Source of the DNA: Desulfovibrio sp.
GTDB taxonomy: Bacteria; Desulfobacterota; Desulfovibrionia; Desulfovibrionales; Desulfovibrionaceae
Length of the DNA stretch: 64,000 bases
Direction: 5' to 3'
Assembly: GCF_018379785.1 (NCBI RefSeq)
Contig: NZ_JAGZUV010000011.1
Location: 17,788-81,787, forward strand
The translations under genes were made by a program, and so were the position numbers. Positions 1 through 64,000 of this stretch are shown one piece after another (within the stretch, counting starts at the first letter, position 1; every line of letters starts with the position of its first letter). Under the pieces are notes generated by a model that saw only the letters and a program-made list of their open reading frames with translations, made no database searches and had not been told where the DNA came from.

Positions 1-464
1 TGGTCTGCGACGCCCTGGCCCGGGAATGCGATTTTTTCAGCATCGGCACCAACGATCTGATCCACTACCTGATGGCCATTGACCGCAACAACCGCCATGT
101 GGGCTATCTGCACGAACCCCTGCACCCGGCGGTGGTGCGCTCGCTCAAACGGGTCATCGACGCAGCCCACCGCGAGGGCATCGGCGTTTCGGTCTGCGGC
201 GAACTGGCTTCGGACCCTTGCGGCCTGGCCCTGCTGCTGGGCATGGGCGTGGATGCGGTGTCCGCCGCGCCGCGTTTTGTGCCGGGCATGAAACATATGA
301 TCCGCCAGCTCAATGCCGAAACCTGCATGGAGCTGGCCCACAGCGTTCTGATGAGCACCGACGTCATGGCCTCCAAGCGTATGGTGCGTGAAAAGCTCCA
401 CCAGTCCCTGGGACCGGAGCTGGCCTTCCACACCACAAGTCTTTCGAGCCACAGTCAGCCATGA
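1..464 (+). CDS. ptsI: phosphoenolpyruvate-protein phosphotransferase (PTS enzyme I), C-terminal part; 5' end outside window
   Basis: Frame-3 translation from window start reads ...[16 protein letters not shown]...[16 protein letters not shown], typical PEP-utilizing enzyme C-terminal TIM-barrel; ORF 72..464 is the in-window part. Confidence 0.8.
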
Positions 465-916
465 GCCAGAAAACTCCGCCTTCCACCATTGCCGTCAACA
501 AAAAGGCCCGTCATCTCTACGAACTTTCCGAATTTCTGGAGGCCGGCATCTCGCTGACCGGCCCTGAAGTCAAAAGCATCCGCGCCGGCAAGGTCAACTT
601 CATCGACAGCTATGTCGAATTCAAACGCGGCGAAGCCTGGCTGCTTTCTTTGCATGTGGCCCCCTATGCCAACGCGGGCTACGCCCCGCAGGAGCCGGAC
701 CGGCCGCGACGCCTGCTGCTGCACGCCCGCGAGATCGCCAAACTGGCGGGGCTGGTGGCCCAGAAGGGCCTGACCGTGGTGCCGGTGCGCGTCTATCTCA
801 AACGCGGCAAGGTCAAACTGGAAATCGCTCTGGGCCGGGGCAAGAAACTGCACGACCACCGCGATACGCTCAAAAGGCGCGCGGAGGAGCGGGACCTGGC
901 CCGCGAACTGGCCTAG
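461..916 (+). CDS. smpB: SsrA-binding protein SmpB
   Basis: 151 aa, N-terminus MSQK...[38 protein letters not shown] is canonical SmpB; 4-nt overlap with ptsI stop. Confidence 0.9.
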
Positions 917-952
917 GCTCAGCCCTCATTCCGCGAAAGGCCGAGGAGCGCC

Positions 953-3484
953 ATGCGCCACCCGTCCCTGCAAGCGCCGCTGCTCTGGCAAGTCTATCTC
1001 GGCTTCTGGATCGCGGGCGTGGCGGCGGCTGTCTGGCCCTGGCCCGCCCTGTGTTGCACTCTGCTGCTGGCTCTGGCGGACAAACGCCTCTGGCGCATTG
1101 CCCGATTGATCCTGGCCGCGACTCTGTTTCTGAGCGGCCTGACCGTGGCCCACCGGCAGCTTGCGCCGCCGGAGCTGCCAGCCGACGCGGCTCCCGCCTG
1201 GCTGACGGCGGATGCGGACAATGCCCCGGCGCGGATCTGCGGCCGCGTGCGGGACGTACAGGGCCTGCCGGATCAACGTCTGCGCCTGTTGCTGGAGCGG
1301 GTCCGCCCCGCCGGAAGTTCCACCGCCGCAGCCCTGCCGGGCCTTGTGGCCTGGACCTGGGAAGAGCCTCTTTTCAACCCTCTGGCCGGACAGGAAATCT
1401 GTCTGAACCGCCGTCCGCGCCCCATGCACGGCTTTGCCAACACGGGCCTGGCCGATTGGGAAATCTGGTGGGCCGCGCGGAACGTGTACTGGCGGCTCTG
1501 GAGCCAGGGCGGACGCGGCGAACCGGAAGCCTCCGGCCGGGGTACGATGGCGGCCCGTTGGCGCGAGGAACTGCGGCACGCGTTTTTAAACGCGCTCCTG
1601 CCCGAGGGACAGACAGAAAATCAGGCAAAGGATCTGACGGCGGGTGCCGGAGCCCCGGAACTGCCGCAGGGCAAGGCCGTCCTGCCGGCTCTGCTGTTCG
1701 GTGACCGCCGGTATCTGACGCAAAACACCCTGGACAATTTCGCCGCCGCCACTCTGGCGCACAGCCTGGCGCTTTCCGGCCAGCATCTGGCCGTGGCCGG
1801 GCTGCTGGGCCTGCTCTGCGTGCTGGCCGCCGTCCGCCTGCGTCCATCCCTTTATCTCCGGCAGCCGCGCGGGGTTCTGGCCGTGGCCGCGTCCTGTCCG
1901 CCCGCCCTGGCTTATCTCTGGCTGGGCAACGCTCCGGCCTCCCTGCTGCGGGCCGTGTGCATGCTTTTCATTCTGGCCTTCTGGCTGGCGCGGGGGCGGA
2001 CGCGCACCACCCTCGACGTGCTCTGCGCCGCCCTGTTCTGCATCTGCCTGGCCGCCCCGCTGAGCGTGCTGGATACGGGCCTGCAGCTCTCGGCCCTGTG
2101 CGTGGCGGTCATCGGCCTTATCCTGCCCTGGCTGCGCCGCATACTGCCGCCGTCCACGCATAAAGCCGAAGCTCCCCGGCGACGGGCCATGCATTGGCTC
2201 GGCCGCTGGCTTGCGCGCATTCTGCTGATTTCCCTGCTGATCCAGACAGCGTTGCTGCCGCTGAACCTTCTGCTGTTCGGCAATGCGGGCTTCTGGTTCC
2301 CGCTCAATGTGCTCTGGCTGCCCGTGGCCGGTCTTGTGGTGCTGCCCGGCGCGGCTCTGGGCCTGCTTCTGGCGGGTGCGGGCCTGGACGCGGCCGCGCG
2401 GCTGATTCTGGATCTGGCCGCCCTGCCCTGCCATTGGTTGATAAACGGGCTGGCAGACCTCAATGATCTGGGCCTGCTGCACAATCCCGCCCTGTTGCGG
2501 CCGCACTGGACAGCCCTGCCCGCTTTTGCCGCTCTGCTGGCGGCACTGGCCTGTCTGGCCGGGCGGGACAGAACTTCTCCCTCAGGAAAGAAGGCGGCCC
2601 GCCGTCTGTTGCTGGCAGGTCTGGCCCTGCTCTGCGTGGGGCCCTTGTTGCGCCTGGAAAGCCGCTTTTCCGGCGATACGCGGCTGGACGTGCTGGATGT
2701 GGGCCAGGGGCAGGCTCTGGCCTTGCGCGTTCCCGGCCATCTGCGCCTGCTTCTGGACGGCGGCGGCAGCGCCTCGCCCCGCTTTGACCCCGGCAAAACC
2801 CTAGTGGGGCCGGTGCTGACATACAACGACGCGCCCCGATTGGCCGCCGTCGTCAACAGCCATCCGGATCTGGACCATCTGGGCGGGCTTTTTCATCCAC
2901 TGGAAGATTTTCAGGTCCAGGCCCTGTTCCACAACGGGCGCGAAGCCGCCGGGCAGCGCGGCCCCATCTGGCGGGAACTGCGGCAAAGCCTGGCGGGCCG
3001 CGTTCTGGCGGAAGGAGACGTGCTGATTGTGGGCGATCCGGCTCTGGGTCTGCGCCTGGAGGTACTGCACCCGCCGCGCGCCGCCAACGAAGAGGAGGCC
3101 GTCGCCTGGACCGGCAACGAGGCCTCCCTGATTCTGCGCCTGACCCGTCACGGCCGGGGGCTGGCCCTGTTCACCGGCGACGCCGAGCGTCGCAGCCTGC
3201 GCCGTCTGCTGGCCTCGGGCCGGGATCTGCGCGCCCAGGTGTTGCTGGCCCCGCACCACGGTTCGGACCGCAGTTTTCTGGCCGCCTTTTACAAGGCCGT
3301 GCAACCGGAACTGGTGCTGGCTTCCTGCGGTTTTCAGAACCGTTACAACTATCCCGGCTCGCGCCTGCGGGCCTGGCTGGCACGGCACGGCATTCCCCTG
3401 CTCCACACCGGCGAATCCGGGCAGATCAGCGTCAGCTGGCCGTGGGACGGGCCGATGCGCGTACGCGCTGTCCGCCCGCATTAA
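953..3484 (+). CDS. comEC: DNA internalization competence protein ComEC/Rec2 (polytopic membrane + metallo-beta-lactamase domain)
   Basis: 843 aa, many TM helices then DVLDVGQGQALALRVPGH...HPDLDHLGG...LAPHHGS beta-lactamase-fold motifs. Confidence 0.85.
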   Translation: MRHPSLQAPLLWQVYLGFWIAGVAAAVWPWPALCCTLLLALADKRLWRIARLILAATLFLSGLTVAHRQLAPPELPADAAPAWLTADADNAPARICGRVRDVQGLPDQRLRLLLERVRPAGSSTAAALPGLVAWTWEEPLFNPLAGQEICLNRRPRPMHGFANTGLADWEIWWAARNVYWRLWSQGGRGEPEASGRGTMAARWREELRHAFLNALLPEGQTENQAKDLTAGAGAPELPQGKAVLPALLFGDRRYLTQNTLDNFAAATLAHSLALSGQHLAVAGLLGLLCVLAAVRLRPSLYLRQPRGVLAVAASCPPALAYLWLGNAPASLLRAVCMLFILAFWLARGRTRTTLDVLCAALFCICLAAPLSVLDTGLQLSALCVAVIGLILPWLRRILPPSTHKAEAPRRRAMHWLGRWLARILLISLLIQTALLPLNLLLFGNAGFWFPLNVLWLPVAGLVVLPGAALGLLLAGAGLDAAARLILDLAALPCHWLINGLADLNDLGLLHNPALLRPHWTALPAFAALLAALACLAGRDRTSPSGKKAARRLLLAGLALLCVGPLLRLESRFSGDTRLDVLDVGQGQALALRVPGHLRLLLDGGGSASPRFDPGKTLVGPVLTYNDAPRLAAVVNSHPDLDHLGGLFHPLEDFQVQALFHNGREAAGQRGPIWRELRQSLAGRVLAEGDVLIVGDPALGLRLEVLHPPRAANEEEAVAWTGNEASLILRLTRHGRGLALFTGDAERRSLRRLLASGRDLRAQVLLAPHHGSDRSFLAAFYKAVQPELVLASCGFQNRYNYPGSRLRAWLARHGIPLLHTGESGQISVSWPWDGPMRVRAVRPH

Positions 3485-3864
3485 CATGCCGTCCGCCCGC
3501 CGCCGTCCTGTGACAATTGCTCTTCTCCCCAGCGGTACAACTCCCGCAGGGCCGGAAGCAATCGCCTGCCCCGCCCGGTCAAGGCATACTCCACATGTCG
3601 GACTTTACCGCCGCACTCGCTCCGGCGCAGCAGGCCGTCCCCCTCCAGTTCCTTGAGACATTTGCTCAACATCATATGGGTGATGCCTCTCACCTCGCGA
3701 TGCAGGGCATTGAAACGCACGGCCCCGTCGGCCAGATGCCAGAGCAACGGCAATTTCCACTTGCCGCCGATGACTTCCAGAGCGCGCAGAATAGGGCACG
3801 ACACTTCATAAATATTGGCTGCGGGCAACGTTGTGTCATAGCCGGCCTTCCCGGGTTCACCCAT
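3481..3864 (-). CDS. HxlR-family winged-helix transcriptional regulator
   Basis: 127 aa with CPILRALEVIGGKWKLPLLWHL...RFNALHREVRGITHMMLSKCLKELEGDGLLRR, HxlR signature; divergent from flavoprotein gene. Confidence 0.8.
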   Translation of the reverse strand: MGEPGKAGYDTTLPAANIYEVSCPILRALEVIGGKWKLPLLWHLADGAVRFNALHREVRGITHMMLSKCLKELEGDGLLRRSECGGKVRHVEYALTGRGRRLLPALRELYRWGEEQLSQDGGGRTAC

Positions 3865-4012
3865 ATAATCCCTCTGTTTTTACTGCCTTTGCACTGTTGC
3901 CGGGCAGCGGCCGCAATCAGGTAAGAAAAAACTGCGTACTTGCTTTTTCCCGCCCGCTTCAGGATATTCAGGCATAGAAGCCCTCACAACCACAACCCGT
4001 AAGGAGAAAGAC

Positions 4013-4666
4013 ATGCGCATCTACGCCGTCAACGGCAGCCCCAGAAAAAAATGGAATACCGCCACTGTACTGCAAAGCGCCTTGGACGGCGCGGCTTCGG
4101 CGGGCGCAGAAAACGTCCGGACGGAAATGATCCACCTTTACGACTACAGTTATACGGGCTGCGTGAGCTGTTTTCAATGCAAACGCAAGGGCGGGAAGCA
4201 CTACGGCCGCTGCGCCGTGCGCGACGGCCTGACGCCGGTGCTGGAAAAATGCCGCGAGGCGGACGGGATCATTTTCGGTTCCCCCGTCTATTTTCACAAT
4301 ATCACCGGGATGATGCGCTCTTTTCTGGAACGCCTGCTGTTTCCCTGCATTGCCTATGACCGCGACTATTCCTCGCTGGCTCTCAAAAAACCGGCAACGG
4401 CATTCATCTACACCATGAATGTAACGCGCGAGGTCATGCTGGAGCAGCACTACCCGGAAAAGCTGCGGAGCACGGAATTCTTTATTGAACGAAGTTTCTC
4501 CAGGCCCGGCGTGCTCTATGTCAACGACACCTATCAGTTCAGCGACTACAGCAAGTATGTGGTGGAATGCTTTTCCGAACAGGACAAGGCGCGCCGACGG
4601 GAAACGCAGTTTCCCCTGGACTGCCGAAAGGCTTTTGAGCTGGGCCGTGATCTGGCGCGGGCTTGA
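4013..4666 (+). CDS. flavodoxin-like NAD(P)H-dependent FMN reductase family protein with Cys-rich insert
   Basis: 217 aa, MRIYAVNGSPRKKWNTA...CVSCFQCKRKGGKHYGRCAVRDGL...IIFGSPVYFHNITG; typical HxlR-regulated oxidoreductase partner. Confidence 0.7.
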   Translation: MRIYAVNGSPRKKWNTATVLQSALDGAASAGAENVRTEMIHLYDYSYTGCVSCFQCKRKGGKHYGRCAVRDGLTPVLEKCREADGIIFGSPVYFHNITGMMRSFLERLLFPCIAYDRDYSSLALKKPATAFIYTMNVTREVMLEQHYPEKLRSTEFFIERSFSRPGVLYVNDTYQFSDYSKYVVECFSEQDKARRRETQFPLDCRKAFELGRDLARA

Positions 4667-4671
4667 CCGGA

Positions 4672-5529
4672 CTACTTCTGGCAGTGCGGACAGCAGACCG
4701 TGGCCCGGCCCGCCACGCGGATTTTTTGCAGCGGGCGGCCGCAACGGACGCAGGCCGCGCCGCCCCGGCCGTAGACCGCGAAACTGTTCTGAAACGCGCC
4801 CACGTCGCCGTTGGCGTCGCGGTAATCGCGGATGGAGCTGCCGCACTGGGCGATGGAACGGCGCAACACGTCCTTGAGGGCCGCCAGCAGGGAACGGCTC
4901 TGAGCCGGGCTGAGGCTGGAAGCCTTGCGGCGCGGATCCAGACCCGCCTGAAAGAGGGACTCGTCGGCGTAGATATTGCCGATGCCGGCAATGACCTTCT
5001 GGTCCAGCAACACGGCCTTGAGCGCCGCTCCCCGGCCTCGCAGCAGGGCCGCGAACTCCCGCTCGCCGATTTCCAGCGGCTCGGGCCCCAGCTCCCGCCA
5101 GAAATCCCAGGCCTGCAAAATCTCCGGCGTGGCGGCCAGCACCAAGCCGAAAGCCCGCGTGTCGTCGAAAAAGAGGCGGCGGCGACCGCCGCCGGGAGCG
5201 CGCAGATCAAAGATACAACGGGTATGGGGGCCGGGCGGCGTGCCCGGCGCGTAGGCCATCAGGCGGCCTGTCATGCGCAAATGCACGGCCAGCAGGTCCG
5301 GGACGGTCTCTTCCGGAGTGGGTCCGCCCTCCGGCGGGGCCAGATGCACCAGCAGCAGTTTGCCCCTGCGGCCCACGTCCGCGATACGGCGGCCCGCCAA
5401 AGAGGCCGGAGGAAGGCTCAGGGGATGCAGGCTGCCGGGCCGCAGAACTTCCGCCTTCTCAATCAGGCATTCCCGCACCTGGGGGCGCAGGGTGCGGGCT
5501 ACTGTTTCCACTTCGGGCAGTTCAGGCAC
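4672..5529 (-). CDS. mutM: formamidopyrimidine-DNA glycosylase
   Basis: 285 aa, starts MPELPEVETVARTL and ends with zinc finger ...RATVCCPHCQK. Confidence 0.9.
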   Translation of the reverse strand: MPELPEVETVARTLRPQVRECLIEKAEVLRPGSLHPLSLPPASLAGRRIADVGRRGKLLLVHLAPPEGGPTPEETVPDLLAVHLRMTGRLMAYAPGTPPGPHTRCIFDLRAPGGGRRRLFFDDTRAFGLVLAATPEILQAWDFWRELGPEPLEIGEREFAALLRGRGAALKAVLLDQKVIAGIGNIYADESLFQAGLDPRRKASSLSPAQSRSLLAALKDVLRRSIAQCGSSIRDYRDANGDVGAFQNSFAVYGRGGAACVRCGRPLQKIRVAGRATVCCPHCQK

Positions 5530-5689
5530 TTGGCATCCATCTTTTTGTTGCCGGCTTTGTTAAGCGTCGCGGCGCGCCTTGGTCACGTAGGCGGCTACGC
5601 TCCACTGCGGCGCGCCGCTTGCTTGCCTTGCCGGCAAACAAAAACCTGGATGCCAAGGAAAAACAACGCAAAAAATCAGCAACAGTTTT

Positions 5690-6211
5690 TCAGCTAAGAT
5701 AAATTTCCAACAAACCCTCGGGCGGATCAATGGTCACGGTACGGGCGTCCAGGTCAAAACCGACAATGAAACAGGGCTGGGCCGGAAAAAGAATTTCCCG
5801 GTCCTGGTCCGTGACGACAACCCAGATTTCCTGGTCCGCCGGATATTCCACGTGGTCGAGGCGGCCCAGGCGGCGGCCGCCGGGCAAGAGAACCTCGCAG
5901 CCCAGCAGATCTTCCAGGTAGGCCTCATCCTCGTCCGGCGGAGGCAGGCTGTCGCGCGACATCAGAATTTTCTGTCCGCGCAGGGCCTCGGCCGCCGTGC
6001 GGTCCGTCACGCCTTCCAGAAGAAGCAGAGGACGGCCCTTGTGCTCACGGCGGGACAGGACCCGGACGCGCCGGGGCGGCTCATCTCCAGCCTGAAGCCA
6101 GAGCGGCGCGTCCAAAAGCAAGGGGGAGTCCGCATGCCAGTCGATGCAGATCTCCCCTTTAATACCGTGGGGCCGCGCCAGCGTGCCCATATGAATCAAC
6201 ATATCCGCCAT
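5690..6211 (-). CDS. rimM: 16S rRNA processing protein RimM
   Basis: 173 aa, ...GTLARPHGIKGEICIDWHADSP..., conserved position downstream of rpsP/KH gene. Confidence 0.85.
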   Translation of the reverse strand: MADMLIHMGTLARPHGIKGEICIDWHADSPLLLDAPLWLQAGDEPPRRVRVLSRREHKGRPLLLLEGVTDRTAAEALRGQKILMSRDSLPPPDEDEAYLEDLLGCEVLLPGGRRLGRLDHVEYPADQEIWVVVTDQDREILFPAQPCFIVGFDLDARTVTIDPPEGLLEIYLS

Positions 6212-6222
6212 GGAAGCCGAAG

Positions 6223-6453
6223 CTACTCCAGAATTTCCAGAACCGTGCGCTTCTTCGACTTGGTGGATGCCGCGCTCAAAATAGTGCGCATGGCACGGGC
6301 CGTGCGCCCCTGCTTGCCGATGACCTTGCCCAGGTCTTCCTTGGAAACCTTGAGCTCCAGCACCGACGTCTGTTCGCCTTCCACTTCGCTGACCTGCACT
6401 TCTTCGGGATGATCCACCAGAGACTTGGCAATATATTCGATCAGAGCCTTCAT
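6223..6453 (-). CDS. KH-domain RNA-binding protein (UPF0109 family)
   Basis: 76 aa, ...[23 protein letters not shown]...; conserved rpsP-KH-rimM neighbourhood. Confidence 0.85.
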
Positions 6454-6867
6454 CGCGTACCTCCCAAAGATATCTTGCTGCCTACGGGCAGCGCGGGCAA
6501 GGATTAAATAACGCGCAACCTTCGGAGTAACCGGCAGCTATCCGTCCGCATTCCGCCGGACAGCGACATTCACTCGGGCCCGGACCTGAATCCGCCGGTT
6601 TTCCCGCGCCGTGATCGCCCGCTGACGGGAAAAGCGCATATGCCGCGGGCACGCGCCGTCACCGGCCGGGCCGCACTGTCCTCCGGGTTGGTTCCGCAAC
6701 AGCCTGACGCTTGCGGCAGACGGCTCTCCGCCTTTTCACAAGGTCTTACTCGGGCAGTTCAATTTTTTCAAAGCTGAACTGCCCGCAGGAAGTTGCGGGC
6801 AAATCCTTGCCGCGAGATGCTCCCCGACGGGTTCCATCCGCCGCAAGCAAGCATCGCAAGCGAAGAT

Positions 6868-7107
6868 TTAGGACAGATGCGCCTTGATCAGCGCACGCAC
6901 GGTATCCGTGGGTTCGGCGCCGCGCGCGAGCCATTCCTTGATTTTATCCGCGTCAAGCTTCACTTCCGCCGGATTGGTCATGGGATTGTAGTAGCCCAGC
7001 AATTGCAGCGGACGCCCGTCACGACGGGTCTCGTCATTGGCGGCCACCACCCGGTAGAAGGGGTGCTTTTTGCTGCCGAGACGGGTCAATTTCAACTTTA
7101 CAGCCAT
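6868..7107 (-). CDS. rpsP: 30S ribosomal protein S16
   Basis: [42 protein letters not shown]...; true start is internal ATG at 7107 of ORF 6868..7158. Confidence 0.9.
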
Positions 7108-7340
7108 GAGTCCAACTCCCTTTGTTTTTATGTTAGCGTCGCGCCCGTAAAAGGGCAAGAGGGAAACGCGATTTCCAGGGCCGCTTAAGGCCCTGCCAGG
7201 ATTGCTTAATGAGGATTTTTATTTTTTGCCGAGGAAGGCCGACGCCGGACGGAACTCAGTGCGCCAGGACATACCTTAAGTTTCGCACGGGGTGAGCCTG
7301 ATGCGGGCAAAAGGCAAAAAAAACATTAAGCGACGTTCCC

Positions 7341-8849
7341 TTATTTCTTTTTGCGCTTCTGGCGCTCTTTCTTTTTCCGCTTCTTGGCAGCGGCGGATTT
7401 CGCCCCTCCGGGCCGTCCGCCCGGCAGCGCCATGCCGTCCATTCCACCCATGCCCGGAAATCCGCCCATACCAGGCACGCCCATGCCGGGGGGCATCATG
7501 CCCGGCGGCATTTTGGGCATGGCCGGACGGCCTCCCTTGGCGCCCTTGCCGCCCATCATGCCCTTCATCATCTGGCGCATCTGCTCAAACTGGCGCACCA
7601 TCTGATTGACCTGGGCCACGGTCACGCCCGCGCCCTTGGCGATGCGCGCCCGACGGCTGCCGTTGAGGATATCCGGATTGCGGCGTTCCTGCATGGTCAT
7701 GGAATTGATGATGGCCTCGGTGCGCGCCATTTCCTTTTCCGGCACCGCGCCGTTGGCCTCGGCCAGTTTTTCGCGCAGGCCGCCCAGGCCCGGAATCATT
7801 TTCAGAATGCTGTCCAGCGAACCCAATTTCTTGATGCGGCGCATCTGGGTACGAAAATCTTCTAGGTCGAAGCTGGCCTTCTGCATCTTGCGGGCCAGGG
7901 CCTCGGCCTCTTCGGCGTCAATGGTGGACTGGGCCTTTTCCACCAGGGTGAGCACGTCGCCCATGCCCAGAATGCGCCCGGCGATACGGTCGGGGTGGAA
8001 GACCTCCATCTCCGACAGTTTTTCGCCCACGCCCACGAATTTCACGGGCGCGCCGGTCACCGAACGGATGGACAGGGCCGCGCCGCCGCGCGCGTCGCCG
8101 TCCATCTTGGTCAGCACAACGCCGGTCAGGCCCAGGCGCTCATTGAAAGCCTCGGCCACGGTCACGGCGTCCTGGCCGGTCATGGCATCGGCCACGAACA
8201 AAATTTCCTGCGGCCGCACCGCCGCCTTGATGGCCGAAAGCTCTTCCATCAGGGGTTCGTCCACGTGCAGACGGCCCGCCGTGTCCAGCAGCAGCACGGT
8301 GGCCTGCTCTTCACGGGCCTGAACCAGAGCCGCCGTGGCGATGTCCACGGGCTTCATCTCCGTGGTGGAGGGGAAGCAGGGCATGTCGAGCTGCTTGGCC
8401 AGCACCGTGAGCTGGTCGATGGCCGCCGGGCGGTAGACGTCCGCCGGGACCAGATAGGGCCGCATTTTCTGCCTGCGCAGCAGATTGGCTATCTTGCCCG
8501 CCGAGGTGGTCTTGCCCGAGCCCTGAAGGCCCACCAGCATGATCACCGCCGGTTCGCGGCCCTGCAGGTTGAGCCCCGTGGTTTCGCCGCCCAGCAGAGA
8601 AACCAGTTCGTCATTGACGATTTTAACCACCTGCTGGGCCGGGCTTACGCCTTTGAGCGTTTCCTGCCCCAGGCACTTTTCGCGCACGCTTTCCACAAAG
8701 TCTTTGACGACCTTGAAGTTGACGTCCGCTTCCAGGAGCGCCAGCCGCACTTCGCGCAGACCGGCCTGCACGTTTTCCTCGGTGAGCTGGCCGCGCCCGC
8801 CGAAAGAGCGGAATACGCCGGAAAGTCTGTCGGAAAGGCTCTCGAACAT
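7341..8849 (-). CDS. ffh: signal recognition particle protein Ffh
   Basis: MFESLSDRLSGVFRS... NG domain GLQGSGKTT, Met-rich M domain and basic tail; start at internal ATG 8849 of ORF 7341..8897. Confidence 0.9.
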   Translation of the reverse strand: MFESLSDRLSGVFRSFGGRGQLTEENVQAGLREVRLALLEADVNFKVVKDFVESVREKCLGQETLKGVSPAQQVVKIVNDELVSLLGGETTGLNLQGREPAVIMLVGLQGSGKTTSAGKIANLLRRQKMRPYLVPADVYRPAAIDQLTVLAKQLDMPCFPSTTEMKPVDIATAALVQAREEQATVLLLDTAGRLHVDEPLMEELSAIKAAVRPQEILFVADAMTGQDAVTVAEAFNERLGLTGVVLTKMDGDARGGAALSIRSVTGAPVKFVGVGEKLSEMEVFHPDRIAGRILGMGDVLTLVEKAQSTIDAEEAEALARKMQKASFDLEDFRTQMRRIKKLGSLDSILKMIPGLGGLREKLAEANGAVPEKEMARTEAIINSMTMQERRNPDILNGSRRARIAKGAGVTVAQVNQMVRQFEQMRQMMKGMMGGKGAKGGRPAMPKMPPGMMPPGMGVPGMGGFPGMGGMDGMALPGGRPGGAKSAAAKKRKKKERQKRKKK

Positions 8850-9077
8850 GAAGACCCCGCATCCGCCGCCGTGCCCGGTAGAGGACGGCAGCCACAAAGC
8901 GTCTGTTTTCGCGCCGCGACACGCGGGCGAAGTGGAGATTCATAGGCTGTTTGCGGCGCGTCGTCAAGTCAGGGGGCGTAACGTTGACAGCCTCCGGGGC
9001 GACGTCTTAGGTTTCAGACAAATCCATATGCAGTTCCGCCCCCCAACGCTTGCACCCGTCCGGTGCCCGGAGACAAT

Positions 9078-9422
9078 ATGAACAAGGTAAAAATCACGGT
9101 TCTGAAAACCACCTTTGACGCGGAGCTTGCCGCCCGATACGGGGCGGAAGGCCTGGACGCCTGCCCCATGCACAGGGAAGGCCAGGTCTTTTACGCCGAC
9201 TATGCCAAGCCGGAAGGTTTCTGCGACGAAGCCTGGAAAGCCGTCTATCAGTATGCCTTCGCTTTGGCCCACGGCGCGGGCGAGGGCGTCTTTTATTACG
9301 GCGACTGGATCAGAACGCCGGGCGTGGCCATCTGCAGCTGCAACGACGGCCTGCGCCCCGTCATCTTCAAGCTGGAAGCCACGGATGAAGCTTCGACCAT
9401 TGAGTACACGCCGGTGCGGTAA
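9078..9422 (+). CDS. TIGR04076-family small Cys-containing protein
   Basis: MNKVKITVLKTTFDAELAARYG...CPMHREGQVFY...PEGFCDEAW...CNDGLRPVIFKLEA; GGAGA RBS 8 nt upstream of ATG 9078. Confidence 0.65.
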   Translation: MNKVKITVLKTTFDAELAARYGAEGLDACPMHREGQVFYADYAKPEGFCDEAWKAVYQYAFALAHGAGEGVFYYGDWIRTPGVAICSCNDGLRPVIFKLEATDEASTIEYTPVR

Positions 9423-9544
9423 GGCTCGCCAACAGCGCTGAAGCGGCAAAAACCCCGCGCGCGTCCAAGAGGAAGGAACCAGACGGGCGCGGGCGGGGCC
9501 GCCGGCTCAAAGGGACCACCCCTCTGATGGGATGCCGGCTGCCG

Positions 9545-9578
9545 GGGAGGGGCCACACGCCCCTCCCCGAATTTTTTG
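9545..9578 (+). terminator. rho-independent terminator (GGGGAGGGG..CCCCTCCCC + T-run)
   Basis: Stem ggggagggg/cccctcccc followed by gaatttttt, downstream of the 9078..9422 gene. Confidence 0.6.
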
Positions 9579-9601
9579 TCCGTTGCCGGACGAAACGAGG
9601 C

Positions 9602-11161
9602 TTAGAAGCTGTACGCGAAGATCACCTGGGCTTTCCACATATCCTGCTTCTGGAAGGAGGATGCGCGGCTGCCGGCCTTTTTCCAGGTGTCGTTATCCAT
9701 GAAGTTGGCGATGTAGCCCAGTTCCAGATTGACGTCGAAGTTTTCGTACATCTGGTAGGAGTTGACCAGATTGAACTCCAGCAGGCCGTCATTGGTAGTC
9801 AGGTAGGGCGTCGAGGCGCTGTCGTCCCAGGTGGAAGTCCAGGCGTAGGCATTGCCCATGTACTTAACCATGGAAGTGGAGTTGGTGCCGCCCCAGTAGG
9901 CCACGCGGAAAGTGTGCTTGAGGTCATCCACAAAGCTCATATCGCGAATTTGCGCGCCGATGCCCCAAGTACCCGCATAATCGACGCCGAGGTCCTGCAT
10001 CATCCAGCCGTAGTTGCCGTCGCCCATAAAGGAGGTGAAGTTGCCCATGGGTACCAGGGAAGGCATGCGCTCGGAGCCGTTCTTGACGTTGCCGTCGTCG
10101 CCCGAACCGTACCAGCCGAAGATGCCGGGAACGCCCCAATCCATCTTGTATTCCACCAGGGCTTTGGCCAGCCAGCCCTGACGCTCAGTGCTGCCGCGCT
10201 TCAGATTGGTGACGTCATGCGCTCCCTTGTAGGCGTTGTAACGGCCCATGGCTTCCACATAGCCGTAATTGATGTCCACTTCGATGTTCAACGGATCCCA
10301 AGCCGTGACGGCGAATGGCAGCCCGGCCCAGAACATGGAACCGTAAGCCTTGCTGGTAGAGGAGCGACTATAGTCATTATCATCACGCATGAGCTTGCCA
10401 TACGGCATCAGGCTGTTGGTCAAATTGCCGTCACTGGTGGACCAATAAGGACTGTCGCCATTTTTCTTATAGTTATCTAGAGAATTTTGCCCCCGCATGC
10501 CGTACATGGCCCAGGGGGTGATCTCAAAGCCGTCCAGCTTCACGGGCACCATCAGAGCGAAAAGGTCGATATTGTCCAGATAGTTCTGCTCGTAGTGCCC
10601 GCTGTTGTGCAGATCACGTCCGCCAAAGTTGTCGTTGGCCGGACGCGCCCACAGGACGGTGAGTCCCACGTTTTCATTGAACTGGTAGGAGGCGGTGACG
10701 GCTGCGGCGTCGGTGTCCATAACGGCGGACCCGCCCGCCACATTGGGCAGGGTCACGCCCTGAATGCCCATGCGGAACTTCAGGTCGGTCTGGGGTACGA
10801 CCCAGTCGATATAGGCGCGCCTGACCTTGATCTGATTGGTCCCGTCAGCGCCCAGCGCGCCGCCGCTCTTTTCTTTGCCCCAGGTCTGGGTGCCGATTTC
10901 AAAGTAAACCGTGCCGGACAGGGCTTCGGAAGCCACGGCGTCCAACTGCAAACGCAGACGCTGGTTGGCCGCGAATTTGTCGTTGCTGTTGAACTTCTCC
11001 TTTTCCTGACCAACCTTGTGGGTCTTGCTGATCGGATTGGTGTCGCCCACGCCGAAGCCCATCAGCCACTGCCCCTTGGCCTTGAAGTCGATGGCCGACG
11101 CGCCCGTAGCCGCGCCCAGCAGCATGCCCGCTGTCAACAGCAATGTCAGAACCTTTTTCAT
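9602..11161 (-). CDS. outer-membrane porin (Desulfovibrio-type homotrimeric beta-barrel porin)
   Basis: 519 aa, signal peptide MKKVLTLLLTAGMLLGAATGASA, aromatic-rich alternating beta-strand pattern, C-terminal ...VIFAYSF. Confidence 0.75.
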   Translation of the reverse strand: MKKVLTLLLTAGMLLGAATGASAIDFKAKGQWLMGFGVGDTNPISKTHKVGQEKEKFNSNDKFAANQRLRLQLDAVASEALSGTVYFEIGTQTWGKEKSGGALGADGTNQIKVRRAYIDWVVPQTDLKFRMGIQGVTLPNVAGGSAVMDTDAAAVTASYQFNENVGLTVLWARPANDNFGGRDLHNSGHYEQNYLDNIDLFALMVPVKLDGFEITPWAMYGMRGQNSLDNYKKNGDSPYWSTSDGNLTNSLMPYGKLMRDDNDYSRSSTSKAYGSMFWAGLPFAVTAWDPLNIEVDINYGYVEAMGRYNAYKGAHDVTNLKRGSTERQGWLAKALVEYKMDWGVPGIFGWYGSGDDGNVKNGSERMPSLVPMGNFTSFMGDGNYGWMMQDLGVDYAGTWGIGAQIRDMSFVDDLKHTFRVAYWGGTNSTSMVKYMGNAYAWTSTWDDSASTPYLTTNDGLLEFNLVNSYQMYENFDVNLELGYIANFMDNDTWKKAGSRASSFQKQDMWKAQVIFAYSF

Positions 11162-11366
11162 CTTCCGCCTTCCTTTCTGTTACAATTACCGGGATAGCCC
11201 GGAGATTCTCCGCGCCCCATGCGCGGGAGAAAAATTTTGCCTTGCCTTCCGGCGCGCCGGTACGCCGCCGAAAAACGCAAAAAGCCCGAAAACGCGCCGC
11301 ACAGGACGCGTTTTCGGGCCAAATATCGTGCCGGCCGCCGCAGCGGCTGGAACTTATGCTAATTAT

Positions 11367-11403
<37 letters not shown>

Positions 11404-11645
11404 GGACAGGCGAAAGAACGGGCATCAGATGCAAGAGCGGCACGGCTCAAGGCGCCGGACGCGGCGTGCAGGCAGATGCTGCGGGAGGAAAAAGGCTGCC
11501 ACATAGCTATGCTCATGAATGTATCCATTTTTCTGTAAAAATTTTTATACCCGACCTCGACAAAAGGCAAGAAAAAATTCAGCCCGCCGGTTGGACAGCC
11601 GGGCGCGGGCCACCCCGACCGTTCAGGCCTGAAGTTCGGCCCTCA

Positions 11646-11674
11646 TTGACAGAGCTTTCGCAAGCGGATAAGAT
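11646..11674 (+). promoter_or_regulatory. candidate sigma70 promoter for guaB (TTGACA-17-TAAGAT)
   Basis: ttgaca at 11646, 17-bp spacer, taagat at 11669, ~45 bp upstream of guaB ATG. Confidence 0.5.
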
Positions 11675-11721
11675 GATTTGCTAAAGTTTATGCAATTATT
11701 TTAGCCCATTACGAGGAAGTC

Positions 11722-13179
11722 ATGTTCACCAATCGCGGCAAGGCGCTGACCTTTGACGACATTCTGCTGATTCCCGGCTATTCCGAAGTAACCCCCGACG
11801 CCGTTGACATCACTACCTGGCTCACGCCCTCCATCCCCCTGCGCATCCCCCTGCTCTCCGCCGCCATGGACACCGTGACGGAATCGGCCATGGCAATTTC
11901 CATGGCCCGCATGGGCGGCATCGGTATCGTCCACAAGAATATGCCCGTGGATCGCCAGCGCCTGGAAGTGGAACGGGTGAAAAAGAGCGAAAGCGGCATG
12001 ATCCTGGACCCGGTGACCATTTCCCCGCGCAATTCCGTGCAGGAAGCCCTGGATCTGATGTCCGACTTCCGCGTTTCGGGCCTGCCGGTGGTGGACGGCG
12101 AACGCCTGGTGGGCATCCTGACCAACCGCGACGTTCGTTTTGTGGAAGACGCCCAGGCCGTGCGCGTGGCCGACGTGATGACCAGCGACAAGCTGATCAC
12201 AGTGCCCATGGGCACCTCCCTGGCCGAGGCCAAGCGCCATCTGCACGAGCACCGCATCGAAAAGCTGCTGGTGGTGGATGAAAACAAGCGCCTGCGCGGC
12301 CTCATCACCATGAAGGACATCGACAAGGTCCAGAAATATCCCAACGCCTGCAAGGACGCCAACGGCCGCCTGCGCGTGGGCGCGGCCATCGGCATCGGCA
12401 AGGATTCCGAAGCCAGGGCCGAACAACTGCTGGAGGCCGGGGCCGACGTGCTGGTGCTGGACTCGGCCCACGGCCATTCGGTCAACGTGCTCAACGCCAT
12501 CCGCCAGGTCAAGTCGAGCTTCCCCAACTGCCAGCTCATCGCGGGCAACGTGGCCACGTATGAAGGCGCGCGCGCCATTCTGGAGGCCGGGGCCGACAGC
12601 GTGAAAGTGGGCATCGGGCCCGGCTCCATCTGCACCACCCGCATCGTGGCGGGCGTGGGCGTGCCCCAGGTCACGGCGGTCACGGACGGCAGCCGCGCCG
12701 CGCGCGAAATGGACCGCTGCTGCGTGGCCGACGGCGGCATCAAGTTCTCCGGCGACATCGTCAAGGCCCTGGTGGTGGGCGCGCACTCGGTGATGATCGG
12801 TTCCCTCTTCGCCGGTACCGAGGAAAGCCCGGGCGAAACCATTCTCTATCAGGGCCGCACCTACAAAATTTATCGCGGCATGGGCTCCATCGACGCCATG
12901 AAGGAAGGCAGCTCGGACCGTTATTTCCAGGAAAAGACCAAAAAGCTGGTGCCCGAAGGCATTGTGGGCCGCGTGCCCTACCGGGGCCCGGTCATGGATG
13001 CCGTATACCAGCTCATGGGCGGCCTGCGCTCGGGCATGGGCTATGTGGGGGCCAAGACTCTGGACGACCTTTTCCAGAACACCACCTTCTGCGAGATTTC
13101 CGCCGCCGGTCTGCGCGAAAGCCATGTGCACGACGTGGTCATCACCAAGGAAGCGCCCAACTACCGCATCGAGAACTAG
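11722..13179 (+). CDS. guaB: inosine-5'-monophosphate dehydrogenase
   Basis: 485 aa, [23 protein letters not shown]..., CBS pair, catalytic [11 protein letters not shown]. Confidence 0.95.
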
Positions 13180-13201
13180 CCCGCACGGGCGAGGATGGAA
13201 C

Positions 13202-14746
13202 ATGCCGCACAGCAAAGTCATTATCATCGACTACGGCTCCCAGGTCACCCAGCTCATTGCCCGCCGCGTGCGCGAGGCCGGGGTGTATTCCGAAATCCAT
13301 TCCTGTGTGACCACCGCCGCGCAGGTGGCGGAAATGCATCCCTCGGCCCTGATTCTTTCCGGCGGGCCGGCCAGCGTGGGCGAGACCGACGCCCCGGCCA
13401 TGGACCCCGGCTTTCTGGAACTGGGCGTGCCGGTGCTGGGCATCTGCTACGGCATGCAGCTTCTGGCCCGGAACATGGGCGGGCAACTGGCCCAGTCCCT
13501 GACGCGGGAATACGGCCCGGCGGAACTGACCTTCAGCGCGCCCTGCGCGCTCTGGGACGGCCTGGACGCCCGGAGCCCTTCCAGGGTCTGGATGAGCCAC
13601 GGCGACAAGGTGCTGGCCCCGCCGCCGGGCTTCACGGTGACGGGACGCACGCCCACCCTGGACGTGGCGGCCATGGCCGACGAAAAACGCGGGATCTACG
13701 CCGTGCAGTTTCATCCCGAAGTGCACCACAGCGTGGACGGCGAGCGCATTCTGCAAAACTTCCTGTTCAAGGTGGCCCATATCACGCCGGACTGGACCAT
13801 GTCCTCCTTTGTGGAGCGCGTGGTCAAGGAAATGGCCGAGCAGGTGGGCGACAGGCATGTGGTCTGCGCCCTGTCCGGCGGCATCGACTCCACAGTGGTG
13901 GCGGCTCTGCTGCACCGGGCCATCGGCAAGCGCCTGCACTGCATTTTTGTGGACAACGGCCTGTTGCGTCTGAACGAAGGCGAGGAAGTGGTCAATTATC
14001 TGCGCGAGCACTTCGACCTCAATCTCGATTTTGTGCAGGCCCGGGAGCGCTTCCTCTCCCGCCTCAAGGGCGTGGAAGACCCGGAGAAAAAACGCAAGAT
14101 CATCGGACACACCTTTATTGAAATCTTCGACGAGGAAGCCAAAAAACTGCCCCAGGTGGACTTTCTGGCCCAGGGCACGCTGTACCCCGACGTCATTGAG
14201 TCCGTCTCGCACAAGGGCCCCAGCGCGGTGATCAAAAGCCACCACAATGTGGGCGGCCTGCCCGACACCATGAAACTCAAGCTCATCGAACCGCTGCGCG
14301 AGCTCTTCAAGGATGAAGTGCGCAAAGTGGCGGCGGAACTGGGCATGCCCGACGCCATTGTCTGGCGGCATCCCTTCCCCGGTCCGGGGCTGGCAATCCG
14401 CGTGCTGGGGGAAATCACCGAGGAACGCCTGGGCATCCTGCGCCTGGCCGACAGGATCGTGCAGGAGGAACTGCGCGAATCCGGCTGGTACCGCAAGGTC
14501 TGGCAGGGCTTCGCGGTACTGCTGCCGCTCAAGACCGTGGGCGTCATGGGCGACGGCCGCACCTACGAGCACGTCATCGCCCTGCGCGTGGTGGACAGCG
14601 TGGACGCCATGACTGCGGACTGGGCCCGCCTGCCCGCGGATCTCATCGCGCGCATGTCCGGCCGGATCATCAATGAAGTCAAGGGCGTCAACCGCGTGGT
14701 TTATGATGTTTCCTCCAAGCCGCCCAGCACTATTGAGTGGGAATAA
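13202..14746 (+). CDS. guaA: GMP synthase (glutamine-hydrolysing)
   Basis: [25 protein letters not shown]...GICYGMQ...[10 protein letters not shown]...; start chosen at ATG 13202 within longer ORF 12962..14746. Confidence 0.95.
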
Positions 14747-14755
14747 GGAGGCTCT

Positions 14756-15313
14756 ATGTTCGGCATAGGCAGCACGGAACTTCTGGTCATCCTGGTGGTG
14801 GCGCTGATTGTGCTGGGGCCCAAAAGCCTCGCCAGCATCTCGCGCACCCTGGGCAAGGCCATGGGAGAATTCCGGCGCGTTTCCACGGACTTTCAGCGCA
14901 CGCTCAATGCCGAGGTAGCGCAGGAAGAGGACGAAGAGCGCCGCAAGAAGGCGGCGGAAAAAGCCGCCAAAACAGCGGCTGAGGCTGAAGCGGCCAAGGC
15001 CGCCAGGCAGGAGCGCGCCGCATCCGGCGAAGGAACGCCGACGGAAGAAGCAGCTGCCCCGGAAACCTCCGGCACGGAAGCCGCGCGGGCTCAGGCTGAA
15101 ACGGAGGCCCCCTCTGCCGCCACGGCAGCCCCGGCTCCGGACGCATCGGGAACCGGCCCCACCATCGACGTGACGGCCGCGCCGCCGGAGCCTCCAGCGG
15201 GCAGCCCTCTGGCCGATGCCCTGGCCAGGACCAAAGCCGAAGCCGAGAGCGGAACCGCCGCGCCCCGCAGCGACAACGCCGCTCCGGCCGCTGACAACGG
15301 CGGCAAGGCATGA
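14756..15313 (+). CDS. tatB: twin-arginine translocase TatA/TatB-family protein (TatB-like, A/E-rich tail)
   Basis: MFGIGSTELLVILVVALIVLGPKSLASISRTLGKAMGEFRR... canonical TatA/B N-terminus. Confidence 0.8.
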   Translation: MFGIGSTELLVILVVALIVLGPKSLASISRTLGKAMGEFRRVSTDFQRTLNAEVAQEEDEERRKKAAEKAAKTAAEAEAAKAARQERAASGEGTPTEEAAAPETSGTEAARAQAETEAPSAATAAPAPDASGTGPTIDVTAAPPEPPAGSPLADALARTKAEAESGTAAPRSDNAAPAADNGGKA

Positions 15314-16584
15314 GCGGCCCGGAAGACAAGCTGCGGGCCCCGGAAGCCGTAGCGGAAAGCGACGCTCCCGCTGTTCCCGTGGACGCTGCCGCCGCGGCTG
15401 ACAGCTCCGCCGGACCTGAAAGCGTCACGGCGGCCGTAAGTCCGTCTGAACACGCGGAACAGCCCGGCCCGGAGGACGGAACGGGCCCTGCGGATTTCGC
15501 GGATTTTGAGAGTTCCACGTTTTCAGGGCCCGAATGGCAACCCGACGCGCCCGCCACCGGAGTAAATGCGCATACGGGCGACGCTGACGCGCCGTCTCCG
15601 GACGTGGCCGCCCAACTGGCGGCCGAGCTGGCCCACACGGCGGAGCCCAATGCCGCCGCTGCCGACGGCATGAACGGCGCGCCGCCGCTGCCGCCTTCCC
15701 CTCCCACGGACACGCCCGCCGGGTCCCCCGCTGGACCGCCCGCGCCCAGGACGGACGGCAGCCCGGCCCCGGCGGAAGACGAAGAGGGCGAGGAAGCCGC
15801 GGGCAAGCCCATGAGCCTCATGGACCATCTGGGCGAGTTGCGTGTGCGCCTGGTGCGCTGCTGCATTGCCGTGGGCCTGGGCTTTCTGGCCTGCTGGGCC
15901 GTGGTGGACCCCATTTTCAACGCCTTGGTGGATCCGCTGCTGGCCGTTCTGCCCAAAGGTTCACACGCCATCTACACCACCTTGCCCGAAGGCTTTTTCA
16001 CCCGCATGTACATCGCCTTCGTGGCCGGTGTCTTCGTATCCAGCCCAGTCATTTTCTATCAGGTCTGGTCTTTTATCGCTCCCGGCCTGTATGAAGAGGA
16101 AAAACGCTACATCATCCCGGTGGCCGTGCTTTCGGCCCTGTTTTTCATGGCCGGCGGCGCGTTCTGTTATTTCGTGGTCTTTCCCTATGCCTTCAGCTTT
16201 TTTGTGAGCTTCGCCACGGAAAGCATCGTGGCCATGCCCAAGGTCAGCGATTACCTGGGCTTTGTGCTCAAACTGATTCTGGCCTTCGGCCTGATCTTTG
16301 AAATGCCGCTGTTCGCCTTTTTCCTCGCGCGCATGGGCCTGATTACCGCGACCATGATGCGCAAGGCCCGGCGTTACGCCATCCTGGCCATCTTCGTGGT
16401 GGCCGCCATTCTGACCCCGCCGGACGTGGTTTCGCAGCTCCTGATGGCCTGCCCCATGCTGGTGCTCTATGAACTGAGTATTCTGGTGGCAGCCACGTTC
16501 GGACGCAAAAAGGCAAAATCCGAGTCCGAAGAAAACGCCGGAGCCCAGGCCGAAAGCGATGAAAAAAACGCGGAGGAAGCATGA
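15310..16584 (+). CDS. tatC: twin-arginine translocase subunit TatC (start ambiguous: ORF start 15310 gives a 167-aa Ala/Pro/Asp-rich N-terminal extension; conserved TatC begins near ATG 15811)
   Basis: From [29 protein letters not shown]... 6-TM TatC core; upstream part low-complexity. Confidence 0.75.
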
Positions 16585-17180
16585 GCGCGCACGTCCCGCG
16601 TGAAGCCGCGCAAGAGCGGCACAGCGCGGAAACCCGCATCAGCCTGCGCCTGAATCTGGACGGCGAGGGCAAGACCCGGATCCAAACCGGTTTCGGCCTG
16701 CTGGACCACATGCTGACCCTGGCCATGTTCTGGGCGGGCATGGACTTGCAGCTCTCCTGCCAGGGAGATCTGAATGTGGACGCCCACCACAGCGTGGAAG
16801 ACGTGGGCCTGACCTTGGGGCGCGCCCTGCTGCAAGCCTTGGGCGACAGGGCGGGCATCGCCCGCGTGGGCTACGGCCGCGTGCCCATGGACGAGGCGCT
16901 CAGCGAGGTGACGGTGGATCTTTCCGGCCGCCCCTGGCTGGAGTGGCGCGGCGACGAGCTGCTGCCGCCGGTTATGGCCGGAGAGGAAAAAGATCTCTGG
17001 CGTGAATTTTACAAAGCTCTGGCGAGCAGCGCCCGCTGCAATCTGCACATTGCCTTTTTATACGGCAAAAACGGCCACCACCTGCTGGAATCGGCCGCCA
17101 AAGGCCTGGGCCTGGCCCTGCGCCAGGCCGTGCAGCGCCAGGGCACAACCATCAGAAGCACCAAGGGAGGCCTTGATTAA
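16581..17180 (+). CDS. hisB: imidazoleglycerol-phosphate dehydratase
   Basis: 199 aa, ...[59 protein letters not shown]... Confidence 0.9.
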
Positions 17181-17836
17181 TGCGTACTCGCCTGCATATA
17201 TCGTTATTGATTCTGTTTTGCCTGATCCTGGCCGTTTCCTGCGCCAGGCGGCCGCGCAGCACGGCCGAGGTGCCGCGCCCCATTTCCTCCACCTACAAAA
17301 TCTCCGTGGCGCCCTTTACCCAGCCCACCAACGCCAGCCAGCTTATTGTGGGACGCATCCCTGAAGAACAGGGCCGTATTCCCGCCGACATGCTGCCGGC
17401 TCTGGACATGAAACTGCGCGAAGTGCTGATCACAGGCACCAAGCGCCAGTATACCTTTATTGCCCGCCAGAATCTGCCGCCGGATCTGACCACGTTTCAC
17501 AGTTCCGAGCAGCCCCAGGCCCTGCCCCTCTGGGTGGCTTACGGTAAAAAGCAGGGCGCGCAGTTGCTGCTGATCCCCCAGGTGCTGGACTGGCACCAGC
17601 GCGAGGGTTCCAAGGCGGGCGTCACCGAGTCGGCCCACGTGCGCGTGGAGTTCTTTTTGCTCAAGGTGGACGACGGCACGCTGATGAACCGCTCCATCTT
17701 TGAGGAAAAACAGGTGGGCCTGACGGAAAACCTGCTCACCGTGGGCTCCTTCTTCAAACGCCGCGGCACCTGGGTCACGGCCGAGGATCTCACCGTGGAC
17801 GGCATGCGCAAAGCGGTCAAGGATCTGGGCTTATGA
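17180..17836 (+). CDS. hypothetical lipoprotein (signal peptide + lipobox LAVSC)
   Basis: 218 aa, [25 protein letters not shown]...; embedded between hisB and hisA. Confidence 0.6.
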
Positions 17837-18576
17837 TCATTTTCCCGGCGGTGGACATTCAGAACGGCAAAGCCGTGCGCCTCAAACAGGGCCGCGCCCA
17901 GGATTCCACGGTTTTCGCCGAGGATCCGGTGGAGGCGGCCCGCACCTGGCAGGCGCGCGGCGCGCGCTGGCTGCATGTGGTGGACCTGGACGGCGCGTTT
18001 GACGGCGCGGCCCAGAGCCGGGCCATTGTGCAACGCATCTGCCGGGAGCTCAGCATTCCCGTGCAACTGGGCGGCGGCATCCGCGACGAGGCCACGGCCC
18101 GCGCTTATCTGGAGGCCGGGGTGACCCGCCTGATCATCGGCACCCTGGCCTTGGAACAGCCCGAACTGTTCGCCCGCCTCTGCCGCGCCTTTCCCGGCCG
18201 AATCGGCGTCTCGCTGGACGCCGAGGCCGGGCGCCTCAAGAGCCGGGGCTGGGTGGCGGAGACCGGCCTGACGGTGGACGACGTGTTGCCCCGGCTTCAG
18301 GACGACGGCGCGGCCTTCATCATTTATACGGACATTGAGCGCGACGGCATGCAGAGCGGCGTCAATCTGCCCGCTCTGAGCCATCTGGCCCATGCTGCCC
18401 GCGTGCCGGTCATTGCCGCCGGCGGCGTCGCCACGCTGGAAGACGTGCAAAAACTTTATCCTTTGAGCCGCGACAGCCGGTTGGCCGGTGCCGTCAGCGG
18501 GCGCGCCCTGTACGCGGGCACGCTGGAGCTGGAAGAAGCCAACGCCTGGATCGACGCCCGGGAGGCGACGGCTTAA
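17833..18576 (+). CDS. hisA: 1-(5-phosphoribosyl)-5-[(5-phosphoribosylamino)methylideneamino]imidazole-4-carboxamide isomerase
   Basis: 247 aa, [20 protein letters not shown]...[10 protein letters not shown]... Confidence 0.9.
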
Positions 18577-18588
18577 GCCCGAAGAGTT

Positions 18589-19353
18589 ATGCGCATCTTC
18601 TTTCTGCTCCTACAGGCATTTATTCTGATGACCCTGGGAGCGGCCCTATCCTCCCTGCTCGGCGAATTCGCCCTGCACATCGGCGGCGCGACGTCTCAGG
18701 CCCTGATTCTTTTATGCCTGCTGGCCGACGGAGGCGTGCTGTTCAGCGGTCCCTTTGTCGCGTTGGCGGCGGCCATGTTCATTTTTCTGCTGCTCTCGGG
18801 CTACCGCATGCTGCGCTGGGCGCGCTGGTTCGGCGTTGTCCTTAACCTCGGCCTGATCTGGCTCGGCCTGCGTTGGAATTTCGCGCCGCTTCTGATCGTC
18901 TATTTCGCCTGCAACGGCCTTATGCTGGCGCTGGTGCCCAAGCGTCCGGACATGGCCCTCACCCTGCGCTGGGGAAGTCTGCTCCACGACGGCCTCTGGG
19001 GCCTTCTGGTTCTGCTCTGTCTGTTGACGGACCCGCCGGGAGCCGCGCCGCTCGCTCTGGCCTGCGTGCTGCCGCTTGTTTTCCTGTTCCGGGCCAATCA
19101 GAAAGCCGCGCAGCGTCTGACCGCCGACGGCGTTTTCCGTCCGGCTCTGAAAACCTTTGCCGTCACCGCTCTGATCACTCTGGCGCTTGCCCTTCTGGTG
19201 CCTTTGCTCGCCCCCTTCGCGGGCTTGAGCTGCCTCTTTTTGCTGTTCTGCCTGGAGATGCGCTATCTTTTCCCCGGCACGCCGCCTCTTCCCGGCAGCC
19301 GACAGGCGTTTCTGGTCCGCCTGCTGGGACGCATGCCCGCCGCGGCGGCCTGA
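18589..19353 (+). CDS. hypothetical polytopic membrane protein
   Basis: 254 aa, 6-7 hydrophobic segments, no recognisable motif. Confidence 0.45.
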   Translation: MRIFFLLLQAFILMTLGAALSSLLGEFALHIGGATSQALILLCLLADGGVLFSGPFVALAAAMFIFLLLSGYRMLRWARWFGVVLNLGLIWLGLRWNFAPLLIVYFACNGLMLALVPKRPDMALTLRWGSLLHDGLWGLLVLLCLLTDPPGAAPLALACVLPLVFLFRANQKAAQRLTADGVFRPALKTFAVTALITLALALLVPLLAPFAGLSCLFLLFCLEMRYLFPGTPPLPGSRQAFLVRLLGRMPAAAA

Positions 19354-19410
19354 GCGTCGGTAAAATCCGCGGGGCAACGGGCCAGGCAAACAGTCTGCCC
19401 GGCCAAGCTA

Positions 19411-19521
19411 GGGCAGACGCATCTAATTCGGTAACTATTTGAAATTATTAATATATAATAAAATATATTTGTTGTTCGTAGCAAATAATTTCAAATAGTT
19501 AGATGCTACGTGCGTCTGCCC
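19411..19521. mobile_element. MITE-like element: ~111 bp, imperfect terminal inverted repeats (GGGCAGACGCATCTAA / TTAGATGC..GCGTCTGCCC), AT-rich core, flanked by 8-bp direct repeat GGCCAAGC
   Basis: Left arm 19411.. gggcagacgcatctaattcggtaactatttgaaattatt, right arm ..aataatttcaaatagttagatgctacgtgcgtctgccc 19521; flanking cccGGCCAAGCt / gccGGCCAAGCc. Confidence 0.6.
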
Positions 19522-19737
19522 TGCCGGCCAAGCCCCACCGCCTTGCCAAAGTCCCGGCCCACGCTTATGATCTGTACATGTGCGCCATTCATCTTCCCAT
19601 CCGCCGTCTGTTCTGCGGCTTCCCTGAAGAGCGCTACTGGCGCTCCCTGCTCTAAACCCGCATCTTCCGTCCTCCGGCTGAAAAGGCCGCTGTCACGCGG
19701 CCTCTGTCACATCCGTTTTTTTTGCGGGGAATTTTAT

Positions 19738-20181
19738 ATGCTGACCACCAAACCGTTTCACTGGTATTGCCTGCTGGGAGCCATTGCTCTGGAAGTGGGC
19801 GGCACCACCGTCATGAAGCTGGCCCAAGGCTGGACCTTCGCCCATGCCGCCCTGCTGGGCCTGCTTCTCATGTGGCTGGCCATCGGCCTTTCCTATTATC
19901 TGTTGGCGCTTTCCACCACCGGCCTGCCCGTGGGCGTGGCCTTCGCTTTCTGGGAAGGCCTGGGCCTGACCCTGATCACTCTTTCCAGCGTGCTGATCCT
20001 GAACGAGGCGCTGACCTTCAAACGCGTTCTGGGCCTGATCTGCGTGCTGGCCGGGGCTCTGCTGGTGCACCACGGCACGGGCCACGGCGAAAGCCGGAAG
20101 CCGCGCCCGCGCGACGCCAAGGGCGGCTCTTCCCCCGGCGCAGAAAGCACGGACGCCGCGCCGGGCGCGGGGAGGCCGTGA
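19738..20181 (+). CDS. small multidrug resistance (SMR) family transporter subunit, with charged C-terminal tail
   Basis: MLTTKPFHWYCLLGAIALEVGGTTVMKLAQGW... 4-TM SMR pattern with conserved Glu in TM1; start at ATG 19738 inside ORF 19510..20181. Confidence 0.75.
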   Translation: MLTTKPFHWYCLLGAIALEVGGTTVMKLAQGWTFAHAALLGLLLMWLAIGLSYYLLALSTTGLPVGVAFAFWEGLGLTLITLSSVLILNEALTFKRVLGLICVLAGALLVHHGTGHGESRKPRPRDAKGGSSPGAESTDAAPGAGRP

Positions 20182-20519
20182 TGCACGCCCTTGCCGCCTT
20201 CTTCAATCTTTCCGTGCTGCTGGTCATCCTGGCCGCTGTTCTGGATATTCTGGCCAACCTGCTGCTGGCGCGCTCCCAGGGATTCCACCGCCGCTGGATA
20301 GGTTTCACGGCCCTGGCTCTGGTGGGTCTGGCTTTTTACTGCCTCTCCCTGGCGGTCAAAAACATGGATCTGGCCGTGGCCTACGCCATGTGGGGCAGCT
20401 TCGGCATTCTGGGCACCTCGCTGGGCGGCTGGCTTTTCTTCAATCAGCGCCTCAAGCCCTGCGCCTTCGCCGGTATGGGCCTGCTTATCGCGGGCATGCT
20501 GCTGTTGCATCTGGGGTAA
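20181..20519 (+). CDS. SMR family transporter subunit (paired with upstream gene; heterodimeric SMR)
   Basis: MHALAAFFNLSVLLVILAAVLDILANLLLARSQGF... 4 TM; ATG overlaps upstream stop (gTGATG). Confidence 0.7.
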   Translation: MHALAAFFNLSVLLVILAAVLDILANLLLARSQGFHRRWIGFTALALVGLAFYCLSLAVKNMDLAVAYAMWGSFGILGTSLGGWLFFNQRLKPCAFAGMGLLIAGMLLLHLG

Positions 20520-20552
20520 ACAGCCCGCAGAATTTCAGACAAGGAGGGACCA

Positions 20553-21808
20553 TGCTCAGCATGCCGGAGCATATGGGCCTGATGATGACCTTCGGGGAAT
20601 ATGAGCCCAGACACGGCTTTGCGATCTGGTGTCTCGGCTTTGCCCTGCTGCTTTATCTGAGCCGGCGGCGAAAAACGCTTTTGCTGACTTTTTTCGGCGC
20701 CTGCGGCATTATTCTGCTTGTGCTCCTTTTGGGCATTGTTGGTGGCGGCGTTATTCTTTTTGACTTTGAGACAAGCCTGGGCAGAGCGGCTTGCTTCACG
20801 GCAATTTTCTTTTTGAGCGTATGGGCCTTCGGCAGAGCTTGGGCGCAAGAAAGCAAAACTCCTCCCGGCGACAGCCTGCCCTTGTGGGGGAAAACACTTC
20901 TCCTGCTTTCGGCCCTAGGCTGTTTCGTGTGGGGGGCAGGCATCTATGCCGCCGGAGATGTCCCCCTGGCAAATGCCTGTTACAATGCCGTTATCGCCAA
21001 CGATATGAAACAACTGCGCCAATGTCTTGCCCTGCGTGCCGCCATCAGGCGGCACCCGGACTACAAGGGGGACCACAGCGTCAGGGCTTTCATGCCGGAT
21101 ACCTATGCCGCTTTTCATGAAATTGTGGCCGAAGACCAGGAACTGACGCCCCTGCGTCTGGAAATGCTGCTTCTTTTGCTGCCGGAATTTACCACTTCCT
21201 TTCATGAGGGACATTTGCACCGTTTTTTCAGCCTGCCACCGTCGCCCTTGCGCCAACGTCTCCTTGCCGCCATTCTTGAACAGAATTCAATGATCACAAG
21301 AGTGTCGCTGCAAGAATACGACAATCTCGTGGCCCGGGGAGACAAAGCCGCGCTTGCTCTCCTGCTGAAGCACGACTGGAAACACAAATATTCAGATCAG
21401 GCGCATCCGTTCAACCTCTTGCAAAATACCCGCCCCTCTCCCCTGCGCACGGAAATTTTGCAAAATATTCTGCGCCGGGAAAGAGATGCCTATCTCAAGC
21501 CTGCGCGTCTGGCTTTTTTCGAAATGGAGAGCATGGATGCGGAAACATTCTGTATGCTGCGCAGAGATAGAGACACAGCGGCCCTGAGCACGCCCGAAGT
21601 AACAGCCTGGCTGCAACGCTACAAGGAAGTGCTGGCCGCTTCAGCTCTGGAGGAACTGCTCAGAGGGGCCCCGACGCCGGAGTGGGAGGATGAGCTGACA
21701 ACACGCCTGCCCGCTCTTACGGACGAGGAACAACGAAAGGTTCATGACAGAAAGGAATTGTACAGGGATACAGCGCGATTTGGGCTGGATTATTGCGCCC
21801 GGCCATGA
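20553..21808 (+). CDS. hypothetical protein, N-terminal 4-TM region + cytoplasmic domain
   Basis: AAGGAGGG RBS then ATG 20553; locally lower GC; no recognisable family. Confidence 0.45.
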
Positions 21809-21842
21809 CCCGTCATGAGCGCCATGCTCCGGTAGTTTCACG

Positions 21843-21890
21843 AAAAAGCGCCCCTGATCACTGAGGATCAGGGGCGCTTCGTATTTTTTC
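21843..21890. terminator. bidirectional rho-independent terminator between hypothetical gene and lon
   Basis: aaaaaGCGCCCCTGATCactgagGATCAGGGGCGCttcgtatttttt; A-run before and T-run after a 12-bp stem. Confidence 0.75.
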
Positions 21891-21905
21891 TCTTGCCTTG
21901 CGGCC

Positions 21906-24350
<2,445 letters not shown>

Positions 24351-24550
24351 AATCTCTCTCCCCGAAAGGCGTCAGCGGGCCGGGCCTCTTGGCCGCGGCC
24401 CGCGAAAGCCCGTTGCAACATATTCTCTTGAAATGCACAGCATTGCAAAGTTAAACCGCTCCGCAAAGATTTGTCTGCAAATCCTTGCCACGAAATGCGA
24501 GCAGGCGGGTTTGGCCGCCGTAAACGAGCATTTCAAGTCTTAAAAACGCG

Positions 24551-25840
24551 TTAGGATGCCTTGTCCGCGGACAAACGCTCTTCTTCACTCACGGCCTCGC
24601 CGCCGTCCCCATAAAGCAGCACCGGCTCCTTGCCCTTTTCGATCACCGCCCGGTTGATCAGGCATTCCTTGACGTTGGGCATGGACGGCAGCTTGAACAT
24701 GATGTCCAGCATGATCTTTTCCATGACGTTGCGCAGGCCGCGCGCGCCGGTTTTGCGCTCAATGGCCCTGGCCGCAATGGCCTTGAGGGCATTGGGCGTG
24801 AAACGCAGGGTCACATGGTCCAGCTCGAAGAGCTTCTGGTACTGGCGCACCAGGGCGTTCCTGGGCTCGGTGAGAATGCGCACCAGATCCGGCTCGTCCA
24901 GTTCGTCCACGTGGGTGATGATGGGAATGCGGCCCACGAATTCAGGAATCAGGCCGAACTGGACCAGATCCTGCGGATGGATTTTTTCCAGCAGTTCGGC
25001 CAGGGGCGTCTCCTTGCTGCTGCGCACCTTGGCGCCGAAGCCCATGGAACCGCCGCTCATGCGCGATTCCACAATCTTGTCCAGACCCACAAAAGCCCCG
25101 CCCACAATGAACAGGATATTGCCCGTGTTCATGCGGATGAATTCCTGTTGCGGGTGCTTGCGCCCGCCCTTGGGCGGAATGTTGGCCTCGGTGCCTTCAA
25201 TGATCTTCAACAGGGCCTGCTGCACGCCTTCACCGGACACGTCGCGGGTGATGGAGGGGCCGTCGCCCTTGCGCGAAATCTTGTCGATTTCGTCAATGTA
25301 GATGATGCCCTTACCGGCGGCCTCCAGGTCGTAATCCGCATTCTGGAGCAGCTGGACCAGGATGTTTTCCACATCCTCGCCCACATAGCCGGCCTCGGTC
25401 AGGGTGGTGGCGTCGGCAATGGCGAAAGGCACGCGCAGCACCTTGGCAAGGGTCTTGGCCAGCAGGGTTTTACCGCTGCCCGAGGGTCCCACCAGCAGGA
25501 TGTTGCTTTTTTCCAGCTCCACGTCGTGGCCCAGGGCGTCGGCATAGAACACGCGCTTGTAGTGGTTGTGCACGGCCACGGAAAGAATTTTCTTGGCCTC
25601 GTGCTGCCCGATGACGTATTCGTCCAGCCGGTCCTTGATTTCCTGGGGTGAAAGCAGGCGTTCGCCGCTGTCCGGGCTTTCCAGCTGGTCGCGGGCGATG
25701 ATCTCGTTGCAGGCCTTGACGCAGTTGTCGCAGATGCTTGCGCCGTCCTGCACGATGAGGTTGCGCACCTCCAGCTCGCTGCGGCCGCAGAAAGAGCAGC
25801 GCAACGGCTCGTTGACCGTGTTTTTTGTGGTATTGCCCAT
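24551..25840 (-). CDS. clpX: ATP-dependent Clp protease ATP-binding subunit ClpX
   Basis: 429 aa, N-terminal Zn-binding CSFCGRS...CDNC, Walker A GPSGSGKT. Confidence 0.95.
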
Positions 25841-25843
25841 GGC

Positions 25844-26452
25844 TTATTCGCTCTTTTCCTGCGCCATCTCTCGGCGTGAGGCCAGCACGCGGTCGATGAT
25901 GCCGAGTTCCTTGGCTTCTTCAGGGGTCAAAAAGTTGTCGCGCTCCGTGGCCTTGACCACGTCCTCATAGGGCCGCTTGGTGTTCTCCGCCAGCATGCGG
26001 TTGAGCCGCTCCTTGAGGCGGAGCACCTCACGGGCGTGGATTTCGATATCCGTGGCCTGGCCCTGAAAACCGCCCGAAGGCTGGTGGATCATGATCTGAC
26101 TGTTGGGGAGTGCAAAACGCATGCCCGGCTCACCGGCGGCCAGCAGAAAAGCCCCCATGCTCGCCGCCCGGCCCATGCAGACCGTGGTGACCGGCGAGGT
26201 GATGTAGCGCATGGTGTCGTAGATGGCCAGACCGGCCGTCACCGACCCGCCGGGGGAATTGATGTACAGGTTGATTTCCTTTTCCGGATCCTGGGACTCC
26301 AGGAAAAGAAGCTGGGCGCAGATCAGCGACGCCACGGCGTCGTTGACCTCCGAGCCCAGAAGCACAATACGGTCCTTGAGCAACCGGGAATAAATATCAT
26401 AGGCCCGCTCGGAGCGGCCTGTGGTTTCAATGACCATGGGAACTAAAGACAT
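25844..26452 (-). CDS. clpP: ATP-dependent Clp protease proteolytic subunit ClpP
   Basis: 202 aa, ...[29 protein letters not shown]...catalytic [11 protein letters not shown]. Confidence 0.95.
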
Positions 26453-26663
26453 ATATCCGCCTCACGGTTTCCGGCCCGCCGCAGGCGCGGGCCGTGAAAA
26501 CTGTAAAAGGCTGCTGACCATGTCAACAGCCCCGAAAACCGGAAGCGGGTCGCGGTTTCGCCGCGCCGCAGCGACCGATTTTCGTGCCTCTCCGCGCGGC
26601 GGCGCACGTCCGCCGCGCGGTGTTTGTCATCACGCGGAAGGCGGCCCTCAGGCCGCCTTTTCC

Positions 26664-28028
26664 TTACTTCGTTTCTTCCTTGGATTCGGCGGGGGCCTCC
26701 GCCGGAGCCTCGGCGTCGCCGTCTCCGGTCCGGGGCTCCTTGGGCTCCACTTCCGTCACCTTGGCCTTGGCGTAGATCCGGTCCATGGCCTTGTCGGCCA
26801 ACAGACGGTCACGCAGCACAAAGATCAGGCCGGAACGCTCATAGCTCTCGCGCAGAGCCTTGAAGTCCTCGCCGCTGCGCAGGCTTTCCTGATAAATATG
26901 GGTATTGACTTCCTGGTCTGAAACCTCCAGGCCCTCTTTTTTGGCGATGGAGAGCAGCAGCACCTGGATGCGCGCCAGTTCCTCGGCCTGCGGCAGCATT
27001 TCCTTGCGCAGTTCCTCGGGGCTCTTGCCCAGAGATTCCAGGCCCTTGCCCTGGCGTTCCAGGCGGGCCTTGAGGTCCGTCAGCAAGGTGCGCATCTGGA
27101 TGTCCAGCAGGCTTTCGGGCAGGGGAAAATCCACCATCTTCAGCAGCCGGTCCAGCATGGTTTTCTGGGTCGCGCTCTTGTTCAGATTTTCGCGGCTCTG
27201 GGTATAACTGCGGGTGATGGTTTCCTTGAGCTTGTCCACATTGTCCAGGCCCAGGCTTTTGGCCAGGTCGTCATTGAGCTCGGGCAGCTTGCGTTCCTTG
27301 ACCGCATGCACCTTGACCTTCATGGTCACGGTCTTGCCGGCCAGGTCCTTGGCGATGAAGTCGTCGGGGAAACGGATTTCGCCCTCGCCTTCCTGGCCGT
27401 AGGGGATGGTTTTGACCAGAGCCTCGAAATCCTCAAGGGCCTGGTGCTCGCCCAGAGCCAGGTCAAAATTCTCGGCCTTGACGCCCTCCAGGGGCTGGCC
27501 GTTCTCGTAAGCGGCGAAGTCAATGCTGGCGACCTGACCGTCCACGGCCGGACCCGCGCCGTCCACCGGCACAAGCTGGGCGCGGTCGCGCCGGATGCGC
27601 TCAATGACATCCGCCACTTCCTGCTCCTTGACCTCCACCTTTTCCTGCTCCACTTCCATGCCCTCGTAGGGGGGCAGATCAAACGTGGGCAGCACTTCAA
27701 ATTCAATGCTGTAGGCATAGCCCTTGCCCCGCTCCAGGGCCTCCGCGCCGTCCACATTAATGCCGGACAGGGGCTGCACATCCAGGTTCTGCATGACCTC
27801 GTTGATATGCACGTTGATCAGATCCTGGCGGGCCTCTTCGTAAATCTTGTCGCGGAAGCGCTGCTCAATGACCGAGGCGGGCACCTTGCCCTTGCGGAAA
27901 CCGTCCAGCTGCACGGAAGTTTTATACAGGGCCACGGCGCCCATGATGGCCGCTTCCACTTCCTGCGGTTCCGTGGTGATCACGATCTTTTTCTTGACCG
28001 GCGAAAGATCTTCAGCGCTGTATTCCAC
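26664..28028 (-). CDS. tig: trigger factor (start reassigned to GTG 28028 with AGGAG RBS; ORF 26664..28196 is over-extended)
   Basis: [24 protein letters not shown]... canonical trigger-factor N-terminus; acidic C-terminal tail. Confidence 0.9.
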
Positions 28029-28379
28029 GTGGGGCTCCTTTCTGGTAATGGGGATGTTGGCGCGGGAATCGAGGCTTGAACCCACAGGCTTGCGGCGCCG
28101 GATCCAAACCGCCATTATTAAAATAACATACTGTAATTCTTCATCACCAGCCGTACGCCCGGAAACAGGAACGCCTGGCGCGTTCCGAAACCGCAACCCG
28201 CAACTGGCGGCAATCGCTCTTGATACCGTAACTTACGCCAAGATTCAAGACTTCGATAAGCATCCGCCGCCGTATCGTCAAGAGAAGTTCCGCTGCGGCG
28301 GCGCTTGCTCTGGCGGCGGGAGCCGACGCCCGCGCGGCGTCCACGTTAAAATTTGGATACAATTTCAAAGATCCTCCGT

Positions 28380-28562
28380 CTAGGCTCAGCCCTCATTAAA
28401 ACGCCGTCCGCGAAAAACTGAATTTTTTCGGGCAGCAAGGCGCAAAGGAGAAACCGGGCGAAGCTGTATTAAATATACCGCGAGGTCAATTTCTTTTTTG
28501 CAACGCAGCTGCACGGAAAAGGCGGCTTTGCAGCAGGCACTTTTAATGAGGACTGAGCCTAG
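28380..28562. repeat. 183-bp segment bounded by 22-bp inverted repeats CTAGGCTCAGCCCTCATTAAAA / TTTTAATGAGGACTGAGCCTAG; same 18-bp terminus also at 913..930
   Basis: Direct reading; 21/22 complementarity; the CTAG of each copy supplies/abuts the stop codon of smpB (914..916) and of the GT2 gene (28559..28561). Confidence 0.65.
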
Positions 28563-29476
28563 AATCTGCGGATGGAGCGGGAGACATCCAGGCGGGATGC
28601 AATACGCCGCAGAATGCGCGTGACTCCTTCCTCGCGCGCCGCCAACGCCATACGCGCATTCAGGCGCAAGGCGGCGGGCAGCAGCAGAAAGGCCAGCGCG
28701 CCCCATTGCCTTCGCCGGGCCAGTTCGCGAGCGAACAGACGGCGGAAGCCGCGCCCCATGCGGCGGAATTCCTCAAGGTAGCTGAAGAGTTCCACCTTGT
28801 GGTGCCAGCTTTTGGGGTGCAACCGCCAGCGGGTGAGTTTTTCCGGCACAAAAGCAAAGGGCGCGAGCGCGGCGAGCTGGGCCCAGACCCACCAGTCCAG
28901 CCAGCGCGGCACGGGCGTTTGCAGGGAGACGCGGCACAGCAGGCCGGTTCTGGCCATGGCGCAGGAAAAGGTGGGAATTTTGTTTTCCAGCAGAAAGGGG
29001 CGCACATCACAGTGCGCCGGGGCAAGCCGGGCATGCCAGCGCATGACGCGCGGCACATAGCCCTCAAACCAAGCGGTATCGGCTCCTGGCATGACAAAGG
29101 GCGCAATGTCGTTGCAGACCACGCCCGCGCCGTTCTTTTCCGCCGTTACCAGGCGTCGTTCCAGACAAAGAGGATGCCAGAGGTCGTCGGCCTCCAGAAA
29201 GGCCGTCCAACGGCCCCTTGCCTCGGCCAGGGCCAGAGCCAGGGCGGCGGGCAGGCCGTGATTCCTGCCGTCCGCATGGGTCAGCACGCGCACTCTGGAG
29301 TCGCGGGCGGCAAAGCTCCGGGCCACGGCCAAGGATTGATCCGTGGAGCCGTCCTCCACCAGCAGCAGCTCGAAATCCGCCATGCTCTGGCCCAGCGCGC
29401 CGCGCAGCGCTCCCGGCAGATAGCGGGCGTAGTTGTAGCTGGGCATGATGACCGTGACAGCGGGTGCGGGAAGCAT
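28559..29476 (-). CDS. family-2 glycosyltransferase (copy 1 of an inverted duplicated pair)
   Basis: MLPAPAVTVIMPSYNYARYLPGALRGALGQSMADFELLLVEDGSTDQS... GT2 DxD-type N-terminus; ~90% nt identity to 54036..54950. Confidence 0.85.
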   Translation of the reverse strand: MLPAPAVTVIMPSYNYARYLPGALRGALGQSMADFELLLVEDGSTDQSLAVARSFAARDSRVRVLTHADGRNHGLPAALALALAEARGRWTAFLEADDLWHPLCLERRLVTAEKNGAGVVCNDIAPFVMPGADTAWFEGYVPRVMRWHARLAPAHCDVRPFLLENKIPTFSCAMARTGLLCRVSLQTPVPRWLDWWVWAQLAALAPFAFVPEKLTRWRLHPKSWHHKVELFSYLEEFRRMGRGFRRLFARELARRRQWGALAFLLLPAALRLNARMALAAREEGVTRILRRIASRLDVSRSIRRF

Positions 29477-29512
29477 GGACCACCTCCGGAAAGGGATGGC
29501 GAACCGGGAACT

Positions 29513-30259
29513 TCAGGCTTTGCGGGCGCCGACGCGCGCCGGATTTGGTGCCGGACAAGACGGATCGTCCAGCAGGGCTTGCAGATGCCGCATGCTCCGC
29601 CAGTGGGCAAAGAGTATTTCCAGCAGGCCGTTTCGGGCCCAGCGGGACAGAGTGGCGTCGGGCAGGGCCATGACCTTGTCCCGTCCCGCCACACGCAGGC
29701 CGCTCACAGCGCGTTCTTTTCCGTCGGCGCGGATAGTGACGCTCTGCTCCGCCAGCACGCCGCTCAACCCCAGTTCGGCCAGGGCCTGTTCGTTGTCCCT
29801 GTGGCGCTGATGCTGGTTGCCCAGCGTGGCTGTGATGCGCCGCAAAAATTCCGAGGGTTCGCCGTCCTCGCCATAGAGCGGCAGGCCGTCCTTCCGGCGG
29901 AAGTGCGGGGCATCCTCGTCCACGGCCAGAACAACTCCCGGCAATTTCTCCTGTTCGGGGGAAGGCGCGGCAATCAGCGAAAAAGGATGGTTAGCCGCGT
30001 ACAGAGGCAGATAAGGAGCGGTCCAGCGGCCCCGGGCGTCCACGAATATATTTTTTCCGCCCAGGCCCAGCAGGGCATAGGGAATGGCTGACCCCGCGGC
30101 AGGAAAGGCTATGGCGAAGCAGCGGGACGCCTCCACGGCTTCAAAGCTCAGAAGGGGTATGCTGTTCATGGCCGAGGTGAAGGAATAGTCCTCCAGGGTG
30201 CCGAAGGTCAGGGCCGCATGCCTGGTCTTGCTGAGAGGAACGATGCGCGGCTGGGACAT
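29513..30259 (-). CDS. SapC-family protein (start at ATG 30259 within ORF 29513..30397)
   Basis: MSQPRIVPLSKTRHAALTFGTLEDYSFTSAMNSIPLLSFEAVEASRCFAIAF... matches the SapC pattern found next to type I secreted S-layer genes. Confidence 0.6.
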   Translation of the reverse strand: MSQPRIVPLSKTRHAALTFGTLEDYSFTSAMNSIPLLSFEAVEASRCFAIAFPAAGSAIPYALLGLGGKNIFVDARGRWTAPYLPLYAANHPFSLIAAPSPEQEKLPGVVLAVDEDAPHFRRKDGLPLYGEDGEPSEFLRRITATLGNQHQRHRDNEQALAELGLSGVLAEQSVTIRADGKERAVSGLRVAGRDKVMALPDATLSRWARNGLLEILFAHWRSMRHLQALLDDPSCPAPNPARVGARKA

Positions 30260-30417
30260 GGAATCTCCTGCGAGCAGCGAAAGTGCCGTTTTTGAGGACG
30301 CAAGGAATGAAAAAGAGCTGCCGCCCCGCCTGGCACAGCGACGACGGCAGCCCCGCTGTCGCGGCCGGGCTCCCGCCCAGCAGGGCGGGAGCGGCACGCG
30401 ACCTTCGAGTTGAAGGA

Positions 30418-33400
30418 TTAGGCGGCGATGATATCGCCGAGGGCGATGGAATTGTCCTCGCCGGTGCTGAGGGTGCCGAGCAGATTTACAGTGTCGCCGG
30501 CGTCAATCGTGCCGTCGGCCGAGGTGACCGAGAACACCCAGTAATTGCCGTCATCTGCGGCGGCGTCGGCGTTCTGGACAACCACGATGTTCTTGCCGGC
30601 GGTGAGGCCTGTAATGCCGTCAATACCGTAATGGGCATTCGTGGCGTCAATGACCTTGGCGGTGTCGAGCACTTTGCCGTCCAGTCCAAGGCCGGTGGCG
30701 TCGATTTTGTCGATGCCGGTCTGGAAGCCCAGGACGGTGTCGTCGTCGAACGCGCCGTTCACCACCAGGGTGTCGAAAGCGGTGTGGGACGAATTCACGT
30801 TCAGGGCGATGACGTCGTCGCCGGCAGTCAGATCAACAGTGTTCATGCTGGTGGTGCCGAGATCGGTACCGGCGACGTCAGCGGGAGTGCCCTTCACGAG
30901 GACGGTGTCGTCGCTGATATCTCCGCCCGCGGTGGCGCCGGTGATGGTGAAGGTATAGGTCCCGTCCGCGTTCTTCGCCCCGGCAACCGTCAGGCCGGTG
31001 TGGTCAGCCACCAATTCGGTCTGCATGGCGGTGGCCATGGCAGTTTCGTCGGCACCGCGCTCGAAAGTATAGGCTTTGCCGTTGTAAACGACCGTATAGT
31101 CGTCGGTAGCGGCTCCGGCACCAAAGTCCAGAGCAGCGGTGAGCGCCTGAACTTCAGGAGTGCCGCCAGTCCCCTGGGTCTGGATATCCAGCGCGCTGTC
31201 GACAGCCTCCACGCCGTTGACGGCCAGGTCGGAATCATTATTGCCGTTGGCATAAACGCCGTTAGCGCCGATCGTCACATTCGTGCCGGCGAAGTCCACA
31301 CTCAGATCAGTGGCAGCAAATGCACCGTCAACCAGGGATTCCACCAGCAGGGAGTGCCCCATGCCGTCCTTGGCCACCAGCAGAGCGCCCAAGGTCGGAT
31401 CCTCATTGATTGCCGCGATGATGGCGTGATTGACGTCATCCACGCTGATGCCTTTCTGGCCAGCGGCCACATCCAGCGTCACCTCGGAGGTGATGCCGTT
31501 GAATGTCACCGTAACGGTCACGGTGCCGGCAGTGGCCGAGGTGATTTCAAGGCCCACGGCATTAGTGGCCACGACTTCGTTCTGCAGGGGCTGCGCGCCG
31601 TCGGGACCGGCCTTTATGAAGGTTTCGGCCGTATTGTTGGCGCCGAACACGAAGACCGCATTCTGGTCGTGGGCGTTCTGCCCCACATAGACCTTGTCGT
31701 CGCCCACGCCGTCATTCACTTTCACCGCGCCGTTGCCCCAGAACCACACTTCGTCATTGCCCGCGCCCAGGTCGATGGACACATTGTTCAGGGCGATCTG
31801 GTTCAGTAGACGGCTGCCGGTAAGATTCTCAAAGGAGAAGTTCACCAGGTCGTTGCCGGCGTTGGTCTGGATGTCCAGCTTGAAGTCGCGGTCGGCGGCG
31901 ATGCCGGCGTTGACCTTCATGTTCAGGGTGTCGTCGTTTGTACCCAGATAGTAGCGGAAATCGCCGCTGGGAGCGTAGTTGCTGTACATGGTGTTCAGGC
32001 CGTCCACATCCGCCATATACTTGTCCAACGCTGTATCCGTGAGCTGCGCACCGATGTTCACCTTGCCGTTCATCTCGCTGGCATCGAAGACCTTGACGTT
32101 GGTCAGACCGTCGGTGCTCAGCAAGCGGGGCACGTTCATCCAGTGGGCGAGTTCCGCGTCGGTGGCGGGATTGACGCCCGTGTTGCCCAGAGCTTCAACA
32201 TCAAGCGGCGTGCCGATGAAAAGATTGCCGTCGTCGCCGGCGCCGTTCACCGCGCCGTTCTTCACCGTGACCAGACGCAGGGTGTCGTTGGTGGAGGACA
32301 GGCTGGACAGCCACGACCCCTTGTCCACGACCACGTCGAAGCGCTCCACGCCGCCGCGGCCCGCATTGGAGCCAATGACCAGATGGCCCGCTTCGCTGCC
32401 TAAGATGGAATCATCGGGCAGGCAGGGGCTGGCGTCATCCCACTGCACGCGGCCCACGTTGTCCAGCTCCACATTGGTCTGGATCAGGGGGCAGGTCGTC
32501 TGCGCGTCGTCGCTGAACGTGGCCGAAGTGGAGTTGGTCGGCGGAAGGCCGTTGGAGGCGATCCAGTTGCCGCCTTCCAGGGCCCCCTGATCGGAGGAGA
32601 TCACGATCTTGTTGCCCTGGACGGTTTCGCCTTTGTGATCGCCGATGCCCACCACGGCCGTGAACACATCGCCCTTGGTGACGGTCAGGCCCAGGCCGGA
32701 CAGTTCGGAATCGGCATCAATGGCGGCCTGCATCTGGGCGACCAGTTCGTCATAGGAGGGGGAATCGTCGGTGGTATGGTTGTACGCGCCGAAGTTCAGC
32801 GTGTACTCCTTGCCGTTGAGCGAGAACTTGAAGCCAGTGTATGGGTTGTCATACAGAGGATCAGCATGGCCGCCGTCAACCACGGGCAAAGCGCCCACCG
32901 TGTCGATGAGCTGCGCATACAGCGTGCCCGTGGTCTGGCTGTCCTCGCGCGCGAGGTGTTGCGCATCAAAGTAAACCGAGAAATCCACGCCGCCGGGATC
33001 AGTATTGGAGAAGCGGACCGTGGTTTCCGTGGATTTGTGGCGCACGTCCTCAACACTAAGGGAGCTGCGGCTGTTGTCCGAACCGAGGGTCAGCATCTGG
33101 CCATCGGCCAGGTGCACATTTTCGGCGTCGAAGTAGGCGTTGGTCAGATTGCCGCCCGTGCCGCCGGTAGCCTGCTGAACGTGGAAGAGAATGGTTTCCA
33201 CATTTTGGATTTCAGGCGAAATGACGTCGTCCGTCCTGCCGCTCTCGATGTCGGCATACAGGGTGTCGTGGCCGGCCTGGCCGTCAATGTAGTCACGGTC
33301 GTCAAGGGTTCCGACTTTGGCGTTGATATAGTCGTTGCCCGCAGTGCCCTGAATTTCGTCGTCGCCGGTGGTGAGCTGATAGGTGTTGCCGAGGGTGGCG

Positions 33401-33939
33401 GCGTTCACGGAGAGGCCCTCGGCCTTGCCGTACATTTCATAATGCTGGATGGGGTCAAGCCCGGCGTCCTGGAAGTCCTTCACCAGCATTTCCATGGTGT
33501 AGGCAGGGTCGCCCTTCTGCATCTCGGCCAACTTGGCATTCATGTACGCGGCAGTGTCAAAGCTCTGTGAAGGATTGTGGAAAACCCCCTTGGAGGCAAA
33601 GCTTTCGGCCCAGTACTGGTGGAAGTGCTCATACGGGCTCATGCCCGCCTGGTTCATGGCCACAAGCATGGAATTGGCATTCTGGCCGGTGATGTTGGTC
33701 CGTTCGTAGTAGTCCGCAGCCTTGTTGTACAGGTATTCGGAGCTGTCGAACCAGGAGCTGGCGCTCACGCCTTCAGCATTGCCGTAGTCCAGAAAATGCC
33801 TGTACAGGCCTTCCGCGTCCGTTGAATAGCCGGCGGCATCGAAAGCGGCTTTCAACTGCAGACTATCCCAACCTTCGCCCATCATCTGGAGCTTATTATT
33901 GAAATAGACATCTTTCTCAAACCAAGAAGGTACAGCCAT
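30418..33939 (-). CDS. giant secreted surface protein, paralog 1 (putative S-layer/array protein; T1SS substrate candidate)
   Basis: 1173 aa from MAVPSWFEKDVYFNNK...; three ~55-aa N-terminal repeats (WF..Y..NK..AG.S.YEHF..YG..EG), long Gly/Asp/Thr-rich beta-repeat body, no N-terminal signal peptide, C-terminus ...GFQTGIDKIDATGLGLDG... resembling T1SS C-terminal target domains; GGAGG RBS. Confidence 0.7.
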   Translation of the reverse strand: MAVPSWFEKDVYFNNKLQMMGEGWDSLQLKAAFDAAGYSTDAEGLYRHFLDYGNAEGVSASSWFDSSEYLYNKAADYYERTNITGQNANSMLVAMNQAGMSPYEHFHQYWAESFASKGVFHNPSQSFDTAAYMNAKLAEMQKGDPAYTMEMLVKDFQDAGLDPIQHYEMYGKAEGLSVNAATLGNTYQLTTGDDEIQGTAGNDYINAKVGTLDDRDYIDGQAGHDTLYADIESGRTDDVISPEIQNVETILFHVQQATGGTGGNLTNAYFDAENVHLADGQMLTLGSDNSRSSLSVEDVRHKSTETTVRFSNTDPGGVDFSVYFDAQHLAREDSQTTGTLYAQLIDTVGALPVVDGGHADPLYDNPYTGFKFSLNGKEYTLNFGAYNHTTDDSPSYDELVAQMQAAIDADSELSGLGLTVTKGDVFTAVVGIGDHKGETVQGNKIVISSDQGALEGGNWIASNGLPPTNSTSATFSDDAQTTCPLIQTNVELDNVGRVQWDDASPCLPDDSILGSEAGHLVIGSNAGRGGVERFDVVVDKGSWLSSLSSTNDTLRLVTVKNGAVNGAGDDGNLFIGTPLDVEALGNTGVNPATDAELAHWMNVPRLLSTDGLTNVKVFDASEMNGKVNIGAQLTDTALDKYMADVDGLNTMYSNYAPSGDFRYYLGTNDDTLNMKVNAGIAADRDFKLDIQTNAGNDLVNFSFENLTGSRLLNQIALNNVSIDLGAGNDEVWFWGNGAVKVNDGVGDDKVYVGQNAHDQNAVFVFGANNTAETFIKAGPDGAQPLQNEVVATNAVGLEITSATAGTVTVTVTFNGITSEVTLDVAAGQKGISVDDVNHAIIAAINEDPTLGALLVAKDGMGHSLLVESLVDGAFAATDLSVDFAGTNVTIGANGVYANGNNDSDLAVNGVEAVDSALDIQTQGTGGTPEVQALTAALDFGAGAATDDYTVVYNGKAYTFERGADETAMATAMQTELVADHTGLTVAGAKNADGTYTFTITGATAGGDISDDTVLVKGTPADVAGTDLGTTSMNTVDLTAGDDVIALNVNSSHTAFDTLVVNGAFDDDTVLGFQTGIDKIDATGLGLDGKVLDTAKVIDATNAHYGIDGITGLTAGKNIVVVQNADAAADDGNYWVFSVTSADGTIDAGDTVNLLGTLSTGEDNSIALGDIIAA

Positions 33940-34045
33940 GGATTCCTCCAAAATAAAGTTTTACTGTTTGCACCAGTTGCTGACGTGCTCCATAAAAAGA
34001 GGTCCCTTCACGCACCCTTCTCCACGCCTTCCAATCACGTGAAAA

Positions 34046-34075
34046 TGTAACAATAGGGTACACCCTATTGTTACA
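34046..34075. other. 30-bp palindromic candidate recombinase crossover site A (TGTAACAATAGGG-TACA-CCCTATTGTTACA)
   Basis: 13-bp perfect inverted arms around an asymmetric 4-bp centre; 108 bp upstream of giant paralog 1 start and ~200 bp upstream of the serine recombinase gene. Confidence 0.55.
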
Positions 34076-34279
34076 AAATTAGGAATTCTATTTTATAATC
34101 AAATTATATACTATTTTTTCATTTTTTATGAAAAAACAAATAGAGTTAAAAGAAATTATACATAATACAAAAGATGAGATATACAAATGAAAAAGACAGC
34201 CTACTTCACATTGCATATCAAATGAGATGACAGAGCATCTCGTTATATCCTCATGGAATAACGCATGCAGGAGAAAACT

Positions 34280-34924
34280 ATGGATATAGGCTACATCAGG
34301 GTCAGCTCATATGATCAACATACAGACAGACAACTGGATGGAGTCCATCTTGAAAAGATATATACGGATATGATCAGCGGCAAAGACACGAACAGACCTG
34401 AGTTGCAGAAGTGCCTTACGGCGTTGCAGCGTGGTGATACACTACATGTCCACAGCATCGACAGATTGACGAGAAATTTGCAGGATCTGCTTCTGCTGCT
34501 TTCGGAAATGGCCGAAAGGGGCGTCACAGTGCGGTTTCACAAAGAAAAACTGACTTTTTCAAGCGACAGCTCACCCTTTCAAAAACTGCACCTACAGATT
34601 ATCGGCGCTGTGGCTGAATTCGAACGGGCTTTCATCCGTGAGCGCCAGCGGGAAGGCATTGCCATTGCCAAGGCGAAGGGTAAATATAAAGGGCGCAAGC
34701 GTGCGCTTTCAGCGGAGCAACTGGAAGAAATTTCCCGGCGCATTGCAAGAGAGTCCGTGAGCCGCATCGCGGAGGAATATGGGGTGTCCCGCCAGACCAT
34801 CTACAGGTCGCTGCGCCAGAACGAGGAAGGCGGCATGCGCTCCGTCCGGGATTCCCGGAAAGGCTGTACGGGCCTGCGCCATGAAGCCCCGTGGCATGAT
34901 CGGGAGCGACGAACCCATACCTGA
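34280..34924 (+). CDS. serine recombinase (resolvase/DNA-invertase family)
   Basis: MDIGYIRVSSYDQHTDRQLD...GDTLHVHSIDRLTRNLQDLL... catalytic Ser motif and C-terminal HTH (GVSRQTIYR); AGGAG RBS; gene GC clearly lower than surroundings. Confidence 0.85.
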   Translation: MDIGYIRVSSYDQHTDRQLDGVHLEKIYTDMISGKDTNRPELQKCLTALQRGDTLHVHSIDRLTRNLQDLLLLLSEMAERGVTVRFHKEKLTFSSDSSPFQKLHLQIIGAVAEFERAFIRERQREGIAIAKAKGKYKGRKRALSAEQLEEISRRIARESVSRIAEEYGVSRQTIYRSLRQNEEGGMRSVRDSRKGCTGLRHEAPWHDRERRTHT

Positions 34925-35313
34925 ACGGGATGAGGAATCAGCCTTAAAGAAAAAGTTGACAAATTCATACCGGAGGGTTATTGCTGGGACGTCTTTGAGC
35001 GGTGTCTCATAGAGGTGTACCCCATTAAAACTCGATAAGGCGTTTTGGCGTTCACCTCGGCGGCCGCATTTTTTCTTATTGCTGCCGGATTCCCGTAAAA
35101 GACATTCTCCGGGCGTTTGCATGACGCCGGGCGCTTCCCGGTTCAATACACGAGCATGAGCACGAAAGTCCGGCATGAGTCCTTCTGTCGGACAGGGCAT
35201 TCGCAATGAATGCCGCATGGAATTGATAAATAAGTAGGAAACGAAAGTTTTCTAGTCTGTTGAGGCCGAATCTGGAAAGATTTCGGCCACTAAGTGTTTG
35301 TGTAATTTCCCTC

Positions 35314-35342
35314 TGGACAAAGCCTGCCCCTGAAATTATAGT
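35314..35342 (+). promoter_or_regulatory. candidate sigma70 promoter for the T1SS operon (TGGACA-17-TATAGT)
   Basis: tggaca 35314, 17-bp spacer, tatagt 35337; ~125 bp upstream of ABC gene start. Confidence 0.45.
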
Positions 35343-35466
35343 CTGCGCCGTATTGAACCCCCAACGGCGTCACCGCTCGTTTCGCCGCGCCCGTCGGCCA
35401 TGGAAAGGCATTCTCTCCTTCCGTGCTTCTTTTCCTGTGCCCGGCGGCTAAGGAAAGTGCCTCTTC

Positions 35467-37242
35467 ATGCAAGATTTTCTGCGCTCGTGCCGGTATTTCT
35501 TCGGATATGCCTTCTTCTTCAGCATGTTCGTCAATATTCTGCAGCTGACATTTTCCATCTACATGCTGCAGGTTTATGACAAAGTGCTGACCAGCTACAA
35601 TCTTTCGACACTGACGGTCATCACCATCGCCGCCGTCATCGCGCTGGTGGTCATGGCTTTGCTGGAGTGGATCCGTTCGCGCCTGCTGGTACGGGCCGGC
35701 ATTGAGTTCGACCACATGCTCAGCCGCGACGTGCTGAAGCTGAATCTGCAAAACGCGGGAGCGCCTGCCGGCAAACCTGCCGAGCAGAACGGCAATTTGC
35801 GCGACGTGCAGAGCCTGCGCAATTTTCTGGGCGGCAACGCGGTATTCGCGTTTTTCGACGTGCCCTGGATGCCCATCTATTTCGCCCTGATTTTCATCCT
35901 GCATCCTTCCCTGGGCATGGTGGCTGTGGGAGGCGGCCTGCTGGTCCTGATTCTGGGCGTCCTCACCGAGCGGCTGACCCGCAAGCGTCTGGAAGCGGCA
36001 AGCCATCTCAATGCCCATTCCTTCAATCTTACCGGCGCGGCCATGCGCAACGCCAGCATCGTGCGCTCCATGGGCATGATCGGCAATGTCACGGCGCGCT
36101 GGGGCAAGGTCAACGACCTGATCATCCGACTCCAGACGCGGGCCAGCCGCAGCGCGGGCCTGATCCACGCGGTCAGCAAATCCCTGCGGGTCGGCCTGCA
36201 AGTGCTGATCTACGCCGTGGGCGCGTATCTGACGGTCATGCACGAATCCACGGCCGGGGTCATGATCGCCGCGTCCATCGTCATGGGCCGCGCGCTCGCG
36301 CCCATTGATCAGGCCATGGGCAGCTACAAGCAGTCCCTGGAAGCCCGGGGAGCCTATGGCCGCCTGAAGACCCTGCTCGACGCCCCGCGCCCCCTCCCGG
36401 CCATGGACCTGCCGGAACCGCAGGGCGAGCTGACCGCCGAAAATCTCTATTTCGCCGCCGGGGGACGGCCCATCCTCAAGGGGATATCCTTCCGCATGCC
36501 CGCCGGGCAGTCCCTGGCCATTATCGGCCCCAGCGCTGCGGGCAAGTCCACCCTCTGCAAACTGCTGTTGAACATCTGGGAGCCCACCAGCGGCAAAGTG
36601 CGCATCGACCGCGCGGATATGGCTTCCTGGGATTCGGAAAAGCTCGGCCCTTTTCTCGGCTATCTGCCGCAGGATGTGGAACTGTTTTCCGGCAGCGTGG
36701 CGGAAAATATCGCCCGGCTCGGCGAGGTGGATTCCGCCAGGGTCATCAAGGCGGCCCGGATGGCGGGCGTGCATGAAATGATTCTGGCCCTGCCCAAAGG
36801 CTACGACACCCAGATTGGCGACCAGGGCGCGGCCCTTTCCGGCGGACAGCGCCAGCGCATCGGTCTGGCGCGCGCCCTGTACGGCGATCCGCGCGTCATC
36901 GTGCTGGACGAGCCCAACTCCAATCTGGACGAAGAGGGCGAGGCCTCGCTGGCGCAGGCCGTGCTGCATCTCAAGCAACAGCACACCACTCTGATTCTGG
37001 TAACCCACAAGCCCAATATCCTTTCCATTGTGGACAACATCATGATGGTGCAGGACGGGCAGATCGCCCTGTGCGGGGCGCGCCAGGAAGTGCTGGCCAA
37101 GCTGGCGGAGCTCCAGAAACAGCAGCGCGAGGAAGCGGCCAGAGCCAGACTGTTGCGGGAGGCGCTGGAAAGGCGCAAGGCCGTCTCGCCGGAAAATCCC
37201 GATGAACCGCAAAGCGGCGACGGGGAGCCTGAACATGCGTAA
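35467..37242 (+). CDS. type I secretion system ABC transporter (permease/ATPase, HlyB/PrtD family, no C39 peptidase domain)
   Basis: 591 aa, 6 TM then Walker A GPSAAGKST, signature LSGGQRQRIGLARAL, Walker B VIVLDEPNSNLD. Confidence 0.9.
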   Translation: MQDFLRSCRYFFGYAFFFSMFVNILQLTFSIYMLQVYDKVLTSYNLSTLTVITIAAVIALVVMALLEWIRSRLLVRAGIEFDHMLSRDVLKLNLQNAGAPAGKPAEQNGNLRDVQSLRNFLGGNAVFAFFDVPWMPIYFALIFILHPSLGMVAVGGGLLVLILGVLTERLTRKRLEAASHLNAHSFNLTGAAMRNASIVRSMGMIGNVTARWGKVNDLIIRLQTRASRSAGLIHAVSKSLRVGLQVLIYAVGAYLTVMHESTAGVMIAASIVMGRALAPIDQAMGSYKQSLEARGAYGRLKTLLDAPRPLPAMDLPEPQGELTAENLYFAAGGRPILKGISFRMPAGQSLAIIGPSAAGKSTLCKLLLNIWEPTSGKVRIDRADMASWDSEKLGPFLGYLPQDVELFSGSVAENIARLGEVDSARVIKAARMAGVHEMILALPKGYDTQIGDQGAALSGGQRQRIGLARALYGDPRVIVLDEPNSNLDEEGEASLAQAVLHLKQQHTTLILVTHKPNILSIVDNIMMVQDGQIALCGARQEVLAKLAELQKQQREEAARARLLREALERRKAVSPENPDEPQSGDGEPEHA

Positions 37243-38620
37243 GCAACTGAGCAGGGCCCTGGCCGTCATTGAAACCAGCGTCATCAAGCCCATCGTCAGC
37301 GCCGCGGAAAAACGCCAGGCCGCCAAGGGCGAAAATGTGGAAGACCCCCGCCGCATCATCCGCCAGGGACTTCTGGTGGTGGGTCTTTTCTTCGGGGCGC
37401 TGGGAATCTGGTCGGTTTTCGGCCACATCAGCGGGGCCGTGGTGGCGCCGGGCAAAATCAAGATCGAAACGGAACGCAAAACCGTACAGCATCTTGAAGG
37501 CGGCATTGTGGACGCCATTCTGGTGCGCGAAGGCGAGGAAGTGGCGGCGGGCCAGCCTCTCATCCTGTTGGAATCGGTGCAGATCGACGCCAGCGCCAGC
37601 ATGCTGCAAAAGCAGCTTGTGGCCCAGCTGGCCGCCGGAATCCGGTTGGCCGCCGAAAAGGATCTCAAAGAGGAACTGCACTGGCCCGACGATCTGCGCC
37701 GCATGGCCGAAGAGCGCCACAGCCTCGATGTGCTGGACAACGAGGCCAAAATTTTCGCCGCCCGGCGGGAGGCTCTCAACGCGCAGGTTTCCCTGCTGAA
37801 TACCCAGCTTGCACAGCTGGACGCCCAGGTGGCCGGTTTTGACGATCAGGTCAAGGCCGAGCAGGCCATTATCGGCACGCTTAATGAAGAACTGCGCGCC
37901 AAGCGGCAGCTCTACAATGAGCGCTATCTGGAAAAATCGCAGATTCTGGAGCTGGAACGCACCCTGGCCAGCCATCAGGGCAACCGGGGACGCCTCAAAC
38001 AGTCCATCGCCGAGGCCAAACAGCGGGCCGCCGAGCTGCATCTGCGCATCGAAGACGTGAAAGTGCGCTTTGTGGAAGAAGCCACCAGCTCCCTCGGCAA
38101 GCTTGAAAACGACATCATCCAGACCCGCGAGCGCCTCCGCCCGCTCAAAGACGCAAAAAGGCGCCTGCAGATCGTGGCTCCGGTGGGCGGGCGCGTGGTG
38201 GATCTCAAGGTGCATTCCAAGGGCGGAGTCGTGCGTCCGGGCGAGCCGCTCATGGACATCGTGCCCCACGACAATCCCCTGATTGTGGAAACCCATGTGC
38301 CGGTCAACAAGATCACGGAAGTCCACATCGGACAGGATGCCCTGGTGCAGCTCGACGCCTTTGACACGCGCCTTACCCCGCACATGCCCGCCAAAGTCAC
38401 CTACATCTCGGCTGACCGTCTGGAAGAGCGCACCGGCGCGGGCGTGATGCCCTATTACCTTTGTTATGTGGAAATCGATCCCAGAGCCCTGAAAGACGCC
38501 AAGCTCTATCTTTCGCCGGGCATGCCCGCCACGGTTTTCATCACCACCCAACAGCGCACGGTCCTTTATTATATGATGGAGCCGCTGCTCAAAAACTGGG
38601 ACAGAGCGTTGAGGGAGTGA
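37235..38620 (+). CDS. type I secretion membrane fusion protein (HlyD family)
   Basis: MRKQLSRALAVIE..., single N-terminal TM, long coiled-coil, C-terminal beta domain; start overlaps ABC stop. Confidence 0.85.
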   Translation: MRKQLSRALAVIETSVIKPIVSAAEKRQAAKGENVEDPRRIIRQGLLVVGLFFGALGIWSVFGHISGAVVAPGKIKIETERKTVQHLEGGIVDAILVREGEEVAAGQPLILLESVQIDASASMLQKQLVAQLAAGIRLAAEKDLKEELHWPDDLRRMAEERHSLDVLDNEAKIFAARREALNAQVSLLNTQLAQLDAQVAGFDDQVKAEQAIIGTLNEELRAKRQLYNERYLEKSQILELERTLASHQGNRGRLKQSIAEAKQRAAELHLRIEDVKVRFVEEATSSLGKLENDIIQTRERLRPLKDAKRRLQIVAPVGGRVVDLKVHSKGGVVRPGEPLMDIVPHDNPLIVETHVPVNKITEVHIGQDALVQLDAFDTRLTPHMPAKVTYISADRLEERTGAGVMPYYLCYVEIDPRALKDAKLYLSPGMPATVFITTQQRTVLYYMMEPLLKNWDRALRE

Positions 38621-38622
38621 GC

Positions 38623-39558
38623 ATGCGCCGGATTCTTGCAGTTTTCCTCCTGTGGGCGGCAACGGTTATTCCCCAGACCTCACAGGCCGCCGTTGCCGCC
38701 CTTTCCGGCCATGCCCCGTTGCGGGCGGCCAGCCTGTATACGGGCGGGGAGCACGCCGGCGGCGGGGAACAGCGGGTGGAACTCTATCTGCTGGACGGCA
38801 ACTTTTTCGTCCTGCGCCAGATTGCCGCGCCCAGAGGCAAAAAAGCCGTTACGCGGGACATGACCGGCTTCTGGCGGCAGGTGGACGACGGATTTCCGCA
38901 CAGCCTGGCGCTGAAAAAATCCCCGTTCCGCAAGCCGTCCTTCAGCGTCATGGGCAGGCTGGATCGTATTGCGGGCCGCGCGGCACTGACCGACAGCGCC
39001 ACGGGGCGGGTGTTCGCGCCCGCTGAAGGCGAGGCGCTGGCGGCTCTGCCCGGGAAGGATTCCCTCTTTGTGGATGCGGTGATCCTGCCCGCAAAAAACG
39101 GCTGTGCCGTCCAGCGCATCCGGAGTTTTTCCACCCGTTTTCCGTCACAGGCCGGGTCCGCCCCGACAGACGGGGACTTTGCCGCCAGAGTGGCGGGCGA
39201 AGTCTGGCTTCTACCTTCCCTGCCGGGTCTGCCCGCCGCCTCCTGCGTTTTCAGCGAGCGGGGCAAAGGGCAGGGCGCACTGGAAGTGACCGGGCCGGGC
39301 CTGCGGCTGACGGCGGACTATGTCCTGCGCGGGCCGGGCCTGACCTTCTCCGTCAGGAAGGAGGACGCCCGCATGCTGGAAGCCTGCGGGGCGGAGGTTC
39401 TGCCGCGCATGCTGGCCTCCGTGCGTTCATGGTCGCTGGAAGGCGGGGCGCTGACGCTCACCTCCGCCGACGGACAGAGCTTTCTGCTGGAAAAAGCCGC
39501 GCCGGATCGCCGGGCCGGAAGCGGACGCGCCGCCGCGCCCAAAGGATATAAGAGATGA
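38623..39558 (+). CDS. hypothetical secreted/periplasmic protein encoded inside the T1SS operon
   Basis: 311 aa, signal peptide MRRILAVFLLWAATVIPQTSQAA; translationally coupled to MFP (3-nt gap) and TolC (4-nt overlap). Confidence 0.6.
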   Translation: MRRILAVFLLWAATVIPQTSQAAVAALSGHAPLRAASLYTGGEHAGGGEQRVELYLLDGNFFVLRQIAAPRGKKAVTRDMTGFWRQVDDGFPHSLALKKSPFRKPSFSVMGRLDRIAGRAALTDSATGRVFAPAEGEALAALPGKDSLFVDAVILPAKNGCAVQRIRSFSTRFPSQAGSAPTDGDFAARVAGEVWLLPSLPGLPAASCVFSERGKGQGALEVTGPGLRLTADYVLRGPGLTFSVRKEDARMLEACGAEVLPRMLASVRSWSLEGGALTLTSADGQSFLLEKAAPDRRAGSGRAAAPKGYKR

Positions 39559-40892
39559 ACACAGGTTGCCGTCTTTTTTGGTTCCGTCTTCTTCTGCTGC
39601 TCTGCCTCGCGCTGCCGCTCCGGGAACCGGATGCTCCGCGCGCCGCGGAAATCTTCACCATGGAGCAGGCCGTGGCCCGTGCCATGCAGGCCAATCCCGG
39701 CGTGGAGGCGAAAATGCTGCTGCTGGAACAGGCCCGGCTGAACGTGGGCGTGGCCCAGAGTTATTTCTGGCCGCGCGTTTCCCTGGTGGGCACCAGCAGC
39801 CGCGTCCAGAACTACGAGGAAGTGCAGACCTACAACAGCGACAACCTCACCAGCGACAACTGGTCCAAAGGTCTGCGGGCCTCGCTGTCCCTGTTCGCCG
39901 GTTTCGCCCATCTGAACAATCTGCAGAAATCCCGCATCGCGGTGGAGGTGGAAAAAGCCCGCCACCGGCAGGCCCGTCTGGAACTGGGCAGCAATGTGCA
40001 GCTTCAGTTTCTGCAACTGCTCAAATGCCGCGAGGATCTCAAAAGCGCGGAAGAAGCCGTGGCCCGCATTGAAACCCAGCTCAAGGCCGCAGAGGCCTTC
40101 GTCAAAGTGGGCATGGCCCCCTATGTCAATGTGCTCCAGAACCGAACCGAGCTTTCCAGCGCCCGGCAGCAGGTCATCCGCGTCAACAACGACATCCGCA
40201 ACGCGGAAGTGCAGCTCAACAGATATCTGGGATTTTCTCCGGACCGCCCCGTGCGCTATGCCGGCAATCTCAAAAATTTCTCCAGCACCGTCGGATACAC
40301 GGAAGAGGAAGCCGTCGCAGCGGCCATACGGCAGCGGCCTGACCTGACCATGGCCCGGAAGTCGGTGGAGGTGGCCTACAAGGACATGCACATCGCCATG
40401 GGACAGTACCTGCCCCGCGTGGACGCCACCTACGACAATATGAGCTCCAGCAAGGAATACGACGACAAACGCTATCAGGGCTACACCCGCAACTACTGGG
40501 CTGCAGGGCTGAATTTCTCCTGGGAAATCTTTTCCGGCGGCGAAACAACCTTTTCCACCCTGGCTGACCGCAAAAAGGCCCAATCCCTGCAAAAAGACTA
40601 CGAAGACGCCATGTCCGGCGCGCGCGCCGACGTGATCCGCTCACTGCTGGACATCAAGGCCGCCAGGGAACTTATCGCTGCCTCCCGCCAAGGCATGGAC
40701 GCAGCCCGCGAAAGCTACGCCATGGCCAACAAACGCTACATGACCAATACCGGCACCATCACCGAACTGCTGGACGCCCAGCTCAAGCTGACCCAGGCCG
40801 AAAACGACGCCAGCCGCGCCCTGACCGAATACCACAGCGCGCGTGTCCGCTTCTTTTACCATATCGGGCGCGAGAACCCAGGACTGAGGTAA
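39555..40892 (+). CDS. TolC-family outer-membrane efflux protein (T1SS outer membrane component)
   Basis: 445 aa, signal peptide, two-repeat TolC architecture (..SYFWPRVSLVGTSS.. / ..QYLPRVDATYD..). Confidence 0.85.
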   Translation: MNTGCRLFWFRLLLLLCLALPLREPDAPRAAEIFTMEQAVARAMQANPGVEAKMLLLEQARLNVGVAQSYFWPRVSLVGTSSRVQNYEEVQTYNSDNLTSDNWSKGLRASLSLFAGFAHLNNLQKSRIAVEVEKARHRQARLELGSNVQLQFLQLLKCREDLKSAEEAVARIETQLKAAEAFVKVGMAPYVNVLQNRTELSSARQQVIRVNNDIRNAEVQLNRYLGFSPDRPVRYAGNLKNFSSTVGYTEEEAVAAAIRQRPDLTMARKSVEVAYKDMHIAMGQYLPRVDATYDNMSSSKEYDDKRYQGYTRNYWAAGLNFSWEIFSGGETTFSTLADRKKAQSLQKDYEDAMSGARADVIRSLLDIKAARELIAASRQGMDAARESYAMANKRYMTNTGTITELLDAQLKLTQAENDASRALTEYHSARVRFFYHIGRENPGLR

Positions 40893-40902
40893 GGGGCGAC
40901 AT

Positions 40903-43407
40903 ATGGCAAAAAAGCTGCTGCGTAAAAAATTGCGGAATGCCTTTGCCTACCGCGAGGATCACCATGCGCAACTGGCTCGCTTTCTCCAGCGCGGGCATCT
41001 GCCGGCGCGTCTGGCCAACTTCGCTTTCAATGCGATCTGCAAGACGGTCCGGCAATTCCGCCACGTCATCCGGTGGCTGGAAAAAGTCGGGGGGAAGTGT
41101 CCTGCAAAACCCCGCGCGGCCACCTGCGCCCTCATCGCGGAAATGGGCATCCCGCAGTGCGTACATTACCGCGTGACCGGGCGGGTCGCGCAGTTGCGCC
41201 GCCTGGGCTGGAATCCAGTCGTGCGCGACTGGCGCGATCAAAAAGGTGCCAGAGAGGCCCTGCAACTGGCGGACTGCGCACTCTTCTACCGTATCCCCAT
41301 GGCGGAACACGGTCCCGATCTTTATGCCGAAGCCAGACGTCTTGGTCTTCCCATCCTCTACGATATTGACGATCTCATTTTCCACAAGGCGGAGTTGTCC
41401 GCGCATATCTCCCGCCTGCGCCTGCGGGACGAACACGCCGCCGCCATGCTGAACGCCGCGGACGCCTATCTTCGGGCCATGGAAGCCTCCGACGCTCTGC
41501 TGGTGAGCACGCCCGCGTTGGGCGCATACGCCGCCGCCACGGGACGTCCCCATTTCGTGGTGCATAACGCGGTGTCGGATGATCTGGTCCATCTGACGCA
41601 GACGCTTCCCGCAAAAAAAGCAGGCAATGAGATTGTGCGCGTCTTTTACGGCAGCGGTTCCGACACGCACGACGCGGATTTCGGCCTCATTGCCGAAGCC
41701 CTGTGCCAGGCCATGCAAAAGGATTCGCGGCTGCATCTGTATATCCACGGGCATCTTGAACTGCCCGCCGAGCTGTTCTGTCTTGCCGGACGCGTCCACA
41801 GAGTTCCCTTTCTTGACAAGGCATTCTATTTCCGACTCTGTGCCGACTATGATATGGCGCTGGCGCCGTTGCTGCGAGACGCCTTCAACGACGCCAAAAG
41901 TAACATCAAATACCAGGAAGCCTCGTTGTTCGGCATTCCGTCCATCGTCTCTCCGGCGGCCGAATTCACGGATGCAGTCACCGAGGGCTGGGACGGCTTC
42001 ATCGCCCGCACACCGGAAGAATGGCGGGATAAAATCCTTCTGCTGGCGGCTTGTCCGGCGTTACGCGAACAGATGGGGCAAAAAGCCCGACAAAACGTGC
42101 TGGCCCGCTATGTCAGCGCTGTTGTGGCCCACAACGACCTGCTGCCGGCGCTTCCGCCCATGGCTTCCCCGCACCGGGAACGCGTTCTGCTCGTCAGCGT
42201 CATGTTCGGCCGCCGCAGCATGGGCGGAGCGGCCCTGCTCGTGATGGAAACGGCGCTGGAATTACAACAGCACGGTTTTGAAATATGGGTTTTCAGCACG
42301 GAGTATGCCAGCGACGCGCCGCATGGCGCTCTTGTGCGCCGTGACTGGCGGGGAATCAAGGTATTCTCCGTCAACTTCATGCCGGGTGAGATCGGGCAGG
42401 AAACCCGGTCCGAGGCGCTTTTCCGCGACGTCCTGCGGACAGCCCAGCCCGGCCTGGTACATTTTCATTGCATCGAAGGTCTGGGGACCGGGCTGCCGCA
42501 GGAGTGCATCCGGCAATCCATCCCCTATGCGATCACCATGCATGACGCATGGTGGGTTTGCCCCCGCCAGTTCATGCTGACCCCCGCAGGGGACTATTGC
42601 GGACAAAGCGTGGTTGATCCGCAAATCTGCCATATCCGTTGCGGGCTGGAGCAGGAAGAACTCTGGCGGCGCGCGGTCCACATGCGGGAAGCCGTGGCCG
42701 GAGCCCAGGCCGTTTTCACCCCCTCCGATTTCTACACCTCCTTCATAAGCCGCAACTTCCCCCGCCACTGCGCTGTACTGACCAATCGCAACGGCATAAA
42801 CCGGCCGAAATCGCACCGTCCCGCCAGGATGCCGGGCCCGTTACGCCTGGGCTATCTCGGCGGCAAGGCGCGCTGGAAGGGATATTTTTTCCTGGCGGAG
42901 GCCCTGCGCGGGATCGCGCGCGACGACTACGAAGTTCTGCTGGTAGATCTGGGCACCGTCTTCGGCACGGGCGATATGACCGGGGACGAGGACAGGGCGC
43001 TGTGGAAGGGTCTGCATGCGAGCATCCTGCCCTTCGTGCGGCACGAGGATATCGATTCCCTGTACTGGCAGATGGATGTGCTGCTTTTTCCCTCCTTGTG
43101 GAATGAGAGTTTCGGCCTGGCCGTCCGCGAGGCCATCGCGCGCGGCGTCTTTGTGCTGTCTTCCGACTGCGGCGGCCCGGGCGAGGCCATCGTGCACGGT
43201 GAAAACGGCCTGCTGTTTCCCAAGGGCGACTTGGCGGCGTTCAGAAACCGGCTGCACTACGTTCTCGACGAGCAGGAAACATTCAAAAACTACCGCGCGT
43301 CCGACACCGGGGATCTACGTTCCCTCGAGTCCCAGGCGGAAGAGCTGGCCGACGCATACAGGCGAATATTACAGGTCCGGACGTATTTTCGTCCAACAGG
43401 GATTTGA
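40903..43407 (+). CDS. large two-domain glycosyltransferase (C-terminal GT4/GT1-type domain)
   Basis: 834 aa; C-terminal ...LLFPSLWNESFGLAVREAIARGVFVLSSDCGGPGEAIVHGENGLLF... is the E-x7-E retaining GT4 motif. Confidence 0.75.
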   Translation: MAKKLLRKKLRNAFAYREDHHAQLARFLQRGHLPARLANFAFNAICKTVRQFRHVIRWLEKVGGKCPAKPRAATCALIAEMGIPQCVHYRVTGRVAQLRRLGWNPVVRDWRDQKGAREALQLADCALFYRIPMAEHGPDLYAEARRLGLPILYDIDDLIFHKAELSAHISRLRLRDEHAAAMLNAADAYLRAMEASDALLVSTPALGAYAAATGRPHFVVHNAVSDDLVHLTQTLPAKKAGNEIVRVFYGSGSDTHDADFGLIAEALCQAMQKDSRLHLYIHGHLELPAELFCLAGRVHRVPFLDKAFYFRLCADYDMALAPLLRDAFNDAKSNIKYQEASLFGIPSIVSPAAEFTDAVTEGWDGFIARTPEEWRDKILLLAACPALREQMGQKARQNVLARYVSAVVAHNDLLPALPPMASPHRERVLLVSVMFGRRSMGGAALLVMETALELQQHGFEIWVFSTEYASDAPHGALVRRDWRGIKVFSVNFMPGEIGQETRSEALFRDVLRTAQPGLVHFHCIEGLGTGLPQECIRQSIPYAITMHDAWWVCPRQFMLTPAGDYCGQSVVDPQICHIRCGLEQEELWRRAVHMREAVAGAQAVFTPSDFYTSFISRNFPRHCAVLTNRNGINRPKSHRPARMPGPLRLGYLGGKARWKGYFFLAEALRGIARDDYEVLLVDLGTVFGTGDMTGDEDRALWKGLHASILPFVRHEDIDSLYWQMDVLLFPSLWNESFGLAVREAIARGVFVLSSDCGGPGEAIVHGENGLLFPKGDLAAFRNRLHYVLDEQETFKNYRASDTGDLRSLESQAEELADAYRRILQVRTYFRPTGI

Positions 43408-43420
43408 GGCAAACAAAATC

Positions 43421-46399
43421 ATGTTTCACAGATATCTTGCCGCTGCCCTGCTTTTGCCCGCCTCGTTCGCGGTTCACGGTTCCCTGCGGGTCTGGCTGAA
43501 GACCATCCGGATGGGGAAACACGCATTCTTTTCCCAGGTGATAAAAAAGGGATCCGCGCAGATCAGCCGCCCGGACTCCTTCGCGCGCGCCCTGCTGGTC
43601 TATTATCCCATGAAGACGGGCATGGAGATCCTGCACGCCGGCAGCCTGCTGCCCGTGTTGAAAAAGGCCTGGCGGATCACACGACTGCGGCTTGCGGGCA
43701 GCGTGGCAACGCGCCCGGACCCGTTGGATACCTGGAGCGACAGACGGCCGCCCTTTGTGCCGCCAGAGCACATTTTGGCGATGATCCGCGACCCCGACGT
43801 CAAAACCGTCAGCTTTGACGTCTTTGATACCTTGCTGCTGCGCCCCGCGCTGCAGCCCAAGGACATCTTCCATCTGCTGGCCCGAAAAGTGGACGCCGCC
43901 CACGGCGTGGACTTTATCAAACTGCGTTGGAATGCCGAAGCGGAACTGGGAAAAGCCAACGCCGACATCCATCATATCTACGCCCACATAGTCCGGCGGC
44001 ATAAGCTGGACCCCGCCACGGCGGAAGCACTGCTGGCGGAGGAAATCCATTGCGAGACAACGCTGCTCTCTCCCAGGCCGGACGTCGAAGACCTGTATCG
44101 GGAGGCCGTGCGCCTTGGGAAACGAGTCATAGCCGTTTCAGACATGTACCTGCCCGGAACCGTTCTGGACGATATTCTGAAAAAGAAAGGCTGCGGGATG
44201 GACGCTGTGTATGTTTCCTGCGACCATGATGCGCGCAAAAGCGACGGCGCGCTGTATGATGTCGTCCTGAGCAGTGAGAAAACCCTTCCTTCGGAAATTC
44301 TGCATGTGGGCGACAACTACCAATCCGATTACGTCCAGGCCGTTCAGAAGAACATCAGCGCGGTCTGGCTTCCTTCCATTCAAACGTTGTGCTTCTCCAA
44401 CGAGGCGGTCCGCGAGGCTCTTTTCGGCAAAGCCGTGCGCCGGGAACCTCTCTGGAGCATTTTTCTGGGTCTCAGCCTGAACAGGCTTTACGGCGGAGGT
44501 TGCCGAACTCCCGAGCATATTGCGGAGTTGAAGGACATTCGGCAGTTTGCGGAGCTGACGCTCGCCCCTCTGGTCACGGCCTTCGGCCTTTTTCTTGCCA
44601 CGGCCAGGGACATTCAGCAGGCCTACAAATCCATCCACTTCGCTTCCCGTGACGGCTGGCTGCCCCACAAGGTGTACACCTTGGTCCGGGATTGTCTGGG
44701 AGGCGTGCCGGGCGTCTACTTTCATGCGGGCCGCCGCGCTTACTACCCTTTTCTGCACGACACCTTTTTTGACTTCGCGGCCTCGCTGAGTCAGGCCGCC
44801 AACATGGAAACATATACTCTGCAGGATTTCCTGGAGGCCTGGTTCAAGGATGAGGACCTGCTCGACCGCCTGGGGAAAGGTCTTTCCCCGGCGGAAGCGG
44901 CTCTGCCTTTCTTCCTCCGCAAGGTCGAATGCCTGCGAATCCTGCGGCGTTTTGAAAAAGAGATCGCGGACTGCATGTGCGCAAAGCGGACCAGAGCGCA
45001 GGCTTATTATGACAGAGTTTTCGACTCGTCGGAAAAGCGGCATCTGGTGTTTGACCTGGGATACTCCGGCAGTATCGGCAAAGCTCTTGCCGCTGTCACG
45101 GGAAAACCGGTGGACAAAATATATTTCTGGGAAGAACCGGAAAACAGGGCGCTCGACCGGACATCCGGCTCAACGACGCGTCTTTTCATGAAAGACGGAG
45201 CCTATGTTCCCTATCACCTGGTGCTGGAGGAACTCTTCTCACCTTGTGAAGGCGGTGTCACCGGCTTTGACGCCCAGGGAAATCCCGTGCTTGAAAGCCT
45301 GACCGGCAGTCATGCGCATGAAGAGGATCTGGCCGCCGCGCACGCGGCCTGCCTTGAATACGCCGAACAATTTTGCGCGATACTGGGAGAATACGCCCAA
45401 TATGCCGTGCCGCACGCCCCCGGAGCGGCCATGGACGTTTTCCGAGCCCTGCTGAACGACGCTCCCTTCTGCAACGCGGGCGTGTTCAAAAACATCGTTT
45501 TTCCGGACCCGGTCTACAGAAGAAGCGCCAATTCCCTGGAAAAGAAACTGGAAATCCATCTGCCCTGCCCGACGGTTTTCTCGGGCACCGGCTTCAACAA
45601 TCCGCGCAAGACCTTCGTCAGCCGCTCCCGCCCGCGCGGCGGCTGCCGGATCGGCATGCATCTGCATCTGTACCATGCGGGCGTGGCGCATGAGATCATA
45701 CGTTATCTGCAGGACTTCCCCGCGCCTTTCGACCTCCATATCACCATTACGGACGCGTCGTTCGCGGCCACCGCGCGAAACCTGTTCAGCCGGGCTTTCC
45801 TTCCCCTGGTCCGGGAAGTGCGCGTGCTCACTGTGCCCAACCGCGGCAGGGACGTGGCTCCTTGGGTGCTGGGCATGCGTCCGTACCAGGCAGGGTATGA
45901 TCTCTTTTGCCATATCCACAGCAAGGAATCGGCGCATATCGGTTTCGGGGACGAGTGGCGGGCCTATCTCTTCGACAATCTGATCAGATCCGACAGCGTT
46001 GCGGAAATCATCAGCAGTTTCGAGAACGATCCGGGCCTGGGCTGCCTCTTTCCGGCCATTCATCCCAAGGTGCGGCAGGTCATGACCGGCGTAGGAGCTC
46101 CGCTGTACGGTTCCGAACATGAGTATGCCGTCATTTGCGACATGCTGCGCAGAATGAAGCTGGGCGGGGAAATCTGCCGGTCAGAGCTTTTTTTCTCCGT
46201 GGGCACCATGCTCTGGTATCGTCCGCATGCCCTCCGGCAGCTCTTCGCCTGCGAACTGCACCTTGAAGAGTTCGCGGCCGAACCCATAGGCGTGGGCGGA
46301 ACCCTGGCCCACGCCCTGGAACGCCTGCCCGCCCTGATTGCTGTGCGCAACGGCTATACAGCCCAAAGTCTGACCCGCCATGCCGCGTTTCCGGCATAG
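43421..46399 (+). CDS. HAD-like hydrolase domain fused to rhamnan-synthesis-protein-F (RgpF)-like glycosyltransferase domain
   Basis: 992 aa from MFHRYLAAALLLPASFA...; HAD motif VSFDVFDTLLLR; C-terminal LHLYHAGVAHEI...FDLHITITD...YDLFCHIHSKES resembles RgpF family; start chosen inside ORF 43016..46399. Confidence 0.6.
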   Translation: MFHRYLAAALLLPASFAVHGSLRVWLKTIRMGKHAFFSQVIKKGSAQISRPDSFARALLVYYPMKTGMEILHAGSLLPVLKKAWRITRLRLAGSVATRPDPLDTWSDRRPPFVPPEHILAMIRDPDVKTVSFDVFDTLLLRPALQPKDIFHLLARKVDAAHGVDFIKLRWNAEAELGKANADIHHIYAHIVRRHKLDPATAEALLAEEIHCETTLLSPRPDVEDLYREAVRLGKRVIAVSDMYLPGTVLDDILKKKGCGMDAVYVSCDHDARKSDGALYDVVLSSEKTLPSEILHVGDNYQSDYVQAVQKNISAVWLPSIQTLCFSNEAVREALFGKAVRREPLWSIFLGLSLNRLYGGGCRTPEHIAELKDIRQFAELTLAPLVTAFGLFLATARDIQQAYKSIHFASRDGWLPHKVYTLVRDCLGGVPGVYFHAGRRAYYPFLHDTFFDFAASLSQAANMETYTLQDFLEAWFKDEDLLDRLGKGLSPAEAALPFFLRKVECLRILRRFEKEIADCMCAKRTRAQAYYDRVFDSSEKRHLVFDLGYSGSIGKALAAVTGKPVDKIYFWEEPENRALDRTSGSTTRLFMKDGAYVPYHLVLEELFSPCEGGVTGFDAQGNPVLESLTGSHAHEEDLAAAHAACLEYAEQFCAILGEYAQYAVPHAPGAAMDVFRALLNDAPFCNAGVFKNIVFPDPVYRRSANSLEKKLEIHLPCPTVFSGTGFNNPRKTFVSRSRPRGGCRIGMHLHLYHAGVAHEIIRYLQDFPAPFDLHITITDASFAATARNLFSRAFLPLVREVRVLTVPNRGRDVAPWVLGMRPYQAGYDLFCHIHSKESAHIGFGDEWRAYLFDNLIRSDSVAEIISSFENDPGLGCLFPAIHPKVRQVMTGVGAPLYGSEHEYAVICDMLRRMKLGGEICRSELFFSVGTMLWYRPHALRQLFACELHLEEFAAEPIGVGGTLAHALERLPALIAVRNGYTAQSLTRHAAFPA

Positions 46400-46456
46400 G
46401 CCGGAAACGCGGCATGGCACAACGGCCAGGCGGATAAAAATCTGGAGAGTACCCCC

Positions 46457-47278
46457 TTGTTCCGACTTCTCGACATCCTTGCCGCACCACGCCTGCTGTG
46501 GTGTCACAAAAGCTTATTCCGGCAACTGCTTGTCAGAAACATCAGCACCCGCTATCGCGGCTCAGTACTGGGGCTGATCTGGAGTTTCGCCTATCCTCTG
46601 ATGATGCTGGCGGTCTACACCTTTGTTTTCGGCATCATCTTCAAGGCGCGCTGGGGCGTTGAAACGCTGGACGAAAACAGGGCAGCCTTTCCTCTGATCA
46701 TGTTCTGCGGCCTTGCAGTGTTCAATCTCTTTTCCGAAAGCGTCAATGCCAGCGGCAGTCTTATTGTGAATAATGTCAGCTTCGTCAAAAAGGTCATCTT
46801 TCCTCTGGAGCTGTTGCCCATATGCACAGTGGCCACAGCATTTTTCTTCGGCGCTGCCTGGTTCAGCCTGCTTCTACTGGGAGCCTGCATTTTTCTGCAA
46901 TCCCTGTCATGGACGATGCTGCTTCTCCCTCTGACCCTTGTGCCTCTGCTGCTGTTCACCACAGGGGCGGTATTCGTCATCGCGGCCTTTGGAGCGTATC
47001 TGCGGGATGTGCCCCAGCTTGTGGGCGTGGCGACGCAGATTCTCTTTTTCATGACGCCCATTTTTTACCCGGTTTCTCTGGTACCCGAGCGCCTGCGCTG
47101 GCTGCTGAATCTGAACCCTTTGACGCCCGTGGTGGAGGAAACCCGCAAGCTCTTTCTCTACGGGCAGGAGCCCGACTATATGGTCTGTTTGTGGCTGTTT
47201 CTCTTTTCTCTAGCGGTATTCCAGACCGGCTTTGTCTGTTTCAGCAAAATGAAGAAAGGATTCGCGGATGTGCTCTGA
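46457..47278 (+). CDS. wzm: ABC-2 type polysaccharide exporter permease (Wzm/KpsM-like)
   Basis: 273 aa, ...FRQLLVRNISTRYRGSVLGLIWSFAYPLMML... 6 TM. Confidence 0.85.
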   Translation: MFRLLDILAAPRLLWCHKSLFRQLLVRNISTRYRGSVLGLIWSFAYPLMMLAVYTFVFGIIFKARWGVETLDENRAAFPLIMFCGLAVFNLFSESVNASGSLIVNNVSFVKKVIFPLELLPICTVATAFFFGAAWFSLLLLGACIFLQSLSWTMLLLPLTLVPLLLFTTGAVFVIAAFGAYLRDVPQLVGVATQILFFMTPIFYPVSLVPERLRWLLNLNPLTPVVEETRKLFLYGQEPDYMVCLWLFLFSLAVFQTGFVCFSKMKKGFADVL

Positions 47279-48635
47279 TGCCGAAGCCGTCATTCGCGTG
47301 AGCGACATTGCCAAATTCTTCGAGATATACTCCAAGCCGTCGTATCGTCTCTGGCAGATGATATTCCGGGGCAGACGGCGTTTTTATGAGCCGTTCTGGG
47401 CGCTGCGGGACATTTCCTTCACTGTGGGGCGCGGAGAGTGCGTGGGAGTTATCGGCCGCAACGGCGCGGGCAAAAGCACGCTGCTCCAGATCATTACCGG
47501 CACGCTCGCCGCTTCATCGGGATGCGTCGACGTGAAAGGCCGTGTGGCCGCCCTCCTGGAACTGGGCAGCGGCTTCAACCCCGAATTCACGGGCCGCGAG
47601 AACGTCTACCTCAATGCCTCCATCCTCGGCCTGACGCGGGAAGAAACAGACTCCCGCTACGACGACATCGTGGCCTTTGCGGACATCGGCGACTTCATCG
47701 ACCAGCCGGTCAAAAGCTACTCCAGCGGCATGGTGGTGCGCCTGGCCTTTGCCGTGGTGGCCCATGTGGACGCTGACGTGCTGATCATCGACGAGGCCCT
47801 GTCTGTAGGCGATGCCTTTTTCACGCAGAAATGCATGCGCTTCCTGCGCCGCTTCATTGCCGAGCGCACCGCGCTTTTCGTCAGCCATGACACTGCCGCC
47901 GTAAACAGCCTGTGCAACAGGGCCATCCTCATGGAACACGGGCGGATAAAGCAGATGGGCAGACCCAAGGACGTGACGGAAACCTATCTGAAAGATATGT
48001 ATGAAGCGCACCAAGGCTCCAGTGCCCCCGTCGTCGAAACATCAGGGGCGACTCCGGCGGAGAAAGACGCGGAGGACAGGGCGCGCGCCTTCACGCCCGA
48101 GGATTTCCGCGACATGCGCGCGGACCTCATCAATGCCAGCAACTTGCGCAATGACATTCAGGTCTTCGTCTTCAACGAACGCAGCGCCGACTTTGGCAAA
48201 AAGGGCGTCACCATCACCGGAGCCGCCCTCCTGGACGGCAGGGGACGCCCACTGAACTGGGTGGTCGGCGGCGAACCCGTGTCTCTGCAAATCACCGTGC
48301 GGGCACACAAGGACATCTTCAGCCCCATTATCGGTTTTTTTCTCAAAAATCGTCTCGGGCAACATATCTTCGGGGACAATACCTTTCTGGCCTACCGGGA
48401 AAAACCCGTGTTGCTGCGCCGGGGGCAAAGCGCTCGTGCGCTTTTTTCCTTCGTCATGCCCATCCTCGAAACCGGAGACTACAGCTTTTCCATTGCCGTG
48501 GCAGAAGGCACGCAAGTAGAACATATCCAGCATGACTGGAAGCACGACGCCCTGGTTCTGAAATCGGTCACCACCAGTTGTCATACGGGCATGGTGGGCA
48601 TCCCCATGCAGTGCATCAGCCTCAACGTCATCTAG
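47268..48635 (+). CDS. wzt: polysaccharide ABC transporter ATP-binding protein (Wzt-like) with C-terminal carbohydrate-binding extension
   Basis: 455 aa, Walker A GRNGAGKST, signature YSSGMVVRLAFA, ~190-aa C-terminal extra domain. Confidence 0.85.
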   Translation: MCSDAEAVIRVSDIAKFFEIYSKPSYRLWQMIFRGRRRFYEPFWALRDISFTVGRGECVGVIGRNGAGKSTLLQIITGTLAASSGCVDVKGRVAALLELGSGFNPEFTGRENVYLNASILGLTREETDSRYDDIVAFADIGDFIDQPVKSYSSGMVVRLAFAVVAHVDADVLIIDEALSVGDAFFTQKCMRFLRRFIAERTALFVSHDTAAVNSLCNRAILMEHGRIKQMGRPKDVTETYLKDMYEAHQGSSAPVVETSGATPAEKDAEDRARAFTPEDFRDMRADLINASNLRNDIQVFVFNERSADFGKKGVTITGAALLDGRGRPLNWVVGGEPVSLQITVRAHKDIFSPIIGFFLKNRLGQHIFGDNTFLAYREKPVLLRRGQSARALFSFVMPILETGDYSFSIAVAEGTQVEHIQHDWKHDALVLKSVTTSCHTGMVGIPMQCISLNVI

Positions 48636-48643
48636 GAGCCGTC

Positions 48644-49516
48644 ATGGAGTTCACAGGAGAACGTTTTGTCCCCCAATGCCAGGGAGAAATTGCGGCCGAA
48701 CACTACCATCGCTATTTTTTCGCTTCGGGTTTCGTCTCCGGCAAGCGCGTCCTGGATATCGCCTCCGGTGAAGGCTACGGTACGCATATTCTGGCGCAAT
48801 CCGCCGCGCACGTCACCGGCGTGGACATTTCCCCGGAAGCCGTGGCCAACGCCACCCAAAAATACGCCGGAGACAGGATCGCCTTCCTTCAGGGCAGCGC
48901 GGCCGTCATTCCCCTGCCCGACGACGCCGTGGACGTGGTAGTCAGTTTTGAAACGCTGGAGCACCTGTGCGAGCAGGAAGCTATGCTCAGCGAAATCAGA
49001 CGTGTTTTACGGCAGGACGGCCTGCTGATCATCTCCACGCCCAACAAGAATCTGTACAGGCGCGACAATGATCGCTTCCATGTCAGGGAGTTGTTCCGGA
49101 AGGAATTCGTTGACCTGCTCAAAAACCGCTTCGCCCATGTTTCCCTGTTGGGGCAGAAGGTCATGTACGGTTCACTGCTGAGCGGCACGGACGGCGAGAC
49201 CTTACTGCTCCGCCAACGGGAAGAAGACGGCGCTGTGGAGCGTATGCCTTTTACGGAACAGGCCAGATATTTCATAGCCCTTGCCGCTAACGGACCGCTG
49301 CCGCCCACTCAGAGTTCGTTTTTCGACTACCCTCTGGAAAAAAGCGATCTGACGGCGCAACTCGCAGAACTGCAAGAACGCCATAACGCGGCGCAAGCGC
49401 GCCTTGAGGCCGTGGAAGCGGCATACACCGCCGTCCTTGCCTCGCGCTCGTGGCGCGCCACGGCGCCGCTGCGTCGCCTGCGGCATCTTCTCAAGGGGAA
49501 ACGGAGCAAAAGCTGA
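48644..49516 (+). CDS. class I SAM-dependent methyltransferase with C-terminal coiled-coil
   Basis: MEFTGERFVP...VLDIASGEGYGTHIL...GVDIS... motif I; AGGAG RBS; C-terminal heptad-like ...LTAQLAELQERHNAAQARLEAVEAAY... Confidence 0.75.
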   Translation: MEFTGERFVPQCQGEIAAEHYHRYFFASGFVSGKRVLDIASGEGYGTHILAQSAAHVTGVDISPEAVANATQKYAGDRIAFLQGSAAVIPLPDDAVDVVVSFETLEHLCEQEAMLSEIRRVLRQDGLLIISTPNKNLYRRDNDRFHVRELFRKEFVDLLKNRFAHVSLLGQKVMYGSLLSGTDGETLLLRQREEDGAVERMPFTEQARYFIALAANGPLPPTQSSFFDYPLEKSDLTAQLAELQERHNAAQARLEAVEAAYTAVLASRSWRATAPLRRLRHLLKGKRSKS

Positions 49517-49555
49517 ATCTGAAACGCCCCGGTGGGGACAATGAGGAGAACATGC

Positions 49556-50110
49556 ATGGAAGTGGAACGCACCGCCATTGACGGCGTCATCATCATAAAA
49601 CCGGACGTGCACGGCGACGCACGCGGCTTTTTTGTGGAAACCTGGCAGCGGGACCGCTATGCCGACATGGGCATTGCCATGCCTTTTGTGCAGGACAATC
49701 ATTCCCGTTCCTCGCGAGGCATTTTGCGGGGCATGCACTTTCAGCGCAAACACCCGCAGGGCAAGCTCGTCCACGTTTCCCTGGGCGCGATCTTTGACGT
49801 GGTGGTAGACATCCGCCCCCATTCGCCCACCTTCGGGCAGTGGACCGGCGTGACACTGGACGCGGGACAGCAGCATCAGCTCTGGCTTCCCCCGGGCATG
49901 GCGCACGGTTTTCTCGCCTTGAGCGACACCGTGCATCTGCACTACAAATGCACGGATTTTTACCACCCCCAGGATGAAGGCTCTCTCCGGTGGGATGATC
50001 CCGACATCGGTATCGCCTGGCCATGCACCGCGCCCATGCTTTCCGTCAAGGACGCCGCCGCACCCTTCTGGCGCGAGGTACGGCAATCCCTTCCGGCGCG
50101 GACGCGCTGA
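49556..50110 (+). CDS. rfbC: dTDP-4-dehydrorhamnose 3,5-epimerase
   Basis: MEVERTAIDGVIIIKPDVHGDARGFFVETWQ...GMHFQ... canonical RmlC. Confidence 0.9.
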   Translation: MEVERTAIDGVIIIKPDVHGDARGFFVETWQRDRYADMGIAMPFVQDNHSRSSRGILRGMHFQRKHPQGKLVHVSLGAIFDVVVDIRPHSPTFGQWTGVTLDAGQQHQLWLPPGMAHGFLALSDTVHLHYKCTDFYHPQDEGSLRWDDPDIGIAWPCTAPMLSVKDAAAPFWREVRQSLPARTR

Positions 50111-50350
50111 ACAGTTTCCTGACGGCGTTCCGCCCGGAGCGCCGTCGCCAGGGCGGTTTACTCTTTGAACGGTAAACGGCCCTGAAGAAACCCTGGATTA
50201 CCCGCACATATTGGGGCCCTGACCCTCAAGCCCTCAAGGGGCTGTCTTCAAGACATCTCTGTTTCCTCCCGCCACACAGCATCTCATCTGCCGCCGCCAG
50301 TTGAACCGCTTTCTCCACATCATTTCCTTCCTGTCGTCGCTACCGAACGC

Positions 50351-50380
50351 CTCACCAATAAAGTGTACCCTATTGTTACA
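50351..50380. other. candidate recombinase crossover site B (..GTGTACCCTATTGTTACA), inverted relative to site A
   Basis: 50363..50388 gtgtaccctattgttacatttttacg matches the reverse strand of site A (gtgtaccctattgttacattttcacg) at 25/26 positions; 139 bp upstream of giant paralog 2 start. Confidence 0.55.
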
Positions 50381-50518
50381 TTTTTACGGACATCTTGTGT
50401 GTGGCTGAAGCTAAGGAAGGCTGGGCTTCAGGCTGAGCACCATGCGATTATCTGTCTAGGATTATTGTAAAAATGAGAAGTTAGGCTTCTCGACTTTTAA
50501 CTCTCTGGAGGAAAACAC

Positions 50519-53500
50519 ATGGCTGTTGAAATTCCTACTTGGTTTGAGGAAAAAAATTATCTCAATAATAAAGCGGTGCAGTTGAACGCCACCAAGTTCA
50601 ACGACAAAACCGATTGGACTGCGGATTCGGCGTTGGCCGCCATTGAAGCCGCGGGCATGAGCGCCTACGAGCATTTCGTCGCCTACGGCAATGTCGAAAA
50701 CATCAGCCCCAATCCCATGTTCAACGTGGCGGAATACCTCGCGGCCAAGGCGGCACAGCTCAACAGCGACCCTGACGAGCCAAAATCCGACTGGACCGAG
50801 GCCGACGTACTGGCGGCATTCAACGACGCCGGTCTGACTGCTTGGGATCATTACACACAATACGGCATGTATGAAGGGATCAACCCCTCCAATCAATTTG
50901 ACGCCAGCGCCTACTTCACAGCCAAGCTGGCGCAGCTTCAGGCTGCCGAGCCGGATAAGGGCTGGACAGAAGAATCCATGCTGGACGCCTTTAAGGAAGC
51001 GGGTCTCAACCCCTTGGAACATTATGCCCAGTACGGCAAGGATGAAGGCCTTTCCGTTCCCCCGGTGCCGTCCGACGAACGGGTCGTCACGGATTTTGAT
51101 CCCTACACTCCTTCCAATCCGGGCGAAACTTTCACCCTGACCACCGGCACCGACCACATTACGGGCACGGCCAACGACGACGTGGTCAACGGCGTGGCCT
51201 CCTCCCTGACCGCCGACCGCACCCTGAACAGCGAAGACGTCATCGACGGCGCGGAAGGCAACGACACTCTGAATGTGGCCATGCAGGGCAATTTCTCCGG
51301 CTTCACCACCGGCTCCATGACCAACGTGGAAAAAGTGGTGCTGACCAACGAAGGCAACATCGCCCGCAGCTTCTCGGCCAAGGGCATTGACGGTGTGAAT
51401 ACCTGGACCCTGAACGACACGGGCGCGGCCGTCAACCTTACCGACCTTTCCGCCGCGGGCGCCACCGTCAATGTGCAGGGTCTCAAGGCGGGCCCGACCA
51501 GCATCGGTTTTACTGCTGACGCCGTAAAGGGCGACAACGACTCGCTGACCCTGGGCCTCAACAATGTGGGCACCGCCAAAGACGGCGACACAGCCGCCAA
51601 GCATGTGGCCATTACCGCCAACGGCATTGAAAATCTGGCCGTGAAGGCCACGGACGACAACTATGTGGATCTGAGCGCCGCCGCTTCTAAAACCGTAACC
51701 GTCTCCGGCTCCGGCAATCTGGATGTCAACAATGTAGCGGCGGGTATGACCAGCTTCGACACTTCGGCCCTCAGCGGCAATGTGACGGCTGATCTGCACG
51801 CAGCCACCGGGCTGGCGATCGTCAAGGGAGGTTCCGGCGACGACACCATTACGGTAACCAACCTTGCCGCCAACGCCGTTATTGAAGGCGGAGCCGGCAA
51901 TGACAGCCTGATCCTGCAAGGCGTCACCAGTACTCTGCAACCCACCATGTCCGGTTTTGAGAATATTACGGCTGATGGCGGCACGCTCACCCTTTCCGGC
52001 AAAAACATGTCCGATTTCAATTCTCTGACCGTGAAGAATGGTGCGCAGGTGACTTTGGCCAATATGGACGCCTCTGCCTTTACCGTCACCGCGTCGGGTT
52101 CTACGGCTGGTTCCGTTTTGTTGAGCGACGCCACCGCGCTTACCTACAATACGGTAAGCAGCAAGACCGACAAAACCTCGGACAGCATCAGCACCACAGT
52201 GACCGCCTCCAAGGCCACCTCGGCCACGGTCAACGTGGGCGAATACACCGAGGTGAACGGGACGCTGAACTTTGGCGCGGCTGTGGATGTGGCCGTGAAT
52301 GTGGCCAGCGGTCTGGGCAGCGACGGCAAGACCGAAATGACCTCTTTTGGCGGTACCCTGACCGCGAACAAAGCCCAGAGTTTTACCGTTAATGCGGAAG
52401 GTCTGCTGGAGGTTTCCACCTTCAATGTGGACGCGGCCAGTTCCGTGCTGGTGGATGCCGCCCAGGGCAGCACGGGCGTGGTAAAAATTCAGGCGAGCAA
52501 GGCCACTGACGTGAGCATTACCGCCGGCTCGGCTATGGCTATCACCGGCAGCTCTTTCTCCAGCGCCCAGAACGTGACCCTGGCCGCGAACAAAGGGCAT
52601 CTCTCCGGCGGCGTGGCACTGGACGCCGTCAACCAGCTCACCCTTTCCGGCGCGGATGCGGCCTCGCAGATGACGCTGGGTGTTCTGGGCTCTTCCACAC
52701 AGGAATACGGCATCACAGTGGACGCCAGCGGCCTGAAAGGCGGGTTGGTACTGGGTAATACTGACGCCGGAACCGGTGATGTGGCCTTGAATCTCGTCGA
52801 CGTGACGGGTGCCGCCGTTGTCGGTACGGTGGACGGCAACAATGTGACCATCCACGCCGCCCAGCTCGGCACGACCACTCTGGGCGCCATTACCGCTACC
52901 GGAGATGTGAACATTGACGCCATGGGCGTGTTGGGCGGCAATGCGGCAGCCGCTGCCTTTACAGCAGGCGCTATTGTTGCCGACAAGGCCATCACGGTGA
53001 ACTTCGACGGCAGCAGCGATATGGCCTTCGGCGCGCTGACTGCCGACACCGTGAACCTGGACGCATCCGGCTATCTGGGTGCCATCACTAACAGCAACGG
53101 CGCCGTCGTTGATGCAGCCATCGGCATGATTACGGCGGATACGGTCGTCATCAAGGGTTCAGAGATCGGCGCGAACACCTTTGGTTCCGCAGCCAATACG
53201 GACAACTTCATAACGGCCGATACCCTTACCTACACCGGCGGCCTGGATGTGGATACGGTATACCTTACCGGCAAGTCCGGCCCGGATATGAATGTGCGCC
53301 TCGACACCGGCGCGGGCAATGACATTGCGAGCCTTACCGCCATTAGCTCCACGACCAAAATCACGGTCACCGGCGATATGGGCGGCGACAACGGCGACGC
53401 GATTAAGGTGGACGGCTCTGCTTCCACCAACGAGATCAACATCAATCTCAGCGGCCTGACCGGTTACAGCACGAGCGACCTCTCCGCAAAAGCTGCCGGC

Positions 53501-53923
53501 AGTGCTTTGGTTGGTGGATCTGGTGTAGACTCTCTGACTGTGGGTGGTGCAACTGCTGCTATCACTAAGGGCGTATTGGAATATAGCATGACCGGCGGTG
53601 CCGGAATTGATACGTTCAACGTAGTTGCGGCTGTTACCACTGGGATTAATCATGTTACGATTACCGACTATGAAAGCGGCATCGACATTCTGAAAGGATT
53701 TTCCGGTGAGGATAGCTATAGCAATGCTAATGACGCCGCTGCTGCCCTGCAAACCTTCTTGGGTGGTACGATTTCAGCAAGCGACATTCAGTACACGGTA
53801 GGTAACGAAGCAATTGTTTATAATGGCAATACCTATCTGCTGAGTGTCGATACGGCGGCTGATGTGACAAGCATAGTCGAACTTCACGGAGTTCAAGACC
53901 TGGATGCGTCGATTAGCGCTTAA
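50519..53923 (+). CDS. giant secreted surface protein, paralog 2 (putative S-layer/array protein; T1SS substrate candidate)
   Basis: 1134 aa, MAVEIPTWFEEKNYLNNK...; same triple N-terminal repeat module as paralog 1, Gly/Thr/Asp-rich body, no signal peptide, C-terminal ...DYESGIDILKGF... T1SS-like target domain; GGAGG RBS. Confidence 0.7.
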   Translation: MAVEIPTWFEEKNYLNNKAVQLNATKFNDKTDWTADSALAAIEAAGMSAYEHFVAYGNVENISPNPMFNVAEYLAAKAAQLNSDPDEPKSDWTEADVLAAFNDAGLTAWDHYTQYGMYEGINPSNQFDASAYFTAKLAQLQAAEPDKGWTEESMLDAFKEAGLNPLEHYAQYGKDEGLSVPPVPSDERVVTDFDPYTPSNPGETFTLTTGTDHITGTANDDVVNGVASSLTADRTLNSEDVIDGAEGNDTLNVAMQGNFSGFTTGSMTNVEKVVLTNEGNIARSFSAKGIDGVNTWTLNDTGAAVNLTDLSAAGATVNVQGLKAGPTSIGFTADAVKGDNDSLTLGLNNVGTAKDGDTAAKHVAITANGIENLAVKATDDNYVDLSAAASKTVTVSGSGNLDVNNVAAGMTSFDTSALSGNVTADLHAATGLAIVKGGSGDDTITVTNLAANAVIEGGAGNDSLILQGVTSTLQPTMSGFENITADGGTLTLSGKNMSDFNSLTVKNGAQVTLANMDASAFTVTASGSTAGSVLLSDATALTYNTVSSKTDKTSDSISTTVTASKATSATVNVGEYTEVNGTLNFGAAVDVAVNVASGLGSDGKTEMTSFGGTLTANKAQSFTVNAEGLLEVSTFNVDAASSVLVDAAQGSTGVVKIQASKATDVSITAGSAMAITGSSFSSAQNVTLAANKGHLSGGVALDAVNQLTLSGADAASQMTLGVLGSSTQEYGITVDASGLKGGLVLGNTDAGTGDVALNLVDVTGAAVVGTVDGNNVTIHAAQLGTTTLGAITATGDVNIDAMGVLGGNAAAAAFTAGAIVADKAITVNFDGSSDMAFGALTADTVNLDASGYLGAITNSNGAVVDAAIGMITADTVVIKGSEIGANTFGSAANTDNFITADTLTYTGGLDVDTVYLTGKSGPDMNVRLDTGAGNDIASLTAISSTTKITVTGDMGGDNGDAIKVDGSASTNEININLSGLTGYSTSDLSAKAAGSALVGGSGVDSLTVGGATAAITKGVLEYSMTGGAGIDTFNVVAAVTTGINHVTITDYESGIDILKGFSGEDSYSNANDAAAALQTFLGGTISASDIQYTVGNEAIVYNGNTYLLSVDTAADVTSIVELHGVQDLDASISA

Positions 53924-53951
53924 GCTTCTTTAAATTCAACTCCTAACGCAA

Positions 53952-53986
53952 GGCCCCGCCCCCCATCGGGGGCGGGGCCTCTTTTT
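53952..53986 (+). terminator. rho-independent terminator downstream of giant paralog 2
   Basis: GGCCCCGCCCCccatcGGGGGCGGGGCCtcttttt. Confidence 0.8.
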
Positions 53987-54035
53987 CCGCACTCCGCATC
54001 CGCCGTCACGCGGCGTCCCTTCCGGGAGATCCGTC

Positions 54036-54950
54036 ATGTCCGCTCCCGTTGTTACGGTCATAGTGCCCAGCTACAACTACGCCCGCTACTTGCCGGGCGC
54101 GCTGCGCGGCGTGCTGGGCCAGAGCATGGCGGATTTCGAGCTGCTGCTGGTGGAAGACGGTTCCACGGATCAATCCCCGGCCGTGGCCCGGAGCTTTGCC
54201 GCGCGCGACTCCAGAGTGCGCCTGCTGACCCATGCGGACGGCAGAAATCACGGCCTGCCCGCCGCCCTGGCTCTGGCGCTGGCAGAAGCAAGGGGCCGCT
54301 GGACGGCCTTTCTGGAGGCCGACGACCTCTGGCATCCCCTGTGTCTGGAACGCCGTCTGGAAACAGCGGAAAAAAACAACGCGGGCGTGGTCTGCAACGA
54401 CATTGCGCCCTTTGCCATGCCCGGCGCCGATATGGCCTGGTTTGAGGGCTATGTGCCGCGCGTCATGCGCTGGCATGCCCGGCTTGCCCCGGCGCACTGC
54501 GATGTGCGCCCCTTTCTGCTGGAAAACAAAATTCCCACCTTTTCCTGCGCCATGGCCAGAACCGGCCTGCTGTGCCACGTCTCCCTGCAAACGCCCGTGC
54601 CGCGCTGGCTGGACTGGTGGGTCTGGGCCCAGCTCGCCGCGCTCGCGCCCTTTGCCTTTGTGCCGGAAAAACTCACCCGCTGGCGGTTGCACCCCAAAAG
54701 CTGGCACCACAAGGTGGAACTCTTCAGCTACCTTGAGGAGTTCCGGCGCATGGGGCGCGGCTTCCGCCACCTGTTCGCCAGCGATCTGGCCCGCCGCGGG
54801 CAATGGGGCGCGCTGACCTTTCTGCTGCTGCCCGCCACAATACGCCTGGCCGCGCGTCTGGCATTGACGGCACGTGAGGACGGGCTTGTGCGCGCCTTGC
54901 AGCGTATTTCCGGGCGGCTGGACGTCTCCCGTTCCATCCGTAAACTCTGA
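54036..54950 (+). CDS. family-2 glycosyltransferase (copy 2 of inverted duplicated pair)
   Basis: MSAPVVTVIVPSYNYARYLPGALRGVLGQSMADFELLLVEDGSTDQS...; ~95% aa identity with 28559..29476. Confidence 0.85.
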   Translation: MSAPVVTVIVPSYNYARYLPGALRGVLGQSMADFELLLVEDGSTDQSPAVARSFAARDSRVRLLTHADGRNHGLPAALALALAEARGRWTAFLEADDLWHPLCLERRLETAEKNNAGVVCNDIAPFAMPGADMAWFEGYVPRVMRWHARLAPAHCDVRPFLLENKIPTFSCAMARTGLLCHVSLQTPVPRWLDWWVWAQLAALAPFAFVPEKLTRWRLHPKSWHHKVELFSYLEEFRRMGRGFRHLFASDLARRGQWGALTFLLLPATIRLAARLALTAREDGLVRALQRISGRLDVSRSIRKL

Positions 54951-55012
54951 AAAATTTTGCGCCGGGTCTGCCGCCGGAGTGCTTCTGGCTGTCTTGCCCG
55001 CAGTGTGGACAG

Positions 55013-55405
55013 ATGAAGAACCCATCCTCCAAATGCCTGCTGGAATCCGCCCTGGACATCCTGCGCGCGGCCGCCTCGGGCAAGCCCTTCGCCAATCAGG
55101 CGCAGCTGGCCCGCGCCACAGGAGAATCCGAAGCCAATATTTCCCGTTGGCTCAACGGACCTGCCACGCCGAACCTGCGCAAACTGGAGTCCGTCTTGTC
55201 CTCCCTGGGCATGCCTTTTGTTCTGCCCGACGCAAGAAGCGGCCATCGGAGACATGCGCCCTGCCGCCGGACCAGCGGAAAATCCGGACAAGCACACGTC
55301 CACCCCTGTTCCGGAAAAAGAATACGCAGGCAAGGGCTCTCAGGCCCTGGCGTGGCAACGCTGATACGATTGGTGATCGTGGTGATACAAAAAGACAAAA
55401 AATAG
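55013..55405 (+). CDS. small helix-turn-helix (Cro/XRE-like) protein, hypothetical
   Basis: 130 aa, ...KPFANQAQLARATGESEANISRWLNG... HTH-like segment; weak support. Confidence 0.35.
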   Translation: MKNPSSKCLLESALDILRAAASGKPFANQAQLARATGESEANISRWLNGPATPNLRKLESVLSSLGMPFVLPDARSGHRRHAPCRRTSGKSGQAHVHPCSGKRIRRQGLSGPGVATLIRLVIVVIQKDKK

Positions 55406-55683
55406 GGCGGCAGTGCCCACATTACCCTCTCTCACTTACCAATACGGCGCAAGCCCTCCGCACATGGGACTGTACCCGGAAACCTGAATTCCGCACTCCC
55501 GGCCATCGCGCAAGCCATGATGAAGCAACACAAAACAGGCTTCGCCGTGAAACTCGTTCAAAAAAGCCGCACCCGGCAGCGAACAGACAGCAACCCGAAA
55601 AGTAAAAGCCCCTCATGCAACCAAGGAAACAGGAGCATGCGGGGTTTTATGAACGGCTTGTGTATCAAGCGGGTATGGCTTCT

Positions 55684-55766
55684 GGTGCGAGAGGGGGGAT
55701 TTGAACCCCCATACCTAGGGTGCTGGATTCTAAGTCCAGTGCGTCTACCAGTTCCGCCACTCTCGC
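55684..55766 (-). tRNA. tRNA-Leu (anticodon TAG)
   Basis: Reverse complement GCGAGAGTGGCGGAACTGGTAGACGCACTGGACTTAGAATCCAG...GGGGGTTCAAATCCCCCCTCTCGCACCA: 7-bp acceptor stem, long variable arm, anticodon loop CTTAGAA, encoded CCA. Confidence 0.85.
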
Positions 55767-56182
55767 AAAGATATTTTTATATCTCATTTGCGGGCGAGCC
55801 GCAAGCTGCGCTATCTGCCTTGTCAAGGCAGCCGCATCCAAAAAGCCTTTATTCCCCAATAGATCGCGGAACAAACAAAAAGTGGCGAAGCCACCTTTGC
55901 TCCGGCGGAGCAAAGGGCAGGCGGATGGCTGGTGCCGGGAGAATCCCGGAAAATAAGATTTTTGCGTGCTGGCAAGGAAAATGGCGCTTTTTGCGCGGAA
56001 ACCGACCGGAAGGCGGCCCAAAGGGCCGTGCCCGTTGGCGAGCAAAGCGAGCCTTACGGGCATCGAGAGCAGAGCTGTACTCACGTACATGAGCAGCAAA
56101 CAGCGTCGGCTGGCGCAGCCAGCACACAACAGGCTGTTTTGACGGATCATCACGGCAAATAAGAAGCCTGCAAAGACTGAAA

Positions 56183-56199
56183 TGAGATGCGTCTGCCCT
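56183..56199. repeat. solo copy of the MITE-like terminal repeat (AGATGCGTCTGCCCT)
   Basis: Matches the terminus of the 19411..19521 element; lies ~60 bp downstream of selD stop. Confidence 0.45.
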
Positions 56200-56255
56200 G
56201 TCTGCCTCGTGGAAAGCAAAGTCTGCACGCCGTGACGCGCGCCGCCCCAATTCCC

Positions 56256-57314
56256 TCAGCGCAACAGCAAGGCCTTGCCGTCGGTCCTCGGTGGAAGCAC
56301 TTCGCCCACCTCCCGGGCCAGGTCGCCACCGCTCTCCAGCATGTCCCGCACCGGGCCCAGCAAGTCCGGAGGCACGGCCAGCAGCAAACCGCCTGAAGTC
56401 TGGGCGTCAAAAGTCACGCTCTCAAGAGCCTCATCCACGCCCGGCTCCACCAGGGTGGAACAGGCCCAGTGCTTGCGGTTCAGATGGCTGCCCGCCGGAA
56501 TCAGTCCGTCACGCGCGTATTCCAGCACACGGGGCAAAAGGGGCAGAGCCGCCGTATCCAGAGCCACACAGGCATTTGAGGCCAGGGCCATTTCCAGGGC
56601 ATGGCCGCCCAGGCCGAAACCGGTGATATCCGTGGCGGCGGGCAGATGGAACGCACGGATGACCGCGCCGCCCACCTTGTTCAGTCGTCCGCAGCAGCGG
56701 ATCAGTTCGGCCTCGCTTTCCGCCGCGCCCTCCCAGCGGGCCTTGACCGCCGTGGCAAGAATGCCGGTGCCCAGCGCCTTGGTCAGCAGGAGGCACTGTC
56801 CCGGCCTGAGCCCGTCGTTCACCGCAATATGCGCCGGATCGATAATGCCCGTCACGGCCAGACCATATTTCAATTCGTCGTCCTGCACGGTATGGCCGCC
56901 GGCCAGCACGGCTCCGGCCTCCAGCAGGGCGTCCTGGCCGCCGCGCAAAATGTTGGTCAGAGCTTGCTCGGGATCATCTTCCGCCAACGCTTGGGGAAAA
57001 CAGGCCACGTTCATGGCGCACCAGGGTTCGCCCCCAAGAGCGTAGACATCGGACAAAGCATTGGCCGCCGCGATGCGGCCAAAGGCGAACGCGTCATTGA
57101 CGATGGGCGCGAGGATGTCCACGGTCTGCACCAGGGCCTTGCCCGGCGGCACGGAGAGCACCACGGCGTCCTCATTGCGAGCGCGGCCAGCCAGCACTCT
57201 GGCTTCCAATTCGGGGGGAGTTACGGGCGCAAGGCCGCGCAAAAGCCGCTCCAGGGCCCCTGGAGCCAACTTGGCCGCTCAGCCTGGGGCGCGGGCTTTT
57301 TCCAACAGTTTCAT
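56256..57314 (-). CDS. selD: selenophosphate synthetase (selenide, water dikinase), selenocysteine-containing: in-frame TGA at 57279..57281
   Basis: ORF track starts at TTG 57269, but reading upstream in frame gives MKLLEKARAPG-U-AAKLAPGALERLL..., aligning with the SelD motif GAG(C/U)GCK..P..LE.IL; body ...FGRIAAANALSDVYALGG...TDITGFGLGGHALEMA is canonical SelD; stable hairpin GCUCCAGGggcCCUGGAGC begins ~13 nt after the TGA (SECIS-like). Confidence 0.75.
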
Positions 57315-57590
57315 CTTCAAATTTCCGTTAGAGCATTTCACAATGAACAATCAGCCACGTTCACTCCAAGGATGCGGCTTGTTCAAGCTACGGGAAATTT
57401 TACACTCTGCCAAGAAGGAGGCTGCAACACCGCTTTCCCGGTCCGCACGCCCTGCCCCCCCGAGCGGCCGGTCCCGCACGCCGCGCGCCTACAGCGCAAC
57501 CCATGAAAACAGGCAAAAAGCCCTGCCTGAAAGAGCATAAAAAAGGGAGTCCGAAGACTCCCCTTTTGCAAAAGCTGCTGTGCTTGCGCG

Positions 57591-58103
57591 CTATTCGGCG
57601 GCGCCTGCTTCCTGCGCGGTCCCTTCCTCAGCCTTAGGCTTGCGGGTGCGCTTGGGTTTGGCGGCCGCATCCCCGGCCGGAGTGGCGTCAGCGGCTTTGA
57701 CCGCCTTCTTGTCCTTGCCCGCCTTGGCGTCCGCAACCGGCTCGGCCGCACGGGACAACTCGATAACAGCCATGGGGGCATTGTCGCCCTTACGCGGCAT
57801 GGCCAGTTTGAGCACGCGGGTGTAGCCGCCCGGCACGCCGGCAAACAGCGGGCCGATTTCATCAAAAAGACGCTTGACCAGGGCGTGGTCGTTGAGCACC
57901 CGGTAGGCCAGACGGCGAGAGTGCAGATCGTTGCGCTTGGCCAGCGTGATCAGGGGTTCCACCACCCGGCGCAATTCCTTAGCCTTCATCTCCGTGGTGC
58001 GGATTTTGCCGTGGATCAGAAGCGCCTTGGCGAGATTGTGCAACAGGGCCTTACGGTGCGCGGGCGTGCGCGAGAGTTTCCTGCCGGAATTGCTATGCCT
58101 CAT
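57591..58103 (-). CDS. rplQ: 50S ribosomal protein L17 (with Ala/Lys-rich C-terminal extension)
   Basis: [56 protein letters not shown]... Confidence 0.9.
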
Positions 58104-59136
58104 TTTGCTGCTTCCTTTTCCATTCCTGATATTTCTTGTCGAAGCCGTCGACCTTCATACCAAAGTCAAGGCCCATGTCCAGAAGAACACTTTTGATTTC
58201 GTCCAGCGACTTGCGTCCGAAATTCTTGGTTTTGAGCATCTCGCCTTCGGAGCGCTGCACCAGTTCGCCCACCAGAGCGATATTGGCACTACGCAGGCAG
58301 TTGGTGGCGCGCACGGAGAGCTCAAGATCGTCAATGCTCTTGAACAGATGCTCGTTCACCTCGCCGCCGTCACTGCTGCCCAGACGCATATCGCCGGAAA
58401 CGCGCTCATCAAAATTGATAAAGACCGAAATCTGGTCCTTGATGATCTTGGCGCTGTAGGCAATGGCATCCTCTGGCGTGAGCGAGCCGTCGGTCCAGAC
58501 TTCCAGCAGCAGGCGGTCATAGTTGGTCATCTGGCCCACGCGGGCCTGTTCGACCGTATACGCCACCTTGCGCACCGGAGAAAAACTGGAATCCAGCTTG
58601 ATCAGACCGATTTCCTCGGACAGACCTTCGTGCATGTCGGCGGGCACATAGCCCTTGCCCATACGCGCTTCCAGCTCCATTTCCAGCACGACATCCTCGG
58701 TGAGGGTGGCGATGTGCAACTCGGGGTTGAGCACCTCCACATGCTGGTTGGTCTGGATCTGGGCGGCCGTCACCGGGCCCTTCCGGTCCACGCGCAGAAC
58801 CAGGCGCTGGGGCTCGTCCGAGTCCAGGCGCAGACGGACCTGCTTGAGATTCAGGATGACGTCGGTAACGTCCTCCAGCACGCCGTGGATGGTGGTAAAC
58901 TCATGCTGCACGCCGGTGATTTTCACCGAGACAAAGGCCGCCCCTTGCAGGGAGGCCAGAAGGACGCGCCGCATGGCGTTGCCGATGGTGGTGCCGTAGC
59001 CCCGCTCCAAAGGCTCGCAAATAAACTTGCCGTGCGTGCCGCTGGCCGTCTCTTCCTCACGCAAAATCTGGTCGGGCTTCACGAGCTCCGACCAGTTGCG
59101 CGCATTGATAAGGCGTTCGCCTTGTTTAATAAGCAT
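58093..59136 (-). CDS. rpoA: DNA-directed RNA polymerase subunit alpha
   Basis: 347 aa, ...[25 protein letters not shown]...; C-terminal domain ...[21 protein letters not shown]... Confidence 0.95.
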
Positions 59137-59147
59137 GCGCCCCCCGC

Positions 59148-59774
59148 TTATTTCGAGTAAAGTTCGACAATCAACTGCTCGTTGACGGGGAACTGAATAT
59201 CATCGCGCTGCGGCAGGGCTTTCACGGTGCCCTTGAAAGCGGCACCGTCGGCTTCAAGCCAACCGGGGCAGCCGCGACGGGCGATCACTTCCTGGGCTTC
59301 GGCCAGAACGGGAATTTTACGATTCTTTTCGGGCACTTCCACAGAGTCCCCCACCTTCACTTGCAGGGAAGGAATGGTGACCTTGTGGCCGTTCAGGGCA
59401 AAGATGCCGTGACGCACCAGCTGGCGGGCCTGGTTGCGGGAGTTGGCAAAACCCAGACGGTACACCACGTTGTCCAGACGGCGCTCCAGAATAACCAGCA
59501 GGTTGGTGCCGGTGACGCCCTTCTGCATTTCGGCTTTTTCAAAGTAGCCGTGGAACTGGCGCTCCAGCACGCCGTAGGCGCGACGGGTCTTTTGCTTCTC
59601 CCGCAGCTGCACCGCGTATTCGCTGACCTTCTTCCGCGCGCGGCCATGCTGGCCGGGAGCGTAGGGACGGCGATCATAAGCGCACTTGTCGGTGAAGCAA
59701 CGATCACCTTTCAGGAACAGCTTGCAGCCCTCGCGGCGGCAGATGCGGCATTTGGCTTCAGTATATTTGGCCAT
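59148..59774 (-). CDS. rpsD: 30S ribosomal protein S4
   Basis: [26 protein letters not shown]... Confidence 0.95.
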
Positions 59775-59820
59775 GAATGAGTCCTCTTCGTTTGTACGGC
59801 GCTGCCCCGGCAGCGCGAAA

Positions 59821-60210
59821 CTAGACGCGGCGGCGCTTGGGCGGCCGGCAGCCGTTGTGCGGGATGGGCGTCACGTCACGAATGAAAGCCACCCGGAAAC
59901 CCACGGCGGCAATGGCGCGCATGGCGGCCTCACGACCGGAGCCGGGCCCCTTCACATAGACGCCCACGGTACGCATGCCGTTGTCCTGCGCCTTGCGGGC
60001 GGCGGTTTCAGCGGCCACCTGGGCGGCAAAGGGCGTGGACTTGCGCGAACCCTTGAAGCCGCTCTGGCCGGAAGAGGCCCAAGAGACAGCGTTGCCGCGC
60101 GTATCCGTAAAGGTGATGATGGTATTGTTGAACGAAGCCTGGATATGGGCAATGCCCACCGGGACGTTCTTCTTTTCCTTTTTCTTGACCGCTTTCTTGG
60201 GTCTGGCCAT
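59821..60210 (-). CDS. rpsK: 30S ribosomal protein S11
   Basis: [36 protein letters not shown]... Confidence 0.95.
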
Positions 60211-60253
60211 GACTATCCCTCAATCTGGCTAAAAAACGAGTAAATGAGCGCGC

Positions 60254-60622
60254 CTACTTTTTCTTGCCCACAGCGCCGCGGCGCGGTCCCTTGCGGGTGC
60301 GCGCGTTGGTGTGGGTGCGCTGGCCGTGCACGGGCAGGCCGCGACGATGACGCAGACCCCGGTAACAACCGATATCCATAAGCCGCTTGATATTGCTTGA
60401 AACTTCCCGGCGCAGATCGCCTTCCACCTTGAAGTTTTGTTCGAGCTCCTTGCGGATCTCGTTCACTTCGTCAGCTGAGAGGTCGTCAATGCTACGCTCC
60501 CAGTTGACGCCGGTGGAATCAAGGATCTTCAGGGCCGTCGTGCGGCCGATGCCGTAAATGTAGGTAAGCGCAATGTCCACCCGTTTGCCGCGCGGCAAAT
60601 CAACACCTGCTATTCTCGCCAC
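60254..60622 (-). CDS. rpsM: 30S ribosomal protein S13
   Basis: [26 protein letters not shown]... Confidence 0.95.
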
Positions 60623-60637
60623 AATATGTCTCCTGCC

Positions 60638-60751
60638 CTAGCCCTGGCGCTGCTTGTGCCGGGGGTTTTCGCAGATAACTCGAAGCACTCCCTTGCGCCG
60701 GATCACTTTGCACTTGGGGCATATTTTCTTGACGGAAGGTCTGACTTTCAT
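60638..60751 (-). CDS. rpmJ: 50S ribosomal protein L36 (not in ORF track; 37 aa)
   Basis: Manual translation of reverse strand: [45 protein letters not shown]. Confidence 0.9.
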
Positions 60752-60857
60752 CGCATGTCTCCACTGATAGCCGTTTGGCCGTTGTGACGGCCCGTCCTGA
60801 CGGCCCCGGCTATTTCGGGGCAGGAACAGGCATCTTTATCTATCTTTGCCTATTCTG

Positions 60858-61652
60858 TCAACCATCAATTGTGTGCCGGTTCAGGCCGCGATCCGAAACA
60901 CTCAGGATTCTCGGCCCTTCCGGGGTGATCGCCACGCTGTGCTCAAAATGCGCGGCCCATTGGCCGTCCCGGGTCACAGCGGTCCATTTGTCCTCCAGGA
61001 TGTCCACTTCATAGCTCCCGACCGTGACCATGGGCTCAATGGCAATGACCATGCCGTTCTGCAGGGTCAGCCCATGCATGCCGGGCCTGAAGTTGGGCAC
61101 CTCCGGCTTTTCGTGCATCTTCGCACCCACGCCGTGGCCCACGAAACGACGCACCACATTGAAACCGGCGGCCTCCACATAGTCCTGCACGGCGGCGCCG
61201 ATGTCATAGACGTCGTTACCCGCCCGCGCTTTCTCAATGCCCACGTAGAGGCTTTCCTCGGTCACCCGCATCAGCCTGCGGGCCTCGTCGCTCACCTGCC
61301 CCACAGGGTAGGTACGGGCGGCGTCGCCCACAAAGCCCTCGAAGACCACTCCCATGTCGATGCTGACGATGTCCCCCTCCTGTAGCAGCCGCGCGGAGGG
61401 AAAGCCGTGCACCACCTGCTCGTTGACCGAGCAGCAGACGGCAAAGGGATAACCGCAGTAACCGAGAAAAGCCGGTTTCACCTTGTAGTCGGCGCACATG
61501 TCGCGCGCCAGTTCTTCCAGGCGCATGGTGGGAAGATCGGGCGCCACCATATCGCCCACGGCGTCAAGAATATTGGCGACCATGCGGTTGGCTTCACGCA
61601 GACAACCCACTTCCCGCTCATTTTTAATGAATGCGCCGTGATATTTTTTCAT
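60858..61652 (-). CDS. map: type I methionine aminopeptidase
   Basis: 264 aa, ...GYCGYPFAVCCSVNEQVVHGFP...metal-binding D/H/E residues in conserved context. Confidence 0.9.
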   Translation of the reverse strand: MKKYHGAFIKNEREVGCLREANRMVANILDAVGDMVAPDLPTMRLEELARDMCADYKVKPAFLGYCGYPFAVCCSVNEQVVHGFPSARLLQEGDIVSIDMGVVFEGFVGDAARTYPVGQVSDEARRLMRVTEESLYVGIEKARAGNDVYDIGAAVQDYVEAAGFNVVRRFVGHGVGAKMHEKPEVPNFRPGMHGLTLQNGMVIAIEPMVTVGSYEVDILEDKWTAVTRDGQWAAHFEHSVAITPEGPRILSVSDRGLNRHTIDG

Positions 61653-61667
61653 GCTCCACGCCCCGCG

Positions 61668-63035
61668 CTATGCTTTTCCGCCCTTGCGCGCCTTCTGCAT
61701 CAAGCCCTGGTACTGGCTTGAAATCATGTGCGATTCAACCTGATTCATAAAGTCCATGGCCACGCCCACCAGAATCAGCAAACTGGTGCCGCCGAAGTAG
61801 AACGGCACGTTGAAATTGCTGATCAGCAACATGGGCAACAGGCAGACAAGGGAAATATACACCGCGCCCGAAAGCGTCAGCCGCGAGAGCACGGTGTCAA
61901 TGTATTCCTGCGTCTTTTCGCCCGGACGGATGCCCGGAATGAAGCCGCCGGCCTTCTTCAGGTTCTCGGACATGTCTTTGGGATCAAAGATGATGGCCGT
62001 GTAGAAATAGCAGAAGAAGAACATCAGGGCCACGTAAATGATATTATACAGAATGCCGTGGGGCGAAAAGAGCTCCGCCGCCCGCTTCACATACTCGTTG
62101 GTCGAAAACTGGCCGATGGTGGCCGGGAAAAGCAGCAACGAGGAAGCGAAAATGGGCGGAATGACGCCCGCCGTGTTCAGGCGCAAAGGCAGATGCGAGT
62201 TCTGCCCGCCGAACATCTTGCGGCCCACCTGGCGCTTGGCGTAACTGATGGGAATTCGCCGCTGAGCCCGCTCCACAAAGACGATGCAGACCGTCACGGC
62301 GGCCATGAACACCACAATGACCACGGCCATGAAAATGCTCATGTCGCCGGCCTGAATCAGGGCCACGGACTGGATGATGCCGCGCGGAATCCCCACCACA
62401 ATGCCGCAGAAGATGATCAGCGAAATACCGTTGCCGATGCCTCGTTCGGTGATCTGTTCGCCCAGCCACATGACCAGCACCGAACCCGCGGTAAAGGTCA
62501 TCATTGTCACCAGCCGGAAATGCCAACCGGGATTGAGCACAATGGGCGAACCGGCGGGGCTGGTCATATTTTCCAGGCCCACGGCGATGCCCAGGCCCTG
62601 CACCAGTGTGATCAGCACCGTGAGGTAACGGGTATACTGGGTGATTTTGCGGCGACCCGCCTGCCCTTCTTCCTTTGCCATGCGCTTGATGTCCGGGCTG
62701 ACCACCTGCAAAAGCTGCATGATGATGGACGCCGAGATGTACGGCATGACGCCCAGCGCAAATACGGAAACATTGCGCAGGCCGCCGCCCGAGAACATGT
62801 CGAAGAGGCTGAACAGGGTGCCGGACATGCTTTCAAAGAAAGAAGCCAGGGCCGCGGCGTCCACGCCGGGCACCGGCACATGCACGCCGATCCGGTAGCA
62901 GCACAAAATCAGGAAGGTCCAGCCCAGGCGCTTGGCCAGGGCGGGCTGGCCCGCCATGTTGTTTGCCGATCCTACTGCCATGAAAGACTCGTTGCGTTTG
63001 CGCGCCCAAGGGCGCCGTATGCGCGTAAACGTCAT
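61668..63035 (-). CDS. secY: preprotein translocase subunit SecY
   Basis: 455 aa, 10-TM SecY pattern, ...GVMPYISASIIMQLL... Confidence 0.95.
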   Translation of the reverse strand: MTFTRIRRPWARKRNESFMAVGSANNMAGQPALAKRLGWTFLILCCYRIGVHVPVPGVDAAALASFFESMSGTLFSLFDMFSGGGLRNVSVFALGVMPYISASIIMQLLQVVSPDIKRMAKEEGQAGRRKITQYTRYLTVLITLVQGLGIAVGLENMTSPAGSPIVLNPGWHFRLVTMMTFTAGSVLVMWLGEQITERGIGNGISLIIFCGIVVGIPRGIIQSVALIQAGDMSIFMAVVIVVFMAAVTVCIVFVERAQRRIPISYAKRQVGRKMFGGQNSHLPLRLNTAGVIPPIFASSLLLFPATIGQFSTNEYVKRAAELFSPHGILYNIIYVALMFFFCYFYTAIIFDPKDMSENLKKAGGFIPGIRPGEKTQEYIDTVLSRLTLSGAVYISLVCLLPMLLISNFNVPFYFGGTSLLILVGVAMDFMNQVESHMISSQYQGLMQKARKGGKA

Positions 63036-63101
63036 AGCCCGCCGCGCGCGGCGGGCTATGACGCCGCAATATTCCGTTCCGGCCGCGAGAGCGGCCGGAA
63101 A

Positions 63102-63566
63102 TTATTCGGCCGCGGGAGCCGCTTCCAGCTCGCTGACTTCACCGCCGGCCTGACGGATCTTCTCCGCCGCGGCCTGACTGAACTTGTGGGCTTCCACCTT
63201 GAGGGCGGATTTCACTTCACCGCGCGAAAGAATTTTCACCGGCGCGCCCAAGCGGGCAAGACCACGGGCATAGATGTCATCCAGGGTGATGCTGTCCTTG
63301 CCCTCAAAGGCCTGGGTCAGCGCATCCAGGTTGATCACGTCGTACGTCACTTTAAAGGGCGCGTTCTTGAAGCCGTGCTTCGGCAGACGACGCTGCAGGG
63401 GCATCTGGCCGCCTTCAAAGCCGGGGCGCACGCCGCCGCCGGCACGGGCGTTCTGGCCTTTGTGGCCCTTGCCCGCCGTGCCGCCCAGACCGGAGCCACC
63501 GCCCCGGCCCACCCGGCGGCGGGTCTTGCGCTCTTCCGGAAAGGGAAAGAGATTGTGCAGTTGCAT
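63102..63566 (-). CDS. rplO: 50S ribosomal protein L15
   Basis: MQLHNLFPFPEERKTRRRVGRGGGSGLGGTAGKGHKGQNARAGGG... Confidence 0.95.
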   Translation of the reverse strand: MQLHNLFPFPEERKTRRRVGRGGGSGLGGTAGKGHKGQNARAGGGVRPGFEGGQMPLQRRLPKHGFKNAPFKVTYDVINLDALTQAFEGKDSITLDDIYARGLARLGAPVKILSRGEVKSALKVEAHKFSQAAAEKIRQAGGEVSELEAAPAAE

Positions 63567-63587
63567 AATATACTCCTCGCGCGGCCG

Positions 63588-63764
63588 TTAGTCCACGACG
63601 GCCACAAGGTGCGAAACTTTGGCAATGATGCCCCGGATGGCCGGGGTGTCCTTGAACGTCTTGACCATCTCGCGACGCTTGAGGCCAAGGGAGTCCAGCA
63701 TTCTGCGCTGGGCCGGCGTGGTGCCGATGCGCGAGCGCACGAGTTTGACCTTGATTTCCGTCAT
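63588..63764 (-). CDS. rpmD: 50S ribosomal protein L30 (not in ORF track; 58 aa)
   Basis: Manual reverse-strand translation: MTEIKVKLVRSRIGTTPAQRRMLDSLGLKRREMVKTFKDTPAIRGIIAKVSHLVAVVD*. Confidence 0.85.
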   Translation of the reverse strand: MTEIKVKLVRSRIGTTPAQRRMLDSLGLKRREMVKTFKDTPAIRGIIAKVSHLVAVVD

Positions 63765-63766
63765 GG

Positions 63767-64000
63767 CTACTTCCTCGGGGCTTCCAGCTTTTTGCCGCGC
63801 AGGGCCGACACATCCTCGGCGCTGCGCAGGGAAACAAGACCCTGTATGGTGGCGCGAAGCACGTTATGCGGATTGTTGGTGCCGATGGCCTTGGCCAGCA
63901 CGTCGCGCACGCCCACGGCCTCCATCACGGCGCGCACAGCGCCGCCCGCGATGATGCCGGTACCTTCGGAGGCGGGCTTGAGCATGACGCGGCCCGCACC
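63767..64000 (-). CDS. rpsE: 30S ribosomal protein S5, C-terminal part (5' end beyond window)
   Basis: ...[41 protein letters not shown]...; runs to window edge. Confidence 0.85.

Follow-up and report, generated by a model that had tools for sequence, protein, structure and literature searches.

A probable three-site serine-invertase switch between giant surface-protein genes in a gut Desulfovibrio

Two giant genes in a Desulfovibrio genome read away from each other at the two ends of a block of secretion and glycan genes, with a serine recombinase gene just inside one end and near-identical short sites in front of both. Does the bacterium use this arrangement to change which giant surface protein gets made? 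From the window (the whole 64-kb stretch of DNA analysed here) and from metagenome contigs of the same species, the answer is very probably yes. A Hin-like 0.96-kb promoter cassette is nested within a 16.3-kb inversion that carries secretion and glycan genes. We consider it highly probable that the locus is a programmed switch, a three-site serine-invertase system with sites A, C and B built around a common T-AC-A centre.

Three dyad sites and a serine recombinase gene

The gene immediately inside site A encodes, as predicted, a serine recombinase with Resolvase and HTH_7 domains. Its best PDB match is the Gin DNA invertase (1e-29), ahead of resolvases (~1e-19), and a set of 23 homologues shows no variation at its catalytic-domain residues, R7, S9, D61, R62 and R65 among them (Table 1).

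Site A is indeed a palindrome, but its symmetry is better described by 14-bp arms around an asymmetric 2-bp AC core at 34060-34061 (TGTAACAATAGGGT-AC-ACCCTATTGTTACA) than by the 13-bp arms around TACA of the original prediction. Read on the reverse strand with its flank, it is identical at 25 of 26 positions to 50363..50388 (GTGTACCCTATTGTTACATTTTTACG); a 22-bp core is common to A and B, and the two sites are inverted relative to one another, as had been claimed. Site B has its GT core at 50365-50366, a perfect outer arm, a degenerate inner arm CTCACCAATAAAGT (9/14) and the conserved outer flank TTTTTACG. On either side of the ~32-bp island shared by A and B, the flanks gave no convincing alignment. 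Site A is inverted relative to both B and the third site, C, which are in direct orientation to one another. Site A lies 106 bp upstream of the P1 ATG and site B 138 bp upstream of that of P2; all three sites are intergenic, and no coding sequence is recombined.

The half-site 14-mer occurs three times in the 64 kb, against 0.08 occurrences expected, and no shuffle reached three. A dyad-site matrix scanned over the window returned exactly A, B and C; as the matrix was trained on these sites, only its specificity counts as evidence. It scored the inner arm of B at 4.9 and the outer arm of C at 13.5, compared with about 16 for good arms. Nor is the A/B motif a common, dispersed repeat, since all 12 matches to its 21-mer core in a metagenome scan fall at this locus only.

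The two giant proteins are paralogous, as originally described, over their ~280 N-terminal residues (34% identity); beyond these they are unrelated, and the genes have no 5' homology block at the DNA level. P1 is acidic (pI 4.05), nearly Cys-free (2 Cys) and without a signal peptide, carries three ~55-aa repeats at its N terminus, and is probably a type I-secreted surface (S-layer-like) protein. Its length is constant among the strains seen, whereas P2 alleles diverge strongly between strains, at 872, 918, 1134 and 1144 aa in other samples. The N-terminal 200 aa of P2 are modelled as three three-helix repeats (pLDDT 95), with no solved relative by fold. Searches with the giant proteins gave no Pfam, NCBIfam or PDB sequence match and no fold match; we infer that both are S-layer or other surface proteins. 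The neighbouring SapC-family gene is called as 248 aa in related contigs. A ~900-bp inverted GT2 repeat brackets the whole locus, its copies 91% identical in the window and 97% identical in contig L025; within this repeat, L003 shows a single copy switch and L025 a conversion patch.

The order of the T1SS genes is the same throughout all related lineages. Downstream of the glycan operon, where the original prediction saw no obvious terminator, a terminator-like hairpin follows rmlC at 50141..50157, which makes read-through into P2 less likely than earlier stated. With the arms and centre of the sites, this terminator and the third site amended, the original sequence statements on sites and genes check out.

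Table 1 Features of the locus, in window coordinates
Feature	Position	Strand	Basis or description
GT2 glycosyltransferase, left copy of outer inverted repeat	28559..29476	-	PF00535
SapC-family gene	29513..30397	-	PF07277 SapC, E 1.3e-46; immediately downstream of P1
Giant paralog 1 (P1), 1173 aa	30418..33939	-	ORF
Site A	34046..34075	.	Perfect 30-bp palindrome TGTAACAATAGGGTACACCCTATTGTTACA; beside P1
AT-rich 5' spacer of cassette	34076..34279	.	GC 0.35; two promoter-like matches
Small serine recombinase, DNA-invertase-like, 214 aa	34280..34924	+	Resolvase + HTH_7, E 1.9e-36
Candidate outward promoter P_out	34956..34984	+	TTGACA(34956..34961)-17-TATTGC(34979..34984)
Site C	35003..35032	.	TGTCTCATAGAGGT-GT-ACCCCATTAAAACT, core GT at 35017-35018; directly after recombinase gene
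T1SS operon promoter-like element	35314..35342	+	TGGACA-17-TATAGT; outside cassette, consensus scan
T1SS genes	35467..40892	+	Four genes
T1SS ABC gene	35467..37242	+	TIGR01842, 674 bits, above cut-off
HlyD-type adaptor	37202..38620	+	TIGR01843, 371 bits, above cut-off
Conserved 344-aa protein without known family	38524..39558	+	
TolC-like channel	39555..40892	+	PF02321
Glycan cargo	40903..50110	+	Pfam: GT4 glycosyltransferase, RgpF-like rhamnan synthase, Wzm/Wzt ABC exporter, methyltransferase, RmlC
rmlC (RmlC)	49556..50110	+	Pfam
Site B	50351..50380 (with outer flank to 50388)	.	CTCACCAATAAAGT-GT-ACCCTATTGTTACA; beside P2
Giant paralog 2 (P2), 1134 aa	50519..53923	+	ORF
GT2 glycosyltransferase, right copy of outer inverted repeat	54036..54950	+	ORF, repeat comparison

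Candidate promoters and predicted expression states

Judging from sequence, we propose that the recombinase acts on A, C and B. Recombination of A with C would flip the 0.96-kb cassette, made up of the recombinase gene and its promoters, and recombination between the P1-side and P2-side sites would flip the 16.3-kb block of cassette, T1SS genes and glycan genes. Four states would result: the arrangement of the window (S1), cassette flipped (S2), large block flipped (S3) and both flipped (S4).

Comparable loci are found in six other Desulfovibrionaceae lineages, in which a recombinase homologue stands beside the T1SS operon; both flanking dyad sites are present in five of the six, and the giant gene was seen in four. 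A second flanking site equivalent to C occurs in L035, L043, L137, L138 and L139. The T-AC-A centre recurs in a dyad site of all seven lineages, the window species included; apart from it and a TGTCTCA-type arm on the side of the recombinase 3' end, the site sequences vary between species.

The promoters considered here are all candidates, matched by consensus. P_out is part of the cassette, lies beyond the 3' end of the recombinase gene and would read across site C. In five species its TTGACA is invariant and keeps its position, at a constant distance from the 3' site, in DNA that is otherwise unalignable; each of the five has a -10-like hexamer 16-18 bp after it, and the TTGACA is also present in L138. 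The -10 of the window itself (TATTGC) is weak, matching at 3/6 positions, and fails the consensus scan. In the T1SS promoter-like element, five species conserve the -35 CT(G/T)GACA, and the window, L035 and L043 share the -10 TATAGT. Between the outer arm and the giant-gene ATG, the consensus scan gave no sigma-70-like match on either side.

Since the T1SS operon appears to have its own promoter, the likeliest job of the movable promoter is to drive the giant gene that the 3' end of the cassette faces. The conserved sigma-70-type promoter (TTGACA at 34956) would read out of the recombinase-3' end, in resemblance to the fljB promoter of the Salmonella Hin switch. P1 would then be on in S2 and P2 in S4, and in S1 and S3 the promoter would be parked facing the T1SS operon. 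One large inversion, between S2 and S4, would be enough to swap the surface protein being expressed, and the small inversion would act as an on/off switch. We incline slightly to the view that the 3'-side promoter is the one that matters. The best-conserved promoter being 3' of the recombinase gene and the T1SS operon having its own make the ON/OFF assignment uncertain, and it may be the reverse of what was originally assumed. If S1 is OFF, a surface protein that is costly and clearly diversifying would be switched off in nearly all the gut populations sampled, which is possible but not obviously expected.

The same three-site system could instead carry its surface-gene promoter on the AT-rich 5' side, with P1 on in S1, P2 on in S3, and S2 and S4 lowered or silent; we regard this as possible, though rather doubtful. 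The original prediction had looked to this region (GC 0.35 at 34000-34399, compared with ~0.60 in the surroundings) as the promoter source, and the spacer does hold an outward match on the minus strand, TTCATA(34132..34127)-18-TATAAT(34108..34103), which agrees at 10/12 positions in the consensus scan and reads across site A to P1. A second match, GTTACA(34070..34075)-18-TATAAT(34094..34099), also 10/12 in that scan, lies partly within the inner arm of site A and points into the recombinase gene on the plus strand. The similar AT-rich spacer of L137 has a comparable TTCACA-17-TACAAT, and the S1-type orientation predominates in the assemblies of most lineages, as would fit an abundant, normally ON surface protein. 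However, the cassette spacers of L035 (125 bp) and L043 (84 bp) are short and GC-rich, with no minus-strand promoter match inside either cassette in the consensus scan, and the AT-rich spacer of the window gave no convincing alignment with that of L137. The transcript would moreover have to pass site A, whose palindrome, read as RNA towards P1 or P2, forms a terminator-like 13-bp hairpin (-18.6 and -22.5 kcal/mol) followed by UUUU(C/U). This region does not hold the best-conserved promoter, whose invariant TTGACA would be left without a role.

Rearranged junctions in gut metagenomes

Rearranged junctions of the same species are present in three independent human-gut metagenome contigs. L001 (a 53-kb contig, k=141) joins the reverse complement of window 50356..53454, with a P2 allele, to window 34038 onward, so that P2 adjoins the recombinase end; the switch lies within the 22-bp shared core AAAATGTAACAATAGGGTACAC. 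L129 is the reciprocal product of this junction, with window 49615..50388 (rmlC and the inner arm of B) joined to 34070..30474 (the outer arm of A, and P1), which brings P1 to the rmlC end. Both reciprocal junctions of the predicted 16.3-kb inversion, with A and B as crossover sites and the switch inside their shared core, therefore occur in natural populations.

The original picture was nonetheless incomplete, having overlooked site C and the nested 0.96-kb cassette. Contig L126 reads rc(35567..35009) + 34057..35026 + 50363..53454; this structure needs a second inversion, at site C, and hence two successive events. It demonstrates recombination at C, which is a functional third crossover site. 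The hybrid sites of L126, rc(Co)+Ai and Ci+Bo, are GGTTTTAATGAGGT-AC-ACCCTATTGTTACA and TGTCTCATAGAGGT-GT-ACCCTATTGTTACA, and its switches fall inside GGTACACC and GTGTACCC, the latter being 7 shared bp that include the central AC. The crossovers are in this way narrowed to 7-22 bp at the dyad centre, and at 22-26 bp the repeats fall far below the k=141 with which L001 was assembled. The recombinants come from three different samples and two strain backgrounds (flanks TTTTCACG or CTTTCACG). Three of the four predicted arrangements were observed; S2 was not found among the contigs seen. In addition, Logan contig L015 begins at the first base common to B and A (50363), and L130 (OMGS01000454.1) ends at 35021, inside site C, as expected from an assembly-graph branch due to mixed orientations.

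The contigs might instead record structural polymorphism: rare and essentially irreversible inversions, fixed in a few strains, with the cassette domesticated or a decaying remnant. Of the 34 contigs that span a junction only 3 are rearranged, two site arms are degenerate (the inner one of B and the outer one of C), and the rearrangements are seen in contigs rather than directly as mixtures within a sample. We judge this improbable, given the two strain backgrounds, the two successive events in L126 and the contig ends exactly at sites B and C; furthermore, a 26-bp island is kept identical between two upstream regions whose remaining sequence gives no convincing alignment, and the recombinase, sites and outward promoter are maintained across several lineages. 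The recombination may also be the work of another enzyme, acting in trans on A, B and C.

RecA-dependent homologous recombination, as in Campylobacter fetus, is suggested by the layout, with two opposed surface-protein genes around T1SS genes and a SapC homologue, and the outer GT2 repeats of L003 and L025 do seem to have undergone homologous exchange. At the crossovers themselves, however, identity extends over 22 bp (A x B) or 7-8 bp (events with C), too short for efficient RecA exchange; P1 and P2 have no long homology block to recombine through, and the crossovers fall at the dyad centre of sites on either side of a serine recombinase gene, making this explanation very unlikely. Least credible, and already contradicted by the exchange of partners exactly within the motif in L001, L129 and L126, is that the 26-bp motif is an inherited regulator-binding or promoter element of divergent paralogs with a coincidental recombinase beside it: its similar distance upstream of P1 and P2 and the additional conserved bases (TTTTYACG) on the gene side of the arm would suit such an element, yet a third copy lies behind the recombinase gene with no paralog adjoining, and equivalent site pairs bracket the recombinase gene in species whose retrieved sequence shows only one giant gene.

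Comparison with known inversion systems

S-layer genes exchanged by inversion are already known from C. fetus and Lactobacillus acidophilus, and promoter cassettes of the Hin type are classical; the novelty originally claimed for this design was overstated. In C. fetus, a single promoter lies on the invertible segment, and the sapA homologues recombine through their long conserved 5' regions in a largely RecA-dependent manner. Opposed surface-protein paralogs there flank a segment with the type I secretion genes sapCDEF (PMC4943207). The present locus is alike in its opposed paralogs around secretion genes, its SapC-family gene and a segment inversion that changes the paralog at one end. It differs in its 22-26-bp shared site, the lack of a paralog DNA homology block and a dedicated serine recombinase with a nested cassette; C. 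fetus has about eight paralogs, whereas only two were seen here.

In L. acidophilus, inversion exchanges active and silent opposed S-layer genes at a fixed expression site (1996, as related in passages of PMC3666127), and the same passages give the alternative arrangement as rare in culture, at 0.3%, with no mention of a neighbouring recombinase cassette. That system is Gram-positive, with a Sec-secreted S-layer and no secretion genes on the segment, whereas T1SS genes are on the segment here; its promoter is fixed outside while the genes move, whereas here the promoter cassette is among the moving parts. The BT1927 S-layer gene of the gut commensal Bacteroides thetaiotaomicron has an invertible promoter with short inverted repeats and adjoining site-specific recombinase genes; the element is 256 bp, promoter-only, with 22-bp repeats, and Tsr26, a homologue of its recombinases, is cited among tyrosine site-specific recombinases (PMC4611039). 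Unlike the present locus, it turns a single gene ON or OFF and lacks both an alternative paralog and a large cargo inversion.

In enzyme and cassette the locus resembles Hin, Gin, Cin and Pin, which serve Salmonella flagellar phase variation and the tail-fibre switches of phage Mu, P1 and e14. Shared features are a small serine recombinase (~190-215 aa) that carries an HTH at its C terminus, short inverted dyad sites with a 2-bp asymmetric core, and a recombinase gene inside a ~1-kb segment; in Hin, as here, a promoter 3' of the recombinase gene reads outward across the distal site. The 26-bp hix and gix sites have another sequence, compared with 30-bp sites of 14-bp arms and core AC here. The host here belongs to the Desulfovibrionaceae, from which a Fis-bound enhancer is not known. 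The targets also differ, flagellin or tail fibres in those systems and a T1SS-secreted giant surface protein here, and a third site 15 kb away would let the same enzyme flip a 16.3-kb block. One recombinase serving more than two sites and several arrangements is likewise found in Min of plasmid p15B and the R64 shufflon; there, the segments being shuffled are C-terminal coding parts of one gene, whereas the three sites here lie between genes.

Recombination sites and recombinase

Each of the two giant paralogs, P1 and P2, is preceded by a dyad site, A 106 bp upstream of P1 and B 138 bp upstream of P2, and a third site, C, lies just after the recombinase gene. The sequences of A and B agree with their description in the original prediction. 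Site A is best parsed as two 14-bp arms with the asymmetric dinucleotide AC between them (34060-34061); the arms are likewise 14 bp at B and C, where the core is GT. Site A is inverted relative to both C and B, which are themselves in direct orientation to each other. The sites thus have dyad symmetry and a 2-bp asymmetric core, and stand inverted around a segment, as expected of serine-invertase crossover sites. All three are intergenic, whereas shufflon sites lie within coding sequence and generate alternative 3' ends. When the upstream regions of P1 and P2 were aligned, identity was limited to an island of ~32 bp, with unconvincing alignment on either side. The 64-kb window holds three copies of the 14-mer half-site, where 0.08 would be expected, and GC falls to 0.35 just inside site A.

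Features of the locus, with window coordinates except where a contig is named
Feature	Coordinates (strand)	Description
P1	30418..33939 (-)	giant paralog 1, 1173 aa
P2	50519..53923 (+)	giant paralog 2, 1134 aa
Site A, 30 bp	34046..34075	perfect palindrome TGTAACAATAGGGTACACCCTATTGTTACA
Site B, 26-bp stretch	50363..50388	GTGTACCCTATTGTTACATTTTTACG; 25/26 identity to the reverse strand of site A plus flank
Site B, full	50351..50380	outer arm perfect; inner arm CTCACCAATAAAGT degenerate
Site C	35003..35032	TGTCTCATAGAGGT-GT-ACCCCATTAAAACT
Terminator-like element	34038..34075 (-); also 9759..9800 of contig L001	palindrome plus flank TTTT(C/T)ACG
Recombinase gene	34280..34924	Resolvase + HTH_7 protein
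SapC-family gene		adjoins P1, 3' of it; PF07277, 1.3e-46
T1SS genes		downstream of recombinase; PrtD-type ABC exporter, HlyD-type adaptor, both exceeding NCBIfam cut-offs
T1SS operon, continued	38524..39558 (+)	conserved 344-aa protein without family match, between HlyD-type adaptor and TolC-like gene
T1SS operon, continued		TolC-like channel
Glycan genes		3' of T1SS set; glycosyltransferases, RgpF-like rhamnan synthase, Wzm/Wzt, methyltransferase, RmlC
GT2 glycosyltransferase genes	28559..29476 (-); 54036..54950 (+)	~900-bp inverted repeat bracketing the whole locus

The recombinase is a 214-aa protein (PF00239, 1.9e-36; PF02796, 2.3e-08) with the N-terminal catalytic domain, Ser nucleophile and C-terminal HTH of serine invertases. 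Its closest solved relative is the Gin DNA invertase (1e-29), with the Sin, Tn3 and gamma-delta resolvases ranking behind; the alignment with Gin runs end to end and places S9 on S9. Residues R7, S9, D61, R62 and R65 are invariant across 23 homologues. The protein falls outside the Mpi-type master invertases of Bacteroides (NF009949, 62.5 bits against a cut-off of 272), and is 97% identical to one in GCA_022834915.1. The window itself comes from a human-gut Desulfovibrionaceae bacterium. The gene lies inside both invertible segments, at distances of 204 bp to A and 78 bp to C. This adjacency, together with the co-variation of site and enzyme across species, supports the recombinase as the candidate catalyst of inversion. 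A promoter-like match for the recombinase gene (34070..34099) has its -35 (GTTACA) at the end of the inner arm of site A, so that recombinase bound at the site could repress its own gene. Resolvases repress their own genes at res.

Rearranged junctions in public assemblies

Public assemblies were queried with the exact recombinase protein, and most contigs had the window arrangement. A metagenome scan with the 21-mer site core gave 12 hits, all at this locus; the motif shared by A and B is not a common genome-wide repeat. Junction-spanning contigs comprised 31 standard and 3 rearranged ones (L001, L129 and L126), the latter from three samples and two strain backgrounds.

L001, a 53-kb contig assembled at k=141 from sample ERZ27271781, carries the right flank of the window reversed (S13, S11, S4, rpoA, L17 and onwards), then a P2 allele and then the recombinase end of the segment. 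At its junction, the sequence passes from the P2-side flank of B into the inner arm of A, the switch falling within a 22-bp shared core. L129 is the reciprocal product, in which rmlC and the inner arm of B run into the outer arm of A and then P1. The predicted inversion of the 16.3-kb segment between A and B is therefore found, as alternative-orientation junctions, in other assemblies.

L126 has the structure rc(35567..35009) + 34057..35026 + 50363..53454 (rc, reverse complement). In order, these parts are the reversed ABC gene with a first hybrid site, the recombinase cassette, a second hybrid site and P2, an arrangement that needs a second inversion at site C. The hybrid sites of L126 change partner within GGTACACC and GTGTACCC, which have in common 7 bp containing the central AC. 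A deletion between the direct sites B and C was considered for this contig and rejected: the left junction, where the reverse complement of the outer arm of C and the inner arm of A are joined to the ABC gene, is that of a double inversion. Crossover intervals were thus 22 bp for A x B and 7-8 bp for events with C, with the central AC inside each. Both orientations exist, in a comparison between samples and not within one clone, and exchange is at the site centre, as for serine invertases. Chimeric junctions are unlikely, since the k=141 of the L001 assembly far exceeds the length of the repeats.

The rearrangements might be rare and fixed events and not a running switch. Against this speak their recurrence in two backgrounds, L126 with its double event, the conservation of the sites, and contigs that end exactly at sites: L015 starts at 50363 (B) and L130 ends at 35021 (C), as an assembly-graph branch from mixed orientations would produce. 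RecA-type homologous exchange is very unlikely given 7-22 bp of identity at the crossovers and the lack of 5' DNA homology between P1 and P2. The junction contigs and site C exclude a plain operator or promoter motif.

Recombinase contigs of ~1.4 kb (L026-L034) were also examined as a rearrangement marker and discarded, being collinear with the window and ending in a spurious minus-strand gene call. Many short contigs from different samples (L005, L007, L029-L034 and the left end of L126) begin or stop at ~34109..34165, which holds an A/T hairpin, TTTTTTCAT-TTTTT-ATGAAAAAA (34114..34136), or at ~35518..35567, within the 5' end of the ABC gene. This clustering may come from strain divergence or from sequencing bias.

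Ancestral cassette and predicted expression states

In six more Desulfovibrionaceae lineages (L035-L042, L043, L136, L137, L138 and L139), a recombinase homologue with 64-77% identity adjoins a T1SS operon, and the arrangement occurs in at least seven gut lineages of the family. A giant gene lies on the other side of the recombinase in four of the six (L035, L043, L137 and L139); the L136 and L138 contigs stop before this point. In L035, a perfect 20-nt inverted repeat surrounds the recombinase gene alone, with 774 nt between the arms, and equivalent site pairs are present in L043, L137, L138 and L139. Site sequences vary by species, but all have dyad symmetry, centre on T-AC-A and carry a TGTCTCA-type arm 3' of the recombinase. 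L136 is assembled flipped, its recombinase divergent from the T1SS operon, and has one clear 3' site before the contig end; the 1 kb separating its ABC and recombinase genes (8946..10000) showed no detectable second dyad site, and the partner may be degenerate or elsewhere. This conservation makes a Hin-like ~1-kb cassette the ancestral unit; the species of the window has gained a third site, in front of the second giant gene.

A 70% homologue (P0041) was rejected as a member of the system on account of its unrelated cobalamin-gene context, indicating that some close recombinase homologues fall outside it. In a search of genome contigs with a recombinase-alignment profile, most of the matches listed belonged to unrelated phyla and were generic resolvase/invertase homologues at 50-60% identity; among those listed, L043 was the sole useful match and the window species did not appear.

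Two nested inversions would generate four states: S1, the window; S2, with the 0.96-kb cassette (A x C) flipped; S3, with the 16.3-kb block flipped; and S4, with both. Assemblies contained S1 (the window), S3 (L001 and L129) and S4 (L126), and S2 was not found among the junction-spanning contigs.

Between the recombinase stop and the 3' site, the hexamer TTGACA is invariant in five species and also present in L138, within DNA that is otherwise unalignable across species. A -10-like hexamer follows after 16-18 bp, and the resulting candidate promoter reads outward across the 3' site; the window version, TTGACA(34956)-17-TATTGC, has a weak -10. A separate promoter-like element of the T1SS operon lies outside the cassette, its -35, CT(G/T)GACA, kept in five species and its -10, TATAGT, in three. 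Our scan found no sigma-70-like match between either outer arm and the ATG of P1 or P2. The simplest reading of these motifs, to which we incline slightly, is Hin-like: the 3' promoter of the cassette would drive whichever giant gene it faces. P1 would then be on in S2 and P2 in S4, the promoter would be parked toward the T1SS operon in S1 and S3, and the large inversion would convert S2 to S4 in one step.

The alternative is a surface-gene promoter in the AT-rich 5' spacer, the region pointed to in the original prediction; P1 would then be on in S1 and P2 in S3. On its minus strand, the spacer of the window does contain TTCATA-18-TATAAT, a comparable match occurs in L137, and the S1-type orientation predominates in natural assemblies. 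However, an AT-rich spacer is absent from L035 and L043, in whose cassettes the scan showed no minus-strand promoter, the window and L137 spacers align unconvincingly, and a terminator-like hairpin would stand in the path toward P1 or P2. We consider a 5' spacer promoter the less likely of the two. The inversion at the core of the original prediction holds, but its anatomy and expression logic were incomplete.

The hairpin is formed by the palindrome itself. Read toward P1 or P2, it gives a 13-bp RNA hairpin (-18.6 and -22.5 kcal/mol) with UUUU(C/U) after it. The folding energy of the S2 hybrid site (-7.9 kcal/mol) does not surpass that of shuffled sequence, and the S4 hybrid site adopts a different fold without the 13-bp hairpin. 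Where the 5' end of the cassette faces a surface gene, the perfect palindrome and conserved U-tract may terminate transcription and insulate the silent gene. The recombination site would then double as an orientation-dependent regulatory RNA element, and the hairpin could explain the 8 conserved bp past the arm at both genes. A general terminator role was rejected, as the feature is confined to this species and the L035 and L137 sites are insufficiently palindromic; a species-specific terminator is offered as speculation.

Surface genes, cargo and known systems

P1 and P2 have in common only an N-terminal module (~280 aa, 34% identity) and share no DNA block. The giant proteins are acidic (pI 4.05), with 0-2 cysteines, no signal peptide and three ~55-aa repeats at the start. 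Neither the Pfam and NCBIfam models nor the PDB sequences gave a match to them, and none of their homologues bears an informative name. The N-terminal 200 aa of P2 are confidently predicted (pLDDT 95) as three three-helix repeats, a model with no structural relative among solved structures. Because family, PDB-sequence and solved-structure matches are all absent, we infer from context and composition that P1 and P2 are type I-secreted surface proteins, probably of the S-layer. P2 is strongly strain-variable (alleles of 872, 918, 1134 and 1144 aa; window and L016-L024), P1 is 1173 aa in every strain seen, and the giant gene of the related species (L035-L041) encodes 1103 to 1230 aa.

Every related T1SS operon has a 332-360-aa protein in the slot of the 344-aa protein, which was rejected as a SapC paralog, being unrelated to the SapC gene beside P1. 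In exact look-ups, the 192-aa RmlC ORF had no match and the 184-aa form, with its called start 8 codons later, was matched. The two GT2 copies are 91% identical in the window and 97% in L025, whose left copy (4294..5211) bears a right-type conversion patch. L003 (4281..5189) shows a single switch from right-copy to left-copy markers within the repeat. This would mean that homologous recombination has inverted an outer segment of ~26 kb, unless the contig is an assembly chimera.

Tentatively, we combine these elements into one scheme, in which a Hin-like cassette is a movable promoter controlled at two levels, together with a possible palindrome-terminator. The 0.96-kb flip would park the promoter or aim it at the adjoining surface-protein gene; the nested 16.3-kb flip would take the complete secretion apparatus and the glycan-anchor pathway along as it moves the cassette to one or other of the two unrelated giant surface proteins. 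Such a three-site circuit would unite ON/OFF phase variation with antigenic choice, and the recombinase-T1SS arrangement would have converged, by site-specific means, on the counterpart that Campylobacter fetus runs by homologous recombination.

Desulfovibrionaceae are common hydrogen-sulfide producers in the human gut, and to our knowledge surface variation in them is essentially undescribed. If confirmed, the scheme would explain how a dominant surface antigen is changed or hidden, with bearing on escape from phage, IgA and complement, and would be a second, mechanistically independent answer to the problem that C. fetus solves by homologous recombination. It would also be a compact natural three-site, four-state circuit with secretion and anchoring cargo, relevant to the design of recombinase-based genetic memory. 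Junction typing would make 16-kb programmed inversions with 30-bp sites recoverable from public metagenome assemblies; we know of no short-read inverton finder built for these.

Mechanistically, the system belongs to the serine DNA invertases (Hin/Gin/Cin/Pin), with which it shares domain architecture, site design, gene position and central crossover; catalysis by this recombinase is predicted. Switches of that type also have a recombinational enhancer, bound by Fis, in the invertible DNA. The C. fetus sap locus uses RecA-dependent recombination and a promoter-bearing 6.2-kb segment. Its layout (PMC4943207) is mirrored here, in that P1 (-) and P2 (+), opposed paralogs whose S-layer nature is itself inferred, flank ABC/HlyD/TolC genes with SapC beside P1; its defining long homologous 5' regions, by contrast, are replaced by the ~32-bp island and crossovers of 7-22 bp. 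S-layer genes are reported to be exchanged via segment inversion in Lactobacillus acidophilus (Boot et al. 1996, summarised in PMC3666127), and Bacteroides thetaiotaomicron has an invertible-promoter S-layer switch (PMC4611039). Our search of literature outside subscription journals found no report of S-layer or surface-protein inversion in Desulfovibrio or relatives. Set beside these systems, the locus varies established types: it is a serine-invertase circuit of three sites and four states, in which the promoter cassette is nested and secretion and glycan genes make up a 16-kb cargo.

Follow-up and report, generated by a model that had tools for sequence, protein, structure and literature searches.

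A Desulfovibrio selD gene with an in-frame UGA at the catalytic position, a covarying downstream hairpin, and a probable selenocysteine residue

The selD gene and its neighborhood

The window analyzed here, a 64,000-nucleotide stretch of the Desulfovibrio sp. contig NZ_JAGZUV010000011.1, contains on its − strand, at positions 56256..57314, the selD gene of a Desulfovibrio-like bacterium, which encodes selenide, water dikinase (selenophosphate synthetase). The full coding sequence consists of 352 codons, including an in-frame TGA at codon 12 (57279..57281), the proposed selenocysteine (Sec) codon, and ends with a terminal TGA at 56258-56256. Cys was written for the in-frame TGA to make the 352-residue product searchable. 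With this query, the selD equivalog model TIGR00476 scored 307.5 bits, against a cutoff of 125, with 309 of the 311 model positions covered. The two-domain architecture of the AIR-synthase-related proteins is present as well, with Pfam matches to AIRS (PF00586, 80.8 bits, residues 48-158) and AIRS_C (PF02769, 45.1 bits, residues 170-341). Among proteins of known structure, the query matched SelD from Escherichia coli (3u0o, E = 6e-52, residues 3-349) and from Aquifex aeolicus (2yye, E = 2e-43, residues 2-321). Residues D49, D66, N85, D89, and D229 of the window protein align with D51, D68, N87, D91, and D227 of E. coli SelD, which we take to be ATP and metal ligands, and are invariant or nearly so in a 26-sequence alignment of relatives.

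Two sets of related sequences were used for comparison. A scan of one genome per species provided 80 homologous loci that range from Desulfovibrionaceae to Acidobacteriota, Chloroflexota, Bacillota, and others, the closest being that of Desulfovibrio sp. Dsv1, with up to 87% identity. Exact-protein look-ups added 12 contigs from this species or a close one (L081-L088 and L091-L094), each from a separate sample; at the nucleotide level, they match the window at 94-98% over selD and at 96.6-98.2% over the locus around it.

The − strand gene order around selD is secY, map, rpsM, rpsK (from syntenic contigs), rpsD, rpoA, rplQ (57591-58103), a terminator-like hairpin, selD, and tRNA-Leu (55683..55766). 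The terminator-like hairpin (57540..57567, − strand), which follows rplQ and consists of a 12-bp stem and then a T run, separates the ribosomal-protein/rpoA operon from selD. The order from secY to tRNA-Leu is also kept in relatives, and tRNA-Leu, on the same strand downstream of selD, is a conserved neighbor that takes the same place in loci L001, L004, L005, L009, and L015. One of the same- or near-species contigs (L092, positions 3204-4942) carries a phage-type integrase and a Bro-N/ANT gene immediately 3′ of selD, in place of the glycosyltransferase found there in the window and in other strains; the tRNA-Leu gene beside selD may be an integration site.

Elsewhere, the window encodes the housekeeping genes comEC, ffh, guaBA, tatC, hisB, and the lon-clpX-clpP-tig group, along with a type I secretion set and a cluster for polysaccharide biosynthesis. 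Three long ORFs, at 30418-33951 (−), 50519-53923 (+), and 9602-11161 (−), encoding 1,177, 1,134, and 519 aa, have coding-like GC3 values of 0.79, 0.70, and 0.79, respectively, and matched no Pfam family at E < 1e-3. The 1,177-aa ORF is located beside SapC and the type I secretion set (ABC, HlyD, and OEP, 35467-40892), and the 1,134-aa ORF lies inside the polysaccharide cluster and is called, likewise without a Pfam match, in L081, L093, and L094. Between the 1,177-aa ORF and the genes for type I secretion lies a lone serine recombinase gene (resolvase plus HTH_7) at 34265-34924 (+), possibly a sign of a segment that is mobile or invertible.

No tRNA-Sec was detected by ARAGORN in the 64-kb window, and Pfam scans of ∼50 ORFs in it, which took in opposite-strand alternatives for the ORFs without a match, revealed no SelA, SelB, SelU, YqeB, or YqeC. 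Such absence is to be expected, as the sel genes are scattered over the chromosome in Desulfovibrio and its relatives (PMC4730141). Similarly, no Sec machinery was found within 3 kb of selD in the Desulfovibrionaceae loci. Adjacency to selD, of either the Sec or the Cys type, is seen only in phyla other than that of the window. Thus, tRNA-Sec adjoins selD in L045 (2663-2759), L053 (2826-2920), and L057 (4042-4139), and a selB-like gene (∼640 aa, with the motif GTAGHIDHGK) does so in L032, L036, L044-L046, L053, and L064. These arrangements come from Acidobacteriota, Vicinamibacterales, Eisenbacteria, and some uncultured “delta proteobacteria.”

Reading frame and the in-frame TGA

The 5′ end of selD reads ATG AAA CTG TTG GAA AAA GCC CGC GCC CCA GGC TGA, that is, MKLLEKARAPG-*, and the codons after the in-frame TGA are GCG GCC AAG TTG (57269) GCT CCA GGG GCC CTG GAG CGG, translated as AAKL and so on; from there, the frame is open to the stop at 56258-56256. 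The coordinates and the codon reading given for this gene in the earlier note, with the ATG at 57314-57312 and the TGA at 57281-57279, proved exact.

Assignment of the start to the ATG at 57312..57314 (− strand) relies on comparison with relatives. Any 5′ extension of the frame is bounded by an in-frame stop at 57353-57351. In close relatives, the ATG and the codons for MK/RLLEKARAAG are kept. Across the 11 codons 5′ of the TGA, the amino acids are retained and the changes are mostly synonymous, with third-position variants such as AAA/AAG, CTG/CTT/TTG, GCC/GCA/GCG, and GGC/GGT, while no similarity among relatives is seen directly 5′ of the ATG. The mostly synonymous changes and the end of similarity at the ATG indicate that the N-terminal extension is translated in frame and starts at 57314. 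A GGAA at 57323..57326 (− strand), 8 nt 5′ of the ATG, was read from the sequence as a putative Shine-Dalgarno-like site; GGAG or GGA is found at a comparable distance from the ATG in L001-L007.

Codon 10 of selD (57285-57287, − strand), two residues before the proposed Sec, is CCA (Pro) in the window and GCG or GCA (Ala) in all 12 same- or near-species contigs, so that the window reads A-P-G-U and these contigs A-A-G-U. Pro at this position is also found in the distant SelD proteins of L016 and L050 and is therefore probably tolerated.

The loop of E. coli SelD that carries Cys17 and Lys20 is involved in the formation of selenophosphate from selenide and ATP. Residue 12 of the window protein aligns with Cys17 in the E. 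coli motif GAGC17GCK20 and with the Cys of SSGCAAK in Aquifex, and Lys15 (AAG, 57270..57272, − strand) corresponds to Lys20 in the 3u0o alignment. The N-terminal loop P-G-U12-A-A-K15 thus matches the pattern G-[Cys/Sec]-x-x-Lys, and it exists only if the TGA is read through. The proposal that the TGA falls at the catalytic Cys/Sec position of SelD is borne out by these alignments.

At the position of codon 12, 75 of the 80 homologous loci share the TGA, and the remaining five (L012, L037, L053, L057, and L080) have TGC or TGT; the peptide context is G-*-A-[AGS]-K in the former and G-C-A-[AS]-K in the latter. Columns 10-11 of the nucleotide alignment (AA, within the AAG codon of Lys15) are invariant in 76/76 Sec-type sequences. 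The same TGA, followed by an identical hairpin, is present in each of the 12 same- or near-species contigs. Between the window and L091-L094, ∼3% of the aligned nucleotides differ across the locus, and yet the 313 residues from Val40 on are identical. All differences inside that stretch must therefore be synonymous, which indicates strong purifying selection. The segment 57284-57235 shows zero differences among strains, and the intergenic region 5′ of the gene is dense with them.

The recurrence of the TGA in 12 independent contigs and in 75 of 80 homologs excludes a sequencing error or a private pseudogene, among the grounds on which the earlier note had allowed that its reading might be refuted. 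Taken with its alignment to the catalytic Cys, this conservation suggests that the in-frame TGA of selD very probably encodes selenocysteine. Global reassignment of TGA is ruled out, since this codon terminates 10 of the 30 family-supported genes in the window, selD itself included.

A conserved hairpin downstream of the TGA

Minimum-energy folding and covariation both point to a hairpin at 57248..57266 (− strand), with 8 bp and a GGC loop, as a candidate for the upper stem-loop of a SECIS element. Its arms, at 57266-57259 and 57255-57248, form the structure GCUCCAGG-GGC-CCUGGAGC, with the loop at 57258-57256. The stem starts 12 nt and the loop 20 nt after the UGA. The earlier note had reported a hairpin downstream of the TGA, which is indeed present, at a distance of about 13 nt, which is corrected here to 12. 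[quoted passage not shown]

The folding energy of the hairpin did not separate it from dinucleotide shuffles (z = 0.17 and 0.02), a test that is uninformative because the region is GC rich (61% GC), so comparative data were relied on instead. An ungapped alignment of 48 nt from the UGA was made for 76 Sec-type genes, with numbering from the U of UGA. In the helix formed by nt 16-23 and 27-34, 74.2% of the cells are paired, compared to 22-50% after displacement of the partners by 1-3 columns. Covariation scored 0.267 versus 0.156 in shuffles, and none of the 500 shuffles reached the observed covariation or pairing.

Both sides change in 6 of the 8 pairs of the helix across the 76 sequences. At pair 17-33, C-G is found in 24 sequences and G-C in 24, which in protein terms amounts to Ala...Glu versus Gly...Asp. 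Because the hairpin overlaps the conserved peptide APGALE/GPGDLE, part of its conservation is due to protein-coding constraint. Pair 18-32 (U-A in 42 sequences, G-C in 7, and C-G in 3) joins a wobble position with a second codon position, and column 18 tracks its partner, a pattern for which protein constraint alone would hardly account. In the loop, G occupies column 24 in 55 of the 76 sequences and column 25 in 60. Of the 8 pairs, all can form in the window and 5.9 on average in the Sec-type genes, compared to only 3 or 4 in register in the five distant Cys-type loci. Judged from these alignments, the helix is kept by compensatory changes and tied to Sec rather than to Cys. An extended lower stem (nt 8-14 and 37-43) is about half paired, in mostly invariant columns, and is weakly supported; a structure displaced by one column, in effect a negative control, showed 40% pairing, which 259 of 500 shuffles equaled or exceeded.

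A syntenic relative with the order rpoA-rplQ-selD (L089; GCA_025997355.1, BNUM01000002.1), 73% identical, has a genuine TGT Cys codon (3034-3036) in place of the TGA, as does L090. L089 retains a weakened hairpin, GCUUCAGA-GGA-UCUGGAAC, with 7 of the 8 pairs, including one G-U. It probably represents a recent Sec-to-Cys conversion with a remnant SECIS, a type of event that has been described previously (PMC1794560).

A search of the whole window against Rfam at gathering thresholds returned the tRNA-Leu as its sole match, with none at the hairpin, and a search of 57100-57450 at E values up to 10 gave only subthreshold chance matches (an enterovirus CRE, an HTLV frameshift site, and a snoRNA). 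These negative results carry little weight, as Rfam has no model for the hairpin element. On the + strand, a terminator-like hairpin with a T run (57276-57291) overlaps the Sec codon, in all likelihood by chance, given the GC-rich sequence.

Decoding, alternative readings, and database annotation

Given where the UGA lies, how the codons before and after it are constrained, and how the hairpin covaries, it is highly probable that the selD product is itself a selenoprotein, with UGA12 and the SECIS hairpin used in standard bacterial Sec decoding. By analogy with the established bacterial pathway, from which SelB binding and Sec insertion at UGA12 are inferred, translation would begin at the ATG at 57314, and the ribosome would reach the UGA at codon 12. 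The 8-bp hairpin with its G-rich loop, 12 nt 3′ of the UGA, would serve as the bacterial SECIS. SelB, together with GTP and Sec-tRNA(Sec), would bind the apical part of this hairpin as the ribosome comes near and would deliver selenocysteine to UGA12 in competition with release factor 2, and translation would then proceed to the stop at 56258-56256. The full-length SelD would bear Sec12 and Lys15 in a flexible N-terminal G-U-x-x-K catalytic loop.

Three other explanations of the in-frame TGA retain only a small share of the probability between them, and each is contradicted by comparative data. If the TGA were a real stop, SelD would be made from the TTG at 57269 or the GTG at 57197, and the 11 upstream codons would be an untranslated leader or encode a tiny leader peptide. 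Such a reading agrees with the mechanical ORF call and with every public call (313-337 aa, GKI13317.1 among them), all of which start 3′ of the TGA. However, the G-[C/U]-x-x-K loop, whose counterpart in E. coli SelD holds the catalytic Cys17 and Lys20, would be absent from a product begun at either codon, and the 11 upstream codons show the evolution of protein-coding sequence in this same frame, with conservation ending at the ATG. Further, the five distant homologs and the close syntenic L089, with its TGT, read through this position with a Cys codon, and the alternative starts are not conserved, the public calls varying from 299 to 338 aa. Termination at codon 12 is accordingly very improbable.

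Equally improbable is the reading of the UGA by a standard tRNA, a near-cognate Cys or Trp species, with the hairpin merely slowing termination. Such read-through would be favored by the lack of Sec machinery in the 64-kb window and by the fact that Trp or Cys tRNAs can suppress UGA at a low level when selenium is limiting. Against it stand the location of the UGA exactly at the Cys/Sec catalytic position and the covarying hairpin at SECIS spacing, lost in the distant Cys-type genes, which is typical of SelB-dependent recoding. In addition, tRNA-Sec or selB adjoins selD in several other homologous loci, and Desulfovibrio species are documented Sec users (PMC1794560, PMC4730141). The remaining explanation, a sequencing error in the TGA or decay of selD into a pseudogene, has the in-frame stop itself as its sole support and is refuted by the comparative data, the same TGA being found in 12 assemblies from separate samples and in 75 of the 80 homologs, and the 313 downstream codons being protein-identical to those of L091-L094 despite the ∼3% nucleotide divergence of the surrounding locus; of the three, it is the one with the faintest chance of being true.

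No bacterial selenoproteins are more widespread than SelD and FdhA. Read as a Sec-encoding gene, selD of the window is an unremarkable example of a bacterial selenoprotein gene with its SECIS, of a kind already known for the genus, and nothing here goes beyond the established biology of Desulfovibrio and many other anaerobes. SelD has been listed among the selenoproteins of D. vulgaris and D. desulfuricans (Zhang et al. 2006, PMC1794560, Table 3), and Sec-containing SelD was reported there from other Deltaproteobacteria as well. The window gene is like those of D. vulgaris and D. desulfuricans in gene family, position of the Sec UGA, and genus-level lineage, and nothing of substance sets it apart from the Sec-SelDs of Desulfovibrio: it comes from another species, common in metagenome assemblies, shows Pro in place of Ala at the second residue before Sec, and has been deposited in truncated form. 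The D. diazotrophicus ortholog (P0038), 77% identical to the window protein, is already labeled “Selenide,water dikinase @ selenocysteine-containing” in a RAST annotation.

SelD of Aquifex aeolicus (PDB 2yye and 2zod), which presumably contains Sec naturally and was crystallized with Cys in its place, has the segment SSG-[U/C]-AAK, resembling APG-U-AAK of the window; it belongs to a distant phylum and lies outside the 80-locus set used for the SECIS comparison. E. coli SelD (3u0o) shares the fold and the catalytic loop, with Cys17 and Lys20 aligned to U12 and K15, but uses Cys (TGC) instead of Sec and hence needs neither recoding nor a SECIS. The bSECISearch consensus for bacterial SECIS elements is a stem-loop directly 3′ of the UGA (PMC10778597). 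Like the prototype in E. coli fdhF, the candidate element in the window is an intra-ORF stem-loop, here with 20-nt spacing and a G-rich loop; it differs in having a 3-nt GGC loop and a perfect 8-bp stem with no bulged U.

The earlier note described a selenophosphate synthetase that itself needs Sec as a known autoregulatory arrangement. The existence of bacterial Sec-containing SelD is well documented (PMC1794560), but autoregulation is a hypothesis with no established mechanism; the title of Guimaraes et al. 1996 (listed in PMC8659212) poses Sec-dependent autoregulation of SelD as a question. A feedback switch is conceivable because SelD would need its own product, selenophosphate and then Sec-tRNA(Sec), to pass codon 12. 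It is a speculative and rather unlikely idea that the UGA and the SECIS act as a selenium-sensing positive-feedback switch that sets SelD levels in this gut Desulfovibrio. Bootstrapping of such a switch could proceed via low-level Sec-independent read-through, yielding a Cys- or Trp-containing enzyme. It is likewise speculation that the switch might be tuned by the strain-specific replacement of Ala by Pro two residues ahead of Sec.

As the earlier note had anticipated, standard ORF calling misses the N terminus of this SelD: the mechanical call and all public calls start 3′ of the TGA. The six-frame ORF does begin, as had been noted, with the TTG at 57267..57269 (− strand), giving 337 aa; an exact look-up of this TTG-start product found none on record, and several public homologs begin with MAPGALE (P0003 and P0046). 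An exact-protein look-up identified a public annotation that starts at the GTG at 57195..57197 (− strand), namely, the 313-aa GKI13317.1 (P0121), corresponding to 56256-57197 of the window. This protein is encoded on 154 contigs, the longest of 3,403,882 bp, and a selD matching it is carried by BQOJ01000001.1 (“Desulfovibrionaceae bacterium,” 3.40 Mb, assembly GCA_022835475.1). Gene calls in related contigs are all truncated, at 313, 322, 328, or 337 aa. Among the thousands of close homologs retrieved by protein search, almost all are 299-338 aa long and lack the N terminus, which is the usual outcome when gene callers meet an in-frame TGA.

The catalytic Sec/Lys loop is missing from GKI13317.1, as it is from the automatic calls seen in related metagenome contigs. 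The practical gain from the present analysis is a corrected selD annotation in which the catalytic N terminus is restored; selenoproteome or pathway surveys that use the truncated calls would misjudge SelD. With its Sec-type selD, the organism is also likely to be a selenocysteine user, which matters for reading its hydrogenases and formate dehydrogenases. Two of the public homologs have unusual lengths: P0027 (534 aa) fuses RpoA to the C-terminal part of SelD, and P0095 (403 aa) is a frameshifted SelD. Both are artifacts of short metagenome contigs and do not represent real domain architectures.
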